In this document: piece by piece, positions 1 through 64,000 of the stretch
Numbering within the stretch: the stretch's first letter is position 1
Layout of the letters: every line of letters starts with the position of its first letter
Source of the DNA: a virus
Lineage: Duplodnaviria > Caudoviricetes
Reading direction: 5' to 3' (one strand)
DNA length: 64,000 bases
Virus record (IMG/VR): IMGVR_UViG_3300035180_001680
Translations under genes and position numbers: made by a program
The notes under the pieces: generated by a model
What the model saw: the letters and a program-made list of their open reading frames with translations, nothing else
The model's database searches: none
Told to the model about the DNA's origin: nothing

Positions 1-1
1 T

Positions 2-3000
2 AATTTTGCACCACCTGTTGATTTTGATAAACTTGTTAATTGGGGAAAATATTATTGGTATGATCCTGCCGGTTCAGCACCTCAATATATAACAATAAAA
101 AACACTTGCGCGAGTGCTGTGGCTCGGGTTAATGTTTTAACATCGAGTATAGCAAGCTATATTGCTGGAGGACCGGCACCAGGAGTATCTCAATCAGAAT
201 TTGACACCACTGTTGCTCAAATGCAATCCGAACTCTCACGGCTTCAAATTATTAGAGATTGCGCTTGTTATAATGGAAGGGTTGGTTGGGATATGACACA
301 GTGGGATGACAATTCTCTCAATTGGTGGCACATAAATGAATTTACTGCAGAACCACCTACTGGTCCTATAAATACAGCACCATCATCTCCTCCACTATAT
401 TCATTGTGGTTTGATACTGATGCCAAGCAATTTAAACGATGGATGGGAAGTAGTTGGGTTAGTTATGATAATATATCTGAACTTACTGTTGGTTCTACTG
501 TTTATACTTTTAACCCATTTTTTTGGTATGATATTAACGACGTTGATAAAATTAACGACTCAGATCCGATTGGAACGCCACCCCGTCCAAAACTAAGAGC
601 ATGGGATGGAGAAAAATGGGTTCTCTTTGCTCCTTCTGATTTATCTTCGGGAATTTTTCCATGGGACTCTGTTGAATCTTCTCTCTGTGTAACCCAAACA
701 GATGATTGGTCTGCCCAAAATAAGTGGTACCACCAAGCGGATGTTCCAAATATTTCATTGGCAATTAGAGCAACAATGCCAATTATTGAGTATAATCCGA
801 ATATTGAATTAAACCAGTGGTCATATACAAAATATAAATGGTCGTACAGAGGAAGTTATCTACAAGATTGGATAAGCGTAGATAGTGAACCAACACTTTA
901 TGAAATGGGTATAAAATTTAAAGTTTTAGGTATATCGACTTCTACAATATCAAACCCTGGAACAATTACTGTTGATGGTGATCATAGAAGTATGCTTCAA
1001 CCTGGGAACAAAATCCACGTCAATGAAGTACCTTCCTCTGTATTCACATTAACGATATATCAAGCAGATACGACTCACGGTCCAGGTAGTGATGGTTATG
1101 ATCCTGAAACAAACACTACTAAATTTTTAGTAGTAGAAGATACAGCACAAGTCATATTGGGATTAACAACTGATACAACAGTCGATTTTGTTCTTACCAC
1201 AACGAGTCTTGGTGACACTTGGGTAAGTTTCTTCTCACAATGGGCTTTAACAGAAACACCAACTCCGGTTCCTGTGAATCTTCAAACCCGTCCAACAGTA
1301 ATTCCTCAATTGTCATTTGGACCTTTACCTACTGCTGGATATAACACTTTTGTACTCCCTGATCTTTTCTTGGTTGGTAGAGATACTATTCGTGTTTATG
1401 TTGACGGAAAACGTCAATACGGAACGTATATTGAAGGATGGAGTACAAACATCCCCGGGGAGTACATTTCTGGGAACTTTACTGGGGCCAACGATCCATC
1501 GTATTCCAATATTGCTGAAACGGCAGTCGTTTCGTCTACTGGACATTCATATCCTGGAACACACGGGAATACAATTCAGTTCTTTGATCCTGTTTCTCAA
1601 TTTTCAAATGTATCGATAGAAACAATTCCAGCGGCACTGAGCGATCAATATCTATCTGAGATAGAAGTAAGAACTTCTACAGATGCAAATTTTTATACAA
1701 CAAACTTTAGTTCAATTTTTACAACTCTAATTAAATATCGTCTTGTTGAACAAATCAAAACCGAACAAACACAATATCCATTATTTGATATTTTTAATGT
1801 TGATGGAACAACAACCTATACAGCCAACAATATCTTTGGGTTTCAGGAAGGATCAACATATTCTGTGGATCCTAGAGTTGGTCGAAGAATTGCGGTCACC
1901 AATAATGGAAAAGAATTTGGTTTTGAACAACAATTACTTAATACTGACACAGGTGCAATAACTTGTTATAAAGATTCTTGGGCTATTGAAACTTCAAACC
2001 CCGCTGGGCTTCAAAGTATTTGGAGACGTGGAATTCCTGAATCAGATTCTCAATATGTTCCAAAACAAAGAAATGAGTATCAATTAGCTTATGGAGATTC
2101 ATATGTTGATTCTAATGGAGTAAAACGGATTGCTGGAATTGATACACCTTTGGGTCCAACAGATTGGGAAATTCCAAGTCAGATGATGTTTAACATTCAT
2201 CATGAAAACCGAAAGGTTGTGTTATTTTCAGAGATATATACTCACTTTACGTCTATTATTAATGCTCAAACCCCTCCTGTTGAGTTTAGTTCTGCAACTT
2301 CTGATTTTTATAGATTGTTAAATATACCAAACTTTGGTGTTGGTGGGACTATAAAAGAATTTAATGATAGTTATGACACATTCTTATCTGCAATGTTTCA
2401 AACGTCAACGAATCCAAGAGCTATTATTGATTTTGCTCGTTCTCGATATGATTACAATCTAACACTTCTACAAGAATACTTTTTACAGAATGCCATTTTG
2501 TTACTTACAAATATGAGCGATCCTTTCTATCAGGATATTAATAAAGCTATTTCTGATTACGTTATAACATTGTTTGAACAGAATGAATTCCTCGATAATT
2601 CATTTGGTGATTCAACTACACACAACACGTTAACAGGACTTGGTATTAAAAATTGGATAACAACTCTTCCATATTTAAAACTATCACGTCCAGTTGTTCC
2701 AGCAATATTATTTGATGTAGATTTGGGAATTAAACAGGTTCTTCATCATGATGGACATATTTCCAATATCTCTGTTCCGTCGTCAACATCAAAATCGATT
2801 TATACGAAACTGTTACAGTCAACAAACGGAGTTCAAGGTCCAATAACAACGCGCCCTGTTTGGCCGACGGTACAAAAAGGACAATATTGGATGGACACGG
2901 GTGGGGTGTTGTACAGATTTAATGTTATTAGTACATCTGGTGGAGCACCTTCGATTTTTAATCCAGTAGGAACATATTGGTTAGATGGAACAAGTGGACT

Positions 3001-6000
3001 TTTATATGTTAGAACGAACTCAGTACCACTTGGCTGGGAGATCGTTAAAGACAAAAATGGCCATATAACTCCAGGATATATTGAACCAGCTTGGAAACCA
3101 ATTGTATTGGAAGAAATTATAGCGAATGTGATTTATCAAGCTGAACTTAAATTATATGAAGCTGTTCCAGATTTTGATTCCACAGTGTTTGATTTTTCAA
3201 CACTACTATCATCAACATCTGAACAAGATGTATTCGTTACATATTTAAAAGAACAATACTTTGATTATATTCAACAGACTAACAGTAATCCATCTGTTAA
3301 CAATTTTGATATAAGCAATCCGTTTACATGGAACTATAACTCTATTTCTCCGAGTTATATTCCAGCTGTTAAAGTCGGTTCACCAACTATATGGGATGCG
3401 AGCTACCAAGGAATATATGAGAAAAACTTTGGAACGCAGTATCCACATCTTTTGCCTTGGAAATTACAAGGATATTATAACAAACCAACTTGGTGGGATA
3501 GTCAATACAAAGACACCTCTGGTCTCCGCCGTTGGACGAATTCGATGTGGAATAATATTAAAAATGGAATAATTCCCGTTGGAGCTTTACTTCCGGACAA
3601 CATCACAGTTGGAACTGGGTTAGTCGAATCTCCTACACAAGCACCGGTATACAATTTTATGTGTGTTGACACATCAACCGATACATTGCTTGCTCCATAT
3701 GTTCAAGGGAATACTAACACTTTCCTTAATAGTGTTAGTATTATCAACCAATATATCCCATCATTCTCTGACCCATTCTCTTTTGGTCAACAGGGTGTTA
3801 CGGAATATACCTGGAGAAATTCTTCTTATTTCCTATATGGATTGTTACATATTGCATTTAGAATGCAACCCGTGAGATTCCTACATGATGTGTTTGGACC
3901 AACATTTATCAACGTTGCTGGATTGCAAATTGATAACAGAACTAAAAAGGTTTACTCACACAAAGACGCAATATTCCACGGAGATTTGAATTCCGCTGAT
4001 CAGAATATTGTATTAAACGGATTAAATCAGTGGTATGTAAACTTTATTAGATTCAACAATCTTGATATAAACACTTCTGATTTTAAAGAGAAATGGATTA
4101 ATTGGAATGCAAACTTAACATACCAAACTGGCTCTTTTATTAATTCCAAATCTTTGGATGTTGCTGCAGATTATTTTTCTATTATACCTCAAGATTATCA
4201 AGTTCTTATTAAGAAAACTCCTGATATGAAAAATTTCTGGGTAGATGCTTTATTAGTAACGACAGAATCTGTAGGAACGGATTGGACTTTAAATCATAAC
4301 AACAAAGTTCCAAAATACTATGGTTCAGATTGGGTGTTTAGGTTGAGTACACCATCACCAATTGGACACACGATTAATTATTATGGTATTAAGAGTTATC
4401 CGTGTTCGTTTAATACAATTAACGACGTTGGTTCCACTATTGGTGCTATTGTGCTTCCATGGGCAAACGTTGCTGGAACACCAATCCCAGGAGAAGATAT
4501 TCTTTATGTTCAAGACGATACGTTGACATGGTTTACTGGTTCACCAGTTCAGGTAACTTCGGCAGAACTTTATCCAACTCCTCTTGCACCAAACACAACA
4601 TATTACATTATAAAAGTTGCTGATAACCAATTCAAACTTGCATCTTCGTATAATAACGCTGTTAATGGAATTTCAATTGATATAACCAGTCCTGGTTCAG
4701 CGGTATACATTGAAGAGTTAGTTGGAACATTTGTTGCTTTAGACGGAACACAAACATCAAATATATGGAAACACATTGCACTCGACAAGAGAACAACGAA
4801 TACAAGTCTTGTTCCAATGTATGTTACTGGAGTCCAATCGGTTATCAATTTAATTGATGGGTATTCAAATTGGTTAATGGACCAAGGGTGGGCTTTCAAT
4901 GAACCAGAAGCAGTAGAAGTTGATATCCAAACTGGAAAAATTTTGAATTGGCAAACAGAAATTGAACGTTTAATTGGAAGAATTTATTCTGGTTTAGGTT
5001 TGGTTACTATTCAAGGCAACCCAACGTCACCAGGTAGTATTTCAGTATTAGGTAATTTGATTCAAGGGGTGGGTTACTCGTCAGGAAAATATATTAATAT
5101 TCAAACTGAAACCATTACCGGAACAGGTTCAGGGGCAACTGTTAATATTGTGGTACAAGACAATAAGGTATTTTCTGTAAATATTAACAAAATTGGAATG
5201 CAGTATAATACGGGTGATACTATCTCTGTCCTTGGAGCTAACTTTGGAGGTGGAGACGATATAATACTTACAGTACTAAACGTTTTCCCAGTGTCGCTCA
5301 ATCAACCAATTTCAGGAGAAGTCTTACATGAAGTTAATCCTTTCAGAAACAATATATGGTTTAAAACACCACGAGGAATAATATCGAATATATATTCACA
5401 ATCTTATTCAGATGTTCGTGTTGATTCCACAGTATATGATCAGTTTGGAGATACTCTTCCAAGTTCATCTGTTTTCATATTTCGAGAAGACACGAAGAGT
5501 CGTATCAGAGAATGCTTTCTTTGTGGAAGTGTGTATTCGCAGTCAGGGGCGGTAAATTCAAACCAAGATGCAGCTATTAATCCGTATACCACTCCTCATT
5601 TAGGTGGTGCACACTTGTTCCTGGATGGGTATGAACATGCAATTGTTTTTAATGATTATACAACCGATGGTTTCTTAATATTTGATCCATTTATCGGATT
5701 GAGTACAAGTAAATTCACTCTTGCCTTTGAAAAAGGTGCTGCTTATACGTTTAGACCAAACATAGGTGGTTATTTCTTAAATGGTGAACAAACAGTTCAA
5801 AACATTGAAAATACTGTTGACAATATGCAATTGTATTATGATACGTTTAAAGTAAATGAAACTGCTGACTTTCTTGATTACGCTCGTGCTGCTTTAGGAT
5901 ACGAATCACCAGATTACCTTGACAATATCGGTATTAATTCAAAATCTAAATTTATATTTTGGAGAGGTATGATTCACAACAAAGGATCAATTAACGCAGT

Positions 6001-8341
6001 TAAAGCTTTTATTAATGCAAGATTGTTTGTTGACGCAAAAATCGACGATTTTTGGGCTTACAAAGTTGGTGAGTTTGGAAATCTAACAAGAAAATATTTT
6101 AATGACATTAACATTGAACCTGAAGATATTAAGAAAAATGAATTAAGGTTAGAATTCGCTTCTTCAAATATCGATCCAACCTTCATAACGATTACACCAA
6201 CAGATGATGTTCGTTGGGAATATTTTCCTGATCAGCGTTCTACGATAAATCCAACATTAGATTTTTATTTTAGTGCTGGTGTGATTGGTGTTATTACTGG
6301 AACATGCAATGGAAGTCCTGTTGACGTAATACTACCAAACAATGATGGTTATCAAGTTGTGAAATTTGATCCAGTTACAAAAATCTCTTCTGTTTTGGTA
6401 AGTGGCGTTTCTCAACTTAACAACAACCATATTACTATTACAAGTTCTGATAACTTTAATTATTCTGTTTATGTGTTTTCTGTTTCAAAACAAAAACACA
6501 ATCCAGCAAAGTTAATAGATAAACAATCCAAGGATGTGATATCGTCTATTATGATTTGGCATCCAGCTGTTGGATTCCATTATCAAGTTCCTATAAGTTT
6601 AATCGATATACAACGTGATAATGATCCAGCAACGTATAACAATACCATTTCATCTGGATTAACAGGAACTATGTATTATCAAGAAGAATTTGTTCCAAGA
6701 ACAAATTGGAATTCACAGGAAGTTGGAAAGATTTGGTTGCGAACTAGCTCATTTGGATATACACCATACTATGATCCAATAGTTTATCCTAACGTTAGTG
6801 ATAGAATTACAAACTGGGGCAAACCTACAGATTGGAGTTCTTTTGATGTCTTACAATGGACTGAATCTCCTGTAACTCCTGAAAATTGGGACGCGTATGT
6901 AATATCACAAGCATCTAATACAGAATTAGACCAGTATTCATTACCTTCTGGAACTCCGATGAAAGTAATTTATAGACGTGTCAATATTAACACAGATTCT
7001 ACTTTACCACCAACTTATTCAGATTATCAAAGAATAGACACAAATCCAAGAATTCAGGTTTTATATGATACTATTAGTAGTGTTTCAGTATTCCCAGTTC
7101 AATTTTTAGAACAAATTGATTTAAGGTTGGATCATAACATTGATAATGGTCAAGTTGTAAACGTTTATGTTAATGGAATATTAAAAACGACCACACACAC
7201 AACTTCTATAATAAGTACGATTTTAAATGAACCACCAACGAATCCTATGGACAAAGATTCGTATAAGGTTGGAACAATTCCGACTGGAGATTGGACACCA
7301 TTCGCAATTGGTGATATCGTTCAGTGGAATGAAACAACCTCGAGTTGGGATGTGTTAACCACTGGTGCTGAGTTTGATGCTCTTTCCAGTGTGGGTGCTT
7401 ATGTTACTTTTGATCCAACAACATTAAACGTTGGTGACACGATTACATTTGAATATCCTTTATTTAATGTTGATGTTTCAACTCTTCCGAACACGATGAT
7501 TGAATATACTTTATTTACACCATACACCAGTGTTAATACAATAGACAATCAAGGAAACATAGTAGACACAAAGTATTACTTCTGGGTTATGAATAAGAAC
7601 GTTAGACCAACGGCAACCACACTTTCATTATCTGAAATTAAATCCTTGTTGAAAGTTCCGTCAGTACCATATATGTTTATGTTGGGTATTGATGGAACAC
7701 TCCAACGTTTCAATAGTGTTGTAATCAGAGGAATTTCAAGATTTATTTCACAAAACGACAGATTTAAAGTTCGTTTCCAAACAGACGCATCTCTCCGTGA
7801 TGATAGTGATATTTCTTCCAGTCTAACAAAGAAAAATGTTCATACACAATGGGAATTGTTTAGACAAGAACAGAACGTTGTAATATCCAGAACGTTGTGG
7901 AATAAATTAACAGAGTCTGTCGTAGGATATAAGTTACATGACGATAATACTCCTGTTCCATCTTTGGATAGGGTTTTATATGATCAATTAAATGGTAGTG
8001 CAACGAGAATTGGTATGGGAGAAGGTCAAAGTTTTGTAGATAAAGATTTGGCTCTAAATACAATTATTAATGAAATTGAAAATCCAAATTATGATTTATC
8101 TCCTATTGACAAATCAGCATTTCTCGATACATACAGTTTCGATACACCAGAGAATATTTTGACTGCTATGGATTACATTTATAACACTTTTGCATACTCT
8201 GATACCAATAGAATATTTTTCTCATGTCTCCACGATGCAATGTCACTAAAAAGTGAATATGGAGACATATTTAAAACTTCAGCCATTGCGTTGCATGGAA
8301 TAAAAATATTAGAAACTTCAAAAGAGGCAATGAATGGCTAA
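2..8341 (+). CDS. Very large virion structural protein (baseplate wedge-like, >2,770 aa), 5'-truncated by the window edge
   Basis: Frame is open from base 2 (NFAPPVDFDKLVNWGKYYW...), upstream of the GTG at 119 used by the ORF track. Trp/Tyr/Pro/Thr-rich beta-type composition, at the head of a structural cluster. Product name is inferred from size, composition and context. Confidence 0.7.
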   Translation, partial: NFAPPVDFDKLVNWGKYYWYDPAGSAPQYITIKNTCASAVARVNVLTSSIASYIAGGPAPGVSQSEFDTTVAQMQSELSRLQIIRDCACYNGRVGWDMTQWDDNSLNWWHINEFTAEPPTGPINTAPSSPPLYSLWFDTDAKQFKRWMGSSWVSYDNISELTVGSTVYTFNPFFWYDINDVDKINDSDPIGTPPRPKLRAWDGEKWVLFAPSDLSSGIFPWDSVESSLCVTQTDDWSAQNKWYHQADVPNISLAIRATMPIIEYNPNIELNQWSYTKYKWSYRGSYLQDWISVDSEPTLYEMGIKFKVLGISTSTISNPGTITVDGDHRSMLQPGNKIHVNEVPSSVFTLTIYQADTTHGPGSDGYDPETNTTKFLVVEDTAQVILGLTTDTTVDFVLTTTSLGDTWVSFFSQWALTETPTPVPVNLQTRPTVIPQLSFGPLPTAGYNTFVLPDLFLVGRDTIRVYVDGKRQYGTYIEGWSTNIPGEYISGNFTGANDPSYSNIAETAVVSSTGHSYPGTHGNTIQFFDPVSQFSNVSIETIPAALSDQYLSEIEVRTSTDANFYTTNFSSIFTTLIKYRLVEQIKTEQTQYPLFDIFNVDGTTTYTANNIFGFQEGSTYSVDPRVGRRIAVTNNGKEFGFEQQLLNTDTGAITCYKDSWAIETSNPAGLQSIWRRGIPESDSQYVPKQRNEYQLAYGDSYVDSNGVKRIAGIDTPLGPTDWEIPSQMMFNIHHENRKVVLFSEIYTHFTSIINAQTPPVEFSSATSDFYRLLNIPNFGVGGTIKEFNDSYDTFLSAMFQTSTNPRAIIDFARSRYDYNLTLLQEYFLQNAILLLTNMSDPFYQDINKAISDYVITLFEQNEFLDNSFGDSTTHNTLTGLGIKNWITTLPYLKLSRPVVPAILFDVDLGIKQVLHHDGHISNISVPSSTSKSIYTKLLQSTNGVQGPITTRPVWPTVQKGQYWMDTGGVLYRFNVISTSGGAPSIFNPVGTYWLDGTSGLLYVRTNSVPLGWEIVKDKNGHITPGYIEPAWKPIVLEEIIANVIYQAELKLYEAVPDFDSTVFDFSTLLSSTSEQDVFVTYLKEQYFDYIQQTNSNPSVNNFDISNPFTWNYNSISPSYIPAVKVGSPTIWDASYQGIYEKNFGTQYPHLLPWKLQGYYNKPTWWDSQYKDTSGLRRWTNSMWNNIKNGIIPVGALLPDNITVGTGLVESPTQAPVYNFMCVDTSTDTLLAPYVQGNTNTFLNSVSIINQYIPSFSDPFSFGQQGVTEYTWRNSSYFLYGLLHIAFRMQPVRFLHDVFGPTFINVAGLQIDNRTKKVYSHKDAIFHGDLNSADQNIVLNGLNQWYVNFIRFNNLDINTSDFKEKWINWNANLTYQTGSFINSKSLDVAADYFSIIPQDYQVLIKKTPDMKNFWVDALLVTTESVGTDWTLNHNNKVPKYYGSDWVFRLSTPSPIGHTINYYGIKSYPCSFNTINDVGSTIGAIVLPWANVAGTPIPGEDILYVQDDTLTWFTGSPVQVTSAELYPTPLAPNTTYYIIKVADNQFKLASSYNNAVNGISIDITSPGSAVYIEELVGTFVALDGTQTSNIWKHIALDKRTTNTSLVPMYVTGVQSVINLIDGYSNWLMDQGWAFNEPEAVEVDIQTGKILNWQTEIERLIGRIYSGLGLVTIQGNPTSPGSISVLGNLIQGVGYSSGKYINIQTETITGTGSGATVNIVVQDNKVFSVNINKIGMQYNTGDTISVLGANFGGGDDIILTVLNVFPVSLNQPISGEVLHEVNPFRNNIWFKTPRGIISNIYSQSYSDVRVDSTVYDQFGDTLPSSSVFIFREDTKSRIRECFLCGSVYSQSGAVNSNQDAAINPYTTPHLGGAHLFLDGYEHAIVFNDYTTDGFLIFDPFIGLSTSKFTLAFEKGAAYTFRPNIGGYFLNGEQTVQNIENTVDNMQLYYDTFKVNETADFLDYARAALGYESPDYLDNIGINSKSKFIFWRGMIHNKGSINAVKAFINARLFVDAKIDDFWAYKVGEFGNLTRKYFNDINIEPEDIKKNELRLEFASSNIDPTFITITPTDDVRWEYFPDQRSTINPTLDFYFSAGVIGVITGTCNGSPVDVILPNNDGYQVVKFDPVTKISSVLVSGVSQLNNNHITITSSDNFNYSVYVFSVSKQKHNPAKLIDKQSKDVISSIMIWHPAVGFHYQVPISLIDIQRDNDPATYNNTISSGLTGTMYYQEEFVPRTNWNSQEVGKIWLRTSSFGYTPYYDPIVYPNVSDRITNWGKPTDWSSFDVLQWTESPVTPENWDAYVISQASNTELDQYSLPSGTPMKVIYRRVNINTDSTLPPTYSDYQRIDTNPRIQVLYDTISSVSVFPVQFLEQIDLRLDHNIDNGQVVNVYVNGILKTTTHTTSIISTILNEPPTNPMDKDSYKVGTIPTGDWTPFAIGDIVQWNETTSSWDVLTTGAEFDALSSVGAYVTFDPTTLNVGDTITFEYPLFNVDVSTLPNTMIEYTLFTPYTSVNTIDNQGNIVDTKYYFWVMNKNVRPTATTLSLSEIKSLLKVPSVPYMFMLGIDGTLQRFNSVVIRGISRFISQNDRFKVRFQTDASLRDDSDISSSLTKKNVHTQWELFRQEQNVVISRTLWNKLTESVVGYKLHDDNTPVPSLDRVLYDQLNGSATRIGMGEGQSFVDKDLALNTIINEIENPNYDLSPIDKSAFLDTYSFDTPENILTAMDYIYNTFAYSDTNRIFFSCLHDAMSLKSEYGDIFKTSAIALHGIKILETSKEAMNG

Positions 8342-10688
8342 CACTATCAGTAATCTTGATCCGATCCTCGCTCTTGTAAATTTTACACAAGATATTAAAC
8401 CATTCCATTCGAAACTTATTGAAGTTTTAGTCGAATACGTTTATTCTGAAAACATTAAAGTTTCTGTAACAGAACTGTTTGATATGAAAATTGACTCTGT
8501 ATACGATTTTAGTAATGTTGGGTGTATGGAAGGTTATGGAACTCAACCCTGGGGTGAAACGTATGTTCGGAAACTAAATTCTACAGTTGATATGAATCAG
8601 TGTTCTTTTGAACCAATTAATGAGCGCCCGGGGACATTGATAACAAGTTCTGGACAATCTATTTGTGTAATTAATATTGAATATCCTAACATTTTATATG
8701 TGGCTGGTGATCAAACATCTACCTTTCCCATTGGAACTAAATTTACAATTGCAAATACTTTTTCCAATGACGGAGAGTGGAGAGTAATAGAAATTCCTGT
8801 TACAACAACACAACCTCAACGAAACGAAAATCATATTTTAACCGAAATTCCTGTTACAAAATTAATTGTTGAATGTATCTCGGATAAAATAACTCTCCGA
8901 CTGTTTGCAGCATATTCTACGGATAGTGCTATCGGTGCTTCTCCGGTAAACCTTCGTTCTATGAAGAATGTTATGTATGTTACAGGTGATGTGTCCCAAT
9001 ATTTTTCAGTCGGAAATTCTTTTACAATTACTAACTCAAATAATCATCACAACGGTTCTTGGTTAATTAATAAAATATGTAATGATATAACCTTTTCAGA
9101 ATTAACAGTTCAACACGTAACTGATACCACAGCGGATGGTATAATTTATTCAAGTGTAATTCCAGATCCAACAGTCCACTGGGCAACCGGGACATTGTGG
9201 TATGCTCCTACACCAAATGAATTATCTGAATGGGATGGTAGTAATTGGATCTTGGTTACTCCACCAGTTGTAGCAAACACCCCTCCTGTATCCCCTGTAA
9301 TTGGAGAATACTGGTATAAAACGTCATCACAAACATTATTCCAATATTCTGTTAATTCTGTATGGATTACAATTGATAGTCAATATTTTGTATTAAGTGA
9401 AACCGTTCCAGTTAATGATCTTGATCCAATGTATAATCATCCTATTATTGATCCACTTTCACCGACATTTAACATAATAAACGTAGAATCTTTAACTCAA
9501 CCATTAATTCCATTCGTCGAAGGTTTCAATGGGAACACTGGGTGTTCGGTTGCGTCTACAGTGTTTGATTCATCTTTTCCAAGTGCAACATTTTCTGTTG
9601 CTGGACAACAGACGGCGAGTTTTAGTGTCGGTTCAACATTTATAATTAAAGATTCAACTGGAAACGATGGTGTGTGGAATGTTAGTTCTGTTCAATATAA
9701 ATTATTAACGAACACAACTGAAGTTACTGCACTTTTTGCCCAAATTTCTACAGTTGTTGATGCAACAAACGGGAATCCTTCAGAATTGTTTATGACTTGG
9801 GATCCGATATATGGATATGGTGTTGCTGGTTTAGATCTTAATATTCCGTTGATTAGTGGAGATGTTGAAATATTAAACGTTTCCAATTTTGATCTCCCAA
9901 ATGTTTGTTCGCGGATTCCATCAACGACAGCATTAACAAAAATCAAAGAAACCGTTGATTTTGAAATTGGATTCCCAACTCAATCTGTTCCTGTAGATAT
10001 TGTTTCGGTTACACTTCCTGTTGGTGAAAATCCTGGAACATTCGTGGTTGTTGATCCTTCTGGGCCAAACGACTTAACTCATTATTTCGTTCCAGGTTCT
10101 ATATTTATTATTGAAGGTTCTGGAAACAATGATGGAGAATGGACTGTTGCTCAATCAACATATGATCCAATTTCTACTCAAACTACTATTGTTCCCGTGG
10201 AGCCACTTCCTGGAATTCCTTCGCGTATAGAAGGGCAACCTCAAGAAATAGTATTACCGTATGGACAAATTGTGGAAGAGGTTGCTGTTTTCTCTGAAAG
10301 AATAAATGTAGATATAGACGAGAATGTAAATCCTGCTGGTTGGGGATACATGTATTATTCAGCACCAACAACTCCAATTATTGGAATTGATATAATCAAC
10401 AATACGGTTACTGTAAAAGGTGATTTAAGAAGAATGTTCAGTGTTGGTTCACAAGTTACTATTCAACAATCGGTTAATGATATTGGAGCTTGGAACTGGG
10501 TTGTAACTAACATTCAAGTGGATACTGTTAACTATGCATATACAACAATCACTCTTTCTGGTGGAACATTAATATCAACTTTACAAATGGGGACACTTTC
10601 TGGACAACCAACTTGGTTATCAGGACGTGGGTGGGGTCAAGGGTGGTCTTCGGAATTGGATCCTTGGTTAGTTGTTACGACTACGTAA
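8334..10688 (+). CDS. Virion structural protein with five internal repeats (784 aa)
   Basis: Overlaps the upstream gene. Five copies of a V.GD....F..G..F.I.....NDG.W.V motif. Confidence 0.6.
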   Translation: MANTISNLDPILALVNFTQDIKPFHSKLIEVLVEYVYSENIKVSVTELFDMKIDSVYDFSNVGCMEGYGTQPWGETYVRKLNSTVDMNQCSFEPINERPGTLITSSGQSICVINIEYPNILYVAGDQTSTFPIGTKFTIANTFSNDGEWRVIEIPVTTTQPQRNENHILTEIPVTKLIVECISDKITLRLFAAYSTDSAIGASPVNLRSMKNVMYVTGDVSQYFSVGNSFTITNSNNHHNGSWLINKICNDITFSELTVQHVTDTTADGIIYSSVIPDPTVHWATGTLWYAPTPNELSEWDGSNWILVTPPVVANTPPVSPVIGEYWYKTSSQTLFQYSVNSVWITIDSQYFVLSETVPVNDLDPMYNHPIIDPLSPTFNIINVESLTQPLIPFVEGFNGNTGCSVASTVFDSSFPSATFSVAGQQTASFSVGSTFIIKDSTGNDGVWNVSSVQYKLLTNTTEVTALFAQISTVVDATNGNPSELFMTWDPIYGYGVAGLDLNIPLISGDVEILNVSNFDLPNVCSRIPSTTALTKIKETVDFEIGFPTQSVPVDIVSVTLPVGENPGTFVVVDPSGPNDLTHYFVPGSIFIIEGSGNNDGEWTVAQSTYDPISTQTTIVPVEPLPGIPSRIEGQPQEIVLPYGQIVEEVAVFSERINVDIDENVNPAGWGYMYYSAPTTPIIGIDIINNTVTVKGDLRRMFSVGSQVTIQQSVNDIGAWNWVVTNIQVDTVNYAYTTITLSGGTLISTLQMGTLSGQPTWLSGRGWGQGWSSELDPWLVVTTT

Positions 10689-10730
10689 ACGGGGAACAAA
10701 ACCCCTCCTAAATAAATATAAACATAACAA

Positions 10731-10738
10731 TATAAATA
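10731..10738 (+). promoter_or_regulatory. T4-type late promoter TATAAATA
   Basis: Exact consensus 23 nt before the ATG at 10761. A gp55-like sigma is encoded in the window. Confidence 0.75.
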
Positions 10739-10760
10739 TTAATAATAAAAAGGAAAAACT

Positions 10761-11729
10761 ATGTATGTGCCTTTCAGACAAGGATTAGTTCGTTTGCAGG
10801 TTGATAGTAATTCAAACCCTGCGGCATTACAAAAAGTAAGTGGTGGACAATTTATCAATCTTGTAGTATCTCCCACTCCCACTATCATAAATTTTGCCTT
10901 TAATGATACAGATTATTTGTTTGAAGAAACAGTAACAGTGACACATGCATGGGGTCCTTTCACAGGTTCTAACGATCAATGGTTATATTGGGACATTGAT
11001 CCCGTAACTGCAGTTAGAACATTTGGATATACTTCACACGAACCGAAATACCTTTATTCAGCACCTACAAATCCTGCTACAAATCAACACTGGTTTGACT
11101 TGACAAACACATTAATGAATTACTGGAATGGATCCAGGTGGGTTCCTTGTATCCGGTGTTTTGCTGCAAAATATGATAATAGTTCAGTAATCATTCCATA
11201 CCTTCCAGGTTCACAAGCAGGTATAAATGTTGGAGTAAACTCTGGATTTATTTTGTTTGATGATGACGAAAAACCGATAAAAAAGTGGCAACGTGATAAT
11301 AAGGGTCAATACCTAACGACAGAATCACCAATCATCTCACATCTTTCGAGAGTTTCAAATGTTGTGTTGGAAGGTGCAACCGATTTATGCATTGCGAAAG
11401 AAGCAATTCCCCAGTGGTCTGTTGTTGCTTACCAAGATTATAACACTCTTGTTTTAGCATCTTACTTGGATCAAACCAAACCAGCGGCTGGGATTGTAAA
11501 GTGGAATATGAATATTGGTGATCAAGGAATAATTCATTCTGGCGGATATATAACAAACAATAATTGGAATTGGACGGTTCCAGCCTCTACTCCTTTATTT
11601 GTTGGAGCATCAGGACAAATTACAACTGTTGTTCCTCAAACAGGTTCAATACAACGAATAGGGATGGTGGTTGATTCTGATACAATTTATGTTAGTATCG
11701 AAGAACAAGTCATTCTTGATCAATCATAA
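10761..11729 (+). CDS. Virion structural / tail-associated protein (322 aa)
   Basis: Late promoter and RBS (AAGGA). Beta-rich protein within the structural cluster. Confidence 0.55.
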   Translation: MYVPFRQGLVRLQVDSNSNPAALQKVSGGQFINLVVSPTPTIINFAFNDTDYLFEETVTVTHAWGPFTGSNDQWLYWDIDPVTAVRTFGYTSHEPKYLYSAPTNPATNQHWFDLTNTLMNYWNGSRWVPCIRCFAAKYDNSSVIIPYLPGSQAGINVGVNSGFILFDDDEKPIKKWQRDNKGQYLTTESPIISHLSRVSNVVLEGATDLCIAKEAIPQWSVVAYQDYNTLVLASYLDQTKPAAGIVKWNMNIGDQGIIHSGGYITNNNWNWTVPASTPLFVGASGQITTVVPQTGSIQRIGMVVDSDTIYVSIEEQVILDQS

Positions 11730-11742
11730 GGAGGAATTATAG

Positions 11743-13038
11743 ATGTCTAATTTGGTTCCATTATATATTGACAAGGACACAGGTAAGTGGGTTGCAAAAA
11801 GTAATCCGAGTAGTGGAGGTGGAAGTAGTGGAGGTGTTGATCCACTTGTGTGGACTGAAAACAACAACTTACGAACATTAACAGGGTTTATCGATAAAGG
11901 TGTGTTACAGTTAGTTCGGTCTGCGAGTTTTAATCCGAATAATTTACTAGAATTAGTTCTTGCAACTTTTTCACCGACACTGTCGGCTTCACCACTTCCA
12001 TCAACCTCACTTAATTGGGACGTTCCTGCTAATGGTTTTAATATTTCAGTTGCTAATCCGCCGGATTTTACAACAGAATATATTAGTTCTGTTAGAAGTA
12101 TTACAGCTACAACAGGTTCAATAAGTCCTTTGGAAAATTTTACAGCTGGGTCTATGCTCCCAACACCAAGCGGTGGAATAAGCTGGACACAACAATTTAC
12201 AACTCCACCATCTGGGTATATTCGTCCTATTTCTACTACAATTAACGGAGGCAGTGTTAACGGAGTTATTAGTTTTAATTACTCAACAGGTTCCGGAGAG
12301 CTACCGTTTACAGATAACGCTGCCCAAGTAAACATTACATGGGTAACACCAACCTTAACACTGTTGTTGGGAAATTTAACCGGTCAAACATTCTTATCAT
12401 CATATACTTCTACTCCATATACAATTACTGTTTCAGGTATAAATAATGTTGCTGCTGTATGTTCTAGTTCTGTTACTCCTGTTGGAGGAAATGTTAACAA
12501 TCCAACATCCAACGGAACGTTTACATTTACAGTTCCAATCACCAAAGACAACATTAGTATAACAAGAACTTTAACTTGTTTAACAACGTTTACAAGACCT
12601 GTATCAGTTACTGGGACATCCTATACAGCTCAACTGTCGTCGTCGGCATCTATTTTATCTGCAGCATTCACGTATCCATCTCTTTATTTGTGGACAGCAT
12701 CTGTTGCAGTTGTTCCAACAGTTAGTAATATCGTTAATGGAACAGGCTTCGCTGCTGGAGTAACACAGTTGGGAGATCAAGTAAAAGCACTTTCTGGGTA
12801 TATCATGAATAATGCAGTTGTTCCTCAAGCATTCTGGTTTGCAGTCAAAACTTCGGCAACTCAACCAACAACGTTTAAAACTGGTGCTTCACCATCATTA
12901 TTATCAGATGTCTCCGTTACAACAGGAAATTCTGTATCGTTACAACCAACCCCGCTACCTTCTGGTTATGTTCCTGTTAGCTACAATTTATATGGAATTA
13001 TTCTACAGCCTGGTAATACATATGTGAGTATATCATGA
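11743..13038 (+). CDS. Ser/Thr-rich Ig-like virion protein (431 aa)
   Basis: Strong RBS AGGAGG. Thr/Ser/Pro-rich beta-strand composition, in the tail-fibre cluster. Confidence 0.55.
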   Translation: MSNLVPLYIDKDTGKWVAKSNPSSGGGSSGGVDPLVWTENNNLRTLTGFIDKGVLQLVRSASFNPNNLLELVLATFSPTLSASPLPSTSLNWDVPANGFNISVANPPDFTTEYISSVRSITATTGSISPLENFTAGSMLPTPSGGISWTQQFTTPPSGYIRPISTTINGGSVNGVISFNYSTGSGELPFTDNAAQVNITWVTPTLTLLLGNLTGQTFLSSYTSTPYTITVSGINNVAAVCSSSVTPVGGNVNNPTSNGTFTFTVPITKDNISITRTLTCLTTFTRPVSVTGTSYTAQLSSSASILSAAFTYPSLYLWTASVAVVPTVSNIVNGTGFAAGVTQLGDQVKALSGYIMNNAVVPQAFWFAVKTSATQPTTFKTGASPSLLSDVSVTTGNSVSLQPTPLPSGYVPVSYNLYGIILQPGNTYVSIS

Positions 13039-13601
13039 GTGGAAATTATAACGGACTAACCAAAAATACATGGCCTGGAACTTGGGCACCAAACTCCAAT
13101 GCTCCTATTGCAATTGATACTGACCTTCGTGGAACTTTGCAAAGTATTTCAGGAACTGTTGGAGATTATTTAACAAACATTTCAGGTCAACGTTTAACAG
13201 AAGGTATGTTAGTATATCTTCAAAATGGATATACAGCTGGATCTTTTGTTCGCTCTGGAGATACGTATTATAAATATGTCAGTCAGACTGGAGAAGTAAG
13301 AGATTTCGCTACTGGTGCTTTACCAAATAGTGAAATTAATTGGATAGAAACAAATTTAGGAAGTGGTCAAATTATTTCCTTTCCAGCGTTTGGGTATGTT
13401 CATACACAAATATCTTCTGTGAACCAATGGGTAATTCAACACAATCAAAATACTACATCATTAATTTGTCAAATATACACAACAGCCAGGGAACACATCT
13501 TTCCTGACTCAACCATAATTGATGACGCAAACCAAATTACTGTAACATTTACAACCCCAATGAGTGGTTTCGCCCATTTAATATTGTTCAAACCAGCATA
13601 A
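13035..13601 (+). CDS. Tail-fibre-associated protein with a C-terminal W-x-I-x-HN domain (188 aa)
   Basis: ATGA overlap with the previous gene. The C-terminal domain is shared with genes at 13992-18457. Confidence 0.55.
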   Translation: MSGNYNGLTKNTWPGTWAPNSNAPIAIDTDLRGTLQSISGTVGDYLTNISGQRLTEGMLVYLQNGYTAGSFVRSGDTYYKYVSQTGEVRDFATGALPNSEINWIETNLGSGQIISFPAFGYVHTQISSVNQWVIQHNQNTTSLICQIYTTAREHIFPDSTIIDDANQITVTFTTPMSGFAHLILFKPA

Positions 13602-13622
13602 ATAACATAAAAGGATATTAGA

Positions 13623-13862
13623 ATGCAATATAAAACGAGTGATATAGTTTTGGCTGCTTGCTTAAAAATTAATAGTTATGAACTTGATACTATTACAGTT
13701 GAAACTAATGGAAAAGGAACGTTTGTTTTTAATAACGTCAGTGATGATTTTTTACAAAATTTTGATTTTGGAAAGATTTTAGTTGAACCAATCACATTCA
13801 ACAATACAATTAAACAATTAACGACATCAGTGCGTAGATTAAATAAGAGTTCCACAGAATAA
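13623..13862 (+). CDS. Small conserved protein, DUF5659-like (79 aa)
   Basis: TSDIVLAACL...GKGTFVF...VEPITF pattern recognised from memory. CATAAATA at 13597-13604. Confidence 0.45.
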   Translation: MQYKTSDIVLAACLKINSYELDTITVETNGKGTFVFNNVSDDFLQNFDFGKILVEPITFNNTIKQLTTSVRRLNKSSTE

Positions 13863-13991
13863 CGTAGGGAATCAACGAAGTTTTTGAATGTAACTTTATA
13901 ACCATAAATATAAACATGATAGAAATATCTTTTGGTATGTTTTTGCAAAAACACACAGGTTTAAACAACAAAAAATTTTCAGGAGAATAAA

Positions 13992-16838
13992 ATGCAAGTT
14001 AATGGTAATTTAAAATTTTCTACACTAGGCGCTGGTGAACTTCAGAATGCAGTGATGGAACGGGTATCCGATTTGACCTCTTTGGCGGCAACAACAGCGG
14101 GTCGTATTGCTTTCCAAACAGGTGCTGGAACGACATATCCTGGAATTGGTTATTACTACGCTGATGGTGCAGCTTGGGTGCGCTTAGCAACAGGTGGAAA
14201 CGCCACAGCTCTTCAAACAGAAGTTGATAACATTGAGACTGCTGTTGGTTTAAAAGCTGACGGAACGTTTAATGCTGGCTCATATACAGGTGCATGGTAT
14301 ATTACGGCGCCAGCTTCTGTTGCAGATGCAATTATGCAATTGGACGCAGCAATTAATTCTGCTAATGAGTTGTCAGAATTGTTAGACGTTAACACAGGTT
14401 TACACAATGCTAATGCAACGAATGGACAATTCCTTCAATATCAAGCCATTGATCCATATGATCCATATGGAACCGGTGATGCAAAGTGGCATAATCATAC
14501 ATTAGTTCTTGCTGATGTAACCGATGTTACAACAACAGCAACAGAAGTTAATCAACTTTATTCTGCTGGTGCAGTAAATGCAGACTTCGTTAAGCTTCAT
14601 GCAATTACAGAAACAGCTGCTAACATCAATGGTTTTGATGCACGTATTACAAACAACGAAGGTGATGTTCTAAATCTAGAAACATTCACAGGTATGACTG
14701 ACGGTTCAGCTGCTCATAGCTATTCTTCAACAACAATTGTTGGTTCGACTGACAGTCTTCAAGTTGCTATCGGTAAGTTGGATGCAGCCACAGGTGCAGT
14801 TGCTACAGGCGGTACCGGAATTCTTGCTTCTAATGGTACAACAATTTCCTATCGTACATTAACAGCTCCTACAGCTGGTATTACAGTCACAAACGGGAAT
14901 GGTGCTTCTGGTAACCCAACACTTGCTCTTGCGAATGACTTGGCTGCTTATGAAGGTTTGACAACAACTGGTTATGTCGTCCGTACGGGTAATGGTACAG
15001 CAACAACACGTTCACTCGCAGTTAATTCTGGTCAGTTAGTTATTACTGGTGATGCTTCTGGTGTTACTACAGATACAACATTTGGTCTTGCAACTGTTAC
15101 AGATTCAGGTTCAGGTACATTCTTGAAGTTAGCTACAGACACATTTGGTCGTGTAACAGGAACTACAGCAGTTGTTACTGCAGACATTACAGCTCTTGTT
15201 GATGCAACTTATGTTAACGTTGCTGGTGACACAATGACTGGTAATTTGGTCATGTCCTCTGGTACATATATCACTCTTCCAGATGCCCCAACAGCAAACA
15301 CACAAGCAGCTAACAAGGCATATGTTGATTCAGCAGTTAATGGTCTTTCATGGAAGCCTGCAGTTGTAGTTGCAACCACAGGAAATGTAACAATTACTGC
15401 TCCTGGTGCCGCGATTGATGGTATTACTCTTACAGCGGGTGACCGTGTATTGGTAAAAGATCAAACAACTGCTTCCGAAAATGGTATCTATGTGTTCAAT
15501 GGTGCAGCTACAGCAATGACTCGTGCAGCAGATATGAATACAGCAGCAGAATTTGATGGATCAGCTACATTCGTTCAGCAAGGTACAGTCAACGAAGGTA
15601 CAGGTTGGACAGAAACAGCTACAGTTACTACAGTTGGAACCGACAGTGTTGCATTCAGCCAGTTCTCTGGTGGTCAAGCATTCGTTTGGGGTACAGGTTT
15701 GGCTAACACTGGTAACACAGTTTACATTAACATGGGTGCTGGTATTGTTCAATTACCTACTGATGAAGTTGGTGTTGACGTTGTATCTGGTAAGGCTGTT
15801 CAGCTTACAAGTACAGCTACAGGTGGTCAGTTAACATTCGTTCTTGATTCAGGTTCTGGAATGGAACAGTCTGCTACAGGCTTGAAGATCAGTGCTGCTG
15901 GTGTTACAAATGCAATGTTAGCACATCCTTCATTCACAATTAACGGTGATACAGCTACCGATACATTAGTTCTTGGTGATACGTTACAAATCAAGGGTGA
16001 CTCCGTACAAGGTATCGCTTCTGATGTTGTTGAATCCCCAGCAGGAACTTCTACATTCACAATCACAGCTGCTAATGCTTCTTCTTCACAGAAGGGTGTT
16101 GCTAAGTTTGATGCAACTGAATTTACAGTAACTTCTGGTAGTGTTGTTCTTGGAACAATTGGTAACAGTAAGCTTGCAAACAGTTCCATCACAATGGCTG
16201 CTGATACAGGTACTGCTGATCCAGTCGCTCTTGGTGAAACATTCTCAGTATTAGGAACTTCAGGTCAAGGTATCACAACTGCAGTTACAGCTAACACAAT
16301 CACAATCAATGCTTCTGATGCTTCTTCTTCACAGAAGGGTGTTGCTAGTTTCGGTACAGACTTCACAGTTACAACCGGTGCAGTTGCGTTATCACACAAC
16401 ACCATTACAGTTGCTGGTGATACAGGTTCTAGTACAGTAGCTCTTGGTGCAACATTGACGATTGCTGGTAGTTCAACAGTTACTACAACTGAAAGCGCTG
16501 GAACAGTTACTGTTTCTGTGAACACAGCAGGTATTAACCTTGGTGATTTGCATGATGTTGGCACAGCTCCTGCAACAGCTTCTGGAACAGCTCTTATTGC
16601 TGATGGTACTGCATGGCAAGCACAGAAGATTTATCACCAAGGAACAGTTGGAACAGCTGCTACATCATGGACGATCACACACAATATTGGTCAGAAATAT
16701 GTTGTTGTTACAATCGTTGATAATTTAGATGAAGTTATTATTCCACAAAGCATCACATTTACAGATGCAAACACAGTTACAGTTACTTTTAACACAGCTG
16801 TCGCTGGAACCTGTATTGTTATGGGTGTTAAGGGTTAA
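13992..16838 (+). CDS. Long tail fibre / receptor-binding-like protein (948 aa)
   Basis: CATAAATA at 13903-13910 and RBS AGGAG. Thr/Ala/Gly/Val-rich, with internal repeats (ASSSQKGVA x2, IT.AGDTG...LG.T x3) and a C-terminal W-x-I-x-HN domain. Confidence 0.7.
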   Translation: MQVNGNLKFSTLGAGELQNAVMERVSDLTSLAATTAGRIAFQTGAGTTYPGIGYYYADGAAWVRLATGGNATALQTEVDNIETAVGLKADGTFNAGSYTGAWYITAPASVADAIMQLDAAINSANELSELLDVNTGLHNANATNGQFLQYQAIDPYDPYGTGDAKWHNHTLVLADVTDVTTTATEVNQLYSAGAVNADFVKLHAITETAANINGFDARITNNEGDVLNLETFTGMTDGSAAHSYSSTTIVGSTDSLQVAIGKLDAATGAVATGGTGILASNGTTISYRTLTAPTAGITVTNGNGASGNPTLALANDLAAYEGLTTTGYVVRTGNGTATTRSLAVNSGQLVITGDASGVTTDTTFGLATVTDSGSGTFLKLATDTFGRVTGTTAVVTADITALVDATYVNVAGDTMTGNLVMSSGTYITLPDAPTANTQAANKAYVDSAVNGLSWKPAVVVATTGNVTITAPGAAIDGITLTAGDRVLVKDQTTASENGIYVFNGAATAMTRAADMNTAAEFDGSATFVQQGTVNEGTGWTETATVTTVGTDSVAFSQFSGGQAFVWGTGLANTGNTVYINMGAGIVQLPTDEVGVDVVSGKAVQLTSTATGGQLTFVLDSGSGMEQSATGLKISAAGVTNAMLAHPSFTINGDTATDTLVLGDTLQIKGDSVQGIASDVVESPAGTSTFTITAANASSSQKGVAKFDATEFTVTSGSVVLGTIGNSKLANSSITMAADTGTADPVALGETFSVLGTSGQGITTAVTANTITINASDASSSQKGVASFGTDFTVTTGAVALSHNTITVAGDTGSSTVALGATLTIAGSSTVTTTESAGTVTVSVNTAGINLGDLHDVGTAPATASGTALIADGTAWQAQKIYHQGTVGTAATSWTITHNIGQKYVVVTIVDNLDEVIIPQSITFTDANTVTVTFNTAVAGTCIVMGVKG

Positions 16839-16853
16839 TTTTAAAACTCTTAC

Positions 16854-16880
16854 AAAAAAGCCTCTTCGGAGGCTTTTTTT
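16854..16880. terminator. Rho-independent terminator with C(UUCG)G tetraloop
   Basis: AAAAAAGCCTC-TTCG-GAGGCTTTTTTT directly after the fibre gene. Confidence 0.9.
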
Positions 16881-16932
16881 GTTTCTCCTAAATCATAAAT
16901 ACTACTATGACACAAACTACGGAGAATAAAAA

Positions 16933-17343
16933 ATGAAATCTTATGGAGATATTGACCTTAACAACAACCAAATGCAGCGCATGGCTCTTCAAGAAGAAGC
17001 AAATCTCCCAAACCCCCCCGTAGTTGGTAGAATTGCTTACACAGGAAAGAGAGTTTGGATTTGTGCTGAAATTACTCTTGGAGTTCCAGCTTGGATTCCT
17101 TTAACAGGAACAACAAATACATATACGCATGATCAAACTACTGCTTCCTCATCTTGGACTGTCGTTCACAATCTGAATGCAGGTAGTCCATTAGTTCAGG
17201 TTTATGATAATACAGGAAACATGTTAATTCCTAATTCGGTTGTCCCAATTAACAATAATAGTCTTACGATAACCTTTGGAACTAGTATTACAGGTCGTGC
17301 AGTTGTTATGTTTGGTGATACCACAGTTTATCCAACAGTTTAA
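16933..17343 (+). CDS. Small tail-fibre-related protein (136 aa)
   Basis: CATAAATA at 16894-16901 and RBS GGAG. N-terminal MKSYG...VVGRIAY module plus one HN domain. Confidence 0.6.
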   Translation: MKSYGDIDLNNNQMQRMALQEEANLPNPPVVGRIAYTGKRVWICAEITLGVPAWIPLTGTTNTYTHDQTTASSSWTVVHNLNAGSPLVQVYDNTGNMLIPNSVVPINNNSLTITFGTSITGRAVVMFGDTTVYPTV

Positions 17344-17359
17344 TTTAAGGAGGCATGTT

Positions 17360-17995
17360 GTGAAATTTTATGGTGACTTAAATTTAAACGATAACCAAGC
17401 TCAACAAATGGCTTTGCAAGTTGAAGCAGATTTTCCCTTAACACCTGTTGTAGGAAGAATTACCTTTAAAGGTAAACGAGTTTGGATTTGTATTCAGGCT
17501 GGTGTAAACACTATTTGGGTTCCATTAGGACCAAAACATGACACATTTGTGTTAACACAGTCTACGCCAAGCACTTCTTGGACAATTCAACACAATTTCA
17601 ACACAACAACTGCAATAACAACAACTCCAATATATCCTCTTGTTCAAATATTTGATGATACGAACAATCAAATTATTCCAGATGCAATACATTATGTGGA
17701 CGATTCCTCTATTATGGTTACATTCAATACAGCTGCATCGGGAACTGCTGTTTGTATGTATGGAGATGATAATTTGTATGGAGGTTTAATTACTCCACAA
17801 TATGCATACGAATATACACAATCAACACCATCAGCCACTTGGGTTGTTCGTCATTGGTTAGGTTATGTTCCTAATGTTCGTGTATTCAATGGTACTGGAG
17901 AAGAAATTCAACCTTATTCCATTAAAGTTGATGATGCTTTTCAGGTCACAATAACATTTACCAGTGCAATTACTGGTGTTGCTAAACTGGTTTAA
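17360..17995 (+). CDS. Small tail-fibre-related protein with two HN domains (GTG start, 211 aa)
   Basis: AGGAGG at 17348-17353 and in-frame GTG at 17360 give MKFYGDLNL, paralogous to the N-terminus of the 16933 gene. The ORF-track start at 17276 is probably too early. Confidence 0.6.
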   Translation: MKFYGDLNLNDNQAQQMALQVEADFPLTPVVGRITFKGKRVWICIQAGVNTIWVPLGPKHDTFVLTQSTPSTSWTIQHNFNTTTAITTTPIYPLVQIFDDTNNQIIPDAIHYVDDSSIMVTFNTAASGTAVCMYGDDNLYGGLITPQYAYEYTQSTPSATWVVRHWLGYVPNVRVFNGTGEEIQPYSIKVDDAFQVTITFTSAITGVAKLV

Positions 17996-18234
17996 TGGAG
18001 AAAATCATGGGAATGAAAACAATTTCAAATAAGTTTTATTTTGAACAATCTACAGCATCAACAACTTGGACAATTACACATAATCTTCAAACGAATATGC
18101 CTTGTGTAGATTTTTGGGTTATGGATGGAGGAACATATACAAAGATTATGCCTTCATCAATGATTGTTTCTAATGCTAATACGTTAGTTGCCACATTTTC
18201 GTCAGCACAAGCTGGTCGTGCTACAGTAGTTTAA
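17995..18234 (+). CDS. Single HN-domain protein (79 aa)
   Basis: FYFEQSTASTTWTITHNL...TFSSAQAGRATVV. A later Met start is possible. Confidence 0.55.
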   Translation: MEKIMGMKTISNKFYFEQSTASTTWTITHNLQTNMPCVDFWVMDGGTYTKIMPSSMIVSNANTLVATFSSAQAGRATVV

Positions 18235-18244
18235 GGAGAAACTC

Positions 18245-18457
18245 ATGGCTCAATATAATCACATTCAATCAACGAGTTCGTCTTCTTGGACAATTGCTCA
18301 TAACTTAGGAACAAACGCTGAAGTTATAGACGTGTATGTTGTCAATTCTGGAAATCTGGAGAAAATCCTCCCATTAAGTGTTCAACATACAGACATTAAC
18401 ACAATAACAGTCACATTTACTACAGGATTTACAGGAAATGTAAGGGTTGTTGGTTAA
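18245..18457 (+). CDS. Single HN-domain protein (70 aa)
   Basis: RBS AAGGAG. YNHIQSTSSSSWTIAHNL...TFTTGFTGNVRVVG. Confidence 0.6.
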   Translation: MAQYNHIQSTSSSSWTIAHNLGTNAEVIDVYVVNSGNLEKILPLSVQHTDINTITVTFTTGFTGNVRVVG

Positions 18458-18491
18458 AGTATAAATAGATAAAATTAATTGGAGAAAACAA

Positions 18492-19094
18492 ATGAAATTA
18501 CGTGGAACACTTGAAAATAAAAAATATAGTACCTTAACAGAATGGGAAGACGATGAAGATGATTTGTCCCCATCCGAAAAAGCACTGGTTGCAAAGGCAG
18601 ATAAAGATTTATCTAAACGTGGTGTTAAGGTTAAAGATTTTGACCCTGATAAAGTTGTTGGGAATAAAAGTTCAAAAGACGAAGACGATGATGAGGCACC
18701 AAGTGGTAAATCAACACCAAAGCCCGCAAATAAAACAGCCAAATCAACAGAACATAACGGTGGTGAAGCTTCTACAAAGTCACGCGGAGAAAAGGTTGCA
18801 CAAGCTCGTAAATTTCTACAAGACCATCCAAATGCAACCAGAAAAGAGTTTACCGTGTTCGTTGCAAATCATGGAGTTTCTCCTGCCTACGCAAATACGA
18901 TGTTCTACTTGATGAAAAACAAACTTCGAGAAGTGTTTTATATTATGAATGATAACGGAGAAGTTTTAGCAGAAGGTGATGAATGGACCGTATTTGAAGA
19001 TTATGGAAAACGTTTGCAGATGTTTAAGAGTGAATGGACTGCGAAAAGCAAAACTCTTAAAAAGGGTGGAAAAGTTAAACAGTTTAAACTTTAA
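18492..19094 (+). CDS. Late, highly charged protein with a capsid-targeting-like leader (200 aa)
   Basis: TATAAATA at 18460-18467 and RBS GGAG. Starts MKLRGTLE...LTE, with D/E- and K-rich blocks. Confidence 0.5.
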   Translation: MKLRGTLENKKYSTLTEWEDDEDDLSPSEKALVAKADKDLSKRGVKVKDFDPDKVVGNKSSKDEDDDEAPSGKSTPKPANKTAKSTEHNGGEASTKSRGEKVAQARKFLQDHPNATRKEFTVFVANHGVSPAYANTMFYLMKNKLREVFYIMNDNGEVLAEGDEWTVFEDYGKRLQMFKSEWTAKSKTLKKGGKVKQFKL

Positions 19095-19119
19095 AATTCT
19101 CAAGGGAAGGGAAGATTTG

Positions 19120-19144
19120 GGGGCGAAGAAATTCGCCCCTTTTT
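19120..19144 (+). terminator. Rho-independent terminator
   Basis: GGGGCGAA-GAAA-TTCGCCCC-TTTTT. Confidence 0.85.
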
Positions 19145-19200
19145 ATGTTTAACTCTATTTTAATTGAATCATAAATACTTTCACTATTATCTTGTAACCA

Positions 19201-20721
19201 ATGTTAAAAAGTATTTTAAAACAAAATGGTATTCTAACTGAAAAAGGAATTTCTAATAATTATAAAAGAATATTAGTTAAACATCCTTCGATTGAACAAC
19301 AAATAATTGATTTTACTAAATTTCTTGATATAGAAGATTATTTACCTTCTATGAAAGAACGGTTATTGTGTATTTTCAAAGACATAACTTCGGTTCCTAG
19401 ATGTCCACAATGTGGGAAGATTTCATCATTTGTTCAATCTTCGTATAGAACTTTTTGTTCCTCAATATGTGCTCAATCCAATATTCAAACAAGAAATAAA
19501 CACAAACAAACTATGTTAAAAACATATGGTGTGGAATATGGGGGACAAACAGATGAACAAAAACAAAAAAGAAAAAATACTTGTTTGTTTCGTTACGGAG
19601 TTGATCATCATTGGAAAAATTCATCCATTCAACAAAAACGCATCAATACATTTGCTTCAAATTATGGAGTAATAAACCCTCAACAACAATACTTTAGTGA
19701 TGAAACTTTGTCGTTGTTAAATGATATAAATTGGTTGACGCATGAACACCATGTTTTACAAAAATCGTGTGCAGAAATATCCAACAATCTACAAGTAAAT
19801 CCTACCACAGTTTCGAATTACTTACACAAGTACAATATTCCTATTAAACATTTTAATACATCACTTGCTCAACGAGAAATTGGTTCATTTCTTCAAAATT
19901 TCACCTCCGTGGAACTCAACAATAGAACAATCTTAACTTCTGGTAAAGAAATTGATGTTTTTTTACCAGATTATAATATTGCTATAGAATATTGTGGATT
20001 GTATTGGCATAGTGATTATTTTGAACGTAACACCAAAAATTCACATTTAAATAAATTAAACGAATTGTTACTTAAAGACATTAGATTAATAACAATTTTT
20101 GAAGATGAGTGGACACTAAAACAGGATATAGTAAAATTGAAATTGCTTGCGATATTAGGAAAAGACCCTCGTAAACGGGTATTTGCTAGACAAACATATA
20201 TATCTAATGTTTCAACACAAGAAAAACAAATATTTTTTGAAAATACTCATATTCAAGGTAATGGTCCAAGTTCTATTAATATTGGTTTGTATGATACACA
20301 CGAACTAGTTGCTTGTATGGGATTAATCAAACAAAAAAATAATAGATATATAATTAATAGATATTCTACTTCTGCACAAGTTGTGGGAGGTTTTAGTAAA
20401 CTACTAACATATTTTATTAAAAACTATAATCCCACGCAACTTGTATCTTTTGCTGACAGAAGATGGGGAGAAGGGAATTTGTATCACAAAACTGGTTTTA
20501 GTTTGGAGTATATCATTACTCCTGATTATCATTATGTTGTTAATCACAAACGAATACACAAATTTAATTTTAGACACAACAATCTTAAAAAAATTCTTAC
20601 TAAGTATGATGAACACTCGAGTGAAGTTGTTAACTGTAAAAATAATGGAATTTTTAGAATATGGGATTGTGGGTTAATAAAGTTCACCATAAATACAGCA
20701 CAACGTGGAGAAACACAATGA
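19201..20721 (+). CDS. Putative free-standing homing endonuclease, Hef/Vsr-like PD-(D/E)XK fold with Zn ribbon and C-terminal GNAT-like region (506 aa)
   Basis: CPQC...C-x3-C, KTYGVE-type repeats, EIDVFLPDYNIAIEYCGLYWHS and C-terminal RIWDCG. Paralogous to 22396-23898. Confidence 0.65.
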   Translation: MLKSILKQNGILTEKGISNNYKRILVKHPSIEQQIIDFTKFLDIEDYLPSMKERLLCIFKDITSVPRCPQCGKISSFVQSSYRTFCSSICAQSNIQTRNKHKQTMLKTYGVEYGGQTDEQKQKRKNTCLFRYGVDHHWKNSSIQQKRINTFASNYGVINPQQQYFSDETLSLLNDINWLTHEHHVLQKSCAEISNNLQVNPTTVSNYLHKYNIPIKHFNTSLAQREIGSFLQNFTSVELNNRTILTSGKEIDVFLPDYNIAIEYCGLYWHSDYFERNTKNSHLNKLNELLLKDIRLITIFEDEWTLKQDIVKLKLLAILGKDPRKRVFARQTYISNVSTQEKQIFFENTHIQGNGPSSINIGLYDTHELVACMGLIKQKNNRYIINRYSTSAQVVGGFSKLLTYFIKNYNPTQLVSFADRRWGEGNLYHKTGFSLEYIITPDYHYVVNHKRIHKFNFRHNNLKKILTKYDEHSSEVVNCKNNGIFRIWDCGLIKFTINTAQRGETQ

Positions 20722-21809
20722 ATTTTAATAATAAAGACTTCCTTCCTGTTAGTGTAAAAGGACATGTACGCATTACAGACGATTTAAATAATGTCTTATT
20801 AGATAAGACAAACGCTATACACCCTGAAAATATGGCACGTGTTTTTGCACGAGCACTCTCAAATGAAAATAATTTTTACATTTATCGTATGGCATTTGGT
20901 AATGGTGGAACAATCGTTGATGCTGCATACACGATTACATACAAAACACCAAATGACGGACAAGCGCCAGACACAGCAGGGTGGAAATCATCTCTCTATA
21001 ACGAGACATACAGTGAGATTGTCGATGACTCATCTGCTTTGGATGACACGGGACCTGGAGCATCTCCCATAAATGATGTTGCAAAAAATTCTGTTGTTAG
21101 TTCAGAGAGTGGATTAATTTCATCTGTTACAGTTTCTGTTACACTAAATCCATTTGAGCCTGCTGGACAATCTACTACTGATATTCTTCCACCTTCCGAA
21201 TCTACAGGGGATGCATTTGTTTTTGATGAAATCGGGTTATATACAACAGGAGCACCACACAACGCAACTCTTGGTTATCAGGAAGTGAATGTAAGTAACA
21301 AACTAGATACTGATTCTTCGGGTTTGGCTGTTAATACAAATTATACATTTACTATTTCCGTCGATGGTGGAACAGCACAGGTTATAACAATTGACACAGG
21401 TATAGGTAGTGGTGCAGGTGGTGATATTTTATTTAGTGATTTAACAAATATCATTAACTCCGTGTTAGTTGGTGCAACTGTTGCTATATCTAATGCATCT
21501 GGGACTGTGAACACCTTTGGAAATCTTCGCTTTGTATCTAATTCAAGTGGTAGCACTTCATCTATTAACATCACGACGCCCTCAACGATTCCATCTAATT
21601 GGTTGTTTTCTAATTTGACAGGTTTTGGGGGGAGCGTGAGTCCTGCTGTTGCTGGTCAAGATCAAGGTTTTCAAAATGATCCAACCAATCCTGCTTTGGA
21701 GGGTGAACGATTATTAACACATTTAATTTTCAGTCCCGTGAGAAAGAGTGCCAATAGAACATTGACTATTAAGTACGTTTTATCGATTCAGGTAGCACGA
21801 AGTACATAA
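20718..21809 (+). CDS. Virion structural protein (363 aa)
   Basis: CATAAATA at 20688-20695 and GGAG at 20707-20710 support the ATG at 20718 rather than 20661. NAIHPENM...MAFGNGG motif recalled from jumbo-phage structural proteins. Confidence 0.6.
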   Translation: MNFNNKDFLPVSVKGHVRITDDLNNVLLDKTNAIHPENMARVFARALSNENNFYIYRMAFGNGGTIVDAAYTITYKTPNDGQAPDTAGWKSSLYNETYSEIVDDSSALDDTGPGASPINDVAKNSVVSSESGLISSVTVSVTLNPFEPAGQSTTDILPPSESTGDAFVFDEIGLYTTGAPHNATLGYQEVNVSNKLDTDSSGLAVNTNYTFTISVDGGTAQVITIDTGIGSGAGGDILFSDLTNIINSVLVGATVAISNASGTVNTFGNLRFVSNSSGSTSSINITTPSTIPSNWLFSNLTGFGGSVSPAVAGQDQGFQNDPTNPALEGERLLTHLIFSPVRKSANRTLTIKYVLSIQVARST

Positions 21810-21819
21810 TTCTTCTGAA

Positions 21820-21852
21820 AAAATAAAAGGCCCCTTTGGGGCCTTTTATTTT
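21820..21852. terminator. Bidirectional terminator between convergent genes
   Basis: 15-bp perfect stem AAAATAAAAGGCCCC-TTT-GGGGCCTTTTATTTT. Confidence 0.9.
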
Positions 21853-21865
21853 GTGTGGCTTCATA

Positions 21866-22321
21866 TTATCTTGTTCGACCTCGAGCAGGTGCTTTAGCAG
21901 TTTCAACAGCGGCTTGTAATTGACTTGAATCTGTCATTGGTGCCATTGGTTCTGATTGGTTGTTTGCAAACGTGGTTTGGTTTGAATATGGGCCTTGTGC
22001 TTGAACAGGTGTTCCGTATTGTCCACTTCCAAATGGTAGAACTTGTCCTGATGGAGTTCTAACTTTAACAAGTTGGTTAAAATACGTCAAAGCATTAACG
22101 CCGTTACCAAGTGTGATTTGAGACATCAAATCCCAGAGTTCGTAAAGTTCAGCATTACGGTTACGAAGAATCTTCAATAACCGTTGTTTATCAACCATAT
22201 CAAGTGGTTTAATTGGGAAAAACCAAACATGACCATCATTCGAACGTTTCATGATTGCACATTCAGTTAAAATTCCACCTTCCAATTCCAGCCATTCAAT
22301 GTTTCTATATTTTCCTTGCAT
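21866..22321 (-). CDS. Conserved hypothetical jumbo-phage protein (151 aa)
   Basis: RBS AAGGAG before the ATG at 22321. LDMVDKQRL...YELWDLM...GNGVNAL.YF.QLVKV motif. Confidence 0.55.
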   Translation of the reverse strand: MQGKYRNIEWLELEGGILTECAIMKRSNDGHVWFFPIKPLDMVDKQRLLKILRNRNAELYELWDLMSQITLGNGVNALTYFNQLVKVRTPSGQVLPFGSGQYGTPVQAQGPYSNQTTFANNQSEPMAPMTDSSQLQAAVETAKAPARGRTR

Positions 22322-22395
22322 TTGTTTCTCCTTAAATGTGTTATGCATATGCATGACAAATATTTACACTAAGAAAAAAAGAAGGAACCAATCGT

Positions 22396-23898
22396 TTATG
22401 GTTTCCAAGTCCACACATCATTGCCACAATCCCATATACGATCATAACCACTATTGATCATATTATTCCATTCAGTTTTAAGTGGATCGAATAAATCCAA
22501 TTTTTCACTCAATTTGTGTTTCTGAAATACGTTCCTTGAGTATAGTTGATATGGATTGTTTCTGTGAAAATACCAATAATTGGGTGAACTTGTGTGGGAT
22601 AATGTAAACCCCAAATTTAAATATACTCCTCCTGTGTTATATCGTTTATCGCTATAGGATATTACAGACGTGGGAGATTTTTCTAAAATGAAGTGTTTAA
22701 ATAATTTAGATGCACCCCCCACAACAGTGGTGTTAAGTTTTGAAGCAAATCGGATTAATTCGTACTCTTCTTTTCCATATCGCGGTTTTCCAAAAGTCAT
22801 AACACTTACTAATTTATTTTCAAACGTAAGACCTATGTTATAAGAACTACCAACATCACCTTGAATATGATACGCATTCATAAAATTTCTTCTTTCTGAA
22901 AAATTAACATTTACGATATTACATTTTCGGGCGTATATTTTTTCAGTATTTTTATTTAATAATGATAAAATTCTCGATTTTACAATATCTTTTTTATTAA
23001 TCCACTCAACGTCTATAATGTGAATTAATCTAATACCATGTAAATTTAACATATTTGTTTTGGATATATGATATGTTCTGTTTTTTCCATTCAATTCACT
23101 ATGCCAGTATACTCCATCAATTTCTATAGCAATTGAGTATTCTGGAAGATAAACATCTACTTCTGGTCCAAACTTTTTTACTCTCGTTTGTACTTCGATT
23201 CCAAGTGAAGCAATAAAATCGCAAACTTCACGTTCTGGTTGAGATTGGAAATGTTGTTGAACGGCGATATCAAACAAATTGAATCGTTTTTGGATTAATG
23301 ACGGACTTACGTTAAGTTCTGTTGCAATCTGAATTAAGGATTTATTTTTATTCTCTTCAGTTAACCAACCTGGGTCATCAATTTTGTGTAAAATGTCTTT
23401 AATTTTAAATGTGTTTGGATAAAGACCATCTCGTAATAAATTATTTTTTTCTATTTGATCATTCTTGTGTTTATCTGATCCCAAGTAGCTTGATGTTCCG
23501 TATCTTTCAACCATTGTAGATTGAATCTGGTGCTGAATAGATGGAACTTTTGCTGGGATTTTTTCCCCATATTTATCTTCCATTTTTTGGTAATATTTTT
23601 CTCTTATTTCAGGAACTTTTTGAACACACGAGCGACAATATGTTGCATAGTGTTTTTTGCCTTGACTAAATTGAATTAAGTTAGAACAATACCCACACGT
23701 TGGAGATTCACTTATATTATGTAATATGCAATAAAGTCGTTCATATGTTGAAACGTGTTCAGGTAAAAATTTTGTTAATTCTCTGATTCGGTTAAATAAA
23801 AATTCATGTTTGTTTATAATTTTATTATACGACGGAGATATAGTTAATTTACCATTCCGTTGTATAAAAAGGTTATATTCCATTAATTGTGATTTCAC
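22396..23898 (-). CDS. Second Hef/Vsr-like putative homing endonuclease (about 500 aa)
   Basis: CGYC...C-x2-C, EVDVYLPEYSIAIEIDGVYWHS, GGASKLF...SYSDKRY and RIWDCG. Same architecture as 19201-20721. Confidence 0.65.
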   Translation of the reverse strand: MKSQLMEYNLFIQRNGKLTISPSYNKIINKHEFLFNRIRELTKFLPEHVSTYERLYCILHNISESPTCGYCSNLIQFSQGKKHYATYCRSCVQKVPEIREKYYQKMEDKYGEKIPAKVPSIQHQIQSTMVERYGTSSYLGSDKHKNDQIEKNNLLRDGLYPNTFKIKDILHKIDDPGWLTEENKNKSLIQIATELNVSPSLIQKRFNLFDIAVQQHFQSQPEREVCDFIASLGIEVQTRVKKFGPEVDVYLPEYSIAIEIDGVYWHSELNGKNRTYHISKTNMLNLHGIRLIHIIDVEWINKKDIVKSRILSLLNKNTEKIYARKCNIVNVNFSERRNFMNAYHIQGDVGSSYNIGLTFENKLVSVMTFGKPRYGKEEYELIRFASKLNTTVVGGASKLFKHFILEKSPTSVISYSDKRYNTGGVYLNLGFTLSHTSSPNYWYFHRNNPYQLYSRNVFQKHKLSEKLDLFDPLKTEWNNMINSGYDRIWDCGNDVWTWKP

Positions 23899-23973
23899 TA
23901 TATTTCATTCAACCGTTTTGTATATTATATACGAAAACCAACAAAAAGTGTATAGAAATTTACGTATAGAAAT

Positions 23974-24783
23974 TTACGTGATTGTGATTCTATTCAGCGC
24001 AGCAATCGCAGTTGGACTTATTTGGTCTTTGTTGATTGTTTGATTGTGTATATCCTGAACACAAGGATTTGTGGTATTCAAAGAACTTAAAAAATGAAAA
24101 TTTAAAAGATCTTTCATTGCCTTTCCGAGTTCTGCTGTTTCTTTTTGAACTAATGTTGTGAAGTCTCCAATTGCTTTTTTTACAGCTGTTACTATATCAC
24201 TAACAGCACTACCTATTTTTGTTGTAAAATCTGACAAACCTTGAAGAAATGATTTGACAACAGGGTTTCCGACAACATCTTTAGCTAAATCTTTTATTGA
24301 GTTATAAATCTTTCCTGTAAATGCAGAAATATCATCAAATACACTCTGGAATGCTGATTTTATACTTGTTAAAGCATCTCCGATAACTGAAGAAATCTTT
24401 TTTATGGTTCCAAAAATATCATCAAACAAACTTGGGCAACCAGAAGAGTTTGTTGTTGGTCCTGGTTGGGTGGGTTCAGCTTGGCTTATTATATTTCTAA
24501 CAGCAGATACTGATTGTGTCAATGCAAGCTCTTGGGGCATTTTATCTATCTTCCCGGGAGAACCATTTGAACCAAGGAAATGATTTGATACGATAGTATC
24601 AAAATTATCAAAAGCACTAACGGTTGGGTGTGGTAAACCCAAATAATCATGAATATCAAGTAGAGAAGTTTTTTCATCCAATAACACATTTCGTCCTTCT
24701 GCTGAAGGATCTTTATATAAACTTCCAATTGTTCCCACTGGTTGTTGACCAGCAGCTAATAAACCTGTAACTGTATCAATCAT
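23974..24783 (-). CDS. Hypothetical protein, probably baseplate-associated, with amphipathic helical C-half (269 aa)
   Basis: GGAG RBS before the ATG at 24783. Directly downstream of the PAAR gene. Confidence 0.45.
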   Translation of the reverse strand: MIDTVTGLLAAGQQPVGTIGSLYKDPSAEGRNVLLDEKTSLLDIHDYLGLPHPTVSAFDNFDTIVSNHFLGSNGSPGKIDKMPQELALTQSVSAVRNIISQAEPTQPGPTTNSSGCPSLFDDIFGTIKKISSVIGDALTSIKSAFQSVFDDISAFTGKIYNSIKDLAKDVVGNPVVKSFLQGLSDFTTKIGSAVSDIVTAVKKAIGDFTTLVQKETAELGKAMKDLLNFHFLSSLNTTNPCVQDIHNQTINKDQISPTAIAALNRITIT

Positions 24784-24793
24784 TTTATCTCCA

Positions 24794-25093
24794 TTATAAA
24801 TTATCAAACACGTCTGGGGAACCTGTTACAACTGAATATGGTCCACAGTTAGAACCTGTGTCTCCAATTCTATGTGCTGGCTGATTTTCAAGAAATACAT
24901 CTGGAGAACCTGTAAAAGCAGTAGTCATGTGTCCACAACTGGAAATCCCTAGTGTTCCAACAATACAAGAAATTTGACCATTTGCAAATGTTGAATTGGC
25001 TCCAGTTACGAACGTAGTAACATATGTAACTGGAGAATCATGACAAGGACACACTCCAATTCCTATGTCTCCTACTCTTGTTTGTGCTGGCAT
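24794..25093 (-). CDS. PAAR-like spike tip protein (T4 gp5.4-like, 99 aa)
   Basis: MPAQTRVGD...C..H...GANSTFANG...CGH...GSPDVF...PAHRIGD...GSPDVF. CATAAATA on the minus strand at 25126-25133. Confidence 0.85.
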   Translation of the reverse strand: MPAQTRVGDIGIGVCPCHDSPVTYVTTFVTGANSTFANGQISCIVGTLGISSCGHMTTAFTGSPDVFLENQPAHRIGDTGSNCGPYSVVTGSPDVFDNL

Positions 25094-25142
25094 TTTTTAC
25101 CTTTTTAATAAATACGTATATACAATATTTATGAGAGATAAT

Positions 25143-25592
25143 ATGGTAACGACATTTATATCCACACTGGGTGAAATTGCAACTGTGATTGGTAATTTTT
25201 TTACTTTTATAGCTACAAGTCTTCCTTTTTCTACAGCATCGTGGTTCGTAATTTCAATCATGGGTTTCTTTGTTTGGTTATTTGTTAAAGCAGACAAAAA
25301 TCCAAATAGTCCCATTCGGTGGGAACAATTAATAGTAGACAGCGCCACAAGCAAAACATCTCCATATAAGATGGGATACTTAATTGGTGTAATCATATCA
25401 ACGTGGGTAATTATAACATTTGCAGATAAAGGACATCTAGAAGTTGATGTATTGGGTGTTTACTTGACATATCTCGTCGGTGGTGCAGGTTTTAATGAGT
25501 GGTTGAAACACGGAAAAATTCCAAACCGAGACGATGATTCATCTGATTCGGGTGGAACTAAAGCTCCACCACCCCCAAAAGATGGGACTTAA
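25143..25592 (+). CDS. Small multi-pass membrane protein, holin candidate (149 aa)
   Basis: About three hydrophobic segments and a charged, Pro-rich C-tail. AATAAATA at 25107-25114. The start could also be 25131. Confidence 0.45.
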   Translation: MVTTFISTLGEIATVIGNFFTFIATSLPFSTASWFVISIMGFFVWLFVKADKNPNSPIRWEQLIVDSATSKTSPYKMGYLIGVIISTWVIITFADKGHLEVDVLGVYLTYLVGGAGFNEWLKHGKIPNRDDDSSDSGGTKAPPPPKDGT

Positions 25593-26509
25593 CCCATTAA
25601 TAGTGGAACAAATAAGTCCAGCTGACTTACAACTTTTTTGAGTTGATATTTTCCAAGGAATTTAATGAAATGGAAATGAGAATATTTGCCTGGATTGTTA
25701 ATTTCATGTTCAATAACTTCAAAAATTTTCCTACGAATACAAGCTGGTTGGTTTGTTAAACTCATCAATAATTGATTTTCTTCAAACAAATCCCCAACTA
25801 CCATCGTTCTGTTATTTTGATCTGTCCATGTTTCTTTCATCATATTTAAACGTTTATATGGGTCTGTGTATGTTTCTTTGATTCGTGTTTTGCGAATCCT
25901 TGGATATGCAGACTGAACATTATCACCAATATCTCCACGAAGACACTTGGTATACATAAAGTAATCAACATCATTATCCCATTCTTCAAGAGTTCTATTT
26001 TTTCCAGTTGCTGGATCAATTAATTGAACGTTAGGATACTTCAGTAACTGAATCATGTCTTTATCTGCTGATAGAATGATAACTGTATCTTGGTCAGAAT
26101 ATATTTCCGCAACACCTGCGATTAAATCATCTGCTTCCAACATATCACCTGCTAAACACACAATTCCGGTATGTTCTCTCATTAATGTTTCAAAATCACT
26201 AATAAACGTTAAGAAAATTTCATAACGTTTTCTTTCACTTGGAGTCATATTTTGACGACGTTGACCCTTATATAATTTTTGGGAATAACAATCCTCAGAC
26301 TTTGTGTAGTATTTTCTCCAATTATCACGATCAAAAACAAAAATGGTTTTTGTTGGCTTATATAATTTATGATATTTGTTGAGTGTAGTCAATGATGAAT
26401 GATATGCAAGTGCTGCAAGTGTTTCACTATCTTCGCGGGCGTTTACATAAAAAGTTTTATGTAGTATATTTGACATATCAACGCAGAGGAAAGTTTCTGA
26501 ATTATTCAT
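25589..26509 (-). CDS. rnh: T4 RNase H-like 5'-3' exonuclease (FEN1/PIN fold, 306 aa)
   Basis: LCVDMSN, IFVFD, LEADDLIA, ILSADKDMIQL and LRGDIGDNV acidic motifs. Confidence 0.85.
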   Translation of the reverse strand: MNNSETFLCVDMSNILHKTFYVNAREDSETLAALAYHSSLTTLNKYHKLYKPTKTIFVFDRDNWRKYYTKSEDCYSQKLYKGQRRQNMTPSERKRYEIFLTFISDFETLMREHTGIVCLAGDMLEADDLIAGVAEIYSDQDTVIILSADKDMIQLLKYPNVQLIDPATGKNRTLEEWDNDVDYFMYTKCLRGDIGDNVQSAYPRIRKTRIKETYTDPYKRLNMMKETWTDQNNRTMVVGDLFEENQLLMSLTNQPACIRRKIFEVIEHEINNPGKYSHFHFIKFLGKYQLKKVVSQLDLFVPLLMG

Positions 26510-26771
26510 ATTTTGAAGTTTGTGTATCGTTCATATTTTCCATTACATGCTTATACATATGTGCAACCCATTTTTGAACAATGGTTTCATCATCCACACC
26601 TGAATATCCATTGTTTTTTAAATAAGTAACAAAAGCATCATTCCAATCCAATTCTATTTTAATCCCTTTTGCATCAACGTGATCACCAACAACCTGAACC
26701 CAAGGTTCGTTGCTGTCTTTTTTATTATCTTCGTTGGATTGATTATTCTTCTTTTTGAATAGGCCAAACAT
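26502..26771 (-). CDS. Conserved hypothetical protein (89 aa)
   Basis: EPWVQV...IELDWNDAFV..L..NGY.G.DDE.IV.KW pattern. Overlaps both neighbours. Confidence 0.55.
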   Translation of the reverse strand: MFGLFKKKNNQSNEDNKKDSNEPWVQVVGDHVDAKGIKIELDWNDAFVTYLKNNGYSGVDDETIVQKWVAHMYKHVMENMNDTQTSKYE

Positions 26772-27099
26772 GGATTGAATCCTCTTTAAAAATTAATTCG
26801 TTTACAACATCAATTTGTTTTTGAAAACTAATTTGATAATTTCTGTCACTTTGTGTGATAATCACATCATATTTAGGAATGGTTTGTCCAGGGTAAACAA
26901 TATCAAACAGGGGTGATGCAATAAGATATTTTATGTTATCGATTCCAAGGATTGAGTTCTCAACACCAATAACTATACCATAACTTAATACTCTTTGAAT
27001 TAGTTCCGGATTATTCCTCACATTATGCCATGCAACCATGACTATACCTATACGATCTTCTGTTACAAAATTAGATGGCTGGGAAGACATATACATCAA
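26743..27099 (-). CDS. Hypothetical protein (118 aa)
   Basis: ORF overlapping both neighbours in the same operon. Confidence 0.45.
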   Translation of the reverse strand: MMYMSSQPSNFVTEDRIGIVMVAWHNVRNNPELIQRVLSYGIVIGVENSILGIDNIKYLIASPLFDIVYPGQTIPKYDVIITQSDRNYQISFQKQIDVVNELIFKEDSIHVWPIQKEE

Positions 27100-27781
27100 C
27101 TCCTAAAATACGAACTTTCATTATACCACTCAAATTTAATTCGACAGTCTGTTCGGGGTCTTGTTTAAACAATGCAATAAGTGTTTTAACAGGATAACGA
27201 TGAACAAACATTACATCTTCGCGTTCTTCTATCGAAATAGCTTGGGCTGAAAAATCATGCGAAAATACATCATTGTTGGTGTCAACTAATTCAAAGCGCA
27301 TTCCGTCTGCGTTACTAATAAGCGTTAAGTGTTCAACACCCATCGCACTTTGTGCTTTAACTAGTGTTTCCACGGCATCTTGATTTATCGAAAACTGATA
27401 AATCATAGGATTTTTAACATTTTTTGGAGATTTGAATATTGTTGCGTTTGCACAACGATAATCAACTTTAAGATTTTTAGCTTTGAATGTTAATTGTGTA
27501 ACCTGATTTGTCCCATCTTTTGTAGAAATTTCACCTTCTATGGAGACATCTGGACGACCATCGACTAAAGCGTATCGTGATGAAAACAAATCAAGTCGCC
27601 CAAGACCCATTCCATCAAATGGAAATTCAGGAACATCGTCTTTATGTAGAATAAACACTGTTTTGTTTTCATCTAAACCACGAACAAGGTCTTTCTCAAA
27701 AACTGCTGAATCAATTCCTGCTATTTTTGCTACTTTGATTACATTCCGAATATAATCTATTATTGATTTGTTAATCTTCAT
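27071..27781 (-). CDS. DNA polymerase sliding clamp (gp45-like, about 236 aa)
   Basis: Size, two-domain beta pattern and replication context. YRCANA...PK motif. Start chosen at MKINK (27781). Confidence 0.6.
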   Translation of the reverse strand: MKINKSIIDYIRNVIKVAKIAGIDSAVFEKDLVRGLDENKTVFILHKDDVPEFPFDGMGLGRLDLFSSRYALVDGRPDVSIEGEISTKDGTNQVTQLTFKAKNLKVDYRCANATIFKSPKNVKNPMIYQFSINQDAVETLVKAQSAMGVEHLTLISNADGMRFELVDTNNDVFSHDFSAQAISIEEREDVMFVHRYPVKTLIALFKQDPEQTVELNLSGIMKVRILGVDVYVFPAI

Positions 27782-28085
27782 ATTGCACATCCAGTATGTG
27801 TTGTTCGCTTTGAGTGTATACATATTGATCTAAATTCATAATAAATCTCATAGCCATTGCTGCTGTTTGAATTGCCTCACTTCGAATTTCTTCCAGGCTC
27901 GTTTTGTGGGGTTCATGTGAATACTGAAGAACAGCTTTATTCAATTCTCCGTATTCTTCACCTAAAACAGCAAGAGCATGAAGTGGGTCTGTAGGCCAAT
28001 TTGGAAATTTCGCTTTTGCTTTTTTGAGTTCAAGAACAATGTTATAAATCGCGTCTGATAGTGAATAGTCTGGTACCAATGACAT
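27771..28085 (-). CDS. MazG-like nucleotide pyrophosphohydrolase (104 aa)
   Basis: LGEEYGEL...EEIRSEAIQ..A matches the EExGE...E/D helical pattern. Confidence 0.65.
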   Translation of the reverse strand: MSLVPDYSLSDAIYNIVLELKKAKAKFPNWPTDPLHALAVLGEEYGELNKAVLQYSHEPHKTSLEEIRSEAIQTAAMAMRFIMNLDQYVYTQSEQHILDVQYED

Positions 28086-28225
28086 AGTGCGTCCTTTGTT
28101 ATAATTATTATTGTTTATTATTCTAATAATTATACACCGAGAAGATAAAGAAAAACAACATTTTAATGTTCAATTGACTACTTTCTTATTGTTGCTACAC
28201 CAGAAACATTTTCCAGTGTGCAGTT

Positions 28226-28768
28226 TCATTTCGAAAGTCCTTTAATAAATTCGTTGTATGGTTTAGCCCGTTCTGTATCTTTTGCAATAGCAGGTTCTGC
28301 TTCAGGCCATCTTCCCTTGATGATATAACGAGCATACCAATAAGCCCACCGTGGATCTTTTGTAATAACATGTTCTGCTTTAGGAAATCTTCCTTTGATG
28401 ACATCACGAGCATACCAATAAGCCCAACGTGGATCTTTTGCAATAGCAGGTTCTCCTTCAGGCCATCTTCCTTCAATGACATCACGAGCATACAAAAAAG
28501 CCCATTCTGGATCTTTTGCAATAGCAGGTTCTCCTTCAGGCCACTTTCCCTTGATGACATCACGATCATAACTATAAGCCCACTGTGGATCTGTTGCAAC
28601 AACAGATTCTGCTTCTTTTTTCTGTTGTGCGTTTAATTTTCCACTTTTTAGTGCCTCATATGCCATCTGTGGAGTAGCCATGTGCTTTTTATCAAACCCA
28701 TGCAATTTTTCTGGGTTTGAATGATATTTGTATAAATCCATTGCTTCAAACAAGTCGCGTAATTTCAT
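28226..28768 (-). CDS. Array unit 27 (180 aa, 4 repeats, last)
   Basis: Head, repeats and cap. Confidence 0.9.
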   Translation of the reverse strand: MKLRDLFEAMDLYKYHSNPEKLHGFDKKHMATPQMAYEALKSGKLNAQQKKEAESVVATDPQWAYSYDRDVIKGKWPEGEPAIAKDPEWAFLYARDVIEGRWPEGEPAIAKDPRWAYWYARDVIKGRFPKAEHVITKDPRWAYWYARYIIKGRWPEAEPAIAKDTERAKPYNEFIKGLSK

Positions 28769-29385
28769 TTCGAAAGTCCTTTGATGAATTCGTTGTAATT
28801 TTTAGCCCACTTTGGATCTTTTGCAATAGCAGGTTCTCCTTCAGGCCATCTTTCTTTGATGACATCACGAGCATACCCATAAGCCCACTTTGGATCTTTT
28901 GCAATGACAGATTCTGCTTCAGGCCATCTTCCTTTGATGACATCACGAGCATACCCATAAGCCAACTCTGGATCTTTTGCAATAGCAGGTTCTCCTTTAG
29001 GAAACCTTCCTTTGATGACCTCACGAGCATACCAATAAGCCAAACGTGGATCTTTTGCAACAGTAGGTTCTGCTTCAGGAAATCTTTCCTTGATGACATC
29101 ACGAGCATAAATATAAGCCAAACGTGGATCTTTTGCAATGACAGATTCTCCTTTAGGCCATCTTCCCTTGATGACATCATGAGCATACTCATAAGCCCAC
29201 TTTGTGTCTGTTGCAACAACAGATTCTGCTTCTTTCTTTTGTTGTGCATTCAGTTTTCCACTCTCCAGTGCCTCATATGCCATCTCAGGCGTAGCCATGT
29301 GCTTTTTATCAAACCCATGCAATTTTTCTGGGTTTGAATGATATTTGTATAAATCCATTGCTTCGAGTAAGTCACGTAGTTTCAT
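28765..29385 (-). CDS. Array unit 26 (206 aa, 5 repeats)
   Basis: Leader MKLRDLLEA. Confidence 0.9.
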   Translation of the reverse strand: MKLRDLLEAMDLYKYHSNPEKLHGFDKKHMATPEMAYEALESGKLNAQQKKEAESVVATDTKWAYEYAHDVIKGRWPKGESVIAKDPRLAYIYARDVIKERFPEAEPTVAKDPRLAYWYAREVIKGRFPKGEPAIAKDPELAYGYARDVIKGRWPEAESVIAKDPKWAYGYARDVIKERWPEGEPAIAKDPKWAKNYNEFIKGLSK

Positions 29386-30080
29386 TTCGAAAGTCCTTTG
29401 ATGTCTTGTTTATACCGTTTAGCATATGTTGGATCTTTTGCAATAGCAGGTTCTTATTCAGGCCATCTTCCTTTGATGACAGAACGAGCATAATTATAAG
29501 TCCAACGTGGGTCTTTTGCAATAGCAGGTTCTGCTTCAGGCCATCTTCCTTTGACGGCATCACGAGCATACAAAAAAGCCCATTCTGGATCTTTTGCAAT
29601 AGCAGGTTCTCCTTTAGGAAATCTTTCTTTGATAACATTACTAGCATACCAATAAGCCCACCGTGGATCTTTTGCAATAGCAGGTTCTCCTTCAAACCAT
29701 CTTCCTTTGATGACATCACGAGCATACAAAAAAGCCCATTCTGGGTCTTTTGCAATAGCAGGTTCTGCTTCAGACCATCTTCCTTTGATGACATCACGAG
29801 CATACAAAAAAGCCCATTCTGGGTCTTTTGCAATAGCAGGTTCTGCTTCAGACCATCTTCCTTTGATGACATTACGAGCATAACTATAAGCCCACTGTGG
29901 ATCTGTTGCAACAACAGACTCTGCTTCTTTTTTCTGTTGTGTGTTTAATTTTCCACCTTTTAATGCAAAAAAAGCCATCTCAGGAGTAGCCATGTGTTTT
30001 TTATCAAACCCATGCAATTTTTCTGGATTCGAGTGATATTTGTATAAATCCATTGCTTCAAACAAGTCGCGTAATTTCAT
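29382..30080 (-). pseudogene. Array unit 25, premature stop (208 of 232 aa, C-cap lost)
   Basis: In-frame TAA at 29454-29456 (GAA TAA GAA where siblings have GAA GCA/GGA GAA). The cap downstream is intact and in frame. Confidence 0.8.
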
Positions 30081-30775
30081 TTCGAAAGTCCTTTGATGTC
30101 TTGTTTATACCGTTTAGCATATGTCGGATCTTTTGCAATAACAGGTTCTGCTTCAGGAAATCTTCCTTTGATGACATTACGAGCATAATACGAAGCCCAC
30201 TGTGGATCTTTTGCAATAACAGATTCTGCTTCAGGAAATCTTCCTTTGATGACATTACGAGCATACCAATAAGCATACTGTGGATCTTTTGCAATAGCAG
30301 GTTCTCCTTCAGGCCATCTTCCTTTGATGGCACCACGAGCATACTCATAAGCCCATTCTGGATGTTTTGCAATAGCAGGTTCTCCTTCAGGCCATCTTCC
30401 TTTAATGACATCATGAGTATACCAATAAGCATACTCTGGATGTTTTGCAATAGCAGGTTCTCCTTCAGGCCATCTTCCTTTAGTGACATCATGAGTATAC
30501 CAATAAGCATACTTTGGATCTTTTGCAATAGCAGGTTCTCCTTCAGGCCATCTTCCTTTGATGGCATCACGAGCGTACTCATAAGCCCACCGTGGATCTG
30601 TTGCAACAACAGACTCTGCTTCTTTTTTCTGTTGTGCGTTTAATTTTCCACCTTTTAATGATTCAAAAGCCATCTCAGGCGTAGCCATGTGCTTTTTATC
30701 ATATCCATGCAATTTCTCTGGATTTGAGTGGTATTTGTATAAGTCCATTGCTTCGAATAAGTCACGTAATTTCAT
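30077..30775 (-). CDS. Array unit 24 (232 aa, 6 repeats)
   Basis: Cap allele DPTYAKRYKQDIKGLSK. Confidence 0.9.
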   Translation of the reverse strand: MKLRDLFEAMDLYKYHSNPEKLHGYDKKHMATPEMAFESLKGGKLNAQQKKEAESVVATDPRWAYEYARDAIKGRWPEGEPAIAKDPKYAYWYTHDVTKGRWPEGEPAIAKHPEYAYWYTHDVIKGRWPEGEPAIAKHPEWAYEYARGAIKGRWPEGEPAIAKDPQYAYWYARNVIKGRFPEAESVIAKDPQWASYYARNVIKGRFPEAEPVIAKDPTYAKRYKQDIKGLSK

Positions 30776-31314
30776 TTTGAAAGTCCTTTAATAAATTCGT
30801 TGTATGGTTTAGCCCACTCTGGATGTTTTGCAATAACAGGTTCTGCTTCAGGAAATCTTTCTTTGATGACATCACGAGCATACCCATAAGCCCACTCTGG
30901 ATCTTTTGCAATAACAGATTCTGCTTCAGGAAATCTTCCTTTGATGACATTACGAGCATACTCATAAGCCCAATCTGCTTTTTTTGCAATAGCAGGTTCT
31001 CCTTCAGGCCATCTTCCTTTGATGACATAACGAGCATACAAACAAGCCCAACGTGTATCTTTTGCAATGACAGATTCTCCTTTAGGAAATCTTTCTTTGA
31101 TGACATTACGAGCATACAAACAAGCCCATCTTGGATCTGTTGCAACAACAGACTCTGCTTCTTTTTTCTGTTGTGCGTTTAATTTTTCACCTTTTAATGC
31201 TTCAAAAGCCATCTCAGGCGTAGCCATGTGCTTTTTATCATATCCATGTAACTTCTCTGGATTTGAATGATATTTATATAAATCCATTGCTTCGAACAGA
31301 TCACGTAATTTCAT
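30772..31314 (-). CDS. Array unit 23 (180 aa, 4 repeats)
   Basis: Head, repeats and cap. Confidence 0.9.
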   Translation of the reverse strand: MKLRDLFEAMDLYKYHSNPEKLHGYDKKHMATPEMAFEALKGEKLNAQQKKEAESVVATDPRWACLYARNVIKERFPKGESVIAKDTRWACLYARYVIKGRWPEGEPAIAKKADWAYEYARNVIKGRFPEAESVIAKDPEWAYGYARDVIKERFPEAEPVIAKHPEWAKPYNEFIKGLSK

Positions 31315-31931
31315 TTCGAAAGTCCTTTAACAAATTCTTTGTATTTTTTAGCCCATTCTGGATCTTTTGCAATAACAGGTTCTGCTTCAGGAAATCTTCT
31401 TTTAATGACATCACGAGCATACCCATAAGCCCACTGTGGATCTTTTGCAATAGCAGGTTCTCCTTTAGGAAATCTTCTTTCGATGACTTGTTGAGCATAC
31501 ACATAAGCCCAATCTGCTTTTTTTGCAATAGCAGGTTCTCCTTTAGGAAATCTTTCCTTGATGACATTACGAGCATACAAACAAGCCCACTTTGGATCTT
31601 TTGCAATAGCAGGTTCTCCTTCAGGCCATCTTCCTTTAGTGACATCATGAGTATACCAATAAGCATACTCTGGATCTTTTGCAATAGCAGGTTCTGCTTC
31701 AGGAAATCTTCCTTTGATGATATCATCAGCATAATTATAAGCCCAACGTGGATCTTTTGCAATAACAGACTCTGCTTCTTTTTTCTGTTGTGCGTTTAAT
31801 TTTCCACTCTTTAGTGCTTCAAAAGCCATCTCAGGAGTAGCCATGTGTTTTTTATCATATCCATGTAACTTCTCTGGATTTGAGTGGTATTTGTATAAAT
31901 CCATTGCTTCGAATAAGTCACGTAATTTCAT
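31311..31931 (-). CDS. Array unit 22 (206 aa, 5 repeats)
   Basis: Head, repeats and cap. Confidence 0.9.
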   Translation of the reverse strand: MKLRDLFEAMDLYKYHSNPEKLHGYDKKHMATPEMAFEALKSGKLNAQQKKEAESVIAKDPRWAYNYADDIIKGRFPEAEPAIAKDPEYAYWYTHDVTKGRWPEGEPAIAKDPKWACLYARNVIKERFPKGEPAIAKKADWAYVYAQQVIERRFPKGEPAIAKDPQWAYGYARDVIKRRFPEAEPVIAKDPEWAKKYKEFVKGLSK

Positions 31932-32548
31932 TTTGAAAGTCCTTTGATGAATTCGTTGTATGGCTTAGCCCATTCTGGAACTTTTGCAATAACAGGTTCT
32001 GCTTCAGGAAATCTTCCTTTGATGACAGAACGAGCATAATATGAAGCCCACTGTGGATCTCTTGCAATAGCAGGTTCTCCTTCAGTCCATCTTCCTTTGA
32101 TGACATCACTAGCATACCAATAAGCCCAACGTGGATCTTTTGCAATAACAGATTCTGCTTCAGGAAATCTTCCTTTGATGACATCACGAGCATAATATGA
32201 AGCCCACTCTGGATGTTTTGCAATAACAGATTCTGCTTCAGGAAATCTTCCTTTGATGACTTGTTGAGCATACACATAAGCCCAATCTGCTTTTTTTGCA
32301 ATAACAGGTTCTGCTTCAGTAAATCTTCTTTCGATGACTTGTTGAGCATACCTATAAGCCCACCGTGGATCTTTTGCAACAACAGACTCTGCTTCTTTTT
32401 TCTGTTGTGCATTTAATTTTCCACTCTTTAATGCTTCAAAAGCCATCTCAGGCGTGGCCATGTGTTTTTTATCATATCCATGCAATTTTTCTGGGTTTGA
32501 ATGATATTTGTATAAATCCATTGCTTCGAATAGATCACGCAATTTCAT
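31928..32548 (-). CDS. Array unit 21 (206 aa, 5 repeats)
   Basis: Head, repeats and cap. Confidence 0.9.
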   Translation of the reverse strand: MKLRDLFEAMDLYKYHSNPEKLHGYDKKHMATPEMAFEALKSGKLNAQQKKEAESVVAKDPRWAYRYAQQVIERRFTEAEPVIAKKADWAYVYAQQVIKGRFPEAESVIAKHPEWASYYARDVIKGRFPEAESVIAKDPRWAYWYASDVIKGRWTEGEPAIARDPQWASYYARSVIKGRFPEAEPVIAKVPEWAKPYNEFIKGLSK

Positions 32549-33165
32549 TTCGAAAGTCCTTTAATAAATTCGTTGTATTTTTTAGCCCACTCTGGATTTT
32601 TTGCAATAGCAGGTTCTGCTTCAGGCCATCTTCCTTTGATGACATCACGAGCATACCAATAAGCATACTGTGGATCTTTTGCAATAGCAGGTTCTCCTTC
32701 AGGCCATCTTCCTTTGATGCTATCATCAGCATACTCATAAGCCCATTCTGGATCTTTTGCAATAGCAGGTTCTGCTTCAGGCCATCTTCCTTTGATGACA
32801 TTATGAGCATAATATGTGGCCCACTCTGGATGTTTTGCAATAACAGGTTCTGCTTTAGGCCATCTTCCTTCAATGATATCATCAGCATACCAATAAGCCC
32901 ACTGTGGGTTTTTTGCAATAACAGGTTCTGCCTCAGGCCATCTTCCTTGGATGATAGAACGAGCATACCAACAAGCAAACTTTGGATCTGTTGCAACAAC
33001 AGACTCTGCTTCTTTTTTCTGTTGCGCATTCAGTTTTCCACTCTCTAGTGCCTGATATGCCATCTCAGGCGTAGCCATGTGCTTTTTATCATATCCATGT
33101 AACTTCTCTGGATTTGAGTGGTATTTGTATAAATCCATCGCTTCGAATAAGTCACGTAGTTTCAT
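32545..33165 (-). CDS. Array unit 20 (206 aa, 5 repeats)
   Basis: Head, repeats and cap. Confidence 0.9.
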   Translation of the reverse strand: MKLRDLFEAMDLYKYHSNPEKLHGYDKKHMATPEMAYQALESGKLNAQQKKEAESVVATDPKFACWYARSIIQGRWPEAEPVIAKNPQWAYWYADDIIEGRWPKAEPVIAKHPEWATYYAHNVIKGRWPEAEPAIAKDPEWAYEYADDSIKGRWPEGEPAIAKDPQYAYWYARDVIKGRWPEAEPAIAKNPEWAKKYNEFIKGLSK

Positions 33166-33782
33166 TTTGAAAGTCCTTTGATGAATTCGTTGTATTTTTT
33201 AGCCCACTTTGGATCTTTTGCAATAACAGGTTCTCCTTCAGGCCATCTTCCTTTGATGACATAACGAGCATACTCATAAGCCCAACCTGGATCTTTTGCA
33301 ATAACAGGTTCTGCTTCAGTCCATCTTCCTTTGATGACATAACGAGCATACCAATAAGCCCACCTTGGGTCTTTTACAATAGCAGGTTCTGCCTTAGGCC
33401 ATCTTCCTTGGATGATAGAGCGAGCATATTCATAAGCCCAATCTGCTTTTTTTGCAATAACAGGTTCTGCTTCAGGCCATCTTCCTTTGATGACTTGTTG
33501 AGCATACACACAAGCCCAATCTGCTTTTTTTGCAATAACAGGTTCTGCTTCAGGAAATCTTCTTTCGATGACTTGTTGGGCGTACTCATAAGCCCACCGT
33601 GGATCTGTTGCAACAACAGATTCTGCTTCTTTCTTTTGTTGTGCATTTAATTTTCCACTCTTTAGTGCCTCATAAGCCATCTCAGGAGTAGCCATGTGTT
33701 TTTTATCATATCCATGTAACTTCTCTGGATTTGAATGATATTTGTATAAATCCATTGCTTCGAATAGATCACGTAATTTCAT
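33162..33782 (-). CDS. Array unit 19 (206 aa, 5 repeats)
   Basis: Head, repeats and cap. Confidence 0.9.
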   Translation of the reverse strand: MKLRDLFEAMDLYKYHSNPEKLHGYDKKHMATPEMAYEALKSGKLNAQQKKEAESVVATDPRWAYEYAQQVIERRFPEAEPVIAKKADWACVYAQQVIKGRWPEAEPVIAKKADWAYEYARSIIQGRWPKAEPAIVKDPRWAYWYARYVIKGRWTEAEPVIAKDPGWAYEYARYVIKGRWPEGEPVIAKDPKWAKKYNEFIKGLSK

Positions 33783-34399
33783 TTTGAAAGTCCTTTGATG
33801 TCTTGTTTATACCGTTTAGCATATGTTGGGTCTTTTGCAATAGCAGGTTCTCCTTCAATCCATCTTCCTTTGATGACATCACTAGCATACCAATAAGCCC
33901 AACGTGGATCTTTTGCAATAACAGATTCTGCTTCAGGAAATCTTCCTTTGATGACATCGCGAGCATACAACCAAGCCCATTCTGGATCTTTTACAATAAC
34001 AGATTCTGCTTCAGGAAATCTTCCTTTAATGACATCATGAGCGTACATATAAGCCGTCCGTGGATTTTTTGCAATAACAGATTCTGCTTCAGGAAATCTT
34101 CCTTTGATGAAATCACGAGCATACAAAAAAGCCCATTCTGGATCTTTTGCAATAACAGATTCTGCTTCAGGCCATCTTCCTTTGATGATATCATCAACAT
34201 ACCTATAAGCCCAACGTGGATCTTTTGCGATAACAGACTCTGCTTCTTTTTTCTGTTGTGCATTTAATTTTCCACCTTTTAATGCTCCAAAAGCCATCTC
34301 AGGCGTAGCCATGTGTTTTTTATCAAACCCATGCAATTTTTCTGGGTTTGAATGATATTTGTATAAATTCATCGCTTCGAATAAGTCGCGTAGTTTCAT
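33779..34399 (-). CDS. Array unit 18 (206 aa, 5 repeats)
   Basis: Cap allele DPTYAKRYKQDIKGLSK. Confidence 0.9.
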   Translation of the reverse strand: MKLRDLFEAMNLYKYHSNPEKLHGFDKKHMATPEMAFGALKGGKLNAQQKKEAESVIAKDPRWAYRYVDDIIKGRWPEAESVIAKDPEWAFLYARDFIKGRFPEAESVIAKNPRTAYMYAHDVIKGRFPEAESVIVKDPEWAWLYARDVIKGRFPEAESVIAKDPRWAYWYASDVIKGRWIEGEPAIAKDPTYAKRYKQDIKGLSK

Positions 34400-35094
34400 T
34401 TCGAAAGTCCTTTGATGAATTCGTTGTATTTTTTAGCCCACCTTGGATCTTTTACAATAGCAGGTTCTCCTTTAGGAAATCTTCCGTTGATGACATCATG
34501 AGCATACCAATAAGCCGTCCGTGGATTTTTTGCAACAGCAGGTTCTCCCTTAGGAAATCTTTCCTCGATGACATCACGAGCATACCAATAAGCATACTCT
34601 GGATCTTTTGCAATAACAGGTTCTGCTTCAGGCCATCTTCCTTTGATGACATTACGAACATACTCATAAGCCCATTCTGGATCTTTTGCAATAACAGGTT
34701 CCGCTTTAGGCCACCTTCCCTTAATGACATCATGAGCATACCAATAAGCATACTCTGGATCTTTTGCAATAACAGGTTCCGCTTTAGGCCACCTTCCCTT
34801 AATGACATCATGAGCATACCAATAAGCATACTCTGGATCTTTTGTAATAACAGGTTCCGCTTTAGGAAATCTTCCTTCAATGACATCACGAGCATACCAA
34901 TAAGCCCACTTTATATCTGTTGCAACAACAGATTCTGCTTCTTTTTTCTGTGGTGTATTTAATTTTCCACTCTTTAGTGCCTCATATGCCATCTGTGGAG
35001 TAGCCATGTGCTTTTTATCATATCCATGCAATTTCTCTGGATTCGAGTGATATTTGTATAAATCCATCGCTTCGAATAGATCACGTAGTTTCAT
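34396..35094 (-). CDS. Array unit 17 (232 aa, 6 repeats)
   Basis: Contains an exact 78-bp tandem duplication at 34676-34844. Confidence 0.9.
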   Translation of the reverse strand: MKLRDLFEAMDLYKYHSNPEKLHGYDKKHMATPQMAYEALKSGKLNTPQKKEAESVVATDIKWAYWYARDVIEGRFPKAEPVITKDPEYAYWYAHDVIKGRWPKAEPVIAKDPEYAYWYAHDVIKGRWPKAEPVIAKDPEWAYEYVRNVIKGRWPEAEPVIAKDPEYAYWYARDVIEERFPKGEPAVAKNPRTAYWYAHDVINGRFPKGEPAIVKDPRWAKKYNEFIKGLSK

Positions 35095-35789
35095 TTTGAA
35101 AGTTCTTTGATGTATTGTTTATAATATTTAGCATACTCTGGATCTTTTGCAATAACAGATTCTCCTTTAGGAAATCTTTCTTTGATGACATCATGAGCGT
35201 ACATATAAGCCGTCCGTGGATTTTTTGCAATAGCAGGTTCTCCTTCAGGCCATCTTCCTTTGATGACATCACGAGCATACCAAAAAGCATAATCTGGATC
35301 TTTTGCAATGACAGATTCTCCTTTAGGAAATCTTTCTTTAATGATATAACGAGCATACTCATAAGCCCAATCTGCTTTTTTTGCAACAGCAGGTTCTCCT
35401 TTAGGAAATCTTTCTTTGATGATATCATGAGCGTACATATAAGCCATCCGTGGATCTTTTGCAATAACAGATTCTGCTTCAGGAAATCTTCCTTTGATGA
35501 AATCACGAGCATACAAAAAAGCCCATTCTGGATCTTTTGCAATAGCAGGTTCTCCTTTAGGAAATCTTTCTTTGATGACATTACTGACATACCAATAAGC
35601 CCACTTTGTATCTGTTGCAACAACAGACTCTGCTTCTTTTTTCTGTTGTGCATTTAGTTTTCCACTCTTTAGTGCCTCATATGCCATCTCAGGCGTAGCC
35701 ATGTGCTTTTTATCATATCCATGCAATTTCTCTGGATTTGAGTGGTATTTGTATAAGTTCATCGCTTCGAATAAGTCACGTAATTTCAT
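35091..35789 (-). CDS. Array unit 16 (232 aa, 6 repeats)
   Basis: Head, repeats and cap. Confidence 0.9.
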   Translation of the reverse strand: MKLRDLFEAMNLYKYHSNPEKLHGYDKKHMATPEMAYEALKSGKLNAQQKKEAESVVATDTKWAYWYVSNVIKERFPKGEPAIAKDPEWAFLYARDFIKGRFPEAESVIAKDPRMAYMYAHDIIKERFPKGEPAVAKKADWAYEYARYIIKERFPKGESVIAKDPDYAFWYARDVIKGRWPEGEPAIAKNPRTAYMYAHDVIKERFPKGESVIAKDPEYAKYYKQYIKELSK

Positions 35790-36484
35790 TTTGAAAGTCC
35801 TTTGATGAATTCTTTGTAATTTTTAGCCAGGTGTGGATCTTTTGCAATGACAGATTCTGCTTCAGGAAATCTTTCCTTGATGACATCACGAGCATACCCA
35901 TAAGCATAATCTGGATCTTTTGCAATAGCAGGTTCTCCTTTGGGAAATCTTTCTTTAATGACATCACGAGCATAACTATAAGCCCACCGTGGATCTTTTG
36001 CAATAACAGGTTCTGCTTCAGGAAATCTTCCTTTGATGACAGAATGAGCATACCAATAAGCATACTCTGGATCTTTTGCAATAACAGGTTCTCCTTTAGG
36101 AAATCTTCCTTTGATGACATCACGAGCATAATATGAAGCCCACCGTGGATCTTTTGCAATAACAGACTCTGCTTCAGGAAAGCTTCCTTTGATGACATCA
36201 CGAGCATAATATGAAGCAAACTTTGGATCTGTTGCAACAACAGGTTCTCCTTCAGGAAATCTTCCTTTGATGACATCACGAGCATAATATGAAGCAAACT
36301 TTGGATCTGTTGCAACAACAGATTCTGCTTCTTTCTTTTGTTGTGCATTCAGTTTTCCACTCTCTAGTGCCTCATAGGCCATCTCAGGAGTAGCCATGTG
36401 TTTTTTATCATATCCATGTAACTTCTCTGGATTCGAGTGGTATTTGTATAAATCCATTGCTTCGAGTAGATCACGCAATTTCAT
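35786..36484 (-). CDS. Array unit 15 (232 aa, 6 repeats)
   Basis: Leader MKLRDLLEA. Tandem DPKFASYYARDVIKG modules. Confidence 0.9.
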   Translation of the reverse strand: MKLRDLLEAMDLYKYHSNPEKLHGYDKKHMATPEMAYEALESGKLNAQQKKEAESVVATDPKFASYYARDVIKGRFPEGEPVVATDPKFASYYARDVIKGSFPEAESVIAKDPRWASYYARDVIKGRFPKGEPVIAKDPEYAYWYAHSVIKGRFPEAEPVIAKDPRWAYSYARDVIKERFPKGEPAIAKDPDYAYGYARDVIKERFPEAESVIAKDPHLAKNYKEFIKGLSK

Positions 36485-37179
36485 TTTGAAATTCCTTTAA
36501 TAAATTCTTTGTATTTTTTGGTCCATTCTGAATCTTTTGCAATAATAGGTTCTGCTTCAGGAAATCTTCCTTTGATGACATAACGAGCATACCAATAAGC
36601 CCAACCTGAATCTTTTGCAATAATAGGTTCTGCTTCAGGAAATCTTCCTTTGATGACATTACGAGCATACCAATAAGCCCACTGTGGGTTTTTTGCAATA
36701 ACCGGTTCTGCTTCAGACCATCTTCCTTTAGTGACATCACGAGCATAATCATAAGCCCATTTTGGATGTTTTGCAATAGCAGGTTCTGCTTCAGGCCATC
36801 TTCCTTTGATGACATCACGAGCGTACGTATAAGCCGACCGTGGATCTTTTGCAATGACAGATTCTCCTTTAGGAAATCTTTCTTTGATGACATTACAAGC
36901 ATACCAATAAGCCCATTCAGGATCTTTTGCAATAACAGGTTCTGCCTTAGGCCATCTTCCTTGGATGACATCACGAGCATAATATGAAGCAAACTCTGGA
37001 TCTGTTACAACAACAGATTCTGCTTCTTTCTTTTGTTGTGCATTTAATTTTCCACTCTTTAGTGCCTCATAAGCCATCTCAGGCGTAGCCATGTGTTTTT
37101 TATCAAACCCATGCAATTTTTCTGGGTTTGAATGATATTTGTATAAATCCATTGCTTCGAGTAGATCACGCAATTTCAT
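36481..37179 (-). CDS. Array unit 14 (232 aa, 6 repeats)
   Basis: Leader MKLRDLLEA. Confidence 0.9.
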   Translation of the reverse strand: MKLRDLLEAMDLYKYHSNPEKLHGFDKKHMATPEMAYEALKSGKLNAQQKKEAESVVVTDPEFASYYARDVIQGRWPKAEPVIAKDPEWAYWYACNVIKERFPKGESVIAKDPRSAYTYARDVIKGRWPEAEPAIAKHPKWAYDYARDVTKGRWSEAEPVIAKNPQWAYWYARNVIKGRFPEAEPIIAKDSGWAYWYARYVIKGRFPEAEPIIAKDSEWTKKYKEFIKGISK

Positions 37180-37718
37180 TTTGAAATTCCTTTAATAAAT
37201 TCTTTGTATTTTTTGGTCCATTTTGGATGTTTTGCAATAGCAGGTTCTGCTTCAGGAAATCTTCCTTTGATGACAGAACGAGCATACCAACAAGCCCATT
37301 CTGGATCTTTTGCAATAGCAGGTTCTCCTTTAGGAAATCTTTCTTTGATGACACTACAAGCATACCAATAAGCCCATTCAGGATCTTTTGCAATAGCAGG
37401 TTCTCCTTTAGGAAATCTTCCTTTGATGACATCACGAGCATAACTATAAGCCCACTGTGGATCTGTTGCAATAACAGGTTCTGCCTTAGGCCATCTTCTT
37501 TGGATGACAGAACGAGCATACCAATAAGCAAACTCTGGATCTGTTACAATAACAGATTCTGCTTCTTTCTTTTGTTGTGCATTCAGTTTTCCGCTCTCTA
37601 GTGCCTGATATGCCATCTGTGGAGTAGCCATGTGCTTTTTATCAAACCCATGCAATTTCTCTGGATTCGAGTGATATTTGTATAAATCCATTGCTTCGAG
37701 TAAGTCACGTAATTTCAT
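37176..37718 (-). CDS. Array unit 13 (180 aa, 4 repeats)
   Basis: Leader MKLRDLLEA. Confidence 0.9.
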   Translation of the reverse strand: MKLRDLLEAMDLYKYHSNPEKLHGFDKKHMATPQMAYQALESGKLNAQQKKEAESVIVTDPEFAYWYARSVIQRRWPKAEPVIATDPQWAYSYARDVIKGRFPKGEPAIAKDPEWAYWYACSVIKERFPKGEPAIAKDPEWACWYARSVIKGRFPEAEPAIAKHPKWTKKYKEFIKGISK

Positions 37719-38335
37719 TTCGAAAGTCCTTTGATGAATTCGTTGTAATTTTTAGCCAGGTGTGGATCTTTTGCAATAGCAGATTCTGCTTCAGGAAATC
37801 TTCCTTTAATGACATAACGAGCATACGTATAAGCCCACTGTGGATCTTTTGCAATGACAGATTCTCCTTTAGGAAATCTTTCTTTGATGACTTGTTGAGC
37901 ATACACATAAGCCCAATCTGCTTTTTTTGCAATAGCAGGTTCTCCTTTAGGAAACCTTCCTTCGATAACATTACGAGCATACAAACAAGCCCACTCTGGA
38001 TCTTTTGCAATGACAGATTCTCCTTTAGGAAATCTTTCTCCAATGACATCTATAGCATACTCATAAGCCAACTCTGGATCTTTTGCAATAATAGGTTCTC
38101 CTTTAGGAAACCTTCCTTTGATGACATTACGAGCATACTCATAAGCAAACTTTGGATCTGTTGCAACAACAGATTCTGCTTCTTTTTTCTGTGGTACATT
38201 TAATTTTCCACTCTTTAGTGCCTCATAGGCCATCTCAGGAGTAGCCATGTGCTTTTTATCATATCCATGTAACTTCTCTGGATTTGAATGATATTTGTAT
38301 AAATCCATCGCTTCGAATAGATCACGTAATTTCAT
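37715..38335 (-). CDS. Array unit 12 (206 aa, 5 repeats)
   Basis: Head, repeats and cap. Confidence 0.9.
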   Translation of the reverse strand: MKLRDLFEAMDLYKYHSNPEKLHGYDKKHMATPEMAYEALKSGKLNVPQKKEAESVVATDPKFAYEYARNVIKGRFPKGEPIIAKDPELAYEYAIDVIGERFPKGESVIAKDPEWACLYARNVIEGRFPKGEPAIAKKADWAYVYAQQVIKERFPKGESVIAKDPQWAYTYARYVIKGRFPEAESAIAKDPHLAKNYNEFIKGLSK

Positions 38336-38952
38336 TTTGAAAGTCCTTTGATGAATTCGTTGTATGGCTTAGCCCACTGTGGATCTTTTGCAATAACAGG
38401 TTCTGCTTCAGGCCATCTTCCTTTGATGACATGACGAGCATACCAATAAGCCCAACCTGGATCTTTTGCAATAACAGGTTCTGCTTCAGGCCATCTTCCC
38501 CTGATGACATCACGAGCATACGGACAAGCCCGCGTTGGATCTGTTGCAATAGCAGGTTCTCCTTTAGGAAATCTTCCTTTGATGATATCATCAGCATAAT
38601 TATAAGCCCAACGTGGATCTTTTGCAATAACAGGTTCTGCTTCAGGAAATCTTTCTTTGATGACATCACGAGCATACAAAAAAGCCCATTCTGGATCTTT
38701 TGCAATAGCAGGTTCTCCTTTAGGAAATCTTTCTTTGATGACATTACAAGCATACCAATAAGCCCACTGTGGGTTTTTTGCAACAACAGACTCTGCTTCT
38801 TTTTTCTGTTGTGCGTTTAATTTTCCATCTTTTAATGCTCCACAAGCCATCTCAGGCGTAGCTATGTGCTTTTTATCATATCCAGGTAACGTCTCTGGAT
38901 TCGAGTGATATTTGTATAAATCCATCGCTTCGAATAGATCACGTAATTTCAT
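38332..38952 (-). CDS. Array unit 11 (206 aa, 5 repeats)
   Basis: Head variant ETLPGYDKKHI, shared with unit 2. Confidence 0.9.
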   Translation of the reverse strand: MKLRDLFEAMDLYKYHSNPETLPGYDKKHIATPEMACGALKDGKLNAQQKKEAESVVAKNPQWAYWYACNVIKERFPKGEPAIAKDPEWAFLYARDVIKERFPEAEPVIAKDPRWAYNYADDIIKGRFPKGEPAIATDPTRACPYARDVIRGRWPEAEPVIAKDPGWAYWYARHVIKGRWPEAEPVIAKDPQWAKPYNEFIKGLSK

Positions 38953-39645
38953 TTTGAAAGTCCTTTGATGAATTCGTTGTATTTTTTAGCCCATCTTAGA
39001 TCTTTTACAATAGCAGGTTCTCCTTCAGGCCATCTTCCTTCGATGAAATCACGAGCATACCAATAAGCATACTGTGGGTTTTTTGCAATAGCCGGTTCTC
39101 CTTCAGGCCATTTTCCTTTGATGATATCATCAACATATATAAGCCCAATTTGCTTTTTTTGCAATAACAGATTCTGCTTCAGGAAATCTTCCTTTGATGA
39201 CATTATAAGCATACTCATAAGCCCACCGTGGATCTTTTGCAATAGCAGGTTCTCCTTCAGGCCATCTTCCTTTAATGAAATCGCGAGCATAATTATAAGC
39301 CCAATGTGGATCTTTTGCAATAACAGGTTCTACTTCAGGCCATCTTCCTTTGATGACATAACGAGCATACCAATAAGCCCATTCTGGATCTTTTGCAATA
39401 ACAGATTCTGCTTTAGGCCATCTTCCTTTAATGACATAATGAGCATACTCATAAGCCCATTCTGGATCTTTTGCAACAACAGATTCTGCTTCTTTTTTCT
39501 GTTGTGCATTCAGTTTTCCACTCTTTAGTGCCTCATATGCCATCTGTGGAGTAGCCATGTGTTTTTTATCATATCCATGTAACTTCTCTGGATTCGAGTG
39601 GTATTTGTATAAATCCATTGCTTCGAATAGATCACGTAGTTTCAT
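38949..39645 (-). pseudogene. Array unit 10, frameshifted (would be 232 aa, 6 repeats)
   Basis: 697 nt instead of 699. A 2-nt loss in a TATATAT run at about 39135-39141 gives ...WAYIC*, and the rest continues in another frame. Confidence 0.8.
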
Positions 39646-40262
39646 TTCGAAAGTCCTTTGATGTCTTGTTTATACCGTTTAGCATATGTTGGATCTTTTG
39701 CAATAACAGGTTCTGCTTCAGGAAATCTTCCTTTGATGACATCACGAGCATACCCATAAGCAAACTCTGGATCTTTTGCAATAACAGGTTCTGCTTTAGG
39801 CCATCTTCCTTTGATGACATCATGAGTATACCAATAAGCCGACTTTGGATATTTTGCAATAACAGATTCTGCTTCAGAAAATCTTCCTTTGATGACATCA
39901 CGAGCATAATATGAAGCCCAACCTGGATCTTTTGCAATAACAGGTTCTGCTTCAGGCCATCTTCCTTTGATGACATCACGAGCATACAAACAAGCCCACT
40001 GTGGATTTTTTGCAATAGCAGGTTCTCCTTTAGGAAATCTTCTTTCGGTGACATCACGAGCATAATAATGAGCCAACTCTGGAACTTTTGCAATAACAGA
40101 CTCTGCTTCTTTTTTCTGTTGTGCGTTTAATTTTCCACTCTTTAGTGCCTCATAGGCCATCTCAGGAGAAACCATGTGCCTTTTATCATATCCATGTAAC
40201 TTCTCTGGATTTGAGTGGTATTTGTATAAATTCATTGCTTCGAATAAGTCACGTAGTTTCAT
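39642..40262 (-). CDS. Array unit 9 (206 aa, 5 repeats)
   Basis: Cap allele DPTYAKRYKQDIKGLSK. Confidence 0.9.
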   Translation of the reverse strand: MKLRDLFEAMNLYKYHSNPEKLHGYDKRHMVSPEMAYEALKSGKLNAQQKKEAESVIAKVPELAHYYARDVTERRFPKGEPAIAKNPQWACLYARDVIKGRWPEAEPVIAKDPGWASYYARDVIKGRFSEAESVIAKYPKSAYWYTHDVIKGRWPKAEPVIAKDPEFAYGYARDVIKGRFPEAEPVIAKDPTYAKRYKQDIKGLSK

Positions 40263-40879
40263 TTCGAAAGTCCTTTAATAAATTCGTTGTAATTTTTAGT
40301 CGACTGTAGGTTTTTTGCAATAGCAGGTTCTCCTTCAGGCCATCTTCCTTTGATGACATGACGAGCATAATATGAAGCCCACCGTGGAGCTTTTGCAATA
40401 GCAGGTTCTCCTTCAGGCCATCTTCCTTTGATGACATCACGAGCATACCCATAAGCATACTCTGGGTGTTTTGCAATGACAGATTCTCCTTTAGGAAATC
40501 TTTCTTCGATGACATAACGAGCATAATATGAAGCCCATTGTGGATCTTTTGCAATAGCAGGTTCTCCTTCAGGCCATCTTCCTTTAATGACACCATGAGC
40601 ATACCAATAAGCATACTCTGGGTGTTTTGCAATGATAGATTCTCCTTTAGGAAATCTTTCTTTGATGACTCGTTGAGCATACTCATAAGCCCACTGTGGA
40701 TCTGTTGCAACAACAGACTCTGCTTCTTTTTTCTGTTGTGCATTCAGTTTTCCACTCTCTAGTGCCTCATAAGCCATCTCAGGAGTAGCCATGTGCTTTT
40801 TATCAAACCCATGCAATTTTTCTGGGTTTGAATGATATTTGTATAAATCCATTGCTTCGAATAAGTCACGTAATTTCAT
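40259..40879 (-). CDS. Array unit 8 (206 aa, 5 repeats)
   Basis: Head, repeats and cap. Confidence 0.9.
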   Translation of the reverse strand: MKLRDLFEAMDLYKYHSNPEKLHGFDKKHMATPEMAYEALESGKLNAQQKKEAESVVATDPQWAYEYAQRVIKERFPKGESIIAKHPEYAYWYAHGVIKGRWPEGEPAIAKDPQWASYYARYVIEERFPKGESVIAKHPEYAYGYARDVIKGRWPEGEPAIAKAPRWASYYARHVIKGRWPEGEPAIAKNLQSTKNYNEFIKGLSK

Positions 40880-41730
40880 TTTGAAATTCCTTTAATAAAT
40901 TCGTTGTATTTTTTAGCCCACTTTGGATGTTTTGCAATAACAGATTCTGCTTCAGGAAATCTTCCCCTGATGACATTATGAGCATACCAATAAGCCCAAC
41001 GTGGATCTTTTGCAATAACAGGTTCTGCTTCAGGCCATCTTCCTTTAATGAAATCACGAGCATACGTATAAGCCCAATCTGCTTTTTTTGCAATAGCAGG
41101 TTCTGCTTCAGGCCATCTTCCTTTGATGACATCACGAGCATACAAAAAAGCCCGTTCTGGATCTTTTGCAATAGCAGGTTCTCCTTTAGGAAATCTTTCT
41201 TTGATGACAAAATGAGCGTAATATGAAGCCCACTGTGGATCTGTTGCAATAGCAGGTTCTCCTTTAGGCCATCTTCCTTTAATGACATCACGAGCATAAC
41301 TATAAGCATACCCTGGAACTTTTGCAATAGCAGGTTCTGCTTCAGGCCATCTTTCTTTGATGACATCACGAGCGTACCAATAAGCCGACTCTGGAACTTT
41401 TGCAAAGACAGATTCTCCTTCAGGCCATCTTCCTTTGATGACATCACGAGCATACCAATAAGCCAACTCTAGATCTTTTGCAATAACAGGTTCTCCTTTA
41501 GGAAACCTTCCTTTGATGAAATCACGAGCGTACTCATAAGCCCATCTTGGATCTTTTGCAACAACAGATTCTGCTTCTTTTTTCTGTTGTGCATTTAATT
41601 TTCCACCTTTTAATGCTTCAAAAGCCATCTCAGGAGTAGCCATGTGTTTTTTATCAAACCCATGCAATTTCTCTGGATTCGAGTGATATTTGTATAAATC
41701 CATTGCTTCGAATAAGTCACGTAGTTTCAT
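40876..41730 (-). CDS. Array unit 7 (284 aa, 8 repeats)
   Basis: Head, repeats and cap. Confidence 0.9.
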   Translation of the reverse strand: MKLRDLFEAMDLYKYHSNPEKLHGFDKKHMATPEMAFEALKGGKLNAQQKKEAESVVAKDPRWAYEYARDFIKGRFPKGEPVIAKDLELAYWYARDVIKGRWPEGESVFAKVPESAYWYARDVIKERWPEAEPAIAKVPGYAYSYARDVIKGRWPKGEPAIATDPQWASYYAHFVIKERFPKGEPAIAKDPERAFLYARDVIKGRWPEAEPAIAKKADWAYTYARDFIKGRWPEAEPVIAKDPRWAYWYAHNVIRGRFPEAESVIAKHPKWAKKYNEFIKGISK

Positions 41731-42815
41731 TTCGAAAGTCCTTTGATGAATTCGTTGTATTTTTTAGTCCATCTTGGATCTTTTGCAATAACAGATTCTG
41801 CTTCAGGCCATCTTCCTTTAATGACATGACGAGCATACCAATAAGCATACTCTGGATGTTTTACAATAGCAGGTTCTCCTTCAGACCATCTTCCTTTGAT
41901 GACATAACGAGCATACTCATAAGCCCACCGTGGGTTTTTTGCAATAACAGGTTCTCCTTCAGGCCATCTTCCTTTGATGACATAATGAGCATACACACAA
42001 GCCCACTGTGGATCTTTTGCAATAACAGGTTCTCCTTTAGGAAACCTTCCTTTGATGACATTGAGAGCATACTCATAAGCCAACTCTGGATCTTTTGCAA
42101 TAACAGGTTCTCCTTTAGGAAACCTTCCTTTGATGACATTGAGAGCATACGCATAAGCCCAATATGCTTTTTTTGCAATAGCAGGTTCTCCTTCAGGCCA
42201 TCTTCCTTTAATGAAATCACGAGCATACATATAAGCCCAACCTGGATCTTTTGCAATAACATGTTCTACTTCAGGCCATCTTCCTTTGATGACATAACGA
42301 GCATACTCACAAGCCCAATGTGGATCTTTTGCAATAGCAGGTTCTCCTTTAGGAAACCTTCCTTTAATGAAATCATGAGCATACGTATAAGCCCAATCTG
42401 CTTTTTTTGCAATAGCGGGTTCTCCTTCAGGCCATCTTCCTTTGATGAAATTACGAGCATACGCATAAGCCCACTTTGGATCTTTTGCAATAACAGGTTC
42501 TCCTTTAGTAAACCTTCCTTTGATGACATCTGTAGCATACTCATAAGCCAACTCTGGAACTTTTGCAATGACAGATTCTGCTTTAGGCCATCTTCCTTTG
42601 ATGACATTACGAGCATACCTATAAGCCCACGTTGTATCTGTTGCAACAACAGATTCTGCTTCTTTCTTTTGTTGTGCATTTAATTTTCCACTCTTTAGTG
42701 CCTCATAGGCCATCTCAGGAGTAGCCATGTGTTTTTTATCAAACCCATGCAATTTTTCTGGATTCGAGTGGTATTTGTATAAATCCATTGCTTCGAATAA
42801 GTCACGTAGTTTCAT
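41727..42815 (-). CDS. Array unit 6 (362 aa, 11 repeats, longest)
   Basis: Head, 11 repeats and cap. Confidence 0.9.
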   Translation of the reverse strand: MKLRDLFEAMDLYKYHSNPEKLHGFDKKHMATPEMAYEALKSGKLNAQQKKEAESVVATDTTWAYRYARNVIKGRWPKAESVIAKVPELAYEYATDVIKGRFTKGEPVIAKDPKWAYAYARNFIKGRWPEGEPAIAKKADWAYTYAHDFIKGRFPKGEPAIAKDPHWACEYARYVIKGRWPEVEHVIAKDPGWAYMYARDFIKGRWPEGEPAIAKKAYWAYAYALNVIKGRFPKGEPVIAKDPELAYEYALNVIKGRFPKGEPVIAKDPQWACVYAHYVIKGRWPEGEPVIAKNPRWAYEYARYVIKGRWSEGEPAIVKHPEYAYWYARHVIKGRWPEAESVIAKDPRWTKKYNEFIKGLSK

Positions 42816-43585
42816 TTCGAAAGTCCTTTGATGAATTCGTTGTATTTTTTAGCCCACTGTGGATCTTTTGCAATAGCAGGTTCTCCTTCAGGCCATCTTC
42901 CTTTGATGACATCACGAACATACAAAAAAGCCAACTCTGGATTTTTTGCAATAACAGGTTCTGCTTCATGCCATCTTCCTTTGATGACATAACGAGCATA
43001 CGCATAAGCATACTCTGGAACTTTTGCAATAGCAGGTTCTCCTTTAGGAAACCTTCCTTTGATAACATTATGAGCATACAAATAAGCCAACTCTGGATCT
43101 TTTGCAAAGACATATTCTCCTTTAGGAAATCTTTCTTTAATGACATCTTCAGCATACTCATAAGCCCACTGTGGATTTTTTGCAATAGCAGGTTCTCCTT
43201 CAGGCCATCTTCCTTTGATGACACCACGAGCATACCAATAAGCATACTTTGGATCTTTTGCAATAGCAGGTTCTCCTTCAGGCCATCTTCCTTTGATGAC
43301 ATAATGATACTCATAAGCCCACTTTGGATCTTTTGCAATAACAGGTTCTGCTTCAGGCCATCTTCCTTTGATGACATTACAAGCATACTCATAAGCCCAC
43401 CGTGGATCTGTTGCAACAACAGATTCTGCTTCTTTCTTTTGTTGTGCATTCAGTTTTCCACTCTCTAGTGCCCCATAGGCCATCTCAGGCGTAGCCATGT
43501 GTTTTTTATCATATCCATGCAATTTTTCTGGATTTGAGTGGTATTTGTATAAATCCATTGCTTCAAATAAGTCACGTAATTTCAT
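42812..43585 (-). CDS. Array unit 5 (257 aa, 7 repeats, one codon deleted)
   Basis: Repeat 2 reads AYEYHYVIK, lacking the conserved Ala9. Confidence 0.9.
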   Translation of the reverse strand: MKLRDLFEAMDLYKYHSNPEKLHGYDKKHMATPEMAYGALESGKLNAQQKKEAESVVATDPRWAYEYACNVIKGRWPEAEPVIAKDPKWAYEYHYVIKGRWPEGEPAIAKDPKYAYWYARGVIKGRWPEGEPAIAKNPQWAYEYAEDVIKERFPKGEYVFAKDPELAYLYAHNVIKGRFPKGEPAIAKVPEYAYAYARYVIKGRWHEAEPVIAKNPELAFLYVRDVIKGRWPEGEPAIAKDPQWAKKYNEFIKGLSK

Positions 43586-44358
43586 TTTGAAATTCCTTTG
43601 ATGAATTGGTTATACTGTTTAGCATATGTTGGGTCTTTTGCAATAACAGGTTCTGCTTCAGGAAATCTTCCTTTGATGACATCACGAGCATACTCATAAG
43701 CCCACCGTGGATCTTTTGCAATAGCAGGTTCTCCTTCAGGCCATCTTCCTTTAATGACAGAACGAGCATAGTATAAAGCCCAATCTGCTTTTTTTGCAAT
43801 AACAGGTTCTCCTTCAGACCATCTTCCTTTGATGACATCACGAGCATAACCATAAGCCCAATCTGGATCTTTTGCAATAGCAGGTTCTCCTTTAGGCCAT
43901 CTTCCTTTGATGATATTACGAGCATACTCATAAGCCCACTGTGGACCTGTTGCAATAGCAGGTTCTCCTTTAGGCCATCTTCCTTTGATGACATCACGAG
44001 CATACCAATAAGCCAACCGTGGATCTTTTGCAATAACAGGTTCTGCTTCAGGCCATCTTCCTTTGATGGCATCGCGAGCATACCAATAAGCCAACTCTGG
44101 ATCTTTTGCAATAACAGGTTCTGCTTCAGGCCATCTTCTTTTGATGACAGAACGAGCATACCAATGAGCATACTCTGGATCTGTTACAATAACAGATTCT
44201 GCTTCTTTCTTTTGTTGTGCGTTTAATTTTCTACTCTTTAGTGCTTTAAAAGCCATCTCAGGCGTAGCCATGTGCTTTTTATCAAACCCATGCAATTTTT
44301 CTGGGTTTGAATGATATTTGTATAAATCCATCGCTTCGAATAAGTCACGTAGTTTCAT
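43582..44358 (-). CDS. Array unit 4 (258 aa, 7 repeats)
   Basis: Head, repeats and cap. ATGA overlap. Confidence 0.9.
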   Translation of the reverse strand: MKLRDLFEAMDLYKYHSNPEKLHGFDKKHMATPEMAFKALKSRKLNAQQKKEAESVIVTDPEYAHWYARSVIKRRWPEAEPVIAKDPELAYWYARDAIKGRWPEAEPVIAKDPRLAYWYARDVIKGRWPKGEPAIATGPQWAYEYARNIIKGRWPKGEPAIAKDPDWAYGYARDVIKGRWSEGEPVIAKKADWALYYARSVIKGRWPEGEPAIAKDPRWAYEYARDVIKGRFPEAEPVIAKDPTYAKQYNQFIKGISK

Positions 44359-45209
44359 TTTGAAATTCCTTTGATGTATTGTTTATAATATTTAGCATAC
44401 TCTGGATGTTTTGCAATAACAGGTTCTCCTTCAGGAAATCTTCCTTTGATGACATCACGAGCATACCAATAAGCATACTCTGGATGTTTTGCAATAACAG
44501 GTTCTCCTTCAGGAAATCTTCCTTTGATGACATCACGAGCATACCAATATGCTGACCCTGACTCTTTTGCAATAGCAGGTTCTCCTTCAGTCCATCTTCC
44601 TTTAATTACAGAACGAGCATAATGTAAAGCCCACCGTGGATCTTTTGCAATAGCAGGTTCTGCTCCAGGCCATCTTCCTTTGATGACATAACAAGCATAC
44701 TCATAAGCCCACTCTAGATCTTTTACAATAGCAGGTTCTCCTTCAGGCCATCTTCCTTCGACGACATCGTGAGCGTACATATAAGCCATCCGTGGATCTT
44801 TTGCAATAACAGGTTCTGCTTTAGGCCATCTTCCCTTGATGACATCACGAGCATAAATATAAGCCCACTTTGGATCTTTTGCAATAACAGGTTCTGTTTT
44901 AGGCCATCTTCCTTTGATGACATAACGAGCATACCTATAAGCCCACTCTGGAACTTTTGCAAAGACAGATTCTCCTTCAGGCCATCTTCCTTTGATGACA
45001 TCACGAGCATAAATGTAAACCAACTCTGGATCTGTTGCAACAACAGATTCTGCTTCTTTTCTCTGTTGTGCGTTTAATTTTCCACCTTTTAATGCTTCAA
45101 AAGCCATCTCAGGAGTAGCCATGTGTTTTTTATCAAACCCATGCAATTTTTTTGGATTCGAGTGATATTTGTATAAATCCATTGCTTCGAATAAGTCGCG
45201 TAGTTTCAT
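44355..45209 (-). CDS. Array unit 3 (284 aa, 8 repeats)
   Basis: Contains an exact 78-bp tandem duplication near its 3' end. Confidence 0.9.
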   Translation of the reverse strand: MKLRDLFEAMDLYKYHSNPKKLHGFDKKHMATPEMAFEALKGGKLNAQQRKEAESVVATDPELVYIYARDVIKGRWPEGESVFAKVPEWAYRYARYVIKGRWPKTEPVIAKDPKWAYIYARDVIKGRWPKAEPVIAKDPRMAYMYAHDVVEGRWPEGEPAIVKDLEWAYEYACYVIKGRWPGAEPAIAKDPRWALHYARSVIKGRWTEGEPAIAKESGSAYWYARDVIKGRFPEGEPVIAKHPEYAYWYARDVIKGRFPEGEPVIAKHPEYAKYYKQYIKGISK

Positions 45210-45904
45210 TTCGAAAGTCCTTTGATGAATTCGTTGTATTTGTTAGCCCATTCTGGATCTTTTGCAATAGCAGGTTCTCCTTCAGGCCATCTTCCTTTAA
45301 TGACATGACGAGCATACACATAAGCCCACTTTGGATCTTTTGCAATAGCAGGTTCTGCTTCAGGAAATCTTTCTTTAATGACATAATAAGCATAATATGA
45401 AGCCGACTGTAGATCTTTTACAATAGCAGGTTCTCCTTCAGGCCATCTTCCTTTAATGACATGACGAGCATACAACCAAGCCCATTCTGGATCTTTTGCA
45501 ATAACAGGTTCTGCTTTAGTCCATCTTCCTTTAATGACATGATGAGCATACCAACAAGCCCACTCTGGATCTTTTGCAATAACAGGTTCTGCTTTAGGCC
45601 ATCTTCCTTTGATGACATAACGAGCATAACTATAAGCCCACTCTGAATCTTCTGCAATAACAGGTTCTACTTTAGGCCATCTTCCTTTGATGACATAACG
45701 AGCATACCTATAAGCCCATCGTGGATCTGTTGCAATAACAGACTCCGCTTCTTTTTTCTGTTGTGCGTTTAGTTTTCCACTCTTTAGTGCCTCATAGGCC
45801 ATCTCAAGAGTAATTATGTGCTTTTTATCATATCCAGGTAACGTCTCTGGATTCGAGTGATATTTGTATAAGTCCATTGCTTCAAATAAGTCACGTAATT
45901 TCAT
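45206..45904 (-). CDS. Array unit 2 (232 aa, 6 repeats)
   Basis: Head variant ETLPGYDKKHI, shared with unit 11. Confidence 0.9.
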   Translation of the reverse strand: MKLRDLFEAMDLYKYHSNPETLPGYDKKHIITLEMAYEALKSGKLNAQQKKEAESVIATDPRWAYRYARYVIKGRWPKVEPVIAEDSEWAYSYARYVIKGRWPKAEPVIAKDPEWACWYAHHVIKGRWTKAEPVIAKDPEWAWLYARHVIKGRWPEGEPAIVKDLQSASYYAYYVIKERFPEAEPAIAKDPKWAYVYARHVIKGRWPEGEPAIAKDPEWANKYNEFIKGLSK

Positions 45905-46521
45905 TTTGAAAGTCCTTTAATAAATTCGTTGTATTTGTTAGCCCACTGTGGATCTTTTGCAATAGCAGGTTCTCCTTTAGGAAACCTTCCTTTGATGACA
46001 TGACGAGCATACGCATAAGCCCAATATGCTTTTTTTGCAATAGCAGGTTCTGCTTCAGGCCATCTTCCTTTAATGACATAACGAGCATACCCACAAGCAT
46101 ACTCTGGATCTTTTGCAATAGCAGGTTCTCCTTTAGGAAACCTTCCTTTGATGACATTGAGAGCATACGCATAAGCCCAATATGCTTTTTTTGCAATAGC
46201 AGGTTCTGCTTCAGGCCATCTTCCTTTGATGACATCACGAGCATACGCATGAACCCACAGTAGATCTTTTGCAATAACAGGTTCCGCTTTAGGCCATCTT
46301 CCCTTAATGACATAATGAGCATACCAATAAGCCCACTGTGGATCTGTTGCAACAACAGACTCTGCTTCTTTTTTCTGTTGTGCGTTTAATTTTCCACCTT
46401 TTAATGCTCTAAAAGCCATCTCAGGCGTAGCTATGTGTTTTTTATCATATCCATGTAACTTCTCTGGGTTTGAATGATATTTGTATAAATCCATTGCTTC
46501 GAATAAGTCGCGCAATTTCAT
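45901..46521 (-). CDS. Array unit 1 (206 aa, 5 repeats)
   Basis: Head, repeats and cap. Starts 6 nt after the 526-aa ORF. Confidence 0.9.
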   Translation of the reverse strand: MKLRDLFEAMDLYKYHSNPEKLHGYDKKHIATPEMAFRALKGGKLNAQQKKEAESVVATDPQWAYWYAHYVIKGRWPKAEPVIAKDLLWVHAYARDVIKGRWPEAEPAIAKKAYWAYAYALNVIKGRFPKGEPAIAKDPEYACGYARYVIKGRWPEAEPAIAKKAYWAYAYARHVIKGRFPKGEPAIAKDPQWANKYNEFIKGLSK

Positions 46522-46527
46522 TTTGAT

Positions 46528-48108
46528 TCACTTCTGTGACATGCTCATATATTTGTCTTTAATTATTTTTTCTAGGAACTTACTCCATTCTGGATATGAT
46601 GAAAGAAGTTTTATTTCTGTCTTGGTGATTTCTTGGTCTCGTTCGTTCATTAGCTGTCCTGATTCGTAATGAAATTGAAATTTACGTTGTCGACCCTGAG
46701 CGTCCTTCTCTGCTATTATAATCACGAAGAGTGGATCATTTTTAGAATAATAATCGAAGTTGCTTTTATTTACAGTACACCATTTTGTACCTGATGCATA
46801 ATAGCATGCTGCTTCGTGTGTCAGTAACCTCACAGCGAGGAACTTATCTGTTTTGATTAGCACTTCAACACCAGTCTGTTTGGTTTCTTTTTTAACGGAA
46901 CGATTACTTTTATGCTCTTTTGTTCCTTCAACTGCATCATACAATTGGTCCAAATTTGCAAATCTGTTTATGTCTTTTTGTTCTGGAGGCAACGAATTTT
47001 TCTTTTTGATAAACTCCGATAACGTATCCTTTATGCGTTCAACGTCCTCAACACGAAATTGTCTCAATGAATACATTCGTAAAATAAATGTTATAAAAGC
47101 TCCACGCTCTCCTGATGGGTCGGCTTGACTTAGTGTCGTGATGATGTGTTTGACATTTTGTGCCGGTTCGTGATCTTTTAATAAAGATTTCGCAGAACCA
47201 TCCTTGTCTGCTGCATCGAGTAATTTCGTTCCAAACTGTTTTGTTAATAATTCCATTTTTTGTTCAATACCTTCACTTAACAAAAATTGTAAAAGCGTTA
47301 TTTTTTTCATTTTATTTTCTTTCAACCGTGGATTTTCTTTTTTATGTGATAACACTTTTTCGTCACTTGTTGGCCACGAATATACATATTTCCCTGCAAA
47401 ATCTTTCACTAACATAAAAGTATATCCAAGAGTTTTGAAAATTTTAATATCAGCTGAGTAATCTGGAATTCTGTCATGAAAAATTAACTCTGCTTCTGTA
47501 TCACGACGCCCGTGATGTAGTACATAATTCGCGACTGCGTTAATTTCTTTATCTGTATTTGGTCCTTGACCCCCAAGACTTGCCAACACTTGGATGTCTT
47601 CTATTTTTGTATCAGTGAAAGGTTTAAAAACTGCGCGACCGATAGAGCGAATACCCGATGCCAAATAACCAGGTAGGTGTTTAACCATGTGCCACTCTGG
47701 GATGATTTTGTTGTCATTCGTAGATAATGCTTTCGACATTAATTTAGGTAAATTTTGTGGTGTAACAAGATCTGTTGATGGTTTTGTTTTAGGTGAGGAA
47801 GTTCTCCCCCCTGCATTTCTTGCAGCTTGTTCATCAGATATTTCATCTTGATGTGACAAATCTGCTTTGCTTAATTTTTTAGTAGCCTCGTGTGAAGACA
47901 AAGATCGTGTTTTGGCTGCTGTGGCTTCACGTGATGCTGTCTTCAATTTATTTGCAGACAGTTTTTCTTTTTCTTTTTCTTCTTTTGTTTTATATTCTTT
48001 TTTGTCAGTAGTAGATGGAAACTGATCCTGTTCATGGTCCAAACGAATTTGGTCAAATTTATCTTTTATTGATGAATGTGTTTTGGTATTAGTTTGTTGT
48101 TTTTTCAT
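46528..48108 (-). CDS. Late protein heading the array operon (526 aa, possibly two fused genes)
   Basis: TATAAATA promoter upstream. Internal MKKITLLQFLLSE at 47310. The C-half has the ACYYASGTKWCT...KFQFHYESGQLMNE motif. Confidence 0.65.
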   Translation of the reverse strand: MKKQQTNTKTHSSIKDKFDQIRLDHEQDQFPSTTDKKEYKTKEEKEKEKLSANKLKTASREATAAKTRSLSSHEATKKLSKADLSHQDEISDEQAARNAGGRTSSPKTKPSTDLVTPQNLPKLMSKALSTNDNKIIPEWHMVKHLPGYLASGIRSIGRAVFKPFTDTKIEDIQVLASLGGQGPNTDKEINAVANYVLHHGRRDTEAELIFHDRIPDYSADIKIFKTLGYTFMLVKDFAGKYVYSWPTSDEKVLSHKKENPRLKENKMKKITLLQFLLSEGIEQKMELLTKQFGTKLLDAADKDGSAKSLLKDHEPAQNVKHIITTLSQADPSGERGAFITFILRMYSLRQFRVEDVERIKDTLSEFIKKKNSLPPEQKDINRFANLDQLYDAVEGTKEHKSNRSVKKETKQTGVEVLIKTDKFLAVRLLTHEAACYYASGTKWCTVNKSNFDYYSKNDPLFVIIIAEKDAQGRQRKFQFHYESGQLMNERDQEITKTEIKLLSSYPEWSKFLEKIIKDKYMSMSQK

Positions 48109-48132
48109 GATAAACCCTCATAATATAAGATG

Positions 48133-48140
48133 TATTTATA
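48133..48140 (-). promoter_or_regulatory. T4-type late promoter TATAAATA for the 526-aa gene and array operon
   Basis: Exact consensus on the minus strand, 25 nt upstream of the ATG at 48108. Confidence 0.75.
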
Positions 48141-48529
48141 ACAAGATTGGTTTTGTTATCAATCTTACAGATAATATCAAAAGGGTGGTGTAAATGTGAA
48201 TACCTCACTCGTTCCAATTTGTTCTTTATCTGAAAAATCAGAGAGTGTGTAACGTTTTGATTATTGGTCAGGGACGAGAAATATTTCAGACAATTTCATT
48301 TAAATTTTGATTCAAGAGAAAACACAAATTCGTCCCAACCTACCTTGATCCACCTTGGAAGTTTTTCCAATCATGAGCAGAATGTTGATACTTTATTACA
48401 CCCTTCGAGTAAAGAGGGTAAATCGTGACATCGAGTTTTGAATGAATGTATAAGTGCAGTCGTTTGTGTTACCCCATCAGTTAAGTTATACACTTAAACA
48501 CAAAACATAGTTGGGGTCAACAATTATTT

Positions 48530-48925
48530 TCAAAATTCCACTAAATCGTTTAACATTTCTTCTTTTTTAATATCTTCTTCGCTTGTCCACTCTGGGATAA
48601 TCACTCCAATACTATCTTCTATCCATTTAGCAAGCACTCTCCTATGACAAAACTCTCCTGCACTTTCATAACAAAGCAGTCGAGTGTTATCCGGTAATGC
48701 ATCAACAATTTTTTGAGGATCATATTTACGAGATATCAAAAGATTGATATATCTGGTGGAATATTCTTCTTCAGTAATAATTCCACGTTTTATACCTGTT
48801 ACAAGTTCCCATGTTGGAGCGAGTTGTGGTAAACACTTCCCTTCATACCAATCAGGTGGTTTAACGCTGATTGCATACGAAAGAGAGTATTTTCCAGAAC
48901 GAGTGTAGTTAGATGTGTAAATCAA
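48530..48925 (-). CDS. DUF488-like protein (131 aa)
   Basis: YTS...AIS..PPDWY.G.....LAP.W...LLCYE...FCHRR.LA.W pattern. Confidence 0.65.
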   Translation of the reverse strand: MIYTSNYTRSGKYSLSYAISVKPPDWYEGKCLPQLAPTWELVTGIKRGIITEEEYSTRYINLLISRKYDPQKIVDALPDNTRLLCYESAGEFCHRRVLAKWIEDSIGVIIPEWTSEEDIKKEEMLNDLVEF

Positions 48926-49065
48926 CGTTTTATTTGTAATCTGTTTGAGATTTTAAGAAATCAACATATAATTTGGGTGGTGCTACTTCTTTCCAAATTT
49001 CAGAACAATTGGTTGTTTAAGTTGTTGTAATTTGCTTGTTGATATAATCGTTTAACTTTCCTTAA

Positions 49066-52000
49066 TTAAAATTCCACTTCTTCTTCGATGAATACGCTTT
49101 GGGGGCTTGGTACTTCTAAATTGATAACAACAAAGATTTTACGAAGTGTTTCATCAACCAATTTTTCAATTTGAACCTTTTTGTCAATAATCGGTTCAAA
49201 CTCTTCCAAAAACCATTGTGGTATAATAGTCAAATCGGTAGGGATTGCGATTGCTTTAAATCTACCAAACATGCGTTTTAAATAAAAGACTTTGATCTTC
49301 ATATTTGATGTTATCGACAGGCTCTCTTTATCTCCGTATTCCTGTAACATATTATTCCAAAATATCCCTGCTGCGACGTGTCCAGGTAATCTTGTCTTCT
49401 CATTCAACTTCCAGGCTGCAGTATATTCCTCGATCCCCTTTATCCCTTTAGGAAGTCCAATTGACATCACATCAACAGACTCGTTGAGTTCTGTTTTGAA
49501 ATCTACGATATCTCTCGACAACACATCCCAACTTTCACCTTTCAATAACCGTTCAACATACAAAGACAGTTTTTTTGCAATTGGTTTCGGTAAAGTAGTC
49601 TTTTTCAATTCAAGACCCATAATTTTCATCTTATCAACGTGATGACCATCTAAGTCAACCAAATGAAGAACATAACGCTTCTTATCGACGAATATACCAC
49701 GATCGGAAACGACTTCGCGACCACACTTGATGATATCGTCGTATCCTGGATTGCATAAGAATGCTTCTTGCATAAATCCTTGGAATGACTTGTTAACTTG
49801 GTTTGCAACAGCGTCTGCAATCAACGTAGCTTCTTCTTGATCTCTTCCGTGAGTATTAAAGTATACGGAATCTGTGTTATGAACTAAGATATTATTTGCA
49901 AAGAATGTATGAGTGTTGTCAACTTCGATATCATACACATAATCACAATATTGTATTTCTTCTATCTTATAAACATTTACTAATTCAAAATCATACTTTG
50001 AAATTTCAGATTTTCTTTTTCCGTTTTTAACTAAATGCATTTTATCTTGTTTTCTGTTTTGAACAAACCCAACCACATTAAAAAAATCATTTGCATTCTT
50101 AACTGTAAGCCGTTTTGTGAATGTTCCGGAGAATGTCCCTTTATACGAATTTTCGGTTTGTTCGGAGAACCAAGTGGATGAAATCCCGCAACGAAATAAT
50201 AACTTTTGTGCACCAACGATTAACTGTTCATCGATATTACACAATCCGACGGTTCCGTTCATATTAACAAACCCATCTACTGAGAACCATCCTTTCATAA
50301 AAGACGATATGTTGCTTGGAATTTCATTGAACATCCAAGCAGGGATTTGTTTATTTCCAGTTGAATACAACTCTCTTCGTAAAAACTTTTTCAGTTGGGT
50401 TCCACTGATTTGAATATCGTGGACGTTAGGTTTAACTGTGTAGGAAGACAACCAACCTTGTTGTTTTAGTGGGACTATCAGTTTAGAAACAACTTCGTCT
50501 AAATCTTGTTTACCTAACGATAACAGAACTCCACCTGTGTCTGTTGTATCTACATACCCATCTCCCAACACATATCCCATTAACACGTACATCTCAGTTG
50601 AAAGTTCTTTTGATTCAATGATTGTTTGAGGGAGAGTTTTTTGGTATATCAGAGTCTTGATTTCTGTTCCCAAATCCGTCGGTTTAACTTTAGATATGTG
50701 AGCATTGTTGTATTTTTTCCTAAATTTCGAATTTACGTATCCCATGAGAGAATGGTCTTCAGTAACATTAATGTATTGACTGTTTGTAATCCACACTCGA
50801 TACATTTTTTTATTACACCTGTGTCTCATCACGTAATTGATTTGTGAATATTCGGTTTTGTTTAATTCTTCATTATACGTTAACACCTGTGGTAAATCTG
50901 TAATACAATATTCTTTGTTTCCACGAACATAATCAACCTTCGTGAAAAGTGTTTGTATTTCAATCTCTTTCATTGCTGTATTGATAACGGAATCACCAGA
51001 CACAGAATCACCGTAGATGATTGATTCTGCAGGAAATATTCCTTTGAATTCGGATCCATCGAGTGCATATGTTGGATCGTTTCCGTCCTTTTCAGCACTT
51101 TTCACAGAACTATATAATGGAAAGTTTGTGTCGTATTCCTCGTCATCAAGAATCTCGGCTGTTTTACGAACCTGGTGACGTAGAATGGCTCTTCCAGTTC
51201 CGGTCGTTGATTCACCCATTCTTAAATCAAAGAATCGGAAGTAGTAATTTGTTAATGCTCCATAAAAACTGTTCAATTTAATCTTAAACACATACTGCAA
51301 TCTATCATAGTATGCTGATTGTTCCATCAACTCTTCTTTTTCTGTTTCGTCAGAAGCGAGTTGAGCTTTTTCGTAATATTCATTCTTTAACTTTTGGTAT
51401 TCTTTTCTCTGCTTATACCACTTTGCAAGAATAGTTGGAACAATCCCTGGTTTATTTTGATCAAACACAGTTCCAAAACCACTAACAACCCACTTCTTCT
51501 GTTTTAGATATTGTCTCCACTCACTTGCAGTTCCTTCTTGTAATTCTCCGTTGTCGTATTCCAGCGTTATTGTATTATCAGAGTTTGCAACGATCTCTTC
51601 CCAATCAGATATATTTCCTGTGAACTGCCCAATCAACGTTTCCGGGCTGATATTAATGCTTCGTATTGAACTTGGATACAGACTATTTATATCAATAGAA
51701 CCAATCCACTCATGCATTCCAATCTGTGGTAATAGAACATATGCTCCCTGAATCCTTCCGTCTGGTTTTTCAGTCCAATCAGGAACTTTAACGTCAAGTT
51801 CGTAATGACAGTAATTTACCACAGCGAAATCAGATAATTTTAATGTTCCAAACACATCTTTAAATTGAGACGTTGATGTGTGACACATCACATTTGCAAG
51901 TGCAATATATCCTAATTTCTGTTCAAATCCTTTCAGAATTTCTGTATCTCGAATGTTATATCGAATGAAATGATTGAAATCATTTTTATACAATTCAGCT

Positions 52001-52860
52001 AAAGAACCTTCATATTCTAATTTAGGCAAATGTGGGAGAATCTCTTCTGCAATTGACTCTAATTTGTAAGATGGGCGTTCAGCAACTTCATATTTTCTGA
52101 ATAAATTCATATAATCTAAATGAACACGCCCAGATAAGTCACAAGTTATTGCCTGTTGTTTGAACACTTCAACTTCACGGTATCTCGGTAAATTAGCACC
52201 ATCAAACGATAAACGACGTAATGCACTTTTTCCTAAGGTTTTTTCGATTCGTTTTGCAATATATGGTATATCGAAGAAATCACTGTTCCAACCGGATAAA
52301 ATATCAGAATCTTCAATCTCTTCTAGTAATATATTAATTAATTCTTTTTCGTTTGGAACTATGACAATTTCCGATAATTCTTCCAAAGCTGTATCAAACG
52401 TAGTTGGGTCCCATCCTGGTGGTGGTATCGCAATGACAATAGAACGATTCGTGTGAATATGGTGTAGTGCTATTGCGTTTATTGGTGCATATGGATTTTT
52501 CGCTGAAGAGAATCCAATTTTTGGATTGTAATCAACCTCAATATCCAATAAAGTTATATTTGGAGTTGGGGGTGTAACATTATAATAATGCTCAGATAAC
52601 ACCTTAATATCTGGCATTATATCAGATTCATACAGTGTTGTACGTGTTAATTTTCTTTTTGTTTCTGAAAATTGTGCATATGTGTCAAAGTCATGCCTCA
52701 TTAACTTCTTACCAAAAATACTTGTATAATTCCCATTCTCGGCTTCTGTATAGAAATACAACGGAGCTGGGTAAGTCTTTACTTCCCGAACCCCGTTGTT
52801 TCTTTCCCATACTACAACTTCATTTTCGTTTTTATTAAATAATGCTGAAATATAACTCAT
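49066..52860 (-). CDS. Family B DNA polymerase (T4 gp43-like) with an intein (1,264 aa precursor)
   Basis: Exonuclease motifs DIE, GWNSDFFDIPY and YNIRD. Polymerase motifs SIDINSLYPS, KIKLNSFYG, YGD|TDS and KKRY. Confidence 0.95.
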   Translation of the reverse strand: MSYISALFNKNENEVVVWERNNGVREVKTYPAPLYFYTEAENGNYTSIFGKKLMRHDFDTYAQFSETKRKLTRTTLYESDIMPDIKVLSEHYYNVTPPTPNITLLDIEVDYNPKIGFSSAKNPYAPINAIALHHIHTNRSIVIAIPPPGWDPTTFDTALEELSEIVIVPNEKELINILLEEIEDSDILSGWNSDFFDIPYIAKRIEKTLGKSALRRLSFDGANLPRYREVEVFKQQAITCDLSGRVHLDYMNLFRKYEVAERPSYKLESIAEEILPHLPKLEYEGSLAELYKNDFNHFIRYNIRDTEILKGFEQKLGYIALANVMCHTSTSQFKDVFGTLKLSDFAVVNYCHYELDVKVPDWTEKPDGRIQGAYVLLPQIGMHEWIGSIDINSLYPSSIRSINISPETLIGQFTGNISDWEEIVANSDNTITLEYDNGELQEGTASEWRQYLKQKKWVVSGFGTVFDQNKPGIVPTILAKWYKQRKEYQKLKNEYYEKAQLASDETEKEELMEQSAYYDRLQYVFKIKLNSFYGALTNYYFRFFDLRMGESTTGTGRAILRHQVRKTAEILDDEEYDTNFPLYSSVKSAEKDGNDPTYALDGSEFKGIFPAESIIYGDSVSGDSVINTAMKEIEIQTLFTKVDYVRGNKEYCITDLPQVLTYNEELNKTEYSQINYVMRHRCNKKMYRVWITNSQYINVTEDHSLMGYVNSKFRKKYNNAHISKVKPTDLGTEIKTLIYQKTLPQTIIESKELSTEMYVLMGYVLGDGYVDTTDTGGVLLSLGKQDLDEVVSKLIVPLKQQGWLSSYTVKPNVHDIQISGTQLKKFLRRELYSTGNKQIPAWMFNEIPSNISSFMKGWFSVDGFVNMNGTVGLCNIDEQLIVGAQKLLFRCGISSTWFSEQTENSYKGTFSGTFTKRLTVKNANDFFNVVGFVQNRKQDKMHLVKNGKRKSEISKYDFELVNVYKIEEIQYCDYVYDIEVDNTHTFFANNILVHNTDSVYFNTHGRDQEEATLIADAVANQVNKSFQGFMQEAFLCNPGYDDIIKCGREVVSDRGIFVDKKRYVLHLVDLDGHHVDKMKIMGLELKKTTLPKPIAKKLSLYVERLLKGESWDVLSRDIVDFKTELNESVDVMSIGLPKGIKGIEEYTAAWKLNEKTRLPGHVAAGIFWNNMLQEYGDKESLSITSNMKIKVFYLKRMFGRFKAIAIPTDLTIIPQWFLEEFEPIIDKKVQIEKLVDETLRKIFVVINLEVPSPQSVFIEEEVEF
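49876..51006 (-). mobile_element. Intein with LAGLIDADG homing endonuclease (377 aa) at the YGD|TDS site
   Basis: Starts SVSGDSVI after YGD and ends ILVHN before T. LMGYVLGDG and FMKGWFSVDG blocks. VYDIEV block F. Confidence 0.92.
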
Positions 52861-52867
52861 TCTTTCC

Positions 52868-53188
52868 CTATTTTGTTTTTATACCTACGTTTAATCTGGG
52901 TCCTTTTAATGAAGAACAACAGGTGGGATATTGCAATCCTGCAATACCATAAAACTCTATTGGACGATGAATCATATTACACTCTGGACACATCCAAGCA
53001 TTTAATGAATAGTTACCACCAGACATCTTATATGGATCATATTCATGTCTGTAAGTATATCTGTTATTAAATGCTTTTGCTATATGTTTCCTTTCACAAA
53101 CATCTTTTCTGATTTCGCAAGATGAACACAACAAAACATATTTTTGTTTGACGTATTCCAAAAATTGTTGGAACATTTTAGTCCTCAT
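52868..53188 (-). CDS. Hypothetical Cys-rich (Zn-binding) protein (106 aa)
   Basis: CSSC, CPEC and CC motifs. Overlaps dsbA. Confidence 0.45.
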   Translation of the reverse strand: MRTKMFQQFLEYVKQKYVLLCSSCEIRKDVCERKHIAKAFNNRYTYRHEYDPYKMSGGNYSLNAWMCPECNMIHRPIEFYGIAGLQYPTCCSSLKGPRLNVGIKTK

Positions 53189-53492
53189 CAGAATGTTCTA
53201 CTCCACCGACAATCTGTTCGTATAGTTCTTCAAATTCACTATTTTCAGCCTTAACTTCATCAAAAGCATGTTTATACATTGTCTTGGCCATTTTTCCCGA
53301 ATACTTCGGAGCGATACCAAACTGCTTTTTAATCTCATCTTTAATTTCTTTGATAGAAATTTTCTCATCATCAGCTCGTCTTAATGCGTGAACGATTTCT
53401 TCCAACATTGTCCGAAGCTTGTCACGATCAGCGGGTGATGATGGGGCAGAATTATTTACCGGGGCTGTTTCTTTTTCTTTTTTAATACGCAT
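53178..53492 (-). CDS. dsbA: DsbA-like double-stranded DNA-binding protein (104 aa)
   Basis: IKEIKDEIKKQFG...K.....YK..FDE...E..E.EELYE pattern like T4 DsbA. Sigma70 promoter upstream. Confidence 0.65.
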   Translation of the reverse strand: MRIKKEKETAPVNNSAPSSPADRDKLRTMLEEIVHALRRADDEKISIKEIKDEIKKQFGIAPKYSGKMAKTMYKHAFDEVKAENSEFEELYEQIVGGVEHSDED

Positions 53493-53530
53493 AATAGTAT
53501 CTCCCTTTAGTTGTTTTAATTTATCTAATA

Positions 53531-53559
53531 ATTATAAATTACTAAAAAGGGTATGACAA
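53531..53559 (-). promoter_or_regulatory. Sigma70-type promoter TTGTCA-17-TATAAT
   Basis: Near-consensus boxes with 17-bp spacing upstream of dsbA. Confidence 0.75.
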
Positions 53560-53564
53560 CAATA

Positions 53565-56180
53565 TTATTGGGGTGTAAATAACCCACCATTTAACTGATA
53601 TTCAGCCTTTAACTGTTCAAGACAAATATATCCCTGTCCAGATGCTGGACCAAGAGAAGCCCATGTTTTGTTGAGTTTTTGAATTGCTGAATCTATATTT
53701 CCATTTTTAATGTCTGTCAACGCATTATGTTCTGAAAATAGGATTGTAGCGGCACGTTCCTGTTCTTGAACTGTGAATGTTTTAAATAACGAAGGATAGT
53801 TTTTCTGTAAACCTTTCCACGTTGAATATGTTATTTGAAATGCCCCTGCTGCTGAAGATGGTAATGACACATCTTTTTTATATTTTACATATACTTGAGG
53901 GTGTTTTGAGAAGTCTGAAAAATGCATGTTTGTAAAGGAACCAAGACTCGTTAGCGTTCCTGTCACTCCTAATTTTGATAATAAAAGTTTAGGGTCAATT
54001 GGGAATACCCAAGTTCCTGGTGATTCTGCTGCACCAATTCCGGCCCACATAACAACGAATCCGTCGACTATTCTCGTCCAGCCATCTGATTGGTAAGTTC
54101 CTTCAGCATATCTCAACATTTTAAGGAACGCTTGAACGTTTTTACTTCCAGTTTGACCATCACCACCATCGTTGATTTTGATTAATGGTCTACTCTTAAC
54201 ACAGCCCCCTGTTTGTTTTGTTCCTTTTGCAGCAGACGATTTTGCTTGGTGTCCTGTTCTGTTTTCTGCTGTTCCGGTTGTTTTTCCACTATCCGTCGTT
54301 GCCACGGGTGACTCATCGGTTAAACTATCAACATTAGAAACCTGAACAAGGTGCAATTTTTGTGTAAAAATACCATTATTAAAAGAATTATCCACAGACA
54401 TTACAAAAAATATACCATTAAACCAAAATGGATTTTGAAATGCTTTTTGATCCGGATAATTACCATTTTTAAAATCAACGAAACCAGTAGTCAAATCAAC
54501 GTAAGGCATATACACGTTGATTTTAACGTAATATGGGGTAGCTGCAACACCCGAAGGTTGAAACTTTTGTATTTCAGACGCAAACAATCTTGGGTTTCCT
54601 GTTATTGTAAGCTCTGCTGTTATTGCTTGAATTGCTGAATATTTTCGAAGTGCATCTTGGAACGCATCGTATTCAACTGCATCTTTTAAAGGAGATGACC
54701 TCGAAAACGGAATACTGGGAAGTAATGAATCAGTAGTGGTATCCGTAGTTGTTCTTGGTGGAACAGCAGATAACACATTTGTTTTCGTTTGTCCAGTTTG
54801 TGTTTTTTGGGCTGTTGCTTGCTCGGTTACTGTTTTTGCATATAACAATCCTTGCCCGATATGATCGAAATGAATTCCAAAATCAATAACATCATCATTT
54901 TTTCCAGAAAACATATAATCATATTGTAACAATTTACCCTCTGTCAATTGTTTCTGTAAAAACGAATTAAACTGTTCTGGATCTAAAGCTTTTGTCACAG
55001 AGGTTTGATTTGCATCTGTTTGTCCTGTTTTGGATGTGTAACTTTTAAAAACTGCAACAGGAATTCGAACAAGTTTATACACGTTCGTTGAAGTTACTTT
55101 ATTATTTTTATCTGTTGTCTGACGAACAGTTGTATGAACCTCGGGACGATACACATAAAATACATTGGGGTCATCAGTGGGTTGAGGAATTTTGATTTCA
55201 TCTCTAATCTGTTTACAGAAACCAACTAGATTGTATAAAGTTCTAACTATTGTTGCGCCAAGAGTGGGTGAAAAAACCCATTCATTTTTTGTAGTTTTTA
55301 AGTAATCGTTTATTCCGCTCTCCAGCGAATATTCACTACCTTGGTACGTTGGATCTAAAACAATTTCATATGTTGGAACAATTTGGTTGGTTATTTTATT
55401 ATCAACAAGTGTCTGGATTGTTTTGGAACCAAGTTCATTTAAGTTTTTGTTATATGAATCAGCAAACGATTTTAAGGTAAATCCTTGTACAACAAACGGG
55501 TGGCCACCTGCAGTTCCTGTTATTGGGGAATTTGCACTACCATCAGAGATTGGAAGAGCCTGAATTACATATGTTGTTCCTGTATTTGTGAATTCAAAAT
55601 CAATGTTTATTATTTTTAAAGGATACGGAGCAATATCAGATATTGTTTCTATGGAACCGTCATATCTGTGCCCCACAAATATAGTTTTTAACACATACTG
55701 AATAGTTGTTTGAGTCGCACCTAAAGCATTTTGAGCAGCTAATAAGAATTCAATAAAGCGTGTCCCAAATGGTTCTGTTATAGTCAAAGACGTGACTGCA
55801 CCAAAAAGACCTGGAGAAGCTGTTTTGGTTTCAACGTCATGAAGATTTCCTGGAGGTTCTCCACCAATAACATATGTTGTCATTTCAAGGTTTACTATTT
55901 GGAGATAAGAATCTGTCATTGAATTTAAAATAACAACATATGGTTTAGAACCATTAGCAGTATCAATCGAACGTGTAGTGTATCGCTCTTGACCAGTTCC
56001 TAACATATCAGGGTGTTGGTATACGTCAACGTTAGTCCCAAGAGGAGAATTCAGTGCGTCAATAACTGAACTATCATTAACACCCAACAATATGTGATGA
56101 TAAGAATAGGACCTAAAATCTTTTAATCGGTTAGCTTTAGGGTTGAGTGTTGGATCATTAAGTGTTTCGTCGTAAATCAT
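53565..56180 (-). CDS. Baseplate hub-like protein with C-terminal lambda R-like lytic transglycosylase (871 aa)
   Basis: YDYMFSGKN.DV.DF and LTITGNP hub-like motifs. C-terminal AFLKMLRYAEG...DFSKHP...AAGAFQI...WASL aligns by eye with lambda R. Confidence 0.75.
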   Translation of the reverse strand: MIYDETLNDPTLNPKANRLKDFRSYSYHHILLGVNDSSVIDALNSPLGTNVDVYQHPDMLGTGQERYTTRSIDTANGSKPYVVILNSMTDSYLQIVNLEMTTYVIGGEPPGNLHDVETKTASPGLFGAVTSLTITEPFGTRFIEFLLAAQNALGATQTTIQYVLKTIFVGHRYDGSIETISDIAPYPLKIINIDFEFTNTGTTYVIQALPISDGSANSPITGTAGGHPFVVQGFTLKSFADSYNKNLNELGSKTIQTLVDNKITNQIVPTYEIVLDPTYQGSEYSLESGINDYLKTTKNEWVFSPTLGATIVRTLYNLVGFCKQIRDEIKIPQPTDDPNVFYVYRPEVHTTVRQTTDKNNKVTSTNVYKLVRIPVAVFKSYTSKTGQTDANQTSVTKALDPEQFNSFLQKQLTEGKLLQYDYMFSGKNDDVIDFGIHFDHIGQGLLYAKTVTEQATAQKTQTGQTKTNVLSAVPPRTTTDTTTDSLLPSIPFSRSSPLKDAVEYDAFQDALRKYSAIQAITAELTITGNPRLFASEIQKFQPSGVAATPYYVKINVYMPYVDLTTGFVDFKNGNYPDQKAFQNPFWFNGIFFVMSVDNSFNNGIFTQKLHLVQVSNVDSLTDESPVATTDSGKTTGTAENRTGHQAKSSAAKGTKQTGGCVKSRPLIKINDGGDGQTGSKNVQAFLKMLRYAEGTYQSDGWTRIVDGFVVMWAGIGAAESPGTWVFPIDPKLLLSKLGVTGTLTSLGSFTNMHFSDFSKHPQVYVKYKKDVSLPSSAAGAFQITYSTWKGLQKNYPSLFKTFTVQEQERAATILFSEHNALTDIKNGNIDSAIQKLNKTWASLGPASGQGYICLEQLKAEYQLNGGLFTPQ

Positions 56181-56488
56181 TATATTATTTCAGTATTAAC
56201 TCGTGTTGGGGTTGGAATAACAATGTTCATTCCTTCAACAAATTCCGTATTAATATCTAGTATATTGTTGTATTGAAGAATAACCCACATATATGATGGG
56301 GAACCATATGCATCAAATGCCAGTAAATCAGGGCGAAGATGATATTTTGAATTTATTGTGAGCAAAATATCATCTTTGCTTTGTGTAAAAACAATACGTT
56401 CCCACCACCCCAAACGGGTTGGGAACTGTTCGGTGATTCCACCTCTAACATATCTTGATTTTAAATTTTTAGTTGAATTTGTTGACAT
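56180..56488 (-). CDS. Baseplate wedge protein, T4 gp53-like (102 aa)
   Basis: Y.LRPDLLA...YG....WVILQYNNILD...F..G..I.IP. Confidence 0.8.
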   Translation of the reverse strand: MSTNSTKNLKSRYVRGGITEQFPTRLGWWERIVFTQSKDDILLTINSKYHLRPDLLAFDAYGSPSYMWVILQYNNILDINTEFVEGMNIVIPTPTRVNTEII

Positions 56489-57261
56489 TAAAATCCGTCC
56501 AATATTCCGCTTGTGTATTTAGCGAGGTTGAATTGATTGACTTCTTGGGGTGCATGAGATTCTGTTAAATCAATACTAACCGACATTATAACAGGGAAAG
56601 GGACACCTCCTAAGGCGTCAATTTGCCCTCTCATTGCTGTTGGAATATACGTAACATCATTTGGATAGGTTATTGATAAATTAGATAATACAACAGGGAC
56701 TCGGTTTATGTTTCCCATATAAGTTTTAGATTCTTGTTTGGATTGATTTCCACTTACTTGGGTGTATGCAGAAAAATAGAGAATTTCTGGTGGAGCACCC
56801 AATCGTTTCTTTAATGATTTGGTTTCTGCTTGCAATCTTGAATAAGGATCTAAATTCAATGTTTCACCTGATTGAATTTGAGTGAAAAATGCGTTGAGTT
56901 GTGATTGGTCAAATTCAGTTTGACCATAATAAGGCATTCTCCAAGAACGTAAGATGTTTAATGTTTGAATGTTATCTCGAGCTTCTGATGGTGTTCTTGA
57001 TATCAATTTTACATCGTTCATATTATATGTTCTTGATGGTGTACCCTTATACATTTGAAATGATGTAGGGCCATGAAGAACTTGGATAGCATCATACAAA
57101 ACTTGACCATTTTCTGCAATTTGAGGAGATACGTTTAATACCACAACCTTTTGTGAATATTGTGTCTTATCAGAATAAACTGATTGATCAATCGCTGAAA
57201 TTAGTTTAACTTTAAAATCTTCTGTTGTTGGTGGTTGAACAATTGGCATATATGGTTCCAT
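56488..57261 (-). CDS. Baseplate / tail-tube initiator-like protein (257 aa)
   Basis: GAPP..L.F....VPVVL..LSI.YP...YIP...P...S.SI.L.E pattern. CATAAATA on the minus strand at 57322-57329. Confidence 0.65.
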   Translation of the reverse strand: MEPYMPIVQPPTTEDFKVKLISAIDQSVYSDKTQYSQKVVVLNVSPQIAENGQVLYDAIQVLHGPTSFQMYKGTPSRTYNMNDVKLISRTPSEARDNIQTLNILRSWRMPYYGQTEFDQSQLNAFFTQIQSGETLNLDPYSRLQAETKSLKKRLGAPPEILYFSAYTQVSGNQSKQESKTYMGNINRVPVVLSNLSITYPNDVTYIPTAMRGQIDALGGVPFPVIMSVSIDLTESHAPQEVNQFNLAKYTSGILDGF

Positions 57262-57332
57262 TAAAACATAAATATGTTGTTATATGAGTAAAGTCTGTTC
57301 TTACTTATGTGACTGTGTTGATATTTATGTTG

Positions 57333-57361
57333 TTGTCACGTGATACAAAAAATTGTATAAT
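57333..57361 (+). promoter_or_regulatory. Sigma70-type promoter TTGTCA-17-TATAAT upstream of the late sigma gene
   Basis: Exact spacing, with the same -35 box as the dsbA promoter. Confidence 0.75.
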
Positions 57362-57395
57362 ATACATCTATAATAATTATAATAAAGGACCGCCA

Positions 57396-57965
57396 ATGAG
57401 CAATCCAATAACTGAAACACCAGTAACAACCGAAGTAGTAGCACCAACCTCTCCAAAGAAAAATTACCTCAACAACAAAGATTTACTTTTTCAAGTAGTT
57501 ACAAGCAAGAAAAGGGGTATCATGTCAAATGAATTAGCCAATATGTTACTAACTTTGACTAGTCGTTACGCAAAAAAAGGCAATTTCGCGAACTATTCTT
57601 ATAACGATGACATGCAGGCTTATGCTATGTTAATGCTTTGTAAAACTTGGTCGGCATTCGATGAAAACAAGAGTTCAAACCCCTTTGCTTTTTTTACCCA
57701 ATGTATTAAACATTCTTTTATTCAATACTTAAACCAAGAACGTAGAGTTCGAGACATCAAAAACAAATCACTAATAGAAAACGGGTTTAATCCATCTTTG
57801 AGTTACACTCTTGACCATGAAGAAGAATTTCATGAACGGCGAGAAGCAATGATAAACGGTAATTTAGATGAATATGCGAGGAATAACGTAACGATCGTTG
57901 AAGATACAGAATTCAGTGATCCTGATGAAGTTAAAACAGAGACAGATACTCCTACAGAAGAATAA
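57396..57965 (+). CDS. T4 gp55-like late sigma factor (189 aa)
   Basis: YLNNKDLL, NFANYSYNDDMQ.YA...FDENKSSNPFAFFTQC. RBS AAGGA before the ATG at 57396. Confidence 0.88.
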   Translation: MSNPITETPVTTEVVAPTSPKKNYLNNKDLLFQVVTSKKRGIMSNELANMLLTLTSRYAKKGNFANYSYNDDMQAYAMLMLCKTWSAFDENKSSNPFAFFTQCIKHSFIQYLNQERRVRDIKNKSLIENGFNPSLSYTLDHEEEFHERREAMINGNLDEYARNNVTIVEDTEFSDPDEVKTETDTPTEE

Positions 57966-57973
57966 AATCTTTT

Positions 57974-59026
57974 ATGAACAAACAAAATAAACTGAAAAAA
58001 GCCGCAGTTTTCACCGATCTTCACTATGGTCGGAAATCTAACTCCGATCAACATAATCAAGATTGTATCAATTTTCTGGAGTGGTTTTGTTCAGAAGTTA
58101 AAAAAGATCCTGAAATTGATCATATTATTTTCATGGGAGATTGGCATGAAAACAGAAGTGCTTTGAATATTTCAACGATGTTGTATTCCTTTAAGGGTGC
58201 AAAAATAATAAACAATCTCGGCCTACCAGTTTATTTTATAGTTGGAAATCATGATTTGTATTATAGACACACAAGAGATATTCATTCTTTGTTTCACTTT
58301 TCATCACTGTCTAATTTTAATATAATTGACGAACCGACTGTATGTGAAGATACTTACAAACCAATTTTATTATGTCCATATTTGTTTCATCATGAATACG
58401 TTGAATTATCACAGTACTTAAAACTTCCAATTTGGTTTGGTCATTTTGAATTCCAGGGATTTATGATAACAGGATATAATAATGTTATGCCAACTGGTCC
58501 CAATTGTGATGACTTTAAAGAGCCGAAGCATATATTTTCGGGACATTTTCATAAAAGGCAAGCAAACAAAAACGTAGTTTATATTGGAAATACTTTTCCA
58601 ATGGATTTCAGTGATGCAGGTGATACTTCTCGTGGAATGACAACATATGACTATGTGAATGATAAAATTGAATTTATTGATTGGGGTAATTGTCCAAAGT
58701 ACACAAAAACATCACTCTCGTCTTTGGTAGATGGGAAAACTATTTTATTACCTGAATCGCGAGTGAAGTGTGTAGCTGATATTGCTTTATCGTATGAAGA
58801 AGTTAGTGTGTTAAGGCAGACGTTTATTGAATCTTATAAACTACGAGAATTAGTTATTGAAGATTCTGATGAAATTGCAAATGTTATCAGTGGAACAGAA
58901 ATTGATATCGACACAAATGAATTAATGACAATAAGTGATATGATGCTTCAACTATTAAGTAGTATTGATACAGAACATATTGATAATGAAATGTTAATCG
59001 AAATATACAAATCTTTGAAGGTATAA
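57974..59026 (+). CDS. Recombination endonuclease subunit, gp47/Mre11/SbcD-like (350 aa)
   Basis: Metallophosphoesterase motifs DLH, GDW, GNHD and GHFH. Confidence 0.92.
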   Translation: MNKQNKLKKAAVFTDLHYGRKSNSDQHNQDCINFLEWFCSEVKKDPEIDHIIFMGDWHENRSALNISTMLYSFKGAKIINNLGLPVYFIVGNHDLYYRHTRDIHSLFHFSSLSNFNIIDEPTVCEDTYKPILLCPYLFHHEYVELSQYLKLPIWFGHFEFQGFMITGYNNVMPTGPNCDDFKEPKHIFSGHFHKRQANKNVVYIGNTFPMDFSDAGDTSRGMTTYDYVNDKIEFIDWGNCPKYTKTSLSSLVDGKTILLPESRVKCVADIALSYEEVSVLRQTFIESYKLRELVIEDSDEIANVISGTEIDIDTNELMTISDMMLQLLSSIDTEHIDNEMLIEIYKSLKV

Positions 59027-59028
59027 AA

Positions 59029-60807
59029 ATGGAAATTAGATTTAAAACATTAACTTTAACGAATTTTATGTCTTATGGAAAAGTTAAAACAGTTATTGAC
59101 TTACAAAGAACCGGAACAACTTTAATCCTTGGTGAAGATTTAGATAATACTACCGAAGGACAAAGTAGTAACGGTGTTGGGAAAACGACTGTTATGAATG
59201 CTTTAACATATGCTTTATACGATAGACCAATTTCAGATATTAAAATCGATGAGCTTATTAATAATGTTAATAAAACTCATATGGAAGTTATTGTAGAATT
59301 TGTAAAAGGTGGTATTCCGTATCGTGTGGAACGAAGAAGAAAATCAGGAAAAAGTGGAAGAGATAACACTGTTCATTTGTTTATTGATGGAAAAGATAAG
59401 ACAAGAGGTGGTCCACACATTATGGATAAAGTAATTCTTGATATCATTGGAATGCCTTATGATATGTTCGTTCGTATTGTTGTTATTTCTGCAACACACT
59501 CTCCATTCCTTGATATGCCTGTTAATTCTCACTACCAAGCAAATCAGACTGATTTTATAGAACGACTATTTAATCTTACTGTATTATCTGAACAAGCTGT
59601 TATGTTAAAAGATTTGATTAAAAATACAGAAGATTCTATGAATATCAACAAAATGCGGATAGAACAGCTTGAAAAAGAACACATGCGTTTTGTAGAACAA
59701 ATCAAATCAGCAAAAATGAGAGTTGAGAATTGGAACAGTTCAAACTCTAAAACAATATTAACGTACGAACGCCAGTTAACAGAAGCTGAAGGAATTAATG
59801 TCGATGAAGAGCAAAAACTTCATCACGAGATTGATGAATTGGAAAGAAAATCTCGGGAAATTTTACAAGAAAAGAAACAAACCAAATCAATGATTGAAAA
59901 GTATAAAAAGATGATTGATGAGAGTACTCATGAACTTAAACACTTAACAGATCAACGATGTCCATATTGTTTACAACAATATGCTGATGCCGACTCTAAA
60001 ATCGACTCGTGTAAAGAAAGAATTGAAACATCAAATACACAACACGAAAAACTCATGAAAGAACTTGGTTTTATAGAAGAGGACGAACATGACCTTCAGC
60101 AGTTGTTAAAAGTATTAAAAAAGAGGCGACAGGTTAATGACGTAGACCAATTATTGGAAATACATTCACATAAACAAACTATACATCAAAAAGTTCAAGA
60201 CTTAAAAAATGCTGAAAATCCATTTTTAGAACCGCTTAAGGAATTAGAAGATTATCATCTTGACACAATTGATTATTCTGACTTGAATAAGTTGAAGAAA
60301 ACTCAAGACCATCAACAATTCTTACTAAAACTCTTAACGAAAAAAGACAGTTTTGTTCGTAAAGCGTTGTTAAATAAGAACTTACCATTCTTGAATACAC
60401 GACTTCACCACAATTTAACACAGTTGGGTTTAACACACAAAGTTGAATTCACTCATGAAATGACTGCCAATATTAGTTTGTTTGGAAGGCCGTTGAGTTT
60501 TGGCAACCTGTCTAATGGGCAACGCGCGAGAGTAAATTTGGCTCTCGCGTTAGCTTTTAGAGACGTTCTCCAAAAATTACATACTCCAATTAACATATGT
60601 TTACTTGATGAAGTTCTTGATGTTGGGTTAGACGCGGTTGGTGTTCAATCTGCTGGAAGAATGCTAAAAAAGAAAGCTCGAGATGAAAATCTGAACATCT
60701 TTATCATTTCACACAGAGATGAGATTGGGAATATCTTTGATAGGACAATGATGGTTCAAATGCAAAAAGGATTTAGTTCTATCAAAGATGTAACGGAACA
60801 AATTTAA
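59029..60807 (+). CDS. Recombination ATPase subunit, gp46/Rad50/SbcC-like (592 aa)
   Basis: Walker A NGVGKT, CPYC zinc hook, LSNGQ signature, LLDE Walker B and ISH. Confidence 0.93.
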   Translation: MEIRFKTLTLTNFMSYGKVKTVIDLQRTGTTLILGEDLDNTTEGQSSNGVGKTTVMNALTYALYDRPISDIKIDELINNVNKTHMEVIVEFVKGGIPYRVERRRKSGKSGRDNTVHLFIDGKDKTRGGPHIMDKVILDIIGMPYDMFVRIVVISATHSPFLDMPVNSHYQANQTDFIERLFNLTVLSEQAVMLKDLIKNTEDSMNINKMRIEQLEKEHMRFVEQIKSAKMRVENWNSSNSKTILTYERQLTEAEGINVDEEQKLHHEIDELERKSREILQEKKQTKSMIEKYKKMIDESTHELKHLTDQRCPYCLQQYADADSKIDSCKERIETSNTQHEKLMKELGFIEEDEHDLQQLLKVLKKRRQVNDVDQLLEIHSHKQTIHQKVQDLKNAENPFLEPLKELEDYHLDTIDYSDLNKLKKTQDHQQFLLKLLTKKDSFVRKALLNKNLPFLNTRLHHNLTQLGLTHKVEFTHEMTANISLFGRPLSFGNLSNGQRARVNLALALAFRDVLQKLHTPINICLLDEVLDVGLDAVGVQSAGRMLKKKARDENLNIFIISHRDEIGNIFDRTMMVQMQKGFSSIKDVTEQI

Positions 60808-61157
60808 AGTTTTATTACTCTGTCTGACAATACTTGGTTGAGAGCAGTTGGTGTGTTCCCTCTTCGGGCAACTTCTGTTCTAACACTATGTTGGATATTA
60901 TCTGGTAAACCCTTAATTGTATCCATTACAATTTTTGTAGCTTGGTTAATCTGTCCAGAATGATCATCATTCTTTGGTTTTTTTCTTTTCCGGTTCTTCT
61001 TCTCTTGAACCAAATAATGCCGACATTTTTTGGAATAAGTATTAACCGAGGAATCTAATCTGTTGGCTTGTGTCCTATAACCTTTGTTTTTTAACACTGG
61101 AATTAAGTGTTTGATAACAGTCAATAAACTACCACATTGTTCAATGGGGTAGTTCAC
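60804..61157 (-). CDS. Hypothetical basic protein (117 aa)
   Basis: ORF convergent with gp46. K/R-rich. Confidence 0.4.
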   Translation of the reverse strand: MNYPIEQCGSLLTVIKHLIPVLKNKGYRTQANRLDSSVNTYSKKCRHYLVQEKKNRKRKKPKNDDHSGQINQATKIVMDTIKGLPDNIQHSVRTEVARRGNTPTALNQVLSDRVIKL

Positions 61158-61211
61158 TCAGGTAACTATTTGAAATATTAACGTAAATATTCTCAACTTT
61201 TGGGGTATTTT

Positions 61212-61700
61212 ATGTTTCTGGGACTCGATCAATCATACAAATCTTTTGGGTATTGTCTTTTAGATAATAACAGCAATCTTATTGATTTTGGAACCATTAA
61301 AACTACCGATAAAGACGGTGATAAGGTTGATCGCTGCACTATCATTACAAAACAAATCATCCAGTATGTTGAAAAACATAGGCCAGTAAATATCACAATA
61401 GAAGGATTGGCATTTGGGATGAGAGGAGACGCTACCCGTGATTTGGCTGGGTTATTTTTTGTATTAGTAACTTCGCTACGCAATTACGGGTTTAATCCTG
61501 TAGTAGTAACTCCTCTTTCATTAAAAAAATTTGCAACTGGAAGTGGGAAATCTGAAAAAGCACAAATGGTAGATGCCCTACCACAAGAAGTTAAAGACAA
61601 GTTCATCGATGCTGGATACAAAAAAACCACCGGTCTTACAGATTTAGCGGATGCTTATTTTTTGTCTAAATATGCGTCTACTATAAATACTACAAAATAG
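61212..61700 (+). CDS. RuvC-like Holliday junction resolvase (162 aa)
   Basis: FLGLDQS...GYC, ITIEG, SLKKFATGSG...K..M and DLADAY. Confidence 0.82.
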   Translation: MFLGLDQSYKSFGYCLLDNNSNLIDFGTIKTTDKDGDKVDRCTIITKQIIQYVEKHRPVNITIEGLAFGMRGDATRDLAGLFFVLVTSLRNYGFNPVVVTPLSLKKFATGSGKSEKAQMVDALPQEVKDKFIDAGYKKTTGLTDLADAYFLSKYASTINTTK

Positions 61701-61710
61701 GAGAGATTAA

Positions 61711-62100
61711 ATGTCTTTTAAATTACTTAAAGAAATGATGGATGGGGAATTTTCATTTGATACATCCATGGGGCAAGGTGGAGATAATCAAGAACCGAAT
61801 CCAGCCGCTAATATATTTTCAAAACAAACACAAGACCATCCTGATGTAATCGCTATGGATGTTCCTACTTTAATTCGTATCATGGAATGGGCACACGAAG
61901 ACTGCAAAGACGATGTAATGCTTCATCAGTTCGCAAATGCTTTAATTCTTACAAGTTTTAGACATTCACCTTTGGATATTGATGATTATCAAGAGGTTGT
62001 TGATTCACTTACAACAGAACCGAACGGTGGTGGTAGTGGAACAACGGAACCAAGTCAACCAACAATGAGTAGAGAACCTGTAGCTATTTTCAATAATTAA
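61711..62100 (+). CDS. Late hypothetical protein with LLKE leader (129 aa)
   Basis: TATAAATA at 61682-61689 and RBS AGGAG. DVPTLIRIMEWAHED motif. Confidence 0.55.
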   Translation: MSFKLLKEMMDGEFSFDTSMGQGGDNQEPNPAANIFSKQTQDHPDVIAMDVPTLIRIMEWAHEDCKDDVMLHQFANALILTSFRHSPLDIDDYQEVVDSLTTEPNGGGSGTTEPSQPTMSREPVAIFNN

Positions 62101-62117
62101 AAACATTCAATCAAGAG

Positions 62118-62143
62118 AAAAGGTCAATTCGTTGACCTTTTTT
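62118..62143 (+). terminator. Terminator hairpin overlapping a sigma70 -35 box
   Basis: AAAAGGTCAA-TTCG-TTGACCTTTT-TT. TTGACC-17-TATAGT at 62132-62160. Confidence 0.75.
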
Positions 62144-62191
62144 CTATTTTGGGGTATAGTTAAATTGTTTTCAACTTTTTAAGGGCCTACA

Positions 62192-62692
62192 ATGTCTGAC
62201 GAACTAGAACCTGAAATTATATACGTTAATCAATTAAACGCCGCGTTGCTGAATGAAGTTAACCAACCAACTAACGAGTTCCCGGAATTTTTTGCTGGAT
62301 GGTACATTGATGGTTTGTTTGCTGGTGGTTCCTTAACTCACCGAGCTGTCTGGACTTGGTATATTTGGCTGTTCGATGCAAAAGCACTTGCACTTGCTGC
62401 CTCAATTGGTGTTATCACGAGTGATTCGTTTAAACCTCGTGATATAACAGGAAATGTGTTGATGAATTTGTTTATATTCTTTCTAACATCAATCATTGGT
62501 TTTGTTGTTCCCGTCACTTTGGGAATATTGCATGACGTATTTTTACTACCAATTGAGTTCTTAGGAAATTTCCGAATAGCTTGTAAGTTGAGAGAACAAG
62601 GAAATCAGTGGCAATGGACGAACGGAAAAACTAACGTAGAAAGAGTTGAGTTTATTAAAAACACACTTCAATATTCACCGTTTAACAACTAA
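62192..62692 (+). CDS. Hypothetical early membrane protein (166 aa)
   Basis: Two to three hydrophobic segments, behind a sigma70 promoter. Confidence 0.5.
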   Translation: MSDELEPEIIYVNQLNAALLNEVNQPTNEFPEFFAGWYIDGLFAGGSLTHRAVWTWYIWLFDAKALALAASIGVITSDSFKPRDITGNVLMNLFIFFLTSIIGFVVPVTLGILHDVFLLPIEFLGNFRIACKLREQGNQWQWTNGKTNVERVEFIKNTLQYSPFNN

Positions 62693-62766
62693 TTAGGCTG
62701 TGTGATTGTTGAATAGTATACAGGAATAACGTATACTATTCGAAATCCTCATAAAAAGAACTGTCA

Positions 62767-64000
62767 ATGACAATATTAAATTACTTTACTCCAAATACAC
62801 ACAAACCCAGAGAATCTCAAATTACAGCACTCGAGTGGATAGAAAAACAAAGTGCAAAGTATATCATATGTGAAATTCCAGTCGGTGGAGGTAAATCTGA
62901 TATTGCCTTAACATTCGCAGAATACTTAAACAATGGAAAGAACCTTCCTAATGGTTCCTACATTCTTACACCACAAAAAGTTTTACAACACCAATACGAA
63001 AAAACATTTGAACACATTTCACCTCCAATTCTCGCAACGTTATATGGAAAAGGTAACTATAAATGTGCATCAAGAAATACAACTTGTGACATTGGAGGTA
63101 TTCTAAAACCAAAATGTTCTGCTTGTCCACACGAATACGCGAAGACTTTAGCTAAAGTAAGACCCCATGTTGTTTTAAACTATAAGCTCGCATTGTTATT
63201 ATTGGGTTTTACAACAATATTTAAAAGTACACGAAAGTTGATGATATTTGACGAGTGTCATAACATGGAACAAGAATTAACAGAATTTGATTCTGTTTTA
63301 ATTTCAAAAAAACGATGCGAGAAATACAATCTCCCATATAAAGAATTCCCGAATATAACATTGGCCTTTAAATGGTTACAATACACGTATCTAGAAGCAT
63401 TGTTACATCTCGTTGATGAAATGACGGAAGAATATTCATACATGCTTGATTCAGCTTATTCTGTTGAATCCAATGAAGATATTAAAAAAATTCGGGAATT
63501 GAACTCACTGTCGGAACACGCTGGAACCATTGAAGCTCTTATAACTGGGAGTGATGTAGAACAAATTGAAGATTTGTATGTTCTTATAAAAGACCCGAAT
63601 TTTATTAAATTTAAGAGATTGTCTGCTGCTCACAGTTTTCAATCAATATTAGAGCCACGTGCAGAAAAATTCTTATTTCTATCATCTACTGTTCTTGATT
63701 ATAAACAATTCTGTGCTGATTTAGGTATAAATGAAAAAGAAACAGCTTTTCTTTCGTTGGATTCTGAATTTCCCAAAGAACATCGTCCAATCTTTTACAT
63801 GCCAGTTATGAAAATGAACGCTTCGTGGAAAGAAGATCAAAACAGAACAGGTAGAAAAGAATTAAGTTCAACACTTATTAAACTGTTAAACGATCACCAT
63901 TCAAGTGAATCGGGTATTATTCATACTGCAAATTTCGCAATTTCAAAGTGGATAATAGGAGAGTTAACAGACAAAATTCCTCATAAAATCTTTCATCACA
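62767..64000 (+). CDS. DinG/XPD-family Fe-S helicase, 3'-truncated (absent from the ORF track)
   Basis: Hand translation: MTILNYF...KPRESQ, Walker A PVGGGKS, TPQK.LQ.QY, GKGNYKC...C...C..CP cluster and IFDECH. Confidence 0.85.
   Translation, partial: MTILNYFTPNTHKPRESQITALEWIEKQSAKYIICEIPVGGGKSDIALTFAEYLNNGKNLPNGSYILTPQKVLQHQYEKTFEHISPPILATLYGKGNYKCASRNTTCDIGGILKPKCSACPHEYAKTLAKVRPHVVLNYKLALLLLGFTTIFKSTRKLMIFDECHNMEQELTEFDSVLISKKRCEKYNLPYKEFPNITLAFKWLQYTYLEALLHLVDEMTEEYSYMLDSAYSVESNEDIKKIRELNSLSEHAGTIEALITGSDVEQIEDLYVLIKDPNFIKFKRLSAAHSFQSILEPRAEKFLFLSSTVLDYKQFCADLGINEKETAFLSLDSEFPKEHRPIFYMPVMKMNASWKEDQNRTGRKELSSTLIKLLNDHHSSESGIIHTANFAISKWIIGELTDKIPHKIFHH

What the first reader, a model, noticed from the sequence alone, without database searches (positions are those of the whole stretch)
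28226..46521. 18-kb tandem array of 27 paralogous solenoid-repeat genes: a candidate phage-encoded binder repertoire
Seen: 27 head-to-tail genes, all built as a conserved head, 4-11 copies of a 26-aa repeat (156 in total) and a C-cap, with no two units identical. The second half of the head (TPEMAYEAL...EAESVVAT) and the cap look like degenerate repeats. Established: capped solenoids with a variable face are how ankyrin, HEAT/alphaRep and lamprey VLR binders are organised. Inference: this is a natural library of related binders with different specificities, such as an anti-defence or host-takeover arsenal. I know of no described phage system like this but could not search.
Basis: partly seen in the sequence, partly recalled or inferred. 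Interest (0 to 1): 0.96.

Follow-up and report, generated by a model that had tools for sequence, protein, structure and literature searches.

The report
Phage array of 27 variable-repeat genes
A giant T4-like phage carries 27 back-to-back genes for small helical-repeat proteins with a constant front end and a fast-evolving face, most likely a built-in set of different binders, possibly packed into the virus head, from a large phage protein family that nobody has described.

Summary
Window 28226-46521 (minus strand) has 27 head-to-tail genes, each overlapping the next by ATGA. Each has a 59-aa head, 4-11 copies of a 26-aa repeat (156 in all) and a 17-aa cap. Twenty-five are intact.

AlphaFold gives a confident alpha-solenoid (pLDDT 92.5) with no solved or named relative.

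Heads are under strong purifying selection (dN/dS about 0.07). In the repeats, synonymous sites barely vary and changes pile up at positions 3, 4, 6, 7, 10 and 11, one face of helix A. Five other phage loci vary at the same positions.

A close relative has only 12 units, so the array turns over quickly. The family spans 6,623 representative clusters, nearly all viral where taxa are recorded, and I found no description of it.

New context:
- The array follows a gene with a T4-type late promoter.
- That gene's PcfJ-like domain is fused to the same repeats in relatives, and in other phages to Ank, LRR, LRV or DUF4116 repeats.
- Its PA5oct homologue is a virion protein.
- Relatives sit beside the prohead protease, scaffold and capsid genes.
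- Every unit starts with a leader ending L-F-E|A, the T4 prohead-protease motif.

Reading: a diversified binder family, probably head-packaged. Targets are unknown. All listed scan notes on this array come from this same genome.

The parts
48133..48140 (-). TATAAATA box (T4-type late promoter) 24 nt upstream of the P0121 ATG, with a GAGG Shine-Dalgarno between
   Evidence: The same box sits 21-24 nt before the ATGs at 10761, 18492 and 61711.
46528..48108 (-). P0121, 526 aa, first gene of the putative operon. It has a low-complexity N-terminal half and a C-terminal PcfJ-like 'domain X'.
46531..47286 (-). Domain X (P0121 aa 275-526): a helical bundle plus an alpha/beta subdomain with an invariant GT-WC motif. 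Relatives fuse it to the 26-aa repeats.
28226..46521 (-). Array of 27 translationally coupled unit genes
46495..46521 (-). Gene 1 leader, aa 1-9 (MKLRDLFEA). It contains L-F-E, the T4 prohead-protease motif, and is present in all 27 units.
   Evidence: PMC9026906
46429..46494 (-). Gene 1 head motif, aa 10-31 (MDLYKYHSNPE.L.GY...). This is where leaderless relatives begin.
46345..46428 (-). Gene 1 N-cap, aa 32-59, a degenerate repeat
45955..46344 (-). Gene 1 repeats 1-5 (26 aa each)
45904..45954 (-). Gene 1 C-cap (17 aa, a half repeat). Its K-G codons AAAGGA form the ribosome-binding site of the next gene.
45901..46521 (-). unit 1, 206 aa, 5 repeats
45206..45904 (-). unit 2, 232 aa, 6 repeats
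44355..45209 (-). unit 3, 284 aa, 8 repeats
43582..44358 (-). unit 4, 258 aa, 7 repeats
42812..43585 (-). unit 5, 257 aa, 7 repeats (repeat 2 has 25 aa)
41727..42815 (-). unit 6, 362 aa, 11 repeats
40876..41730 (-). unit 7, 284 aa, 8 repeats
40259..40879 (-). unit 8, 206 aa, 5 repeats
39642..40262 (-). unit 9, 206 aa, 5 repeats
38949..39645 (-). unit 10, 6 repeats, disrupted by a 2-nt deletion in repeat 5 (frameshift)
38332..38952 (-). unit 11, 206 aa, 5 repeats
37715..38335 (-). unit 12, 206 aa, 5 repeats
37176..37718 (-). unit 13, 180 aa, 4 repeats
36481..37179 (-). unit 14, 232 aa, 6 repeats
35786..36484 (-). unit 15, 232 aa, 6 repeats
35091..35789 (-). unit 16, 232 aa, 6 repeats
34396..35094 (-). 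unit 17, 232 aa, 6 repeats
33779..34399 (-). unit 18, 206 aa, 5 repeats
33162..33782 (-). unit 19, 206 aa, 5 repeats
32545..33165 (-). unit 20, 206 aa, 5 repeats
31928..32548 (-). unit 21, 206 aa, 5 repeats
31311..31931 (-). unit 22, 206 aa, 5 repeats
30772..31314 (-). unit 23, 180 aa, 4 repeats
30077..30775 (-). unit 24, 232 aa, 6 repeats
29382..30080 (-). unit 25, 6 repeats, with an in-frame TAA at codon 209 (29454-29456). Runs X2 and X3 read GAA there.
28765..29385 (-). unit 26, 206 aa, 5 repeats
28226..28768 (-). unit 27, 180 aa, 4 repeats
28170..28229 (-). Vestigial 28th start: an ATGA overlap followed by MKLH... and a stop after 19 codons
28147..28170 (-). Weak AT-rich hairpin plus T-run, the likely end of the transcription unit. 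A TG-n-TATAAT promoter for the next gene follows.
   Evidence: read from the sequence; not found by the scan

Best explanation
The array is a multigene family of basic, capped alpha-solenoid proteins. It forms one long transcription unit: a T4-type late promoter, then a PcfJ-like-domain protein (P0121), then 27 genes coupled by ATGA overlaps.

Each unit has four parts:
- a 9-aa leader;
- a conserved head, presumably a docking or anchoring element;
- 4-11 two-helix repeats whose helix-A face (positions 3, 4, 6, 7, 10, 11) is hypervariable;
- a half-repeat cap.

The repeats are the target-binding module, and diversifying selection keeps each paralogue different. Unequal recombination and gene conversion shuffle repeats, change their number, and create and delete whole units.

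The units work with, or in the same place as, the PcfJ-like domain, which relatives carry on the same polypeptide.

Inferred, not shown: the proteins are made late and targeted into the prohead by the leader. The gp21-type prohead protease cuts them after L-F-E. They travel with the DNA as pre-made binders of host proteins, as T4 internal proteins such as IPI* do. Their targets are unknown.
For: SHOWN
- Anatomy.
- Fold: an AF2 alpha-solenoid, pLDDT 92.5, pTM 0.81.
- Selection within the array: heads have dS 0.57 and dN 0.043. Repeat synonymous sites are nearly invariant, while nonsynonymous change is concentrated in codons 3, 7, 10 and 11.
- Selection between phages: the best unit pairs show 0.465 nonsynonymous against 0.054 synonymous changes per variable-position codon. 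Heads show the reverse, 0.073 against 0.151.
- The same positions are the most variable in five other phage loci.
- Mosaic structure: the best-matching repeat usually lies in a non-adjacent gene, head similarity does not fall with distance, and 55 shared exact blocks are 60 nt or longer.
- Turnover: a relative whose P0121 tail is about 97% identical has 12 units rather than 27, with no one-to-one orthology. Two scaffolds that are 99% identical differ by one repeat in one unit.
- Domain X is fused to the same repeats in IMG/VR contigs (BLASTP 3e-30) and in AFDB entry A0A5C7J2L6.
- The Atlas structural neighbours of domain X are phage proteins that fuse it to WG, DUF4116, LRV, LRR and Ank repeats.

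SUPPORT FOR LATE EXPRESSION AND PACKAGING
- TATAAATA lies 24 nt before P0121. The same layout precedes three other genes in the window.
- There is no intergenic space anywhere in the array.
- The PA5oct homologue of domain X is annotated as a virion protein by ESI-MS/MS and sits directly after the T4-type large terminase.
- In L022 and L002 the family lies directly after the prohead protease, scaffold, major capsid protein and homing endonuclease genes.
- In L022, three units and the unrelated domain-X protein all begin MKLHE.
- In-frame polyprotein relatives have unit junctions LNE|TM, IDE|AM and LTE|TM, matching the window's LFE|AM.
- T4 gp21 cuts after L/I-x-E, and the T4 capsid-targeting sequence is about 10 aa long (PMC9026906, PMC8442874).
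- 26 of 27 units are basic, pI 8.7-9.7. T4 internal proteins are also basic (PMC8442874).
Against: - There are no expression, proteomic or binding data for any family member. No RNA run holds the locus.
- The late promoter is a consensus match. The genes for the late sigma factor and the prohead protease of this genome could not be checked, because no whole genome is held.
- L-x-E is a three-residue motif. It may simply be part of an N-terminal helix inherited together with domain X.
- P0121 itself lacks the leader.
- Other arrays (L025, 13 units) have no leader at all, so packaging cannot be a universal property of the family.
- PA5oct gp205 shares only domain X, not the repeats.
- The fold is a generic helical repeat. 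No solved complex shows which face binds.
- The structure-based complex test of a unit with domain X gave no answer.
Confidence: 0.6

Rival explanations
1. The units are a diversified binder family, but they stay in the infected cell and are not packaged. They would act as adaptors that bring different host or phage proteins to the PcfJ-like domain protein, or as free inhibitors. This matches the first reader's host-takeover or anti-defence reading.
For: - All the binder evidence applies.
- Leaderless arrays exist.
- The window's array lies inside the replication gene cluster, between DNA polymerase B and the sliding clamp.
- P0142 also lies near a DNA polymerase B gene.
Against: - The late-type promoter.
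- The conserved leader, which is kept even at junctions inside polyproteins.
- Synteny with the head module in two lineages.
- The virion MS annotation of the domain-X homologue.
Confidence: 0.2
2. The units read nucleic-acid sequence in a modular way, one repeat per nucleotide as in TALE, PUF or PPR proteins. The variable residues would form a recognition code and the repeat number would set the site length.
For: - The repeats are nearly identical at the DNA level apart from a few hypervariable residues, as in TALEs.
- The variable residues are rich in R, H, D, N, Q, S and Y.
- The units are basic.
- Weak structural rows include PPR, PUF and HAT proteins at Z 4.4-6.0.
- Automatic annotation assigns HTH_35.
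Against: - 77 different residue combinations occur at positions 7, 10 and 11 among 154 repeats, and 112 combinations at four positions. That is far more than a nucleotide code needs.
- Exposed W, Y and L dominate positions 4, 6 and 7, which looks like a paratope.
- In other phages the equivalent slot after domain X holds Ank, LRR or WG repeats, which bind proteins or ligands.
- Z scores below 8 are not informative for helical repeats.
- The HTH_35 match covers only profile positions 32-50 of 75, with no stretch passing on its own.
Confidence: 0.1
3. The units are displayed on the outside of the virion as decoration or adhesin proteins. They would be anchored by the head or by domain X and would bind varied surfaces or host envelope components.
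For: - The late promoter.
- Structural-gene neighbourhoods: baseplate in L025, neck and sheath in L028, head in L022 and L002.
- A PcfJ-like domain precedes the variable region in some DGR target proteins (PMC5758913).
Against: - The L-x-E leader and the polyprotein junctions point to processing inside the prohead.
- My own knowledge, not tested here: alpha-solenoids without secretion signals are typical of intracellular binding, whereas phage adhesins are usually beta-rich.
Confidence: 0.07
4. The array is an assembly artefact, or a recent selfish amplification whose differences have no function.
For: The source is a short-read metagenome. Logan k=31 contigs break throughout the array.
Against: - No exact repeat reaches 127 nt.
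- All the k-mers occur in four runs.
- A related array was assembled identically from two samples.
- Head dS of 0.57 with dN/dS of 0.07 shows old, individually maintained copies.
- Arrays occur in many phages.
Confidence: 0.02
5. The variation comes from a targeted hypermutation system, such as a diversity-generating retroelement, rather than from germline paralogue evolution.
For: Variation is confined to a few codons, and codon 11 varies mostly at its first base.
Against: - No reverse-transcriptase hit on any ORF of 300 aa or more in the window, each scanned with Pfam, PHROGs or both.
- There is no template-repeat and variable-repeat pair.
- The variable bases are not adenine-specific.
- W/F at position 17 is a two-base dimorphism, TGG against TTT, with no intermediates. 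That indicates shuffled old alleles.
Confidence: 0.01

Closest known systems
T4 internal proteins (IPI, IPII, IPIII, Alt) with the capsid-targeting sequence
   Same: - A short N-terminal leader ending in a (L/I)-x-E protease motif.
- The leader is shared by otherwise unrelated proteins (MKLHE in L022).
- Basic proteins with a late-type promoter.
- The concept of a diverse, fast-evolving set of injected anti-defence proteins (PMC3012670, PMC9026906, PMC8442874).
   Different: - Packaging and cleavage are not shown here.
- The leader sequence differs (MKLRDLFEA here, MKTYQEFIAE in T4).
- T4 has three or four unrelated internal proteins, not 27 paralogues built on one repeat scaffold.
- IPI* is a compact alpha/beta protein, not a solenoid.
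SPN3US head paralog family B (20 members, 17 of them consecutive genes)
   Same: A large, mostly tandem paralogue family of a jumbo phage. Its members are head proteins, and copy number varies widely between related phages (PMC5694885).
   Different: - No sequence relation was tested or is claimed.
- That family is proven to be in the virion by MS, and this one is not.
- No hypervariable repeat face is described for it.
Capped repeat-protein binder libraries (DARPins, alphaRep/HEAT-like, TPR designs) and lamprey VLRs
   Same: An N-cap, a variable number of near-identical repeats and a C-cap. Variation is confined to a few surface positions on one face.
   Different: - The repeat is a different 26-aa two-helix unit with no Pfam model.
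- Diversity is encoded in the germline as separate genes. It is not produced by somatic assembly as in VLRs, or by design.
Ankyrin and other repeat multigene families of poxviruses and giant viruses
   Same: Viral lineage-specific expansions of repeat-protein genes, often joined to a constant adaptor domain, with rapid gain and loss.
   Different: Those are eukaryotic viruses with different repeats and a different adaptor (F-box/PRANC). This comparison rests on my own knowledge and was not tested here.
TALE effectors
   Same: Repeats are nearly identical at the nucleotide level with a few hypervariable residues. Repeat number varies, the ends are conserved, and each genome carries several paralogues.
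   Different: The residue combinations are far too many for a base code. There is no evidence of DNA binding, and the repeat is 26 aa rather than 34.
DUF4116, LRV and PBS-lyase HEAT-like short helical repeats
   Same: Two-helix repeats of about 24-26 aa. These are the nearest named structural neighbours (Foldseek E 0.019, TM 0.63 for a DUF4116 protein). DUF4116 is also found fused to domain X.
   Different: No hmmscan hit to any of these families at E up to 1.
PcfJ-like domain (PF14284), for P0121 domain X
   Same: The nearest ESM-Atlas feature clusters (scores 0.94-0.95) include two in which about a third of members carry PF14284. Foldseek rows are weak, E 0.016-0.06. A PcfJ-like domain also precedes diversified regions in DGR targets (PMC5758913).
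   Different: No Pfam hit at E up to 1. PcfJ itself has no known function.

Membership tests
HTH_35 (PF13693), the name given by automatic annotation | A match to the full 75-position winged-helix profile that passes as a domain | tested here: not met
   The 362-aa unit sums to 37.9 bits (cutoff 25), but no stretch passes on its own. Only profile positions 32-50 are matched, once per repeat. The 206-aa unit scores 22.5 bits, below the cutoff.
DUF4116 (PF13475), LRV, HEAT, TPR, Sel1 and ankyrin repeat families | A sequence match to the family HMM | tested here: not met
   no hit at E up to 1. Only weak structural resemblance was found.
Alpha-solenoid (capped helical repeat) architecture | Stacked helix-turn-helix repeats with capping elements | tested here: met
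   pLDDT 92.5 with paired helices of 12 and 7 residues per repeat. The N-cap and C-cap align to the repeat.
T4-type capsid-targeted internal proteins | An N-terminal leader of about 10 aa that ends at a (L/I)-x-E prohead-protease site | tested here: met
   All 27 units start MKLRDL[FL]E-A. Relatives start MKLHE or MKLSE, and polyprotein junctions read LNE|TM, IDE|AM and LTE|TM. The motif definition comes from PMC9026906.
T4-type capsid-targeted internal proteins | The leader is shared by otherwise unrelated proteins of the same phage | tested here: met
   - In L022, three units and the domain-X protein all start MKLHE.
- In the window, the late genes at 18492 (MKLRGTLE) and 61711 (MSFKLLKE) also have E at residue 8.
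- In the window, P0121 itself lacks the leader.
T4-type capsid-targeted internal proteins | Late transcription | tested here: inconclusive
   TATAAATA lies 24 nt upstream of P0121. There are no RNA data, and the late sigma gene could not be looked for.
T4-type capsid-targeted internal proteins | Physical presence in the capsid, and cleavage by the prohead protease | not testable with these tools
   Only indirect evidence: the PA5oct domain-X homologue is annotated as a virion protein by ESI-MS/MS.
PcfJ-like (PF14284), for domain X | A match to the Pfam HMM | tested here: not met
   no hit at E up to 1. Only Atlas feature similarity and weak Foldseek rows support the link.
Diversity-generating retroelement target | A nearby reverse transcriptase, a template repeat, and adenine-specific variation | tested here: not met
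   No RT hit on any ORF of 300 aa or more in the 64-kb window, each scanned with Pfam, PHROGs or both. The variable bases are not adenine-specific. The rest of the genome was not searchable.
TALE/PUF/PPR-type modular nucleic-acid readers | A small set of recurring specificity-residue combinations | tested here: not met
   77 combinations at positions 7, 10 and 11 among 154 repeats. The commonest covers 8%.

The most novel reading that the evidence does not exclude
A jumbo phage encodes in its germline a repertoire of about 25 different solenoid binders, built on an undescribed 26-aa repeat. It makes them late from one operon, loads them into the capsid through a short leader cut by the prohead protease, and injects them with its DNA. 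They would then act as a pre-made, multi-specific shield against host defence proteins. The repertoire is remodelled between strains by repeat shuffling. The same repeat family, spanning thousands of phage protein clusters, would be a general phage counter-defence scaffold. It is often joined to a PcfJ-like domain, and in other phages that domain carries Ank, LRR or DUF4116 repeats in the same role.
Probability: 0.3. Interest if true: 0.92.

Novelty: new variant of a known kind. Interest (0 to 1): 0.8.

Why it matters
If the reading is right, phages can carry something like an innate repertoire: dozens of binders on one scaffold, each held distinct by selection and quickly reshuffled between strains.

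- It would widen the T4 internal-protein idea, from one injected inhibitor per defence enzyme to a whole arsenal.
- It would give a handle on a very large uncharacterised phage family: 6,623 representative clusters, with no Pfam model that captures the repeat.
- It links that family to a second uncharacterised module, the PcfJ-like domain, which partners with at least six kinds of binding repeat in phages.
- The 26-aa repeat, with natural caps and a mapped variable face, is also a ready-made binder scaffold for protein engineering.
- Every step can be tested with ordinary experiments: virion proteomics, pull-downs and structures.

Tried and rejected
- INPHARED phage records: tblastn of a unit and megablast of 20 kb of flank found nothing.
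- Whole genome: none is held. The prohead protease, the late sigma factor and further leader-bearing genes could not be searched.
- Fold searches of the unit: Foldseek against PDB and BFVD gave only generic helical-repeat rows with E above 0.001. VIA-align gave Z of 6.0 or less.
- Fold searches of domain X: Foldseek against PDB found nothing. VIA-align gave only weak rows, Z 5.8 or less, many of them GNAT-fold acyltransferases. This is a lead, not a finding.
- Complex prediction of a unit with domain X gave no answer, score 0.01. It is not evidence for or against binding.
- Sigma-70 promoter scan inside the array: 27 sites against 53.8 expected from shuffles, so there is no excess. The TTGCAA-17-TATAAT hits come from IAK and YxY codons.
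- Hairpin in the head (ESVVATD codons): it folds in only 19 of 27 heads, so I do not treat it as a required signal.
- DGR or hypermutation: rejected (see rival explanations).
- Nucleotide-code reading: disfavoured by the number of residue combinations.
- Literature: no paper in the library contains the repeat motif. PcfJ-like appears in a single paper. A jumbo-phage comparative review does not mention the family.
- RNA evidence: no RNA run holds the locus.

Full report
**1. What is there**

The window comes from a T4-like jumbo phage. It carries:
- a family-B DNA polymerase with an intein;
- a sliding-clamp homologue;
- gp46/gp47-type nuclease subunits;
- homing endonucleases;
- virion proteins.

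Scan notes place further parts of the same genome more than 230 kb beyond the window. The nearest cultured relatives by the gp46 homologue are XacN1, RsoM2USA and PA5oct, at 32-41% identity.

From 46521 down to 28226 on the minus strand lie 27 genes. Each overlaps the next by ATGA. All 26 junctions read AAAGGA (once AAAGAA), 8 nt, then ATGA. The Lys-Gly codons of one gene's cap therefore form the ribosome-binding site of the next gene.

Each unit consists of a 59-aa head, n x 26 aa and a 17-aa cap, with n = 4-11 and 156 repeats in total. Twenty-five units are intact. Gene 10 carries a 2-nt deletion. Gene 25 carries an in-frame TAA, which two other metagenomes read as GAA.

Head residues 32-59 and the cap are degenerate repeats, so they act as N- and C-caps.

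**2. Is it real?**

- The longest exact repeat inside the array is 100 nt, and none reaches 127 nt. A large-k assembly can therefore resolve the array.
- Four metagenome runs (sediment and microbial mat, four studies) contain the array's k-mers at 99% identity or more. Their long flanking contigs end exactly at 28251 and 46483.
- A related array was assembled with the same unit order, 99.98% identical over 5.2 kb, from two different samples.
- No long read was available.

**3. Fold and family**

AlphaFold2 gives a confident alpha-solenoid: pLDDT 92.5, pTM 0.81, with a 12-residue and a 7-residue helix per repeat.

No Pfam family fits. Only a partial, repeat-wise match to HTH_35 appears, which explains some automatic 'winged-helix' names.

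No solved structure stands out. Foldseek gives E above 0.3 and VIA-align gives Z of 6 or less, both generic for helical repeats. The named structural neighbours are DUF4116, LRV, HEAT and TPR proteins.

A profile of the unit finds 6,623 representative clusters at E of 1e-3 or better among 1.84 billion proteins, and 1,378 at 1e-30 or better. Where taxa are recorded they are almost all Uroviricota. Among genomes, it appears only on MAG contigs and in one Chromobacterium isolate. No paper in the library contains the motif.

**4. Evolution**

*Heads.* Pairwise dS is 0.57 and dN is 0.043. The copies are old and each is maintained by purifying selection.

*Repeats.* Most synonymous sites are 97% conserved or more across 154 repeats. 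Nonsynonymous differences concentrate in codons 3, 7, 10 and 11, and to a lesser degree in 4 and 6. These positions follow an i, i+4, i+7, i+8 spacing, which puts them on one face of helix A.

*Scaffold positions.* They show a few dimorphisms, such as W/F encoded as TGG or TTT with no intermediates. This indicates shuffled alleles.

*Mosaicism.* The best match of a repeat usually lies in a non-adjacent gene, and head similarity does not fall with distance along the array.

*Between phages.* The best-matching unit pairs show 0.465 nonsynonymous against 0.054 synonymous changes per variable codon. Heads show 0.073 against 0.151.

*Other arrays.* The same positions are the most variable in five other phage loci.

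Together this is the signature of diversifying selection on a binding surface, set against a background of concerted evolution.

**5. Relatives and turnover**

| Locus or protein | What it shows |
|---|---|
| L023, L024 | The tail of the upstream gene is about 97% identical to the window's, but only 12 units follow. They are 69-91% identical to the window's units, with no one-to-one orthology and a different downstream flank. |
| 211-kb JGI contig | It carries a 99%-identical copy of the upstream gene and a 3-repeat unit that the window lacks. |
| L025, L026 | 13 and 10 leaderless units in tandem. The scaffolds are 99% identical, yet one unit differs by exactly one repeat. |
| L022, L027 | Smaller sets of 3-5 units. 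|
| P0150 (819 aa), P0142 (2,253 aa) | In-frame polyproteins: P0150 has 4 units and P0142 many more. |

The relatives therefore do not carry an invariant array.

**6. The neighbouring gene is the key to context**

The gene just upstream, P0121 (46528-48108), ends 6 nt before unit 1. Its C-terminal 250 aa ('domain X', with an invariant GT-WC motif) is fused N-terminally to 8-9 copies of the same 26-aa repeat in IMG/VR contigs L002-L005. BLASTP gives 3e-30 at 34% identity. AFDB entry A0A5C7J2L6 has the same fusion.

Atlas structural neighbours are phage proteins in which this domain precedes WG, DUF4116, LRV, LRR or ankyrin repeats. By language-model features it resembles PcfJ-like clusters. No Pfam hit supports formal membership. 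A PcfJ-like domain also precedes the diversified region of some DGR targets (PMC5758913).

So a constant domain joined to an exchangeable binding-repeat module is a recurrent phage design. In this phage the module has been detached and multiplied 27-fold. This is the best independent support for reading the repeats as binders of proteins or ligands.

**7. Where and when?** (inference)

- An exact TATAAATA lies 24 nt upstream of the P0121 start, with a Shine-Dalgarno between. The same arrangement, at 21-24 nt, precedes three other genes in the window. This is the T4 late-promoter layout.
- The array has no internal gaps. It ends with a vestigial unit start and a weak hairpin with a T-run, followed by a new extended -10 promoter.
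- The PA5oct homologue of domain X is annotated as a virion protein by ESI-MS/MS. It lies directly after the T4-type large terminase.
- In L022 and L002 the family follows the prohead protease, scaffold, major capsid protein and homing endonuclease genes.
- All window units begin MKLRDL[FL]E-A. Leaderless relatives start exactly at the following Met.
- In L022, three units and the unrelated domain-X protein all start MKLHE.
- PA5oct gp205 starts MKLFE.
- Polyprotein junctions read LNE|TM, IDE|AM and LTE|TM.
- T4 gp21 cuts after L/I-x-E. The T4 capsid-targeting sequence is a removable N-terminal peptide of about 10 aa on basic internal proteins (PMC9026906, PMC8442874). The units here are basic, pI 8.7-9.7 in 26 of 27.
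- T-even internal proteins are described as a diverse set of injected anti-defence proteins that share only the targeting sequence (PMC3012670). SPN3US packs a 20-member paralogue family into its head (PMC5694885).

I therefore favour late synthesis, capsid targeting, proteolytic trimming and co-injection. None of these steps has been observed.

**8. Rivals**

- An intracellular, non-packaged binder family remains quite possible. Leaderless arrays exist, and the window's array lies among replication genes.
- A TALE- or PUF-like nucleic-acid code is disfavoured by the number of residue combinations and by the Ank and LRR analogy.
- External adhesins, an assembly artefact and DGR-type mutagenesis are unlikely, for the reasons given under rival explanations.

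**9. Verdict**

The binder-library architecture is strongly supported, and the anti-defence function is untested.

The finding is a new variant of known kinds: viral repeat-protein multigene families, and T4-type packaged effector sets. It is built on an undescribed, very widespread phage repeat family and tied to an undescribed partner domain.

Other first-stage notes on the same genome proposed the late-promoter and leader idea independently. I reached it from relatives and polyproteins. I could check those notes' claims only inside this window.

Noticed in passing
window 49066-52860 (-): The family-B DNA polymerase is interrupted by an intein with a LAGLIDADG homing-endonuclease domain (Pfam Intein_splicing and LAGLIDADG_3).
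   Followed up: no
window 19201-20721 (+) and 22396-23898 (-): Two paralogous homing-endonuclease genes (phrog_3339, DUF7487). One has a (T)ATAAATA box 23 nt upstream. Relatives L002 and L022 carry a homing-endonuclease gene between the major capsid gene and the repeat genes; L002's is of this family (phrog_3339).
   Followed up: partly
window 18492-19094 (+) and 61711-62100 (+): Two unrelated small genes with TATAAATA 21-24 nt upstream start MKLRGTLE and MSFKLLKE. Like the array units, they have Glu at residue 8 after a hydrophobic residue, so they are further candidates for leader-bearing proteins.
   Followed up: partly
window 119-8341 (+); L025:13470-20342: The 2,740-aa giant ORF has no Pfam domain. 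It is homologous (BLASTP 3e-67) to the giant protein that directly follows the 13-unit array in L025. L001 also has a 2,552-aa ORF next to a repeat protein.
   Followed up: partly
window 28226-46521, both strands: Many long alternative-frame ORFs (up to 326 aa on the plus strand) run through the array. They exist because the repeat consensus has no stop codons in those frames, so they are most likely a by-product.
   Followed up: no
Heads of 19 of the 27 units, e.g. window 46345-46375 (-): The codons for E-S-V-V-A-T-D form an 8-10 bp hairpin. On the antisense strand a T-run follows it. Two units (IVT variant) carry a compensatory G-C to A-T change. Eight units (VAK variant) lack the hairpin.
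   Followed up: partly
window 40780-41443: Metagenome run X3 shows no contig depth over unit 7, although neighbouring bins are deep. This may be a strain-level difference in array content, but a filter hole cannot be excluded.
   Followed up: no
L025:10935-11357 vs L026:3648-4148: Two scaffolds 99.3-99.9% identical differ by exactly one 26-aa repeat in one unit (141 against 167 aa). Repeat gain and loss is therefore happening at strain level.
   Followed up: yes
P0142 (L029:8001-14762) and P0150 (L028:5042-7501): In some phages the units are fused in frame into polyproteins of 819 to 2,253 aa. Their unit junctions look like prohead-protease sites.
   Followed up: partly
L023:7574-8353: A papain-family (Peptidase_C1) gene lies just downstream of the 12-unit array in the close relative. 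The window has no such gene.
   Followed up: no
window 52868-53188 (-): A Cys-rich 106-aa ORF starts MRTKMFQQFLE-Y. This resembles the RDFLFE-Y start of the domain-X fusion proteins in L002.
   Followed up: no
window 27771-28085 (-): A 104-aa gene between the array and the clamp gene has its own extended -10 promoter (TGTATAAT). It matches phrog_2831 and phrog_32803, both of unknown function.
   Followed up: no

Follow-up and report, generated by a model that had tools for sequence, protein, structure and literature searches.

A tandem array of 27 phage paralogues built from 26-residue repeats that vary on one predicted helix face

What are 27 adjacent paralogous phage genes for, when they are built from one 26-residue unit and almost every copy of that unit is distinct? 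The question is raised by a gene array in a 64-kb window, i.e., the whole stretch of DNA analysed here (64,000 nucleotides). The array comes from an uncultured giant phage, the habitats being sediment and microbial mats. An earlier note on this DNA had proposed that the variation of the units falls on one helix face and forms a binding surface on a fixed scaffold. Here, we report that replacement change on this variable face outpaces silent change, whether units are compared within the array or with those of a related contig.

Organization of the array and variability of its unit

All 27 genes on the minus strand of 28226-46521 open with MKLRDL, and their products follow one plan, i.e., a 58-aa front, 4 to 11 units of 26 aa and a 17-aa end cap. 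The proteins are basic, with a pI of 8.7-9.6 in 26 of the 27. The frame is intact and the exact 26-aa register is kept in 25 genes (Table 1); two are broken, as is expected under birth-and-death turnover. In the paralogue with the in-frame stop, the remainder of the unit and the cap stay in frame past the stop until the next gene; in the one with the frameshift, two additional units and the cap follow in a different frame. We extracted 153 intact units, one of them a 25-aa variant, and 151 are distinct; three further units from the broken genes bring the total to the 156 repeats counted earlier. Please note that the array DNA is about 85% identical across 18 kb, so the gene order, given as assembled, is uncertain; public short-read contigs fragment there into pieces of 100-170 bp.

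Table 1. Coordinates of the array, its parts and its upstream neighbor (positions in the window)
Feature	Position	Strand	Remark
Tandem paralogue array	28226..46521	-	27 genes, 180-362 aa; adjoining genes overlap by 4 nt (ATGA)
First array gene, 206 aa (the modelled one)	45901..46521	-	AlphaFold2 model m362a8744474a
Front of first array gene, residues 1-58	46348-46521	-	First 30 residues of low confidence
Five units of first array gene, residues 59-188	45958-46347	-	AlphaFold2 model
Cap helix of first array gene, residues 189-206			AlphaFold2 model
Broken paralogue	29386..30080	-	In-frame stop at unit position 20, sixth unit (ORF 29454-30080)
Broken paralogue	38953..39645	-	Frameshift within a unit; reading ends ...NWAYIC (ORF 39130-39645)
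Upstream gene, 526 aa	46528..48108	-	Ends 6 nt before the array
TATAAATA, T4-type late-promoter consensus (consensus match only)	48133..48140	-	25 nt upstream of the ATG at 48108

The per-position entropy that the earlier note had proposed was computed over the 153 intact units, and it is highest at positions 7 (3.25 bits, 16 residue types), 3 (2.59 bits), 11 (2.23 bits, 10 types), 10 (1.82 bits, 11 types), 4 (1.72 bits) and 6 (1.51 bits), in this order. The residues listed before for positions 7, 10 and 11 match the extracted units exactly. Wide variation had been claimed for positions 3, 4 and 6 as well; it holds for position 3, but positions 4 (W in 66%) and 6 (Y in 72%) are moderately variable and chiefly aromatic. 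Position 1 has the same entropy as position 6 (1.51 bits). Nearly invariant are positions 5, 8, 9, 13, 16, 21 and 24-26, and each residue previously described as fixed is found in 130-153 of the 153 units (A5 151, Y8 153, A9 143, V12 130, I13 147, R16 151, P18 138, E21 153, I24 146, K26 146). Five further positions, absent from the earlier note, take two states at about 1 bit each: 17 (W/F), 19 (E/K), 20 (G/A), 22 (P/S) and 23 (V/A).

The variable face of helix A

The first array protein was modelled with AlphaFold2 (pLDDT 88.8 overall, 94-98 in the repeats). The predicted fold is all-helical, two antiparallel helices per unit being stacked as a solenoid with no strands. According to DSSP, helix A spans positions 3-14 and helix B positions 19-25 in all five units, and positions 15-18 form the turn between them. 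Over the 12 positions of helix A, the entropy moment reaches its maximum of 0.52 at 100 degrees per residue (permutation p=0.005), i.e., at alpha-helical periodicity, and the six variable positions (3, 4, 6, 7, 10 and 11) each lie within 87 degrees of the center of variability. Positions 5, 8, 9, 12 and 13 are at least 107 degrees away from this center, and the hydrophobic moment of the helix points 175 degrees from it. The earlier assignment of the variable residues to one face and of the conserved small and hydrophobic residues to the other is borne out by this geometry, and so is the aromatic-rich character of the face (Y 19%, W 16%), to which R (15.5%) and D (10.5%) are to be added. The charge of the face is about neutral (-0.12 per unit), the positive charge of the proteins being located in the caps. 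Helix geometry and amphipathicity predict that the variable face is exposed and contiguous from unit to unit, opposite the stacking side. Positions 4 and 6, aromatic in most units, lie at the edge of the face (+73 and -87 degrees from its center) and may therefore serve as ridges for packing between units rather than as free contacts.

The scaffold carrying this face had been called fixed, and it is fixed even silently: among codons for the majority amino acid, diversity is 0.08 in the scaffold vs 0.24 in the front of the same genes, and pS is 0.097 and 0.41, respectively. Dominant codons are, for example, GCT at A5 (149 of 151), CCA at P2 (126 of 128) and GCA at A25 (145 of 145), i.e., codon choice differs position by position, which indicates identity by descent and not codon bias. 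The front itself (first 58 residues) is under strong purifying selection (pN/pS 0.10).

Across 76 independent nearest unit pairs, the replacement rate at the six face positions exceeds the pooled silent rate by a factor of 2.58 (binomial p=7e-14), while the remaining 20 codons give a ratio of 1.03. Against the units of a related contig (L001), replacement/silent is 2.12 at the face positions and 0.98 elsewhere. The ratios by position are 3.4 (position 3), 1.4 (4), 3.8 (7), 2.4 (10) and 2.9 (11) within the array, and 3.4, 1.4, 2.9, 1.8 and 2.1 against the related contig. The earlier note had named a ratio of at most 1 at these five positions as speaking against the proposed binding surface; all values lie between 1.4 and 3.8, as obtained by a counting method on short, recombining units and not by recombination-aware FEL/MEME.

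Could the face simply drift? Any repeat protein varies on its exposed helix faces, and the array could be a by-product of slippage and unequal crossing-over, with the exposed side of a structural or filler solenoid under relaxed constraint and no repertoire at all. Two array genes out of 27 are no longer intact, and the face positions, compared pairwise, differ by replacement (pN 0.385) about as much as the front does at silent sites (0.41); with this silent divergence as the neutral yardstick, the face would look merely unconstrained. We disfavor this yardstick, since a conversion tract has no way of leaving out individual codons; this is an argument and not a test. Drift can bring the ratio to 1 at most, whereas replacement at the face runs at 2.1-2.6 times the silent change in the same units. 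The composition of the face, with its excess of Tyr, Trp and Arg, is also non-random; frames and the exact register are preserved in 25 genes, and thousands of relatives vary at the same face with their frames intact. We therefore regard relaxed constraint as improbable.

The repeat family and the neighboring module gene

A phmmer search (E<=0.001) placed relatives of the 26-aa repeat in 5,194 protein clusters (50% identity), mostly viral, with members of up to 2,253 aa. The same unit positions are variable in 203 units of 110 distant relatives. Neither Pfam, NCBIfam, PHROGs nor PADLOC has a model for the repeat, and no member of the repeat family was found among 50,697 phage records. A very large phage protein family of more than 5,000 clusters is thus without a model, and pipelines misname it as a winged-helix DNA binder. 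The array at 28226-46521, with 27 genes and 156 units, is the most extreme form of this family found here.

The pipeline label of the relatives, the winged helix-turn-helix HTH_35 (PF13693), does not fit an all-helical solenoid that is predicted to have no strands: its score reaches 22.5 and 37.9 bits when summed over the repeats, no single stretch passes, and the matches touch profile positions 26-54 only. As for HEAT repeats, the HEAT-type trait of two antiparallel helices per unit in a solenoid is present in the model, but the 206-aa and 362-aa paralogues have no Pfam match to HEAT, HEAT_2 or HEAT_PBS at E<=1, and the best structure matches, the HEAT domain of symplekin (Z 6.9, rmsd 4.7, 175 aligned) and YibA (1oyz, Z 5.2), are at chance level, i.e., below the score that is meaningful for helical repeats. 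Foldseek with the array model returned nothing at E<=0.001. No Pfam match to DUF4116 (PF13475) or LRV (PF01816) was found in the array proteins; matches in the AlphaFold DB include a DUF4116-named entry (TM 0.62, E 0.038) and LRV-named entries (TM about 0.3).

The gene directly upstream of the array carries in its C-terminal half (residues ~270-526) a helical part and an alpha/beta part in which the TKWCT motif is invariant. This half is the same module that precedes the repeats in fused relatives, in which the array's repeat domain has its homologue in the C-terminal half (phmmer E to 1e-100 and below). The GTKWCT motif occurs in 61 of 252 repeat relatives and is N-terminal to the repeats in 60 of these 61, and one AlphaFold DB entry (A0A5C7J2L6) matches both models, that of the repeat and that of the module. 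Here the two are separate: the module ends at 46528, and each of the 27 genes has a start and a front of its own. Structure comparison with the module brought up phage proteins that are fusions with WG_beta_rep, DUF4116, LRV, LRR or Ank repeats.

Several features suggest a link between this neighborhood and the virion. The word TATAAATA, which precedes the upstream gene, recurs ~30 nt upstream of two ORFs, those that start at 10761 and 18492. The gene of the fused relative P0117 is flanked by those of a prohead protease (Peptidase_S77) and of a Gp23 capsid protein. The short array front is conserved and basic and carries an L-x-E leader; the leaders read MKLRDLFE-AM in the array and MKLHE-M or MKLSE-M in relatives, and are followed by a cap motif that forms the true N-terminus in other phages. 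The N-terminal 230 residues of EST35_0205 of Pseudomonas phage PA5oct (QCG76086.1), with a GTRWCT motif, are homologous to the C-terminal half of the 46528-48108 gene (34-35% identity, E 3e-25 to 7e-35), whereas its own C-terminal half does not consist of 26-aa repeats. EST35_0205 is annotated as a structural protein and was detected by ESI-MS/MS (PMC7318152). The array proteins are possibly virion-borne as well, a link that runs through a 34%-identical homologue of the neighboring gene and not through the array proteins themselves.

Possible roles of the face and turnover of the units

We consider it probable that the array as a whole is a diversified repertoire of binders acting through the face of helix A, partnered with the module and perhaps delivered by the virion. 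Its products would be small alpha-solenoids; in each unit, a GRWP-type turn would join helix A (12 residues) to helix B (7 residues), and the units would stack through the fixed A5, Y8, A9, V12, I13, W/F17, P18 and I24. Positions 7, 3, 11 and 10 make up the core of the face, with 4 and 6 at its edges. Most likely, the variable face is a target-recognition surface and the array a set of about 25 different binders. The repeat domain would ordinarily be the C-terminal, variable half of phage proteins and the conserved GTKWCT module their N-terminal half; in other phages the module bears LRR, ankyrin, LRV, DUF4116 or WG-beta repeats instead. In the present phage, the module gene is separate and heads the same operon, and the binders would act with it or in its pathway. 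They may be made late, carried in the virion and act after injection on variable molecules of the host or of competitors.

A more specific version of this reading is put forward tentatively, and we think it rather unlikely. An ancestral module-repeat fusion would have split into one constant module and about 25 interchangeable recognition subunits, i.e., a germline binder library that is packed and injected. The subunits would dock via their conserved, poorly ordered N-terminal 30 residues, and the capsid-packed set could neutralize or retarget many host defence or competitor proteins simultaneously. If so, the 26-aa unit would be a natural, evolvable, phage-specific scaffold comparable to ankyrin or LRR repeats.

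The repertoire reading has counterparts among known systems. Repeat binders of viruses and hosts include the poxvirus ankyrin/PRANC host-range genes, DARPins and lamprey VLRs. Ankyrin/LRR families resemble the array in combining a constant module with a variable repeat domain, in their multigene arrays with duplication-loss turnover and in a hypervariable surface on a fixed scaffold, and the fusion of the GTKWCT module to Ank/LRR in other phages links the two; they differ in fold and repeat, and in the array phage the module is encoded apart from the repeats. No link of the phage array to a ubiquitin ligase or a known pathway was found. Urvoas and co-workers reportedly derived the alphaRep library from PBS-lyase HEAT-like repeats in 2010. 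There, too, short two-helix units stack as an alpha-solenoid, with variable positions of the i, i+1, i+4, i+5, i+8 type on one helix face and a fixed hydrophobic scaffold; the array unit has 26 aa instead of about 31, and the phage library is a natural one of 27 genes in one operon. If the face does bind targets, phages would possess a scaffold that fills for them the place of ankyrin and LRR repeats in other systems, the arrays would be the record of a so-far unexamined arms race with hosts, and the unit would offer binder engineering a short natural scaffold on which the permitted variable positions are already mapped.

Could the array be a set of sequence-specific DNA or RNA binders instead, with one base per unit read through positions 7, 10 and 11 as in TALE, PUF or PPR proteins? 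Such proteins share with the array helical repeats, units near-identical in DNA with few hypervariable codons (this recalls TAL effectors in particular) and paralogues that differ in unit number. The array proteins are basic (pI ~9), R/H/Q at position 10 and D/N/Y/S/H at position 11 are typical base-contact residues, and PUF and PPR structures are among the weak matches (Z 4.7-5.6), although at chance level for helical repeats. However, there is no small residue code: 152 units show 76 combinations at positions 7, 10 and 11 and 130 different strings at the six variable positions, where TAL effectors, PUF and PPR proteins vary at two or three. The face is near-neutral, with the positive charge in the caps, and LRR and ankyrin repeats, to which the module is fused in relatives, are protein binders. 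We consider this role very unlikely.

Bulk proteins of the head, i.e., internal, scaffold or DNA-packing proteins in which mass, charge and length (a spacer of 4-11 units) matter and the face may have any sequence, have a similarly slim chance of being the answer. The late-promoter-like word before the operon, the basic front with its leader, the virion protein of PA5oct and the fused relative within a head gene module are all in their favor. The T4 internal proteins IPI-III, which are small, basic and variable, begin with a short MK...(L/I)-x-E leader; made late and packaged into the head, they are injected to counteract host defence. The putative (L/I)-x-E leader of the array proteins and their relatives and the candidate late-promoter word TATAAATA are reminiscent of these, but the array proteins have no sequence or fold relation to IPI-III. 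A head protein of this kind leaves the position-specific excess of replacement unexplained, and likewise the 151 distinct units out of 153 on a homogenised scaffold; delivery in the virion is compatible with these data, a sequence-indifferent function is not.

On the repertoire reading, unit diversity would have three sources: duplication and loss of units, very fine-grained recombination among about 150 near-identical units, and point changes retained at face positions through diversifying selection, while the scaffold would be homogenised, silent sites included. A diversity-generating retroelement or a similar mutator aimed at the face codons is hardly credible, even though the variation is limited to few codons amid near-identical DNA: no reverse transcriptase domain (Pfam, ~30 ORFs) and no non-coding template copy of the unit were found in the 64-kb window, the variable columns show no adenine specificity (G, C, T and A all occur as consensus bases), 153 target units across 27 genes are unlike any such element, and silent variants within face codons (position 3: GAG/GAA, CGG/CGT) point to old alleles. 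At position 17, the codon is either TGG or TTT, intermediates being absent, and it is nearly unlinked to codon 19, six bases off, which indicates shuffling of old variants. Adjacent unit pairs differ by 3 nt or fewer in 3 of 124 cases, vs 0.16% among all pairs. In the related contig, the same upstream gene is followed by 12 genes, and only one of the 54 units of that contig recurs in the array.

Architecture of the tandem array

Each array protein begins with a 58-aa front, in which the leader MKLRDLFEA is followed by the motif MDLYKYHSNPEKLHG and, at the end, by a degenerate unit; it continues with 4, 5, 6, 7, 8 or 11 exact 26-aa units of consensus DPEWAYWYARDVIKGRWPEAEPVIAK and closes with a 17-aa end cap, DPxWAKKYNEFIKGLSK. 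The intact units number 153 (one of them without one residue), 151 of which are distinct; with three more in the two broken genes they make up the 156 repeats counted in the earlier note. Open reading frames of 150-326 aa on the plus strand or in other frames also span the array; these are taken as by-products of stop-free repetitive DNA, because homologues, ATGA coupling and the selection pattern described below occur only in the minus-strand MKLRDL frame.

At gene junctions throughout the array (e.g., 28765-28782), the closing codons (KGLSK, AAAGGATTATCGAAATGA) hold a Shine-Dalgarno-like AAGGA word about 10 nt ahead of the next ATG, which itself overlaps the stop (ATGA), so that the conserved end cap doubles as a translation-coupling signal. 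In at least 12 array genes, within 28587-45050 (e.g., 28587-28609, 33601-33623 and 36303-36325), a 10-bp-stem palindrome, GAATCTGTTGTTGCAACAGATCC (coding strand; encoding ESVVATDP), lies where the front meets the first unit; it was detected on the antisense strand by the terminator scan and may form an mRNA hairpin or serve in recombination.

Coordinates of the array, its broken members and other genes of the window
Feature	Position (nt)	Strand
Open-ended ORF at window start, >2,779 aa	2-8341	plus
~500-aa gene with DUF7487	19201-20721	plus
~500-aa gene with DUF7487	22396-23898	minus
Clamp-like gene	27071-27823	
Array of 27 genes, all with MKLRDL start, adjacent genes overlapping by ATGA	28226-46521	minus
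Broken array gene, in-frame stop within the sixth unit	29454-30080	
Broken array gene, frameshift, then two units and cap in another frame	39130-39645	
526-aa gene, ending 6 nt before the array	46528-48108	minus
Family-B DNA polymerase carrying a LAGLIDADG-domain intein	49066-52860	minus
SbcCD-like genes	57974-60807	

The variable face and selection among units

A per-position tally of the units reproduced exactly the residue lists of the earlier note. Across the 153 units, entropy is 3.25 bits at position 7 (16 residue types), 2.59 at position 3, 2.23 at position 11 (10 types), 1.82 at position 10 (11 types), 1.72 at position 4 and 1.51 at each of positions 6 and 1. Positions 5, 8, 9, 13, 16, 21, 24, 25 and 26 are near-invariant, and five others have two states: 17 (W/F), 19 (E/K), 20 (G/A), 22 (P/S) and 23 (V/A). 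Briefly, the first array gene (206 aa) was modeled with AlphaFold2 from an alignment of 11 paralogues and one relative, giving a mean pLDDT of 88.8, with 94-98 in the repeats and about 50 in the first 30 residues. In each modeled unit, positions 3-14 form a 12-residue helix (helix A) and positions 19-25 a helix of 7 residues, with a turn of four residues (15-18) between them. The entropy-weighted moment over the 12 positions of helix A peaks at 0.52 at 100 degrees per residue, is 0.09-0.15 at 60 and 130-180 degrees, and is exceeded in just 0.5% of permutations. Positions 3, 4, 6, 7, 10 and 11 (the face) lie at most 87 degrees from the center of variability and positions 5, 8, 9, 12 and 13 at least 107 degrees from it, with the hydrophobic moment 175 degrees away. 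With this alpha-helical periodicity and the opposite hydrophobic moment, the model places the variation on one helix face, as had been proposed from the sequence.

Positions 4 and 6 form the edges of the face and are mostly W and Y, for which reason they may be packing ridges. The face as a whole is composed of Y (19%), W (16%), R (15.5%), D (10.5%) and E (9%), a composition like that of protein-binding hot spots and antibody paratopes. The array proteins as a whole are basic (pI ~9), as a TALE-, PUF- or PPR-like reader of nucleotides might be; however, the charge of the face is neutral and there is no small code, positions 7, 10 and 11 giving 76 combinations, which argues against such a reader.

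The scaffold, i.e., the other 20 codons of the unit, is nearly identical in DNA among units. This is identity by descent or homogenization, not codon bias, since the same amino acid is coded differently position by position: Ala is GCT at 5 and 9 and GCA at 25, and Pro is CCA at 2 and CCT at 18 and 22. Within the majority amino acid, the units have a codon diversity of 0.08 (0.05 when restricted to four-fold sites), whereas the front of the same genes reaches 0.24. Nei-Gojobori proportions for the three regions are pS 0.41 and pN 0.04 in the front part (58 codons), pS 0.097 and pN 0.12 in the scaffold, and pS 0.275 and pN 0.385 in the six face codons. Units were then paired greedily by smallest DNA distance, which limits saturation and non-independence and yields 76 independent pairs. 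Relative to the pooled silent rate, replacement was 2.58-fold at the face codons (binomial p=7e-14), even though pairing by overall distance is biased against detecting face differences, and 1.03-fold at the other 20 codons. Against 54 units of the related metagenome contig L001, the ratios were 2.12 at face codons and 0.98 elsewhere. At positions 3, 4, 7, 10 and 11 they were 3.4, 1.4, 3.8, 2.4 and 2.9 within the array and 3.4, 1.4, 2.9, 1.8 and 2.1 against L001; by this counting method, which is not a recombination-aware likelihood, all are at least 1.4, above the dN/dS of 1 or less that the earlier note had named as evidence against its proposal.

Since homogenization works on tracts, the excess of the face over silent sites within these units calls for either targeted mutation or selection that favors diversity. 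A retroelement is an unlikely agent of such targeting: a scan of about 30 window ORFs revealed no reverse transcriptase, the variable columns are not adenine-specific, and the position-3 alleles contain silent variants (GAG/GAA, CGG/CGT), as in old, maintained alleles. With the silent divergence of the front as the yardstick, the face would seem merely unconstrained; this yardstick is set aside on the argument that tract-wise homogenization is unable to spare single codons.

Several features bear on how the diversity arises. Position 17 is coded TGG or TTT with zero intermediates, yet positions 17 and 19 are nearly unlinked (all four combinations common; corrected mutual information 0.06 bits), so that old variants appear to be shuffled by very short exchanges. 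The 153 units carry 130 different six-residue face strings, a few of which recur (EWFLRD seven times, EYYWHD four times). Near-identical units are enriched among neighbors, 3 of 124 adjacent pairs differing by 3 nt or less versus 0.16% of all pairs. Two samples gave the same assembly of L001 (1 mismatch in 5,203 bases). It opens with the gene that also heads the array here, continues with 12 genes and a stub and then passes into unrelated genes; its first gene is nearest to the fifteenth array gene of the window (37176-37718, 91.6%). Of its 54 units, a single one has an identical counterpart in the window, and 23 of the 54 share a face string. Shuffled variants, near-identical neighbors, this turnover and the two broken genes point to birth-and-death evolution with recombination. 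After the L001 array there is a papain-like Peptidase_C1 gene (L001 7574-8353) where the window has the clamp-like gene, so the downstream border differs between relatives.

On sequence and model together, the array is most likely a diversified recognition surface on a homogenized alpha-solenoid scaffold. From the earlier proposal of a diversified, aromatic-rich binding surface on a fixed scaffold, the diversified face, its aromatic richness and the homogenized scaffold are borne out, and binding is what we infer.

Relatives of the repeat and of the upstream module

No family for the array proteins was found in Pfam, NCBIfam, PADLOC or PHROGs. HTH_35 was considered and rejected: its sub-threshold score adds up across the repeats without any one stretch passing alone, and a winged helix is absent from the model; the automatic 'winged helix-turn-helix' names of relatives are probably wrong. 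In 50,697 phage records, tblastn with an array protein as query gave no match at E<=0.01, and Foldseek gave zero PDB matches at E<=0.001 for the array model and the module model alike. VIA-align matched the array model to generic solenoids (symplekin HEAT, Phytophthora LWY effectors, PPR, PUF, designed repeat proteins, YibA) with Z of 4-7, the chance level for helical repeats. In the AlphaFold DB the matches are uncharacterized relatives and entries named DUF4116, LRV or HEAT.

Among the candidates of a word-indexed search, 1,523 proteins matched at E<=0.001, and an exhaustive search gave 5,194 cluster representatives, with lengths up to 2,253 aa and up to 16 matched stretches. Nearly all repeat relatives have viral taxonomy. 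Distant relatives (203 units from 110 proteins) vary at positions 3, 4, 7, 10 and 11 (3.1-4.0 bits) and are fixed at 5, 8, 9, 21, 24 and 26, as in the array, indicating that the variable face belongs to the family as a whole. At its N- or C-terminal side the repeat has further partners in some relatives: a PrkA kinase C-terminal domain (P0129), DUF5661 (P0085) and, in P0081, an N-terminal domain with YHGT...SLS...EYEEY motifs that may resemble those of ADP-ribosyltransferases.

In the 526-aa gene upstream of the array, residues 1-269 are rich in lysine, glutamate, serine and threonine, with no relatives detected, and residues 270-526 are the only conserved half, the GTKWCT module, which aligns with proteins sharing invariant T-K-W-C-T and Y residues. 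Its model (pLDDT 85.8) has a helical part and a small alpha/beta part. The motif occurs in 61 of 252 relatives of the array proteins, in 60 of them 70-110 residues N-terminal to the first repeat, and one AlphaFold DB entry is matched by both models in the order module, then repeats. An ESM Atlas shape search found the module in phage proteins of 390-560 aa, the other half of which consists of WG-beta, DUF4116, LRV, LRR or ankyrin repeats. The usual design thus seems to be a constant module with an exchangeable binder-type repeat domain; here the two are separate genes, and the repeat half is expanded to 27 copies. The array would then be a repertoire of about 25 binders functionally belonging with the module. 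The end of the module gene (...YPEWSKFLEKIIK) resembles the array end cap (7 of 12 residues, by eye).

For the module, VIA-align matches to GNAT-like and other alpha/beta structures are weak and partial (chance level, with Z no higher than 5.2), and AlphaFold DB entries with PcfJ-like names match it weakly (E ~0.01, TM 0.25-0.33); neither is taken as an assignment. The module profile found nothing among PDB sequences. The 526-aa gene has a TATAAATA word 25 nt ahead of its ATG, and two other window ORFs have one about 30 nt ahead of theirs; this is no more than a match to the T4-type late-promoter consensus, with 9 sites seen versus 5.8 expected.

Systems of this kind are known, both as repeat scaffolds that bear a hypervariable face and as constant modules to which variable repeats are joined. 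We found no description of the family in the literature on jumbo-phage tandem paralogues, DUF4116, PcfJ or phage hypervariable helical repeats; as far as our literature searches reach, this repeat family is undescribed, and so are its scale among phages and the arrangement seen here, split and expanded.

Possible site of action and genomic setting

Among cultured phages, the module is present in PA5oct-like Pseudomonas phages, Caulobacter CcrBL9 and Salicola SCTP-2. EST35_0205 of PA5oct (482 aa, motif GTRWCT) adjoins a terminase-like gene and carries the annotation 'structural protein, ESI-MS/MS', the method by which 93 virion-linked products were identified in the PA5oct study (PMC7318152). 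P0117, a relative in which module and repeats are fused, has its gene next to a prohead protease gene (Peptidase_S77) on one side and a Gp23 capsid gene on the other. In other phages, stand-alone relatives have M-[DN]-[LI]-Y-K-[YF]-H as their very start, and a leader is added before that start in the array lineage (MKLRDLFE-A) and in a sister group (MKLHE- or MKLSE-), all of the added leaders terminating in L-x-E. In T4, the prohead protease cleaves at this motif, and the leaders of the internal proteins have this form. The 58 front codons are under strong purifying selection (pN/pS 0.10) despite the poor order of the first 30 residues in the model. Such behavior would be expected of a peptide for targeting or docking, for which the front is a candidate. 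Considering the PA5oct virion homologue, the head-gene neighbors of P0117, the L-x-E leaders and the constrained front, it is a reasonable extension that the array proteins may be expressed late, packaged in the virion and injected.

The genome from which the window comes is that of a giant tailed phage, AT-rich (33-40% GC), whose T4-like replication genes include the polymerase, clamp-like and SbcCD-like genes of the table and an exonuclease gene. In the 50,697 phage records, the nearest polymerases (42-47% identity) are those of Xanthomonas XacN1 and Xoo-sp13, Stenotrophomonas CM1 and Ralstonia RsoM2USA. The intein with its LAGLIDADG homing-endonuclease domain occupies residues ~658-995 of the family-B polymerase, and the best phage relatives align in two pieces flanking it. 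The stretch is present in four public DNA runs from sediment and microbial-mat metagenomes, with no RNA run listed. In the assembled contigs of public runs the array appears as 100-170-bp pieces only, so that its gene order and copy number are those of the window sequence; one contig in run X4 links back across 4 kb, from 46079 to 42066. A near-identical 211-kb JGI contig carries the relatives P0003 and P0253. After the open-ended ORF at the window start come several large genes, which match head and virion proteins of PHROGs weakly. The two ~500-aa genes that have DUF7487 in common are probably homing or mobile endonuclease genes; the minus-strand one also has REase_MTES_1575- and Vsr-like endonuclease matches below Pfam cut-offs.

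Follow-up and report, generated by a model that had tools for sequence, protein, structure and literature searches.

An operon on the minus strand of this DNA (the window, meaning the whole 64,000-nt stretch analysed), which comes from a giant T4-like phage that is uncultured, joins a 526-aa head gene (46528..48108) to a tandem array of 27 repeat-unit genes (28226..46521), the stop codon of the head gene lying 6 nt before the first unit. It is headed by an exact T4-type late-promoter core, and every unit opens with a nine-residue leader whose end has the form of a T4 prohead-protease site. We propose, with a probability of about 0.4, that the operon is late, that its leaders are cut after Glu by a prohead protease, and that the units are packaged and ejected. 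In the proposed mechanism, the PcfJ-like head gene and the 27 predicted solenoid genes would form one operon behind the T4-type late promoter and be read by a gp55-like sigma factor. A T4-type prohead protease would then cut the MKLRDL(F/L)E|A leader after Glu, as in the linkers of related polyproteins, leaving a unit one residue longer at its N-terminus than is usual in the family. The prohead protease works within proheads, and for that reason the units would be loaded into the head as basic internal proteins, which they would exit together with the DNA. We infer late timing, cleavage, encapsidation, ejection and an anti-defence role from the evidence that follows. Beyond the preliminary description of this DNA, the new elements are the add-on leader and the purifying selection on it, the E-A junctions of polyproteins, the gp21-like form of the site, the late or structural synteny of relatives, a homologue of the head gene's PcfJ-like half in the PA5oct virion and the basic character of the units.

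The probable late promoter and the gp55-like sigma factor

The core, TATAAATA, lies at 48140..48133 on the (-) strand, 25 nt upstream of the head-gene ATG at 48108, and so heads the operon as the preliminary description had claimed. T4-type late promoters have TATAAATA as the -10 element and no -35 element, and they usually lie about 25–35 nt before the start codon. The spacing from late core to start at T4 gp22, gp24, alt and gp4 is like that of the head gene, and alt, like the head gene, stands behind a T4-type late promoter.

We found nine exact TATAAATA sites in the window (5.8 ± 2.5 expected), four of which (10731, 18460, 48133 and 61682) are located 20–45 nt upstream of an ORF start on the same strand. 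The three besides 48133 are 22–25 nt from their ORF starts. The binomial P of this placement is 4e-6 when compared to random positions and 1.5e-3 when compared to 8-mers of equal composition. The sole site inside the array (31271..31278, (-)) includes a TAT codon at Y13 of the unit at 30772-31314; the other 26 units have TAC there.

The gp55-like late sigma factor that had been reported for the window is encoded at 57309..57965 on the (+) strand (phrog_234, 'late sigma transcription factor', E 1.7e-26), where it adjoins gp47/gp46-like genes. Two further matches are a clamp-like ORF at 27071-27823 (phrog_223, weak, E 2e-5) and an ORF at 53178-53492 (phrog_639, 'transcriptional regulator'), a match that does not identify it as the gp33 co-activator. 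The late-promoter reading is well supported by the position of the core, the three sites of like spacing, the gp55 homologue and the late or structural operons that hold the family in relatives, and we consider it likely that the head gene and array are transcribed late.

The repeat units and their leader

The units are translationally coupled via ATGA and share one plan, in which the 9-aa leader precedes an N-module of 52 aa, and a 26-aa repeat then recurs n times before a cap that terminates in KGLSK. They range from 180 to 362 aa (21–42 kDa), all 27 are distinct in sequence, and 26 of the 27 are basic (pI 8.7–9.6). Twenty-five are intact, while one is frameshifted (38949..39645, (-), comprising 39130-39645 and 38949-39320) and one lacks the C-cap (29454-30080, (-), with a 68-nt gap after it; region 29386..30080). 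The AlphaFold model of one unit (pLDDT 93.8, pTM 0.84) has helices of 7 and 12 residues alternating every 26 aa, and predicts an alpha-solenoid of stacked two-helix repeats, of the HEAT/ARM/DUF4116-like class. A Foldseek search with the model against the PDB returned no match at E <= 1e-3 (top TM-score 0.27), and in Pfam and PHROG no family reached threshold for the units, with no anchor or fibre domain detected. Searching 50,697 phage records with a unit by tblastn also gave no match, so that the repeat unit was found in no cultured phage. The family has 1523 metagenomic homologues in our search, and these are without annotation.

The leader codons of unit 1 (MKLRDLFEA) occupy 46495..46521 on the (-) strand, and the corresponding 27 nt open each unit. 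As the preliminary description stated, all units start MKLRD(LFE/LLE)A and the only replacement preserves L-x-E: the sequence is MKLRDLFEA in 23 units and MKLRDLLEA in four. Across the 27 copies, the codons of L3, R4, D5, L6, F7 and A9 carry synonymous changes, and F7L is the sole replacement. Therefore, the leader is translated and constrained by purifying selection, although its conservation is not special by itself because residues 10–61 are conserved equally. Among the best 120 of the 1523 homologues, at least 13 begin exactly at unit position M10, and only the window lineage has the nine extra N-terminal residues; M10, L12, Y13, H16, P19 and L22 are nearly invariant across homologues. Judged by these alignments, the leader is an add-on to the family's usual start. 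Residues 1–10 have a mean pLDDT of 53 in the unit model, compared to 93.8 for the whole. L6-F/L7-E8 is followed by A9 in 27/27 units, giving (L/I)-x-E before a small residue, and we rate the odds that the leader is cleaved after E8 as even.

Mullaney and Black reportedly described the capsid-targeting sequences of T4 internal proteins in 1996. The targeting residues in T4 are Y4 and F7 (PMC9026906), and T4 IPI, IPII, IPIII and Alt have, like the units, a short leader that starts with MK and ends in hydrophobic-x-E followed by Ala (PMC3012670, PMC9026906). The description of the window leader as capsid-targeting-like stands for MK, F7 and the terminal hydrophobic-x-E, and fails at Y4: in comparison with T4 MKTYQEFIAE, M1, K2, F7 and the terminal E are common, whereas residue 4 is R instead of Y and the putative cut is at residue 8 instead of 10. 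More generally, the leader measures 8 aa to the cut in the window units and 10–19 aa in T4. The T4 internal proteins are also basic, with cargo diversified behind a constant leader, and the window phage has a T4-like core with counterparts of gp55, gp46/47, gp43, gp45 (the weakly matched clamp) and gp5. Unlike T4, which has three unrelated small proteins, the window has 25 intact paralogues of one solenoid family; they are larger than T4 IPI* to IPIII and without sequence homology to IPI, IPII, IPIII or Alt (Pfam, PHROG, tblastn).

Polyproteins, relatives and the head gene

Using the N-module as query, we found six metagenomic polyproteins of 819–2253 aa, each with 3–14 in-frame N-module copies. 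Their 41 junctions have E in 39 cases and A, S or T as the next residue in 38 (A 30, S 5, T 3), followed in turn by one of I, M and L and by D/N-L. For NLY/DLY-type units, P3 is L or I in 9 of 10 distinct leaders and junctions and P2 is variable (F, H, S, L, N, N, D, T, S). We read the gp21 sites IAE|A, ITE|A, LTE|A, LRE|S and LIE|A from T4, and as a sequence pattern the (L/I)-x-E site with free P2 equals this gp21 motif. P3 of the KxLV-type polyproteins is V or T instead of L or I. In the AlphaFold model of one polyprotein segment, pLDDT is below 50 at both junctions, and the linkers are accordingly modelled as flexible.

Relatives, L012 and L015 among them, carry the family in late or structural operons. 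In L007, portal, PF03420 protease, scaffold and gp23 genes are followed by three repeat units and a PcfJ-like gene. The same module of head genes occurs in L001 and L003, with three tandem fusions of PcfJ and 26-aa repeats downstream of gp23. The PF03420-type prohead protease was found in L007 and L003, where the likely capsid-protein cleavage sites are LAE|T and LKE|S, respectively. L007 has an MKLHE leader that may be untranslated, because the preceding stop codon sits 2 nt before the second Met.

The C-terminal half of the head gene, from M267, is a PcfJ-like GTKWC domain (46528-47310, (-)), while its N-terminal half matched no known family; L-K-E and L-S-E sites lie on either side of M267. 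The head gene had no match in Pfam at gathering score, PF14284 included, and PF14284 is present in about one-third of the members of the nearest ESM Atlas clusters. In the PcfJ-like alignment A3, T175, W177 and C178 are invariant. The C-terminal half is matched by EST35_0205 of PA5oct (34% identity, E 3e-25), a Rak2-like jumbo phage (MK797984; PMC7318152), and by 10 related Pseudomonas jumbo phages. EST35_0205 is annotated as 'structural protein, ESI-MS/MS', its start (MKLFEVFTLYE) resembles the leader, it is located among structural genes, and PA5oct has a gp21-like protease, gp152. It differs in being a single gene with no array, and the 26-aa repeats are absent, including from its C-terminal half. 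Its detection in the virion is not proof of packaging, because the PA5oct virion proteins identified by mass spectrometry include seven 'virion-unrelated enzymes' (PMC7318152). Altogether, capsid loading of the units is plausible, and their packaging and ejection is a tentative proposal.

Competing explanations and known systems

The units could instead be late and virion- or assembly-associated without being cleaved or ejected, with the leader and N-module acting as a docking peptide for one structural partner common to all of them, possibly the PcfJ-like product of the head gene. They would then be an external or assembly-associated repertoire of binders, and the polyprotein E-A would be part of a linear motif and not a cut site. 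The PcfJ-like domain replaces the N-module directly before the repeats in the fusions, PcfJ-like and repeat-unit genes co-occur in L007 and the window, and proteins of other phages in ESM Atlas clusters join the PcfJ-like domain to repeats of the LRR, Ank, DUF4116 and WG types, all of which would suit docking. So would the N-terminal ~20 residues of the N-module, which are strongly conserved and yet low-confidence in the polyprotein segment model, as a binding motif would be, and the location of the family beside neck, sheath and baseplate genes (repeat units adjoin gp13-like and sheath genes in L012, and the array follows baseplate genes in L015). Moreover, L015 and L016 have a 14-unit tandem array whose units begin at MNLY with no leader and do without a propeptide; therefore, a cleavable leader is not required for the family's function. 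This array is one point against the earlier reading of the leader, which is favoured by its add-on character, purifying selection, the E-A junction in polyproteins and the gp21 form of the site. Docking leaves unexplained why leaders and junctions of independent lineages have (L/I)-x-E|A with a free P2, and why purifying selection acts on an add-on that most relatives lack, and it meets no anchor or fibre domain in the units. We consider docking somewhat unlikely. An explanation in which the leader itself is functionless, and is a remnant of a polyprotein linker, a by-product of recombination as units spread or a general N-terminal habit, is improbable. The junction between KGLSK-stop and MKLRDLFEA does sit where the polyprotein linker does, and an unrelated gene in L007 has the same first five codons and upstream bases as a leader-bearing unit. 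In L011 and L012 many proteins have MK..E-type starts, and M[KR]xx[DE][LFI] frequently opens unrelated proteins there (5/17 in L012, one of them sigma-like; 3/22 in L011), so that the pattern may reflect how these phages commonly begin their proteins. Nevertheless, the MKLRD-like pattern starts 0 of 38 other ORFs in the window, and the 27 copies vary freely at synonymous sites with a single conservative replacement.

Timing offers another explanation, in which the units are expressed early or constantly from a sigma70-like promoter or through transcription that runs on from the polymerase operon, and act in the cytoplasm, TATAAATA merely adds late expression, and the leader serves translation or stability. 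The late core is preceded, at a distance of 31 nt, by a sigma70-like sequence (48171..48200, (-); TTCACA, an 18-nt spacer and TG-extended TATTAT, or TTCACA-18-TGaTATTAT) with 10/12 consensus matches plus TG; this sequence is only a candidate, because a scan of the stretch gave no more such sites than shuffles. No terminator was found ahead of the head gene, in the stretch that separates it from the polymerase operon; with the sigma70-like promoter, early transcription could therefore take place. The array is also flanked by the DNA polymerase and clamp-like genes, which share its strand, and the L011 polyprotein gene is near DNA polymerase B. Against early expression, the late core is canonically placed and five relatives have the family in structural or late operons. 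The operon also has an end of its own (28129..28229, (-)), which contains a 19-codon remnant starting MKLH, a 13-bp hairpin and a weak AT-rich hairpin with a U-run (28141-28170), after which comes TGTATAAT. TGTATAAT (28129-28136, (-)) is an extended -10 for the downstream clamp-side replication genes. Because the hairpins, the U-run and this separate promoter come after it, the array is a separate transcription unit. We regard early or constant expression as unlikely.

If the packaging proposal is true, the capsid-targeting principle extends to environmental giant T4-like phages, and is tied there to a far larger, recombining family of designed-looking binders, delivered as separate genes or as polyproteins. 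The phage would bring a ready-made, pre-loaded repertoire of counter-defence proteins into the cell, which is directly testable; the leader would offer a short, naturally occurring tag with which foreign proteins could be loaded into T4-like heads; and a function would be assigned to an unannotated repeat family with >1500 metagenomic members. We put forward as speculation the fullest version, in which the capsid would carry ~25 different solenoid binders with the leader removed at (L/I)-x-E|A, the ejected library would neutralise varied host defences before phage expression, and in relatives polyproteins with as many as 14 units would encode this library and be cut at the corresponding junction. 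Should the proposal fail, one would still have to explain why the leader and the E-A junction are conserved, and why the N-module is conserved in spite of being flexible.

To our knowledge, T-even phages are the only ones known to have capsid-targeting leaders and injected anti-restriction proteins, apart from the propeptides of phiKZ-like phages. The known leader and propeptide systems serve a handful of unrelated cargo proteins. The inner-head and ejection proteins of phiKZ-like phages (SPN3US gp53/gp54, phiKZ gp93; PMC5694885) resemble the units as paralogues whose conserved N-terminal stretch contains x-E cleavage motifs, and these phages are giant, with many internal proteins, as we propose for the window phage (PMC5694885). 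They differ in their (A/S/G)-x-E motif and their propeptides, mostly >100 residues (PMC5694885), in transcription that is not T4-like and in having no tandem 27-gene array. The fusions of PcfJ-like domain and repeats in other phages (ESM Atlas; L001/L003) combine, like the window, a conserved domain with a variable repeat binder, whereas the window encodes the domain and the repeats as separate genes and its units have their own N-module and leader.

Organization and transcription of the gene block

A single compact minus-strand gene block extends from 48140 to 28129. It is opened by the head gene (46528–48108, minus strand; 526 aa, starting at the ATG at 48108), and an array of 27 tandem units (28226–46521, minus strand) begins 6 nt past its end, with each unit's ATG overlapping the TGA of the preceding unit. 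Every unit has a near-invariant N-terminus of ~61 residues, then 4 to 11 26-residue repeats and a cap ending in KGLSK, yielding lengths of 180, 206, 232, 257/258, 284 and 362 aa. The preliminary description had counted 25 variant proteins; we found 27 units, no two identical in sequence, with 25 intact, one frameshifted and one lacking the cap. The predicted unit fold is an alpha-solenoid (AlphaFold, pLDDT 93.8, pTM 0.84).

Foldseek searches of the PDB found no solved structural relative of the unit at E ≤ 1e-3, and Pfam matches to HTH_35, Tachylectin and similar entries were dropped as a family assignment because they were below cut-off and fell on the repeat motif. The repeat unit was absent from cultured phages (tblastn, 50,697 phage records), megablast found no cultured relative of the neighbouring region, and no contig was found encoding the near-identical protein P0003. 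The runs listed as carrying the sequence comprise four of DNA, from sediment and microbial-mat metagenomes, and none of RNA.

The perfect late-promoter core said to head the operon was recovered: TATAAATA, the T4-type core, lies at 48140..48133 (minus strand), 25 nt upstream of the head gene's start codon. The window likewise encodes the previously noted gp55-like late sigma (57309–57965; phrog_234, E 1.7e-26). While the raw count of TATAAATA sites in the window is unremarkable (9 versus 5.8 expected), their placement is remarkable, as four are located 22–25 nt 5′ of the same-strand starts at 10761, 18492, 48108 and 61711. By chance, 1.4% of positions drawn at random would fall in this start-upstream zone, as would 6.2% of 8-mers matched for composition (P = 4e-6 and 1.5e-3, respectively). 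T4 gp22, gp24, alt and gp4 (AF158101) have the same promoter-to-start geometry.

A purely late reading is tempered by a TTCACA-18-TGaTATTAT site located 31 nt upstream of the late core, together with the absence of a detectable terminator between the polymerase operon and the head-gene block. A sigma70-like scan was no richer than shuffled sequences, so this early promoter is only a candidate. Judged from motif, placement and sigma factor, late transcription of the operon is probable. Separating the late promoter from the DUF488 gene are 390 nt (48141–48529) that contain several hairpins and no convincing ORF, and scanning 48050–49100 found no Rfam family.

At the array's far end, a 19-codon remnant ORF starting MKLH (28170–28229, minus strand), probably a decayed unit start, shares an ATGA overlap with the last unit and forms a 13-bp hairpin, which is followed by a weak hairpin with a U-run and then by TGTATAAT. 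This arrangement places the clamp-side replication genes under their own sigma70-type promoter and makes the array a separate unit.

The nine-residue leader and its counterparts in polyproteins

All 27 units start with the MKLRD(LFE/LLE)A leader previously described (MKLRDLFEA in 23, MKLRDLLEA in 4). The sole replacement, F7L, does retain L-x-E, and synonymous variation among copies occurs at codons 3, 4, 5, 6, 7 and 9, a codon pattern indicating that the leader is translated and constrained. Its sequence constancy had been offered as a functional argument; the constancy stands, but is weak evidence by itself because residues 10–61 are just as conserved. Among the best 120 of 1523 homologues, M10, L12, Y13, H16, P19 and L22 are nearly invariant in the alignment, and at least 13 proteins start exactly at the M10 position (M-D/N-L-Y-K-x-H). 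A relative sampled twice, in loci L015 and L016, carries a 14-unit tandem array from which the leader is absent throughout. By these comparisons, the nine residues are an add-on confined to the window's lineage. Residues 1–10 of the unit are modelled with a mean pLDDT of 53.

Residues 1–62, used as a query against 1.8 billion representatives, matched only 11 proteins, six of which (819–2253 aa) contain 3–14 in-frame copies of the N-module, the region starting at M10. We collected 41 junctions from these six polyproteins and one shorter protein. A Glu is positioned two residues ahead of the unit at 39 of the 41, preceded by variable, Lys-rich residues and followed by Ala (30), Ser (5) or Thr (3), and then by I/M/L-D/N-L; L-F-E-A-M-D-L in the window is arranged likewise. 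AlphaFold modelling of one polyprotein segment gave pLDDT below 50 at both junctions and above 90 in the solenoid, which places the E-A pair within a flexible linker rather than a folded helix cap.

In the unit types nearest the window, Leu or Ile occupies the third residue before the cut in 9 of 10 distinct leaders or junctions, while the middle residue is free: L-F-E and L-L-E in the window's leaders, L-H-E and L-S-E in the group of related locus L007, I-N-E in locus L012, and L-L-E (P0125), L-N-E, I-D-E and L-T-E (P0122) and I-S-E (P0127) in homologous proteins. This (L/I)-x-E form is the same as the motif cleaved by the T4 prohead protease gp21 (IAE|A in IPII and IPIII, ITE|A in IPI, LTE|A in gp23, LRE|S in gp24 and LIE|A in gp67; PMC9026906, PMC5694885). 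The KxLV-type polyproteins, with Val or Thr at the third residue before the cut, fit it more loosely.

The head gene and the genomic context of relatives

The head gene reads as two proteins in one frame, with L-K-E and L-S-E flanking Met267 (residues 261–279). Its C-half from M267 is PcfJ-like, and the segment opened by Met267 is homologous to the N-terminus of stand-alone PcfJ-like proteins; the flanking motifs would let the same protease separate the two halves. Many metagenomic proteins join a PcfJ-like domain to 26-aa repeats, and in other phages its fusion partners are LRR, Ank, DUF4116 or WG repeats; a literature search on PcfJ or DUF4116 in phages returned nothing useful. The best cultured relative of the C-half is PA5oct EST35_0205 (34% identity, E 3e-25), which starts MKLFEVFTLYE, lies among virion-protein genes and is annotated 'structural protein, ESI-MS/MS'. 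The 93 virion-associated proteins of PA5oct include seven 'virion-unrelated enzymes' (PMC7318152), so this detection is suggestive of packaging rather than proof.

In L007, genes for portal, a gp21-family (PF03420) protease, scaffold and gp23 are followed on the same strand by three units, along with a 252-aa protein homologous to the C-half of the head gene. Loci L001 and L003 have the same portal-to-gp23 head module, after which three proteins in tandem join a PcfJ-like domain to 26-aa repeats, with an ATAAATA element immediately 5′ of the first fusion. In L012, a unit and a four-unit polyprotein adjoin gp13-like and sheath genes; in L015, the array is downstream of gp25-like and other baseplate genes; and in L011, a 323-kb contig, a 14-unit polyprotein belongs to a GATAAATAC-headed operon near DNA polymerase B. 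The capsid proteins of L007 and L003 are probably cleaved at LAE|T and LKE|S. The family thus accompanies late and structural genes of T4-like phages that have a Glu-specific prohead protease.

A leader that is an add-on, is under selection, ends in the junction conserved across flexible polyprotein linkers and bears the gp21 signature is most simply explained by cleavage after E8, and we consider the odds of such cleavage to be even. Because the prohead protease acts within proheads (PMC5694885), packaging would follow if this enzyme is responsible. The units' basic pI (26 of 27) also fits an internal protein. Counted against packaging are the leaderless L015 array, an ambiguous start in L007, the candidate early promoter and a match to the T4 capsid-targeting sequence that is only partial. 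A generic N-terminal habit was rejected as the leader's source in the window, where none of 38 other ORFs has a leader-like start, but may apply in relatives, as MK..E starts are frequent on unrelated L011 and L012 proteins, which likewise weighs against packaging. We therefore assign packaging and ejection of the units, as the preliminary description proposed, a probability of roughly one in three, and any anti-defence role is putative.

In the leading alternative, the conserved N-terminus would serve as a docking peptide, with the PcfJ-like protein as one candidate structural partner. The first ~20 N-module residues (M/I-D-L-K-x-L-V-x-D-P-K-K-L-K-T-Y) hardly vary among polyprotein units and are modelled with a pLDDT of ~45 (AlphaFold, P0121:136–305); this stretch, the counterpart of residues 10–30 in the window's units, looks like a linear motif needing a partner. 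The predicted complex between the PcfJ-like half and a unit had a score of 0.24 (mark 0.32), which counts neither for nor against docking. Precedents exist for both capsid-targeting leaders and internal proteins trimmed by a protease; if cleavage and packaging hold, the novelty would be a diversified 25-member solenoid family bearing such a leader, along with polyproteins having the same junction, for neither of which did a literature search find a published description.

Codon usage and other features of the neighbourhood

Tyr13 is encoded by TAC in all but one of the 27 units, compared to 382 TAT and 42 TAC among the array's other Tyr codons, and the flanking L12 (TTA) and K14 (AAA) codons are nucleotide-invariant. 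A TAT codon here would generate TATAAATA; the sole unit that has it is the internal match at 31271–31278. The three L007 units (7981, 9469, 10001) also use TAC, including two where TAT would not create the motif; TAC was consequently dropped as proof of motif avoidance, which is just one possible cause.

The gene neighbourhood is that of a distant T4-like phage, with a family-B DNA polymerase split by a LAGLIDADG-containing intein (49066–52860, minus strand), gp46/gp47-like, RuvC-like and RNase H-like nucleases (the last an exonuclease), a clamp-like protein, a gp5-like hub lysozyme and a gp25-like wedge protein. The window has two homing-endonuclease-like genes (DUF7487 plus MTES_1575/Vsr-like; 19201–20721, plus strand, and 22396–23898, minus strand), and another lies between the gp23 and PcfJ-repeat genes of L003 (5639–7357). 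The doubly sampled leaderless array is composed differently in the two loci, with units of 167, 141, 167 and 167 aa over 10435–12360 of L015 and four of 167 aa over 3148–5151 of L016, indicating that arrays vary between populations.

Late-promoter-like elements in L003 (CATAAATA, 7380–7392) and L012 (GTAAATAC, 4152–4166) stop 5–6 nt from the first family gene's ATG with no Shine-Dalgarno sequence, which suggests leaderless late mRNAs. In the window, CATAAATA, possibly another variant of the late promoter, is found 40 nt upstream of a 99-aa ORF (24794–25093, minus strand) whose Cys/His-rich start is reminiscent of PAAR or spike-tip proteins.
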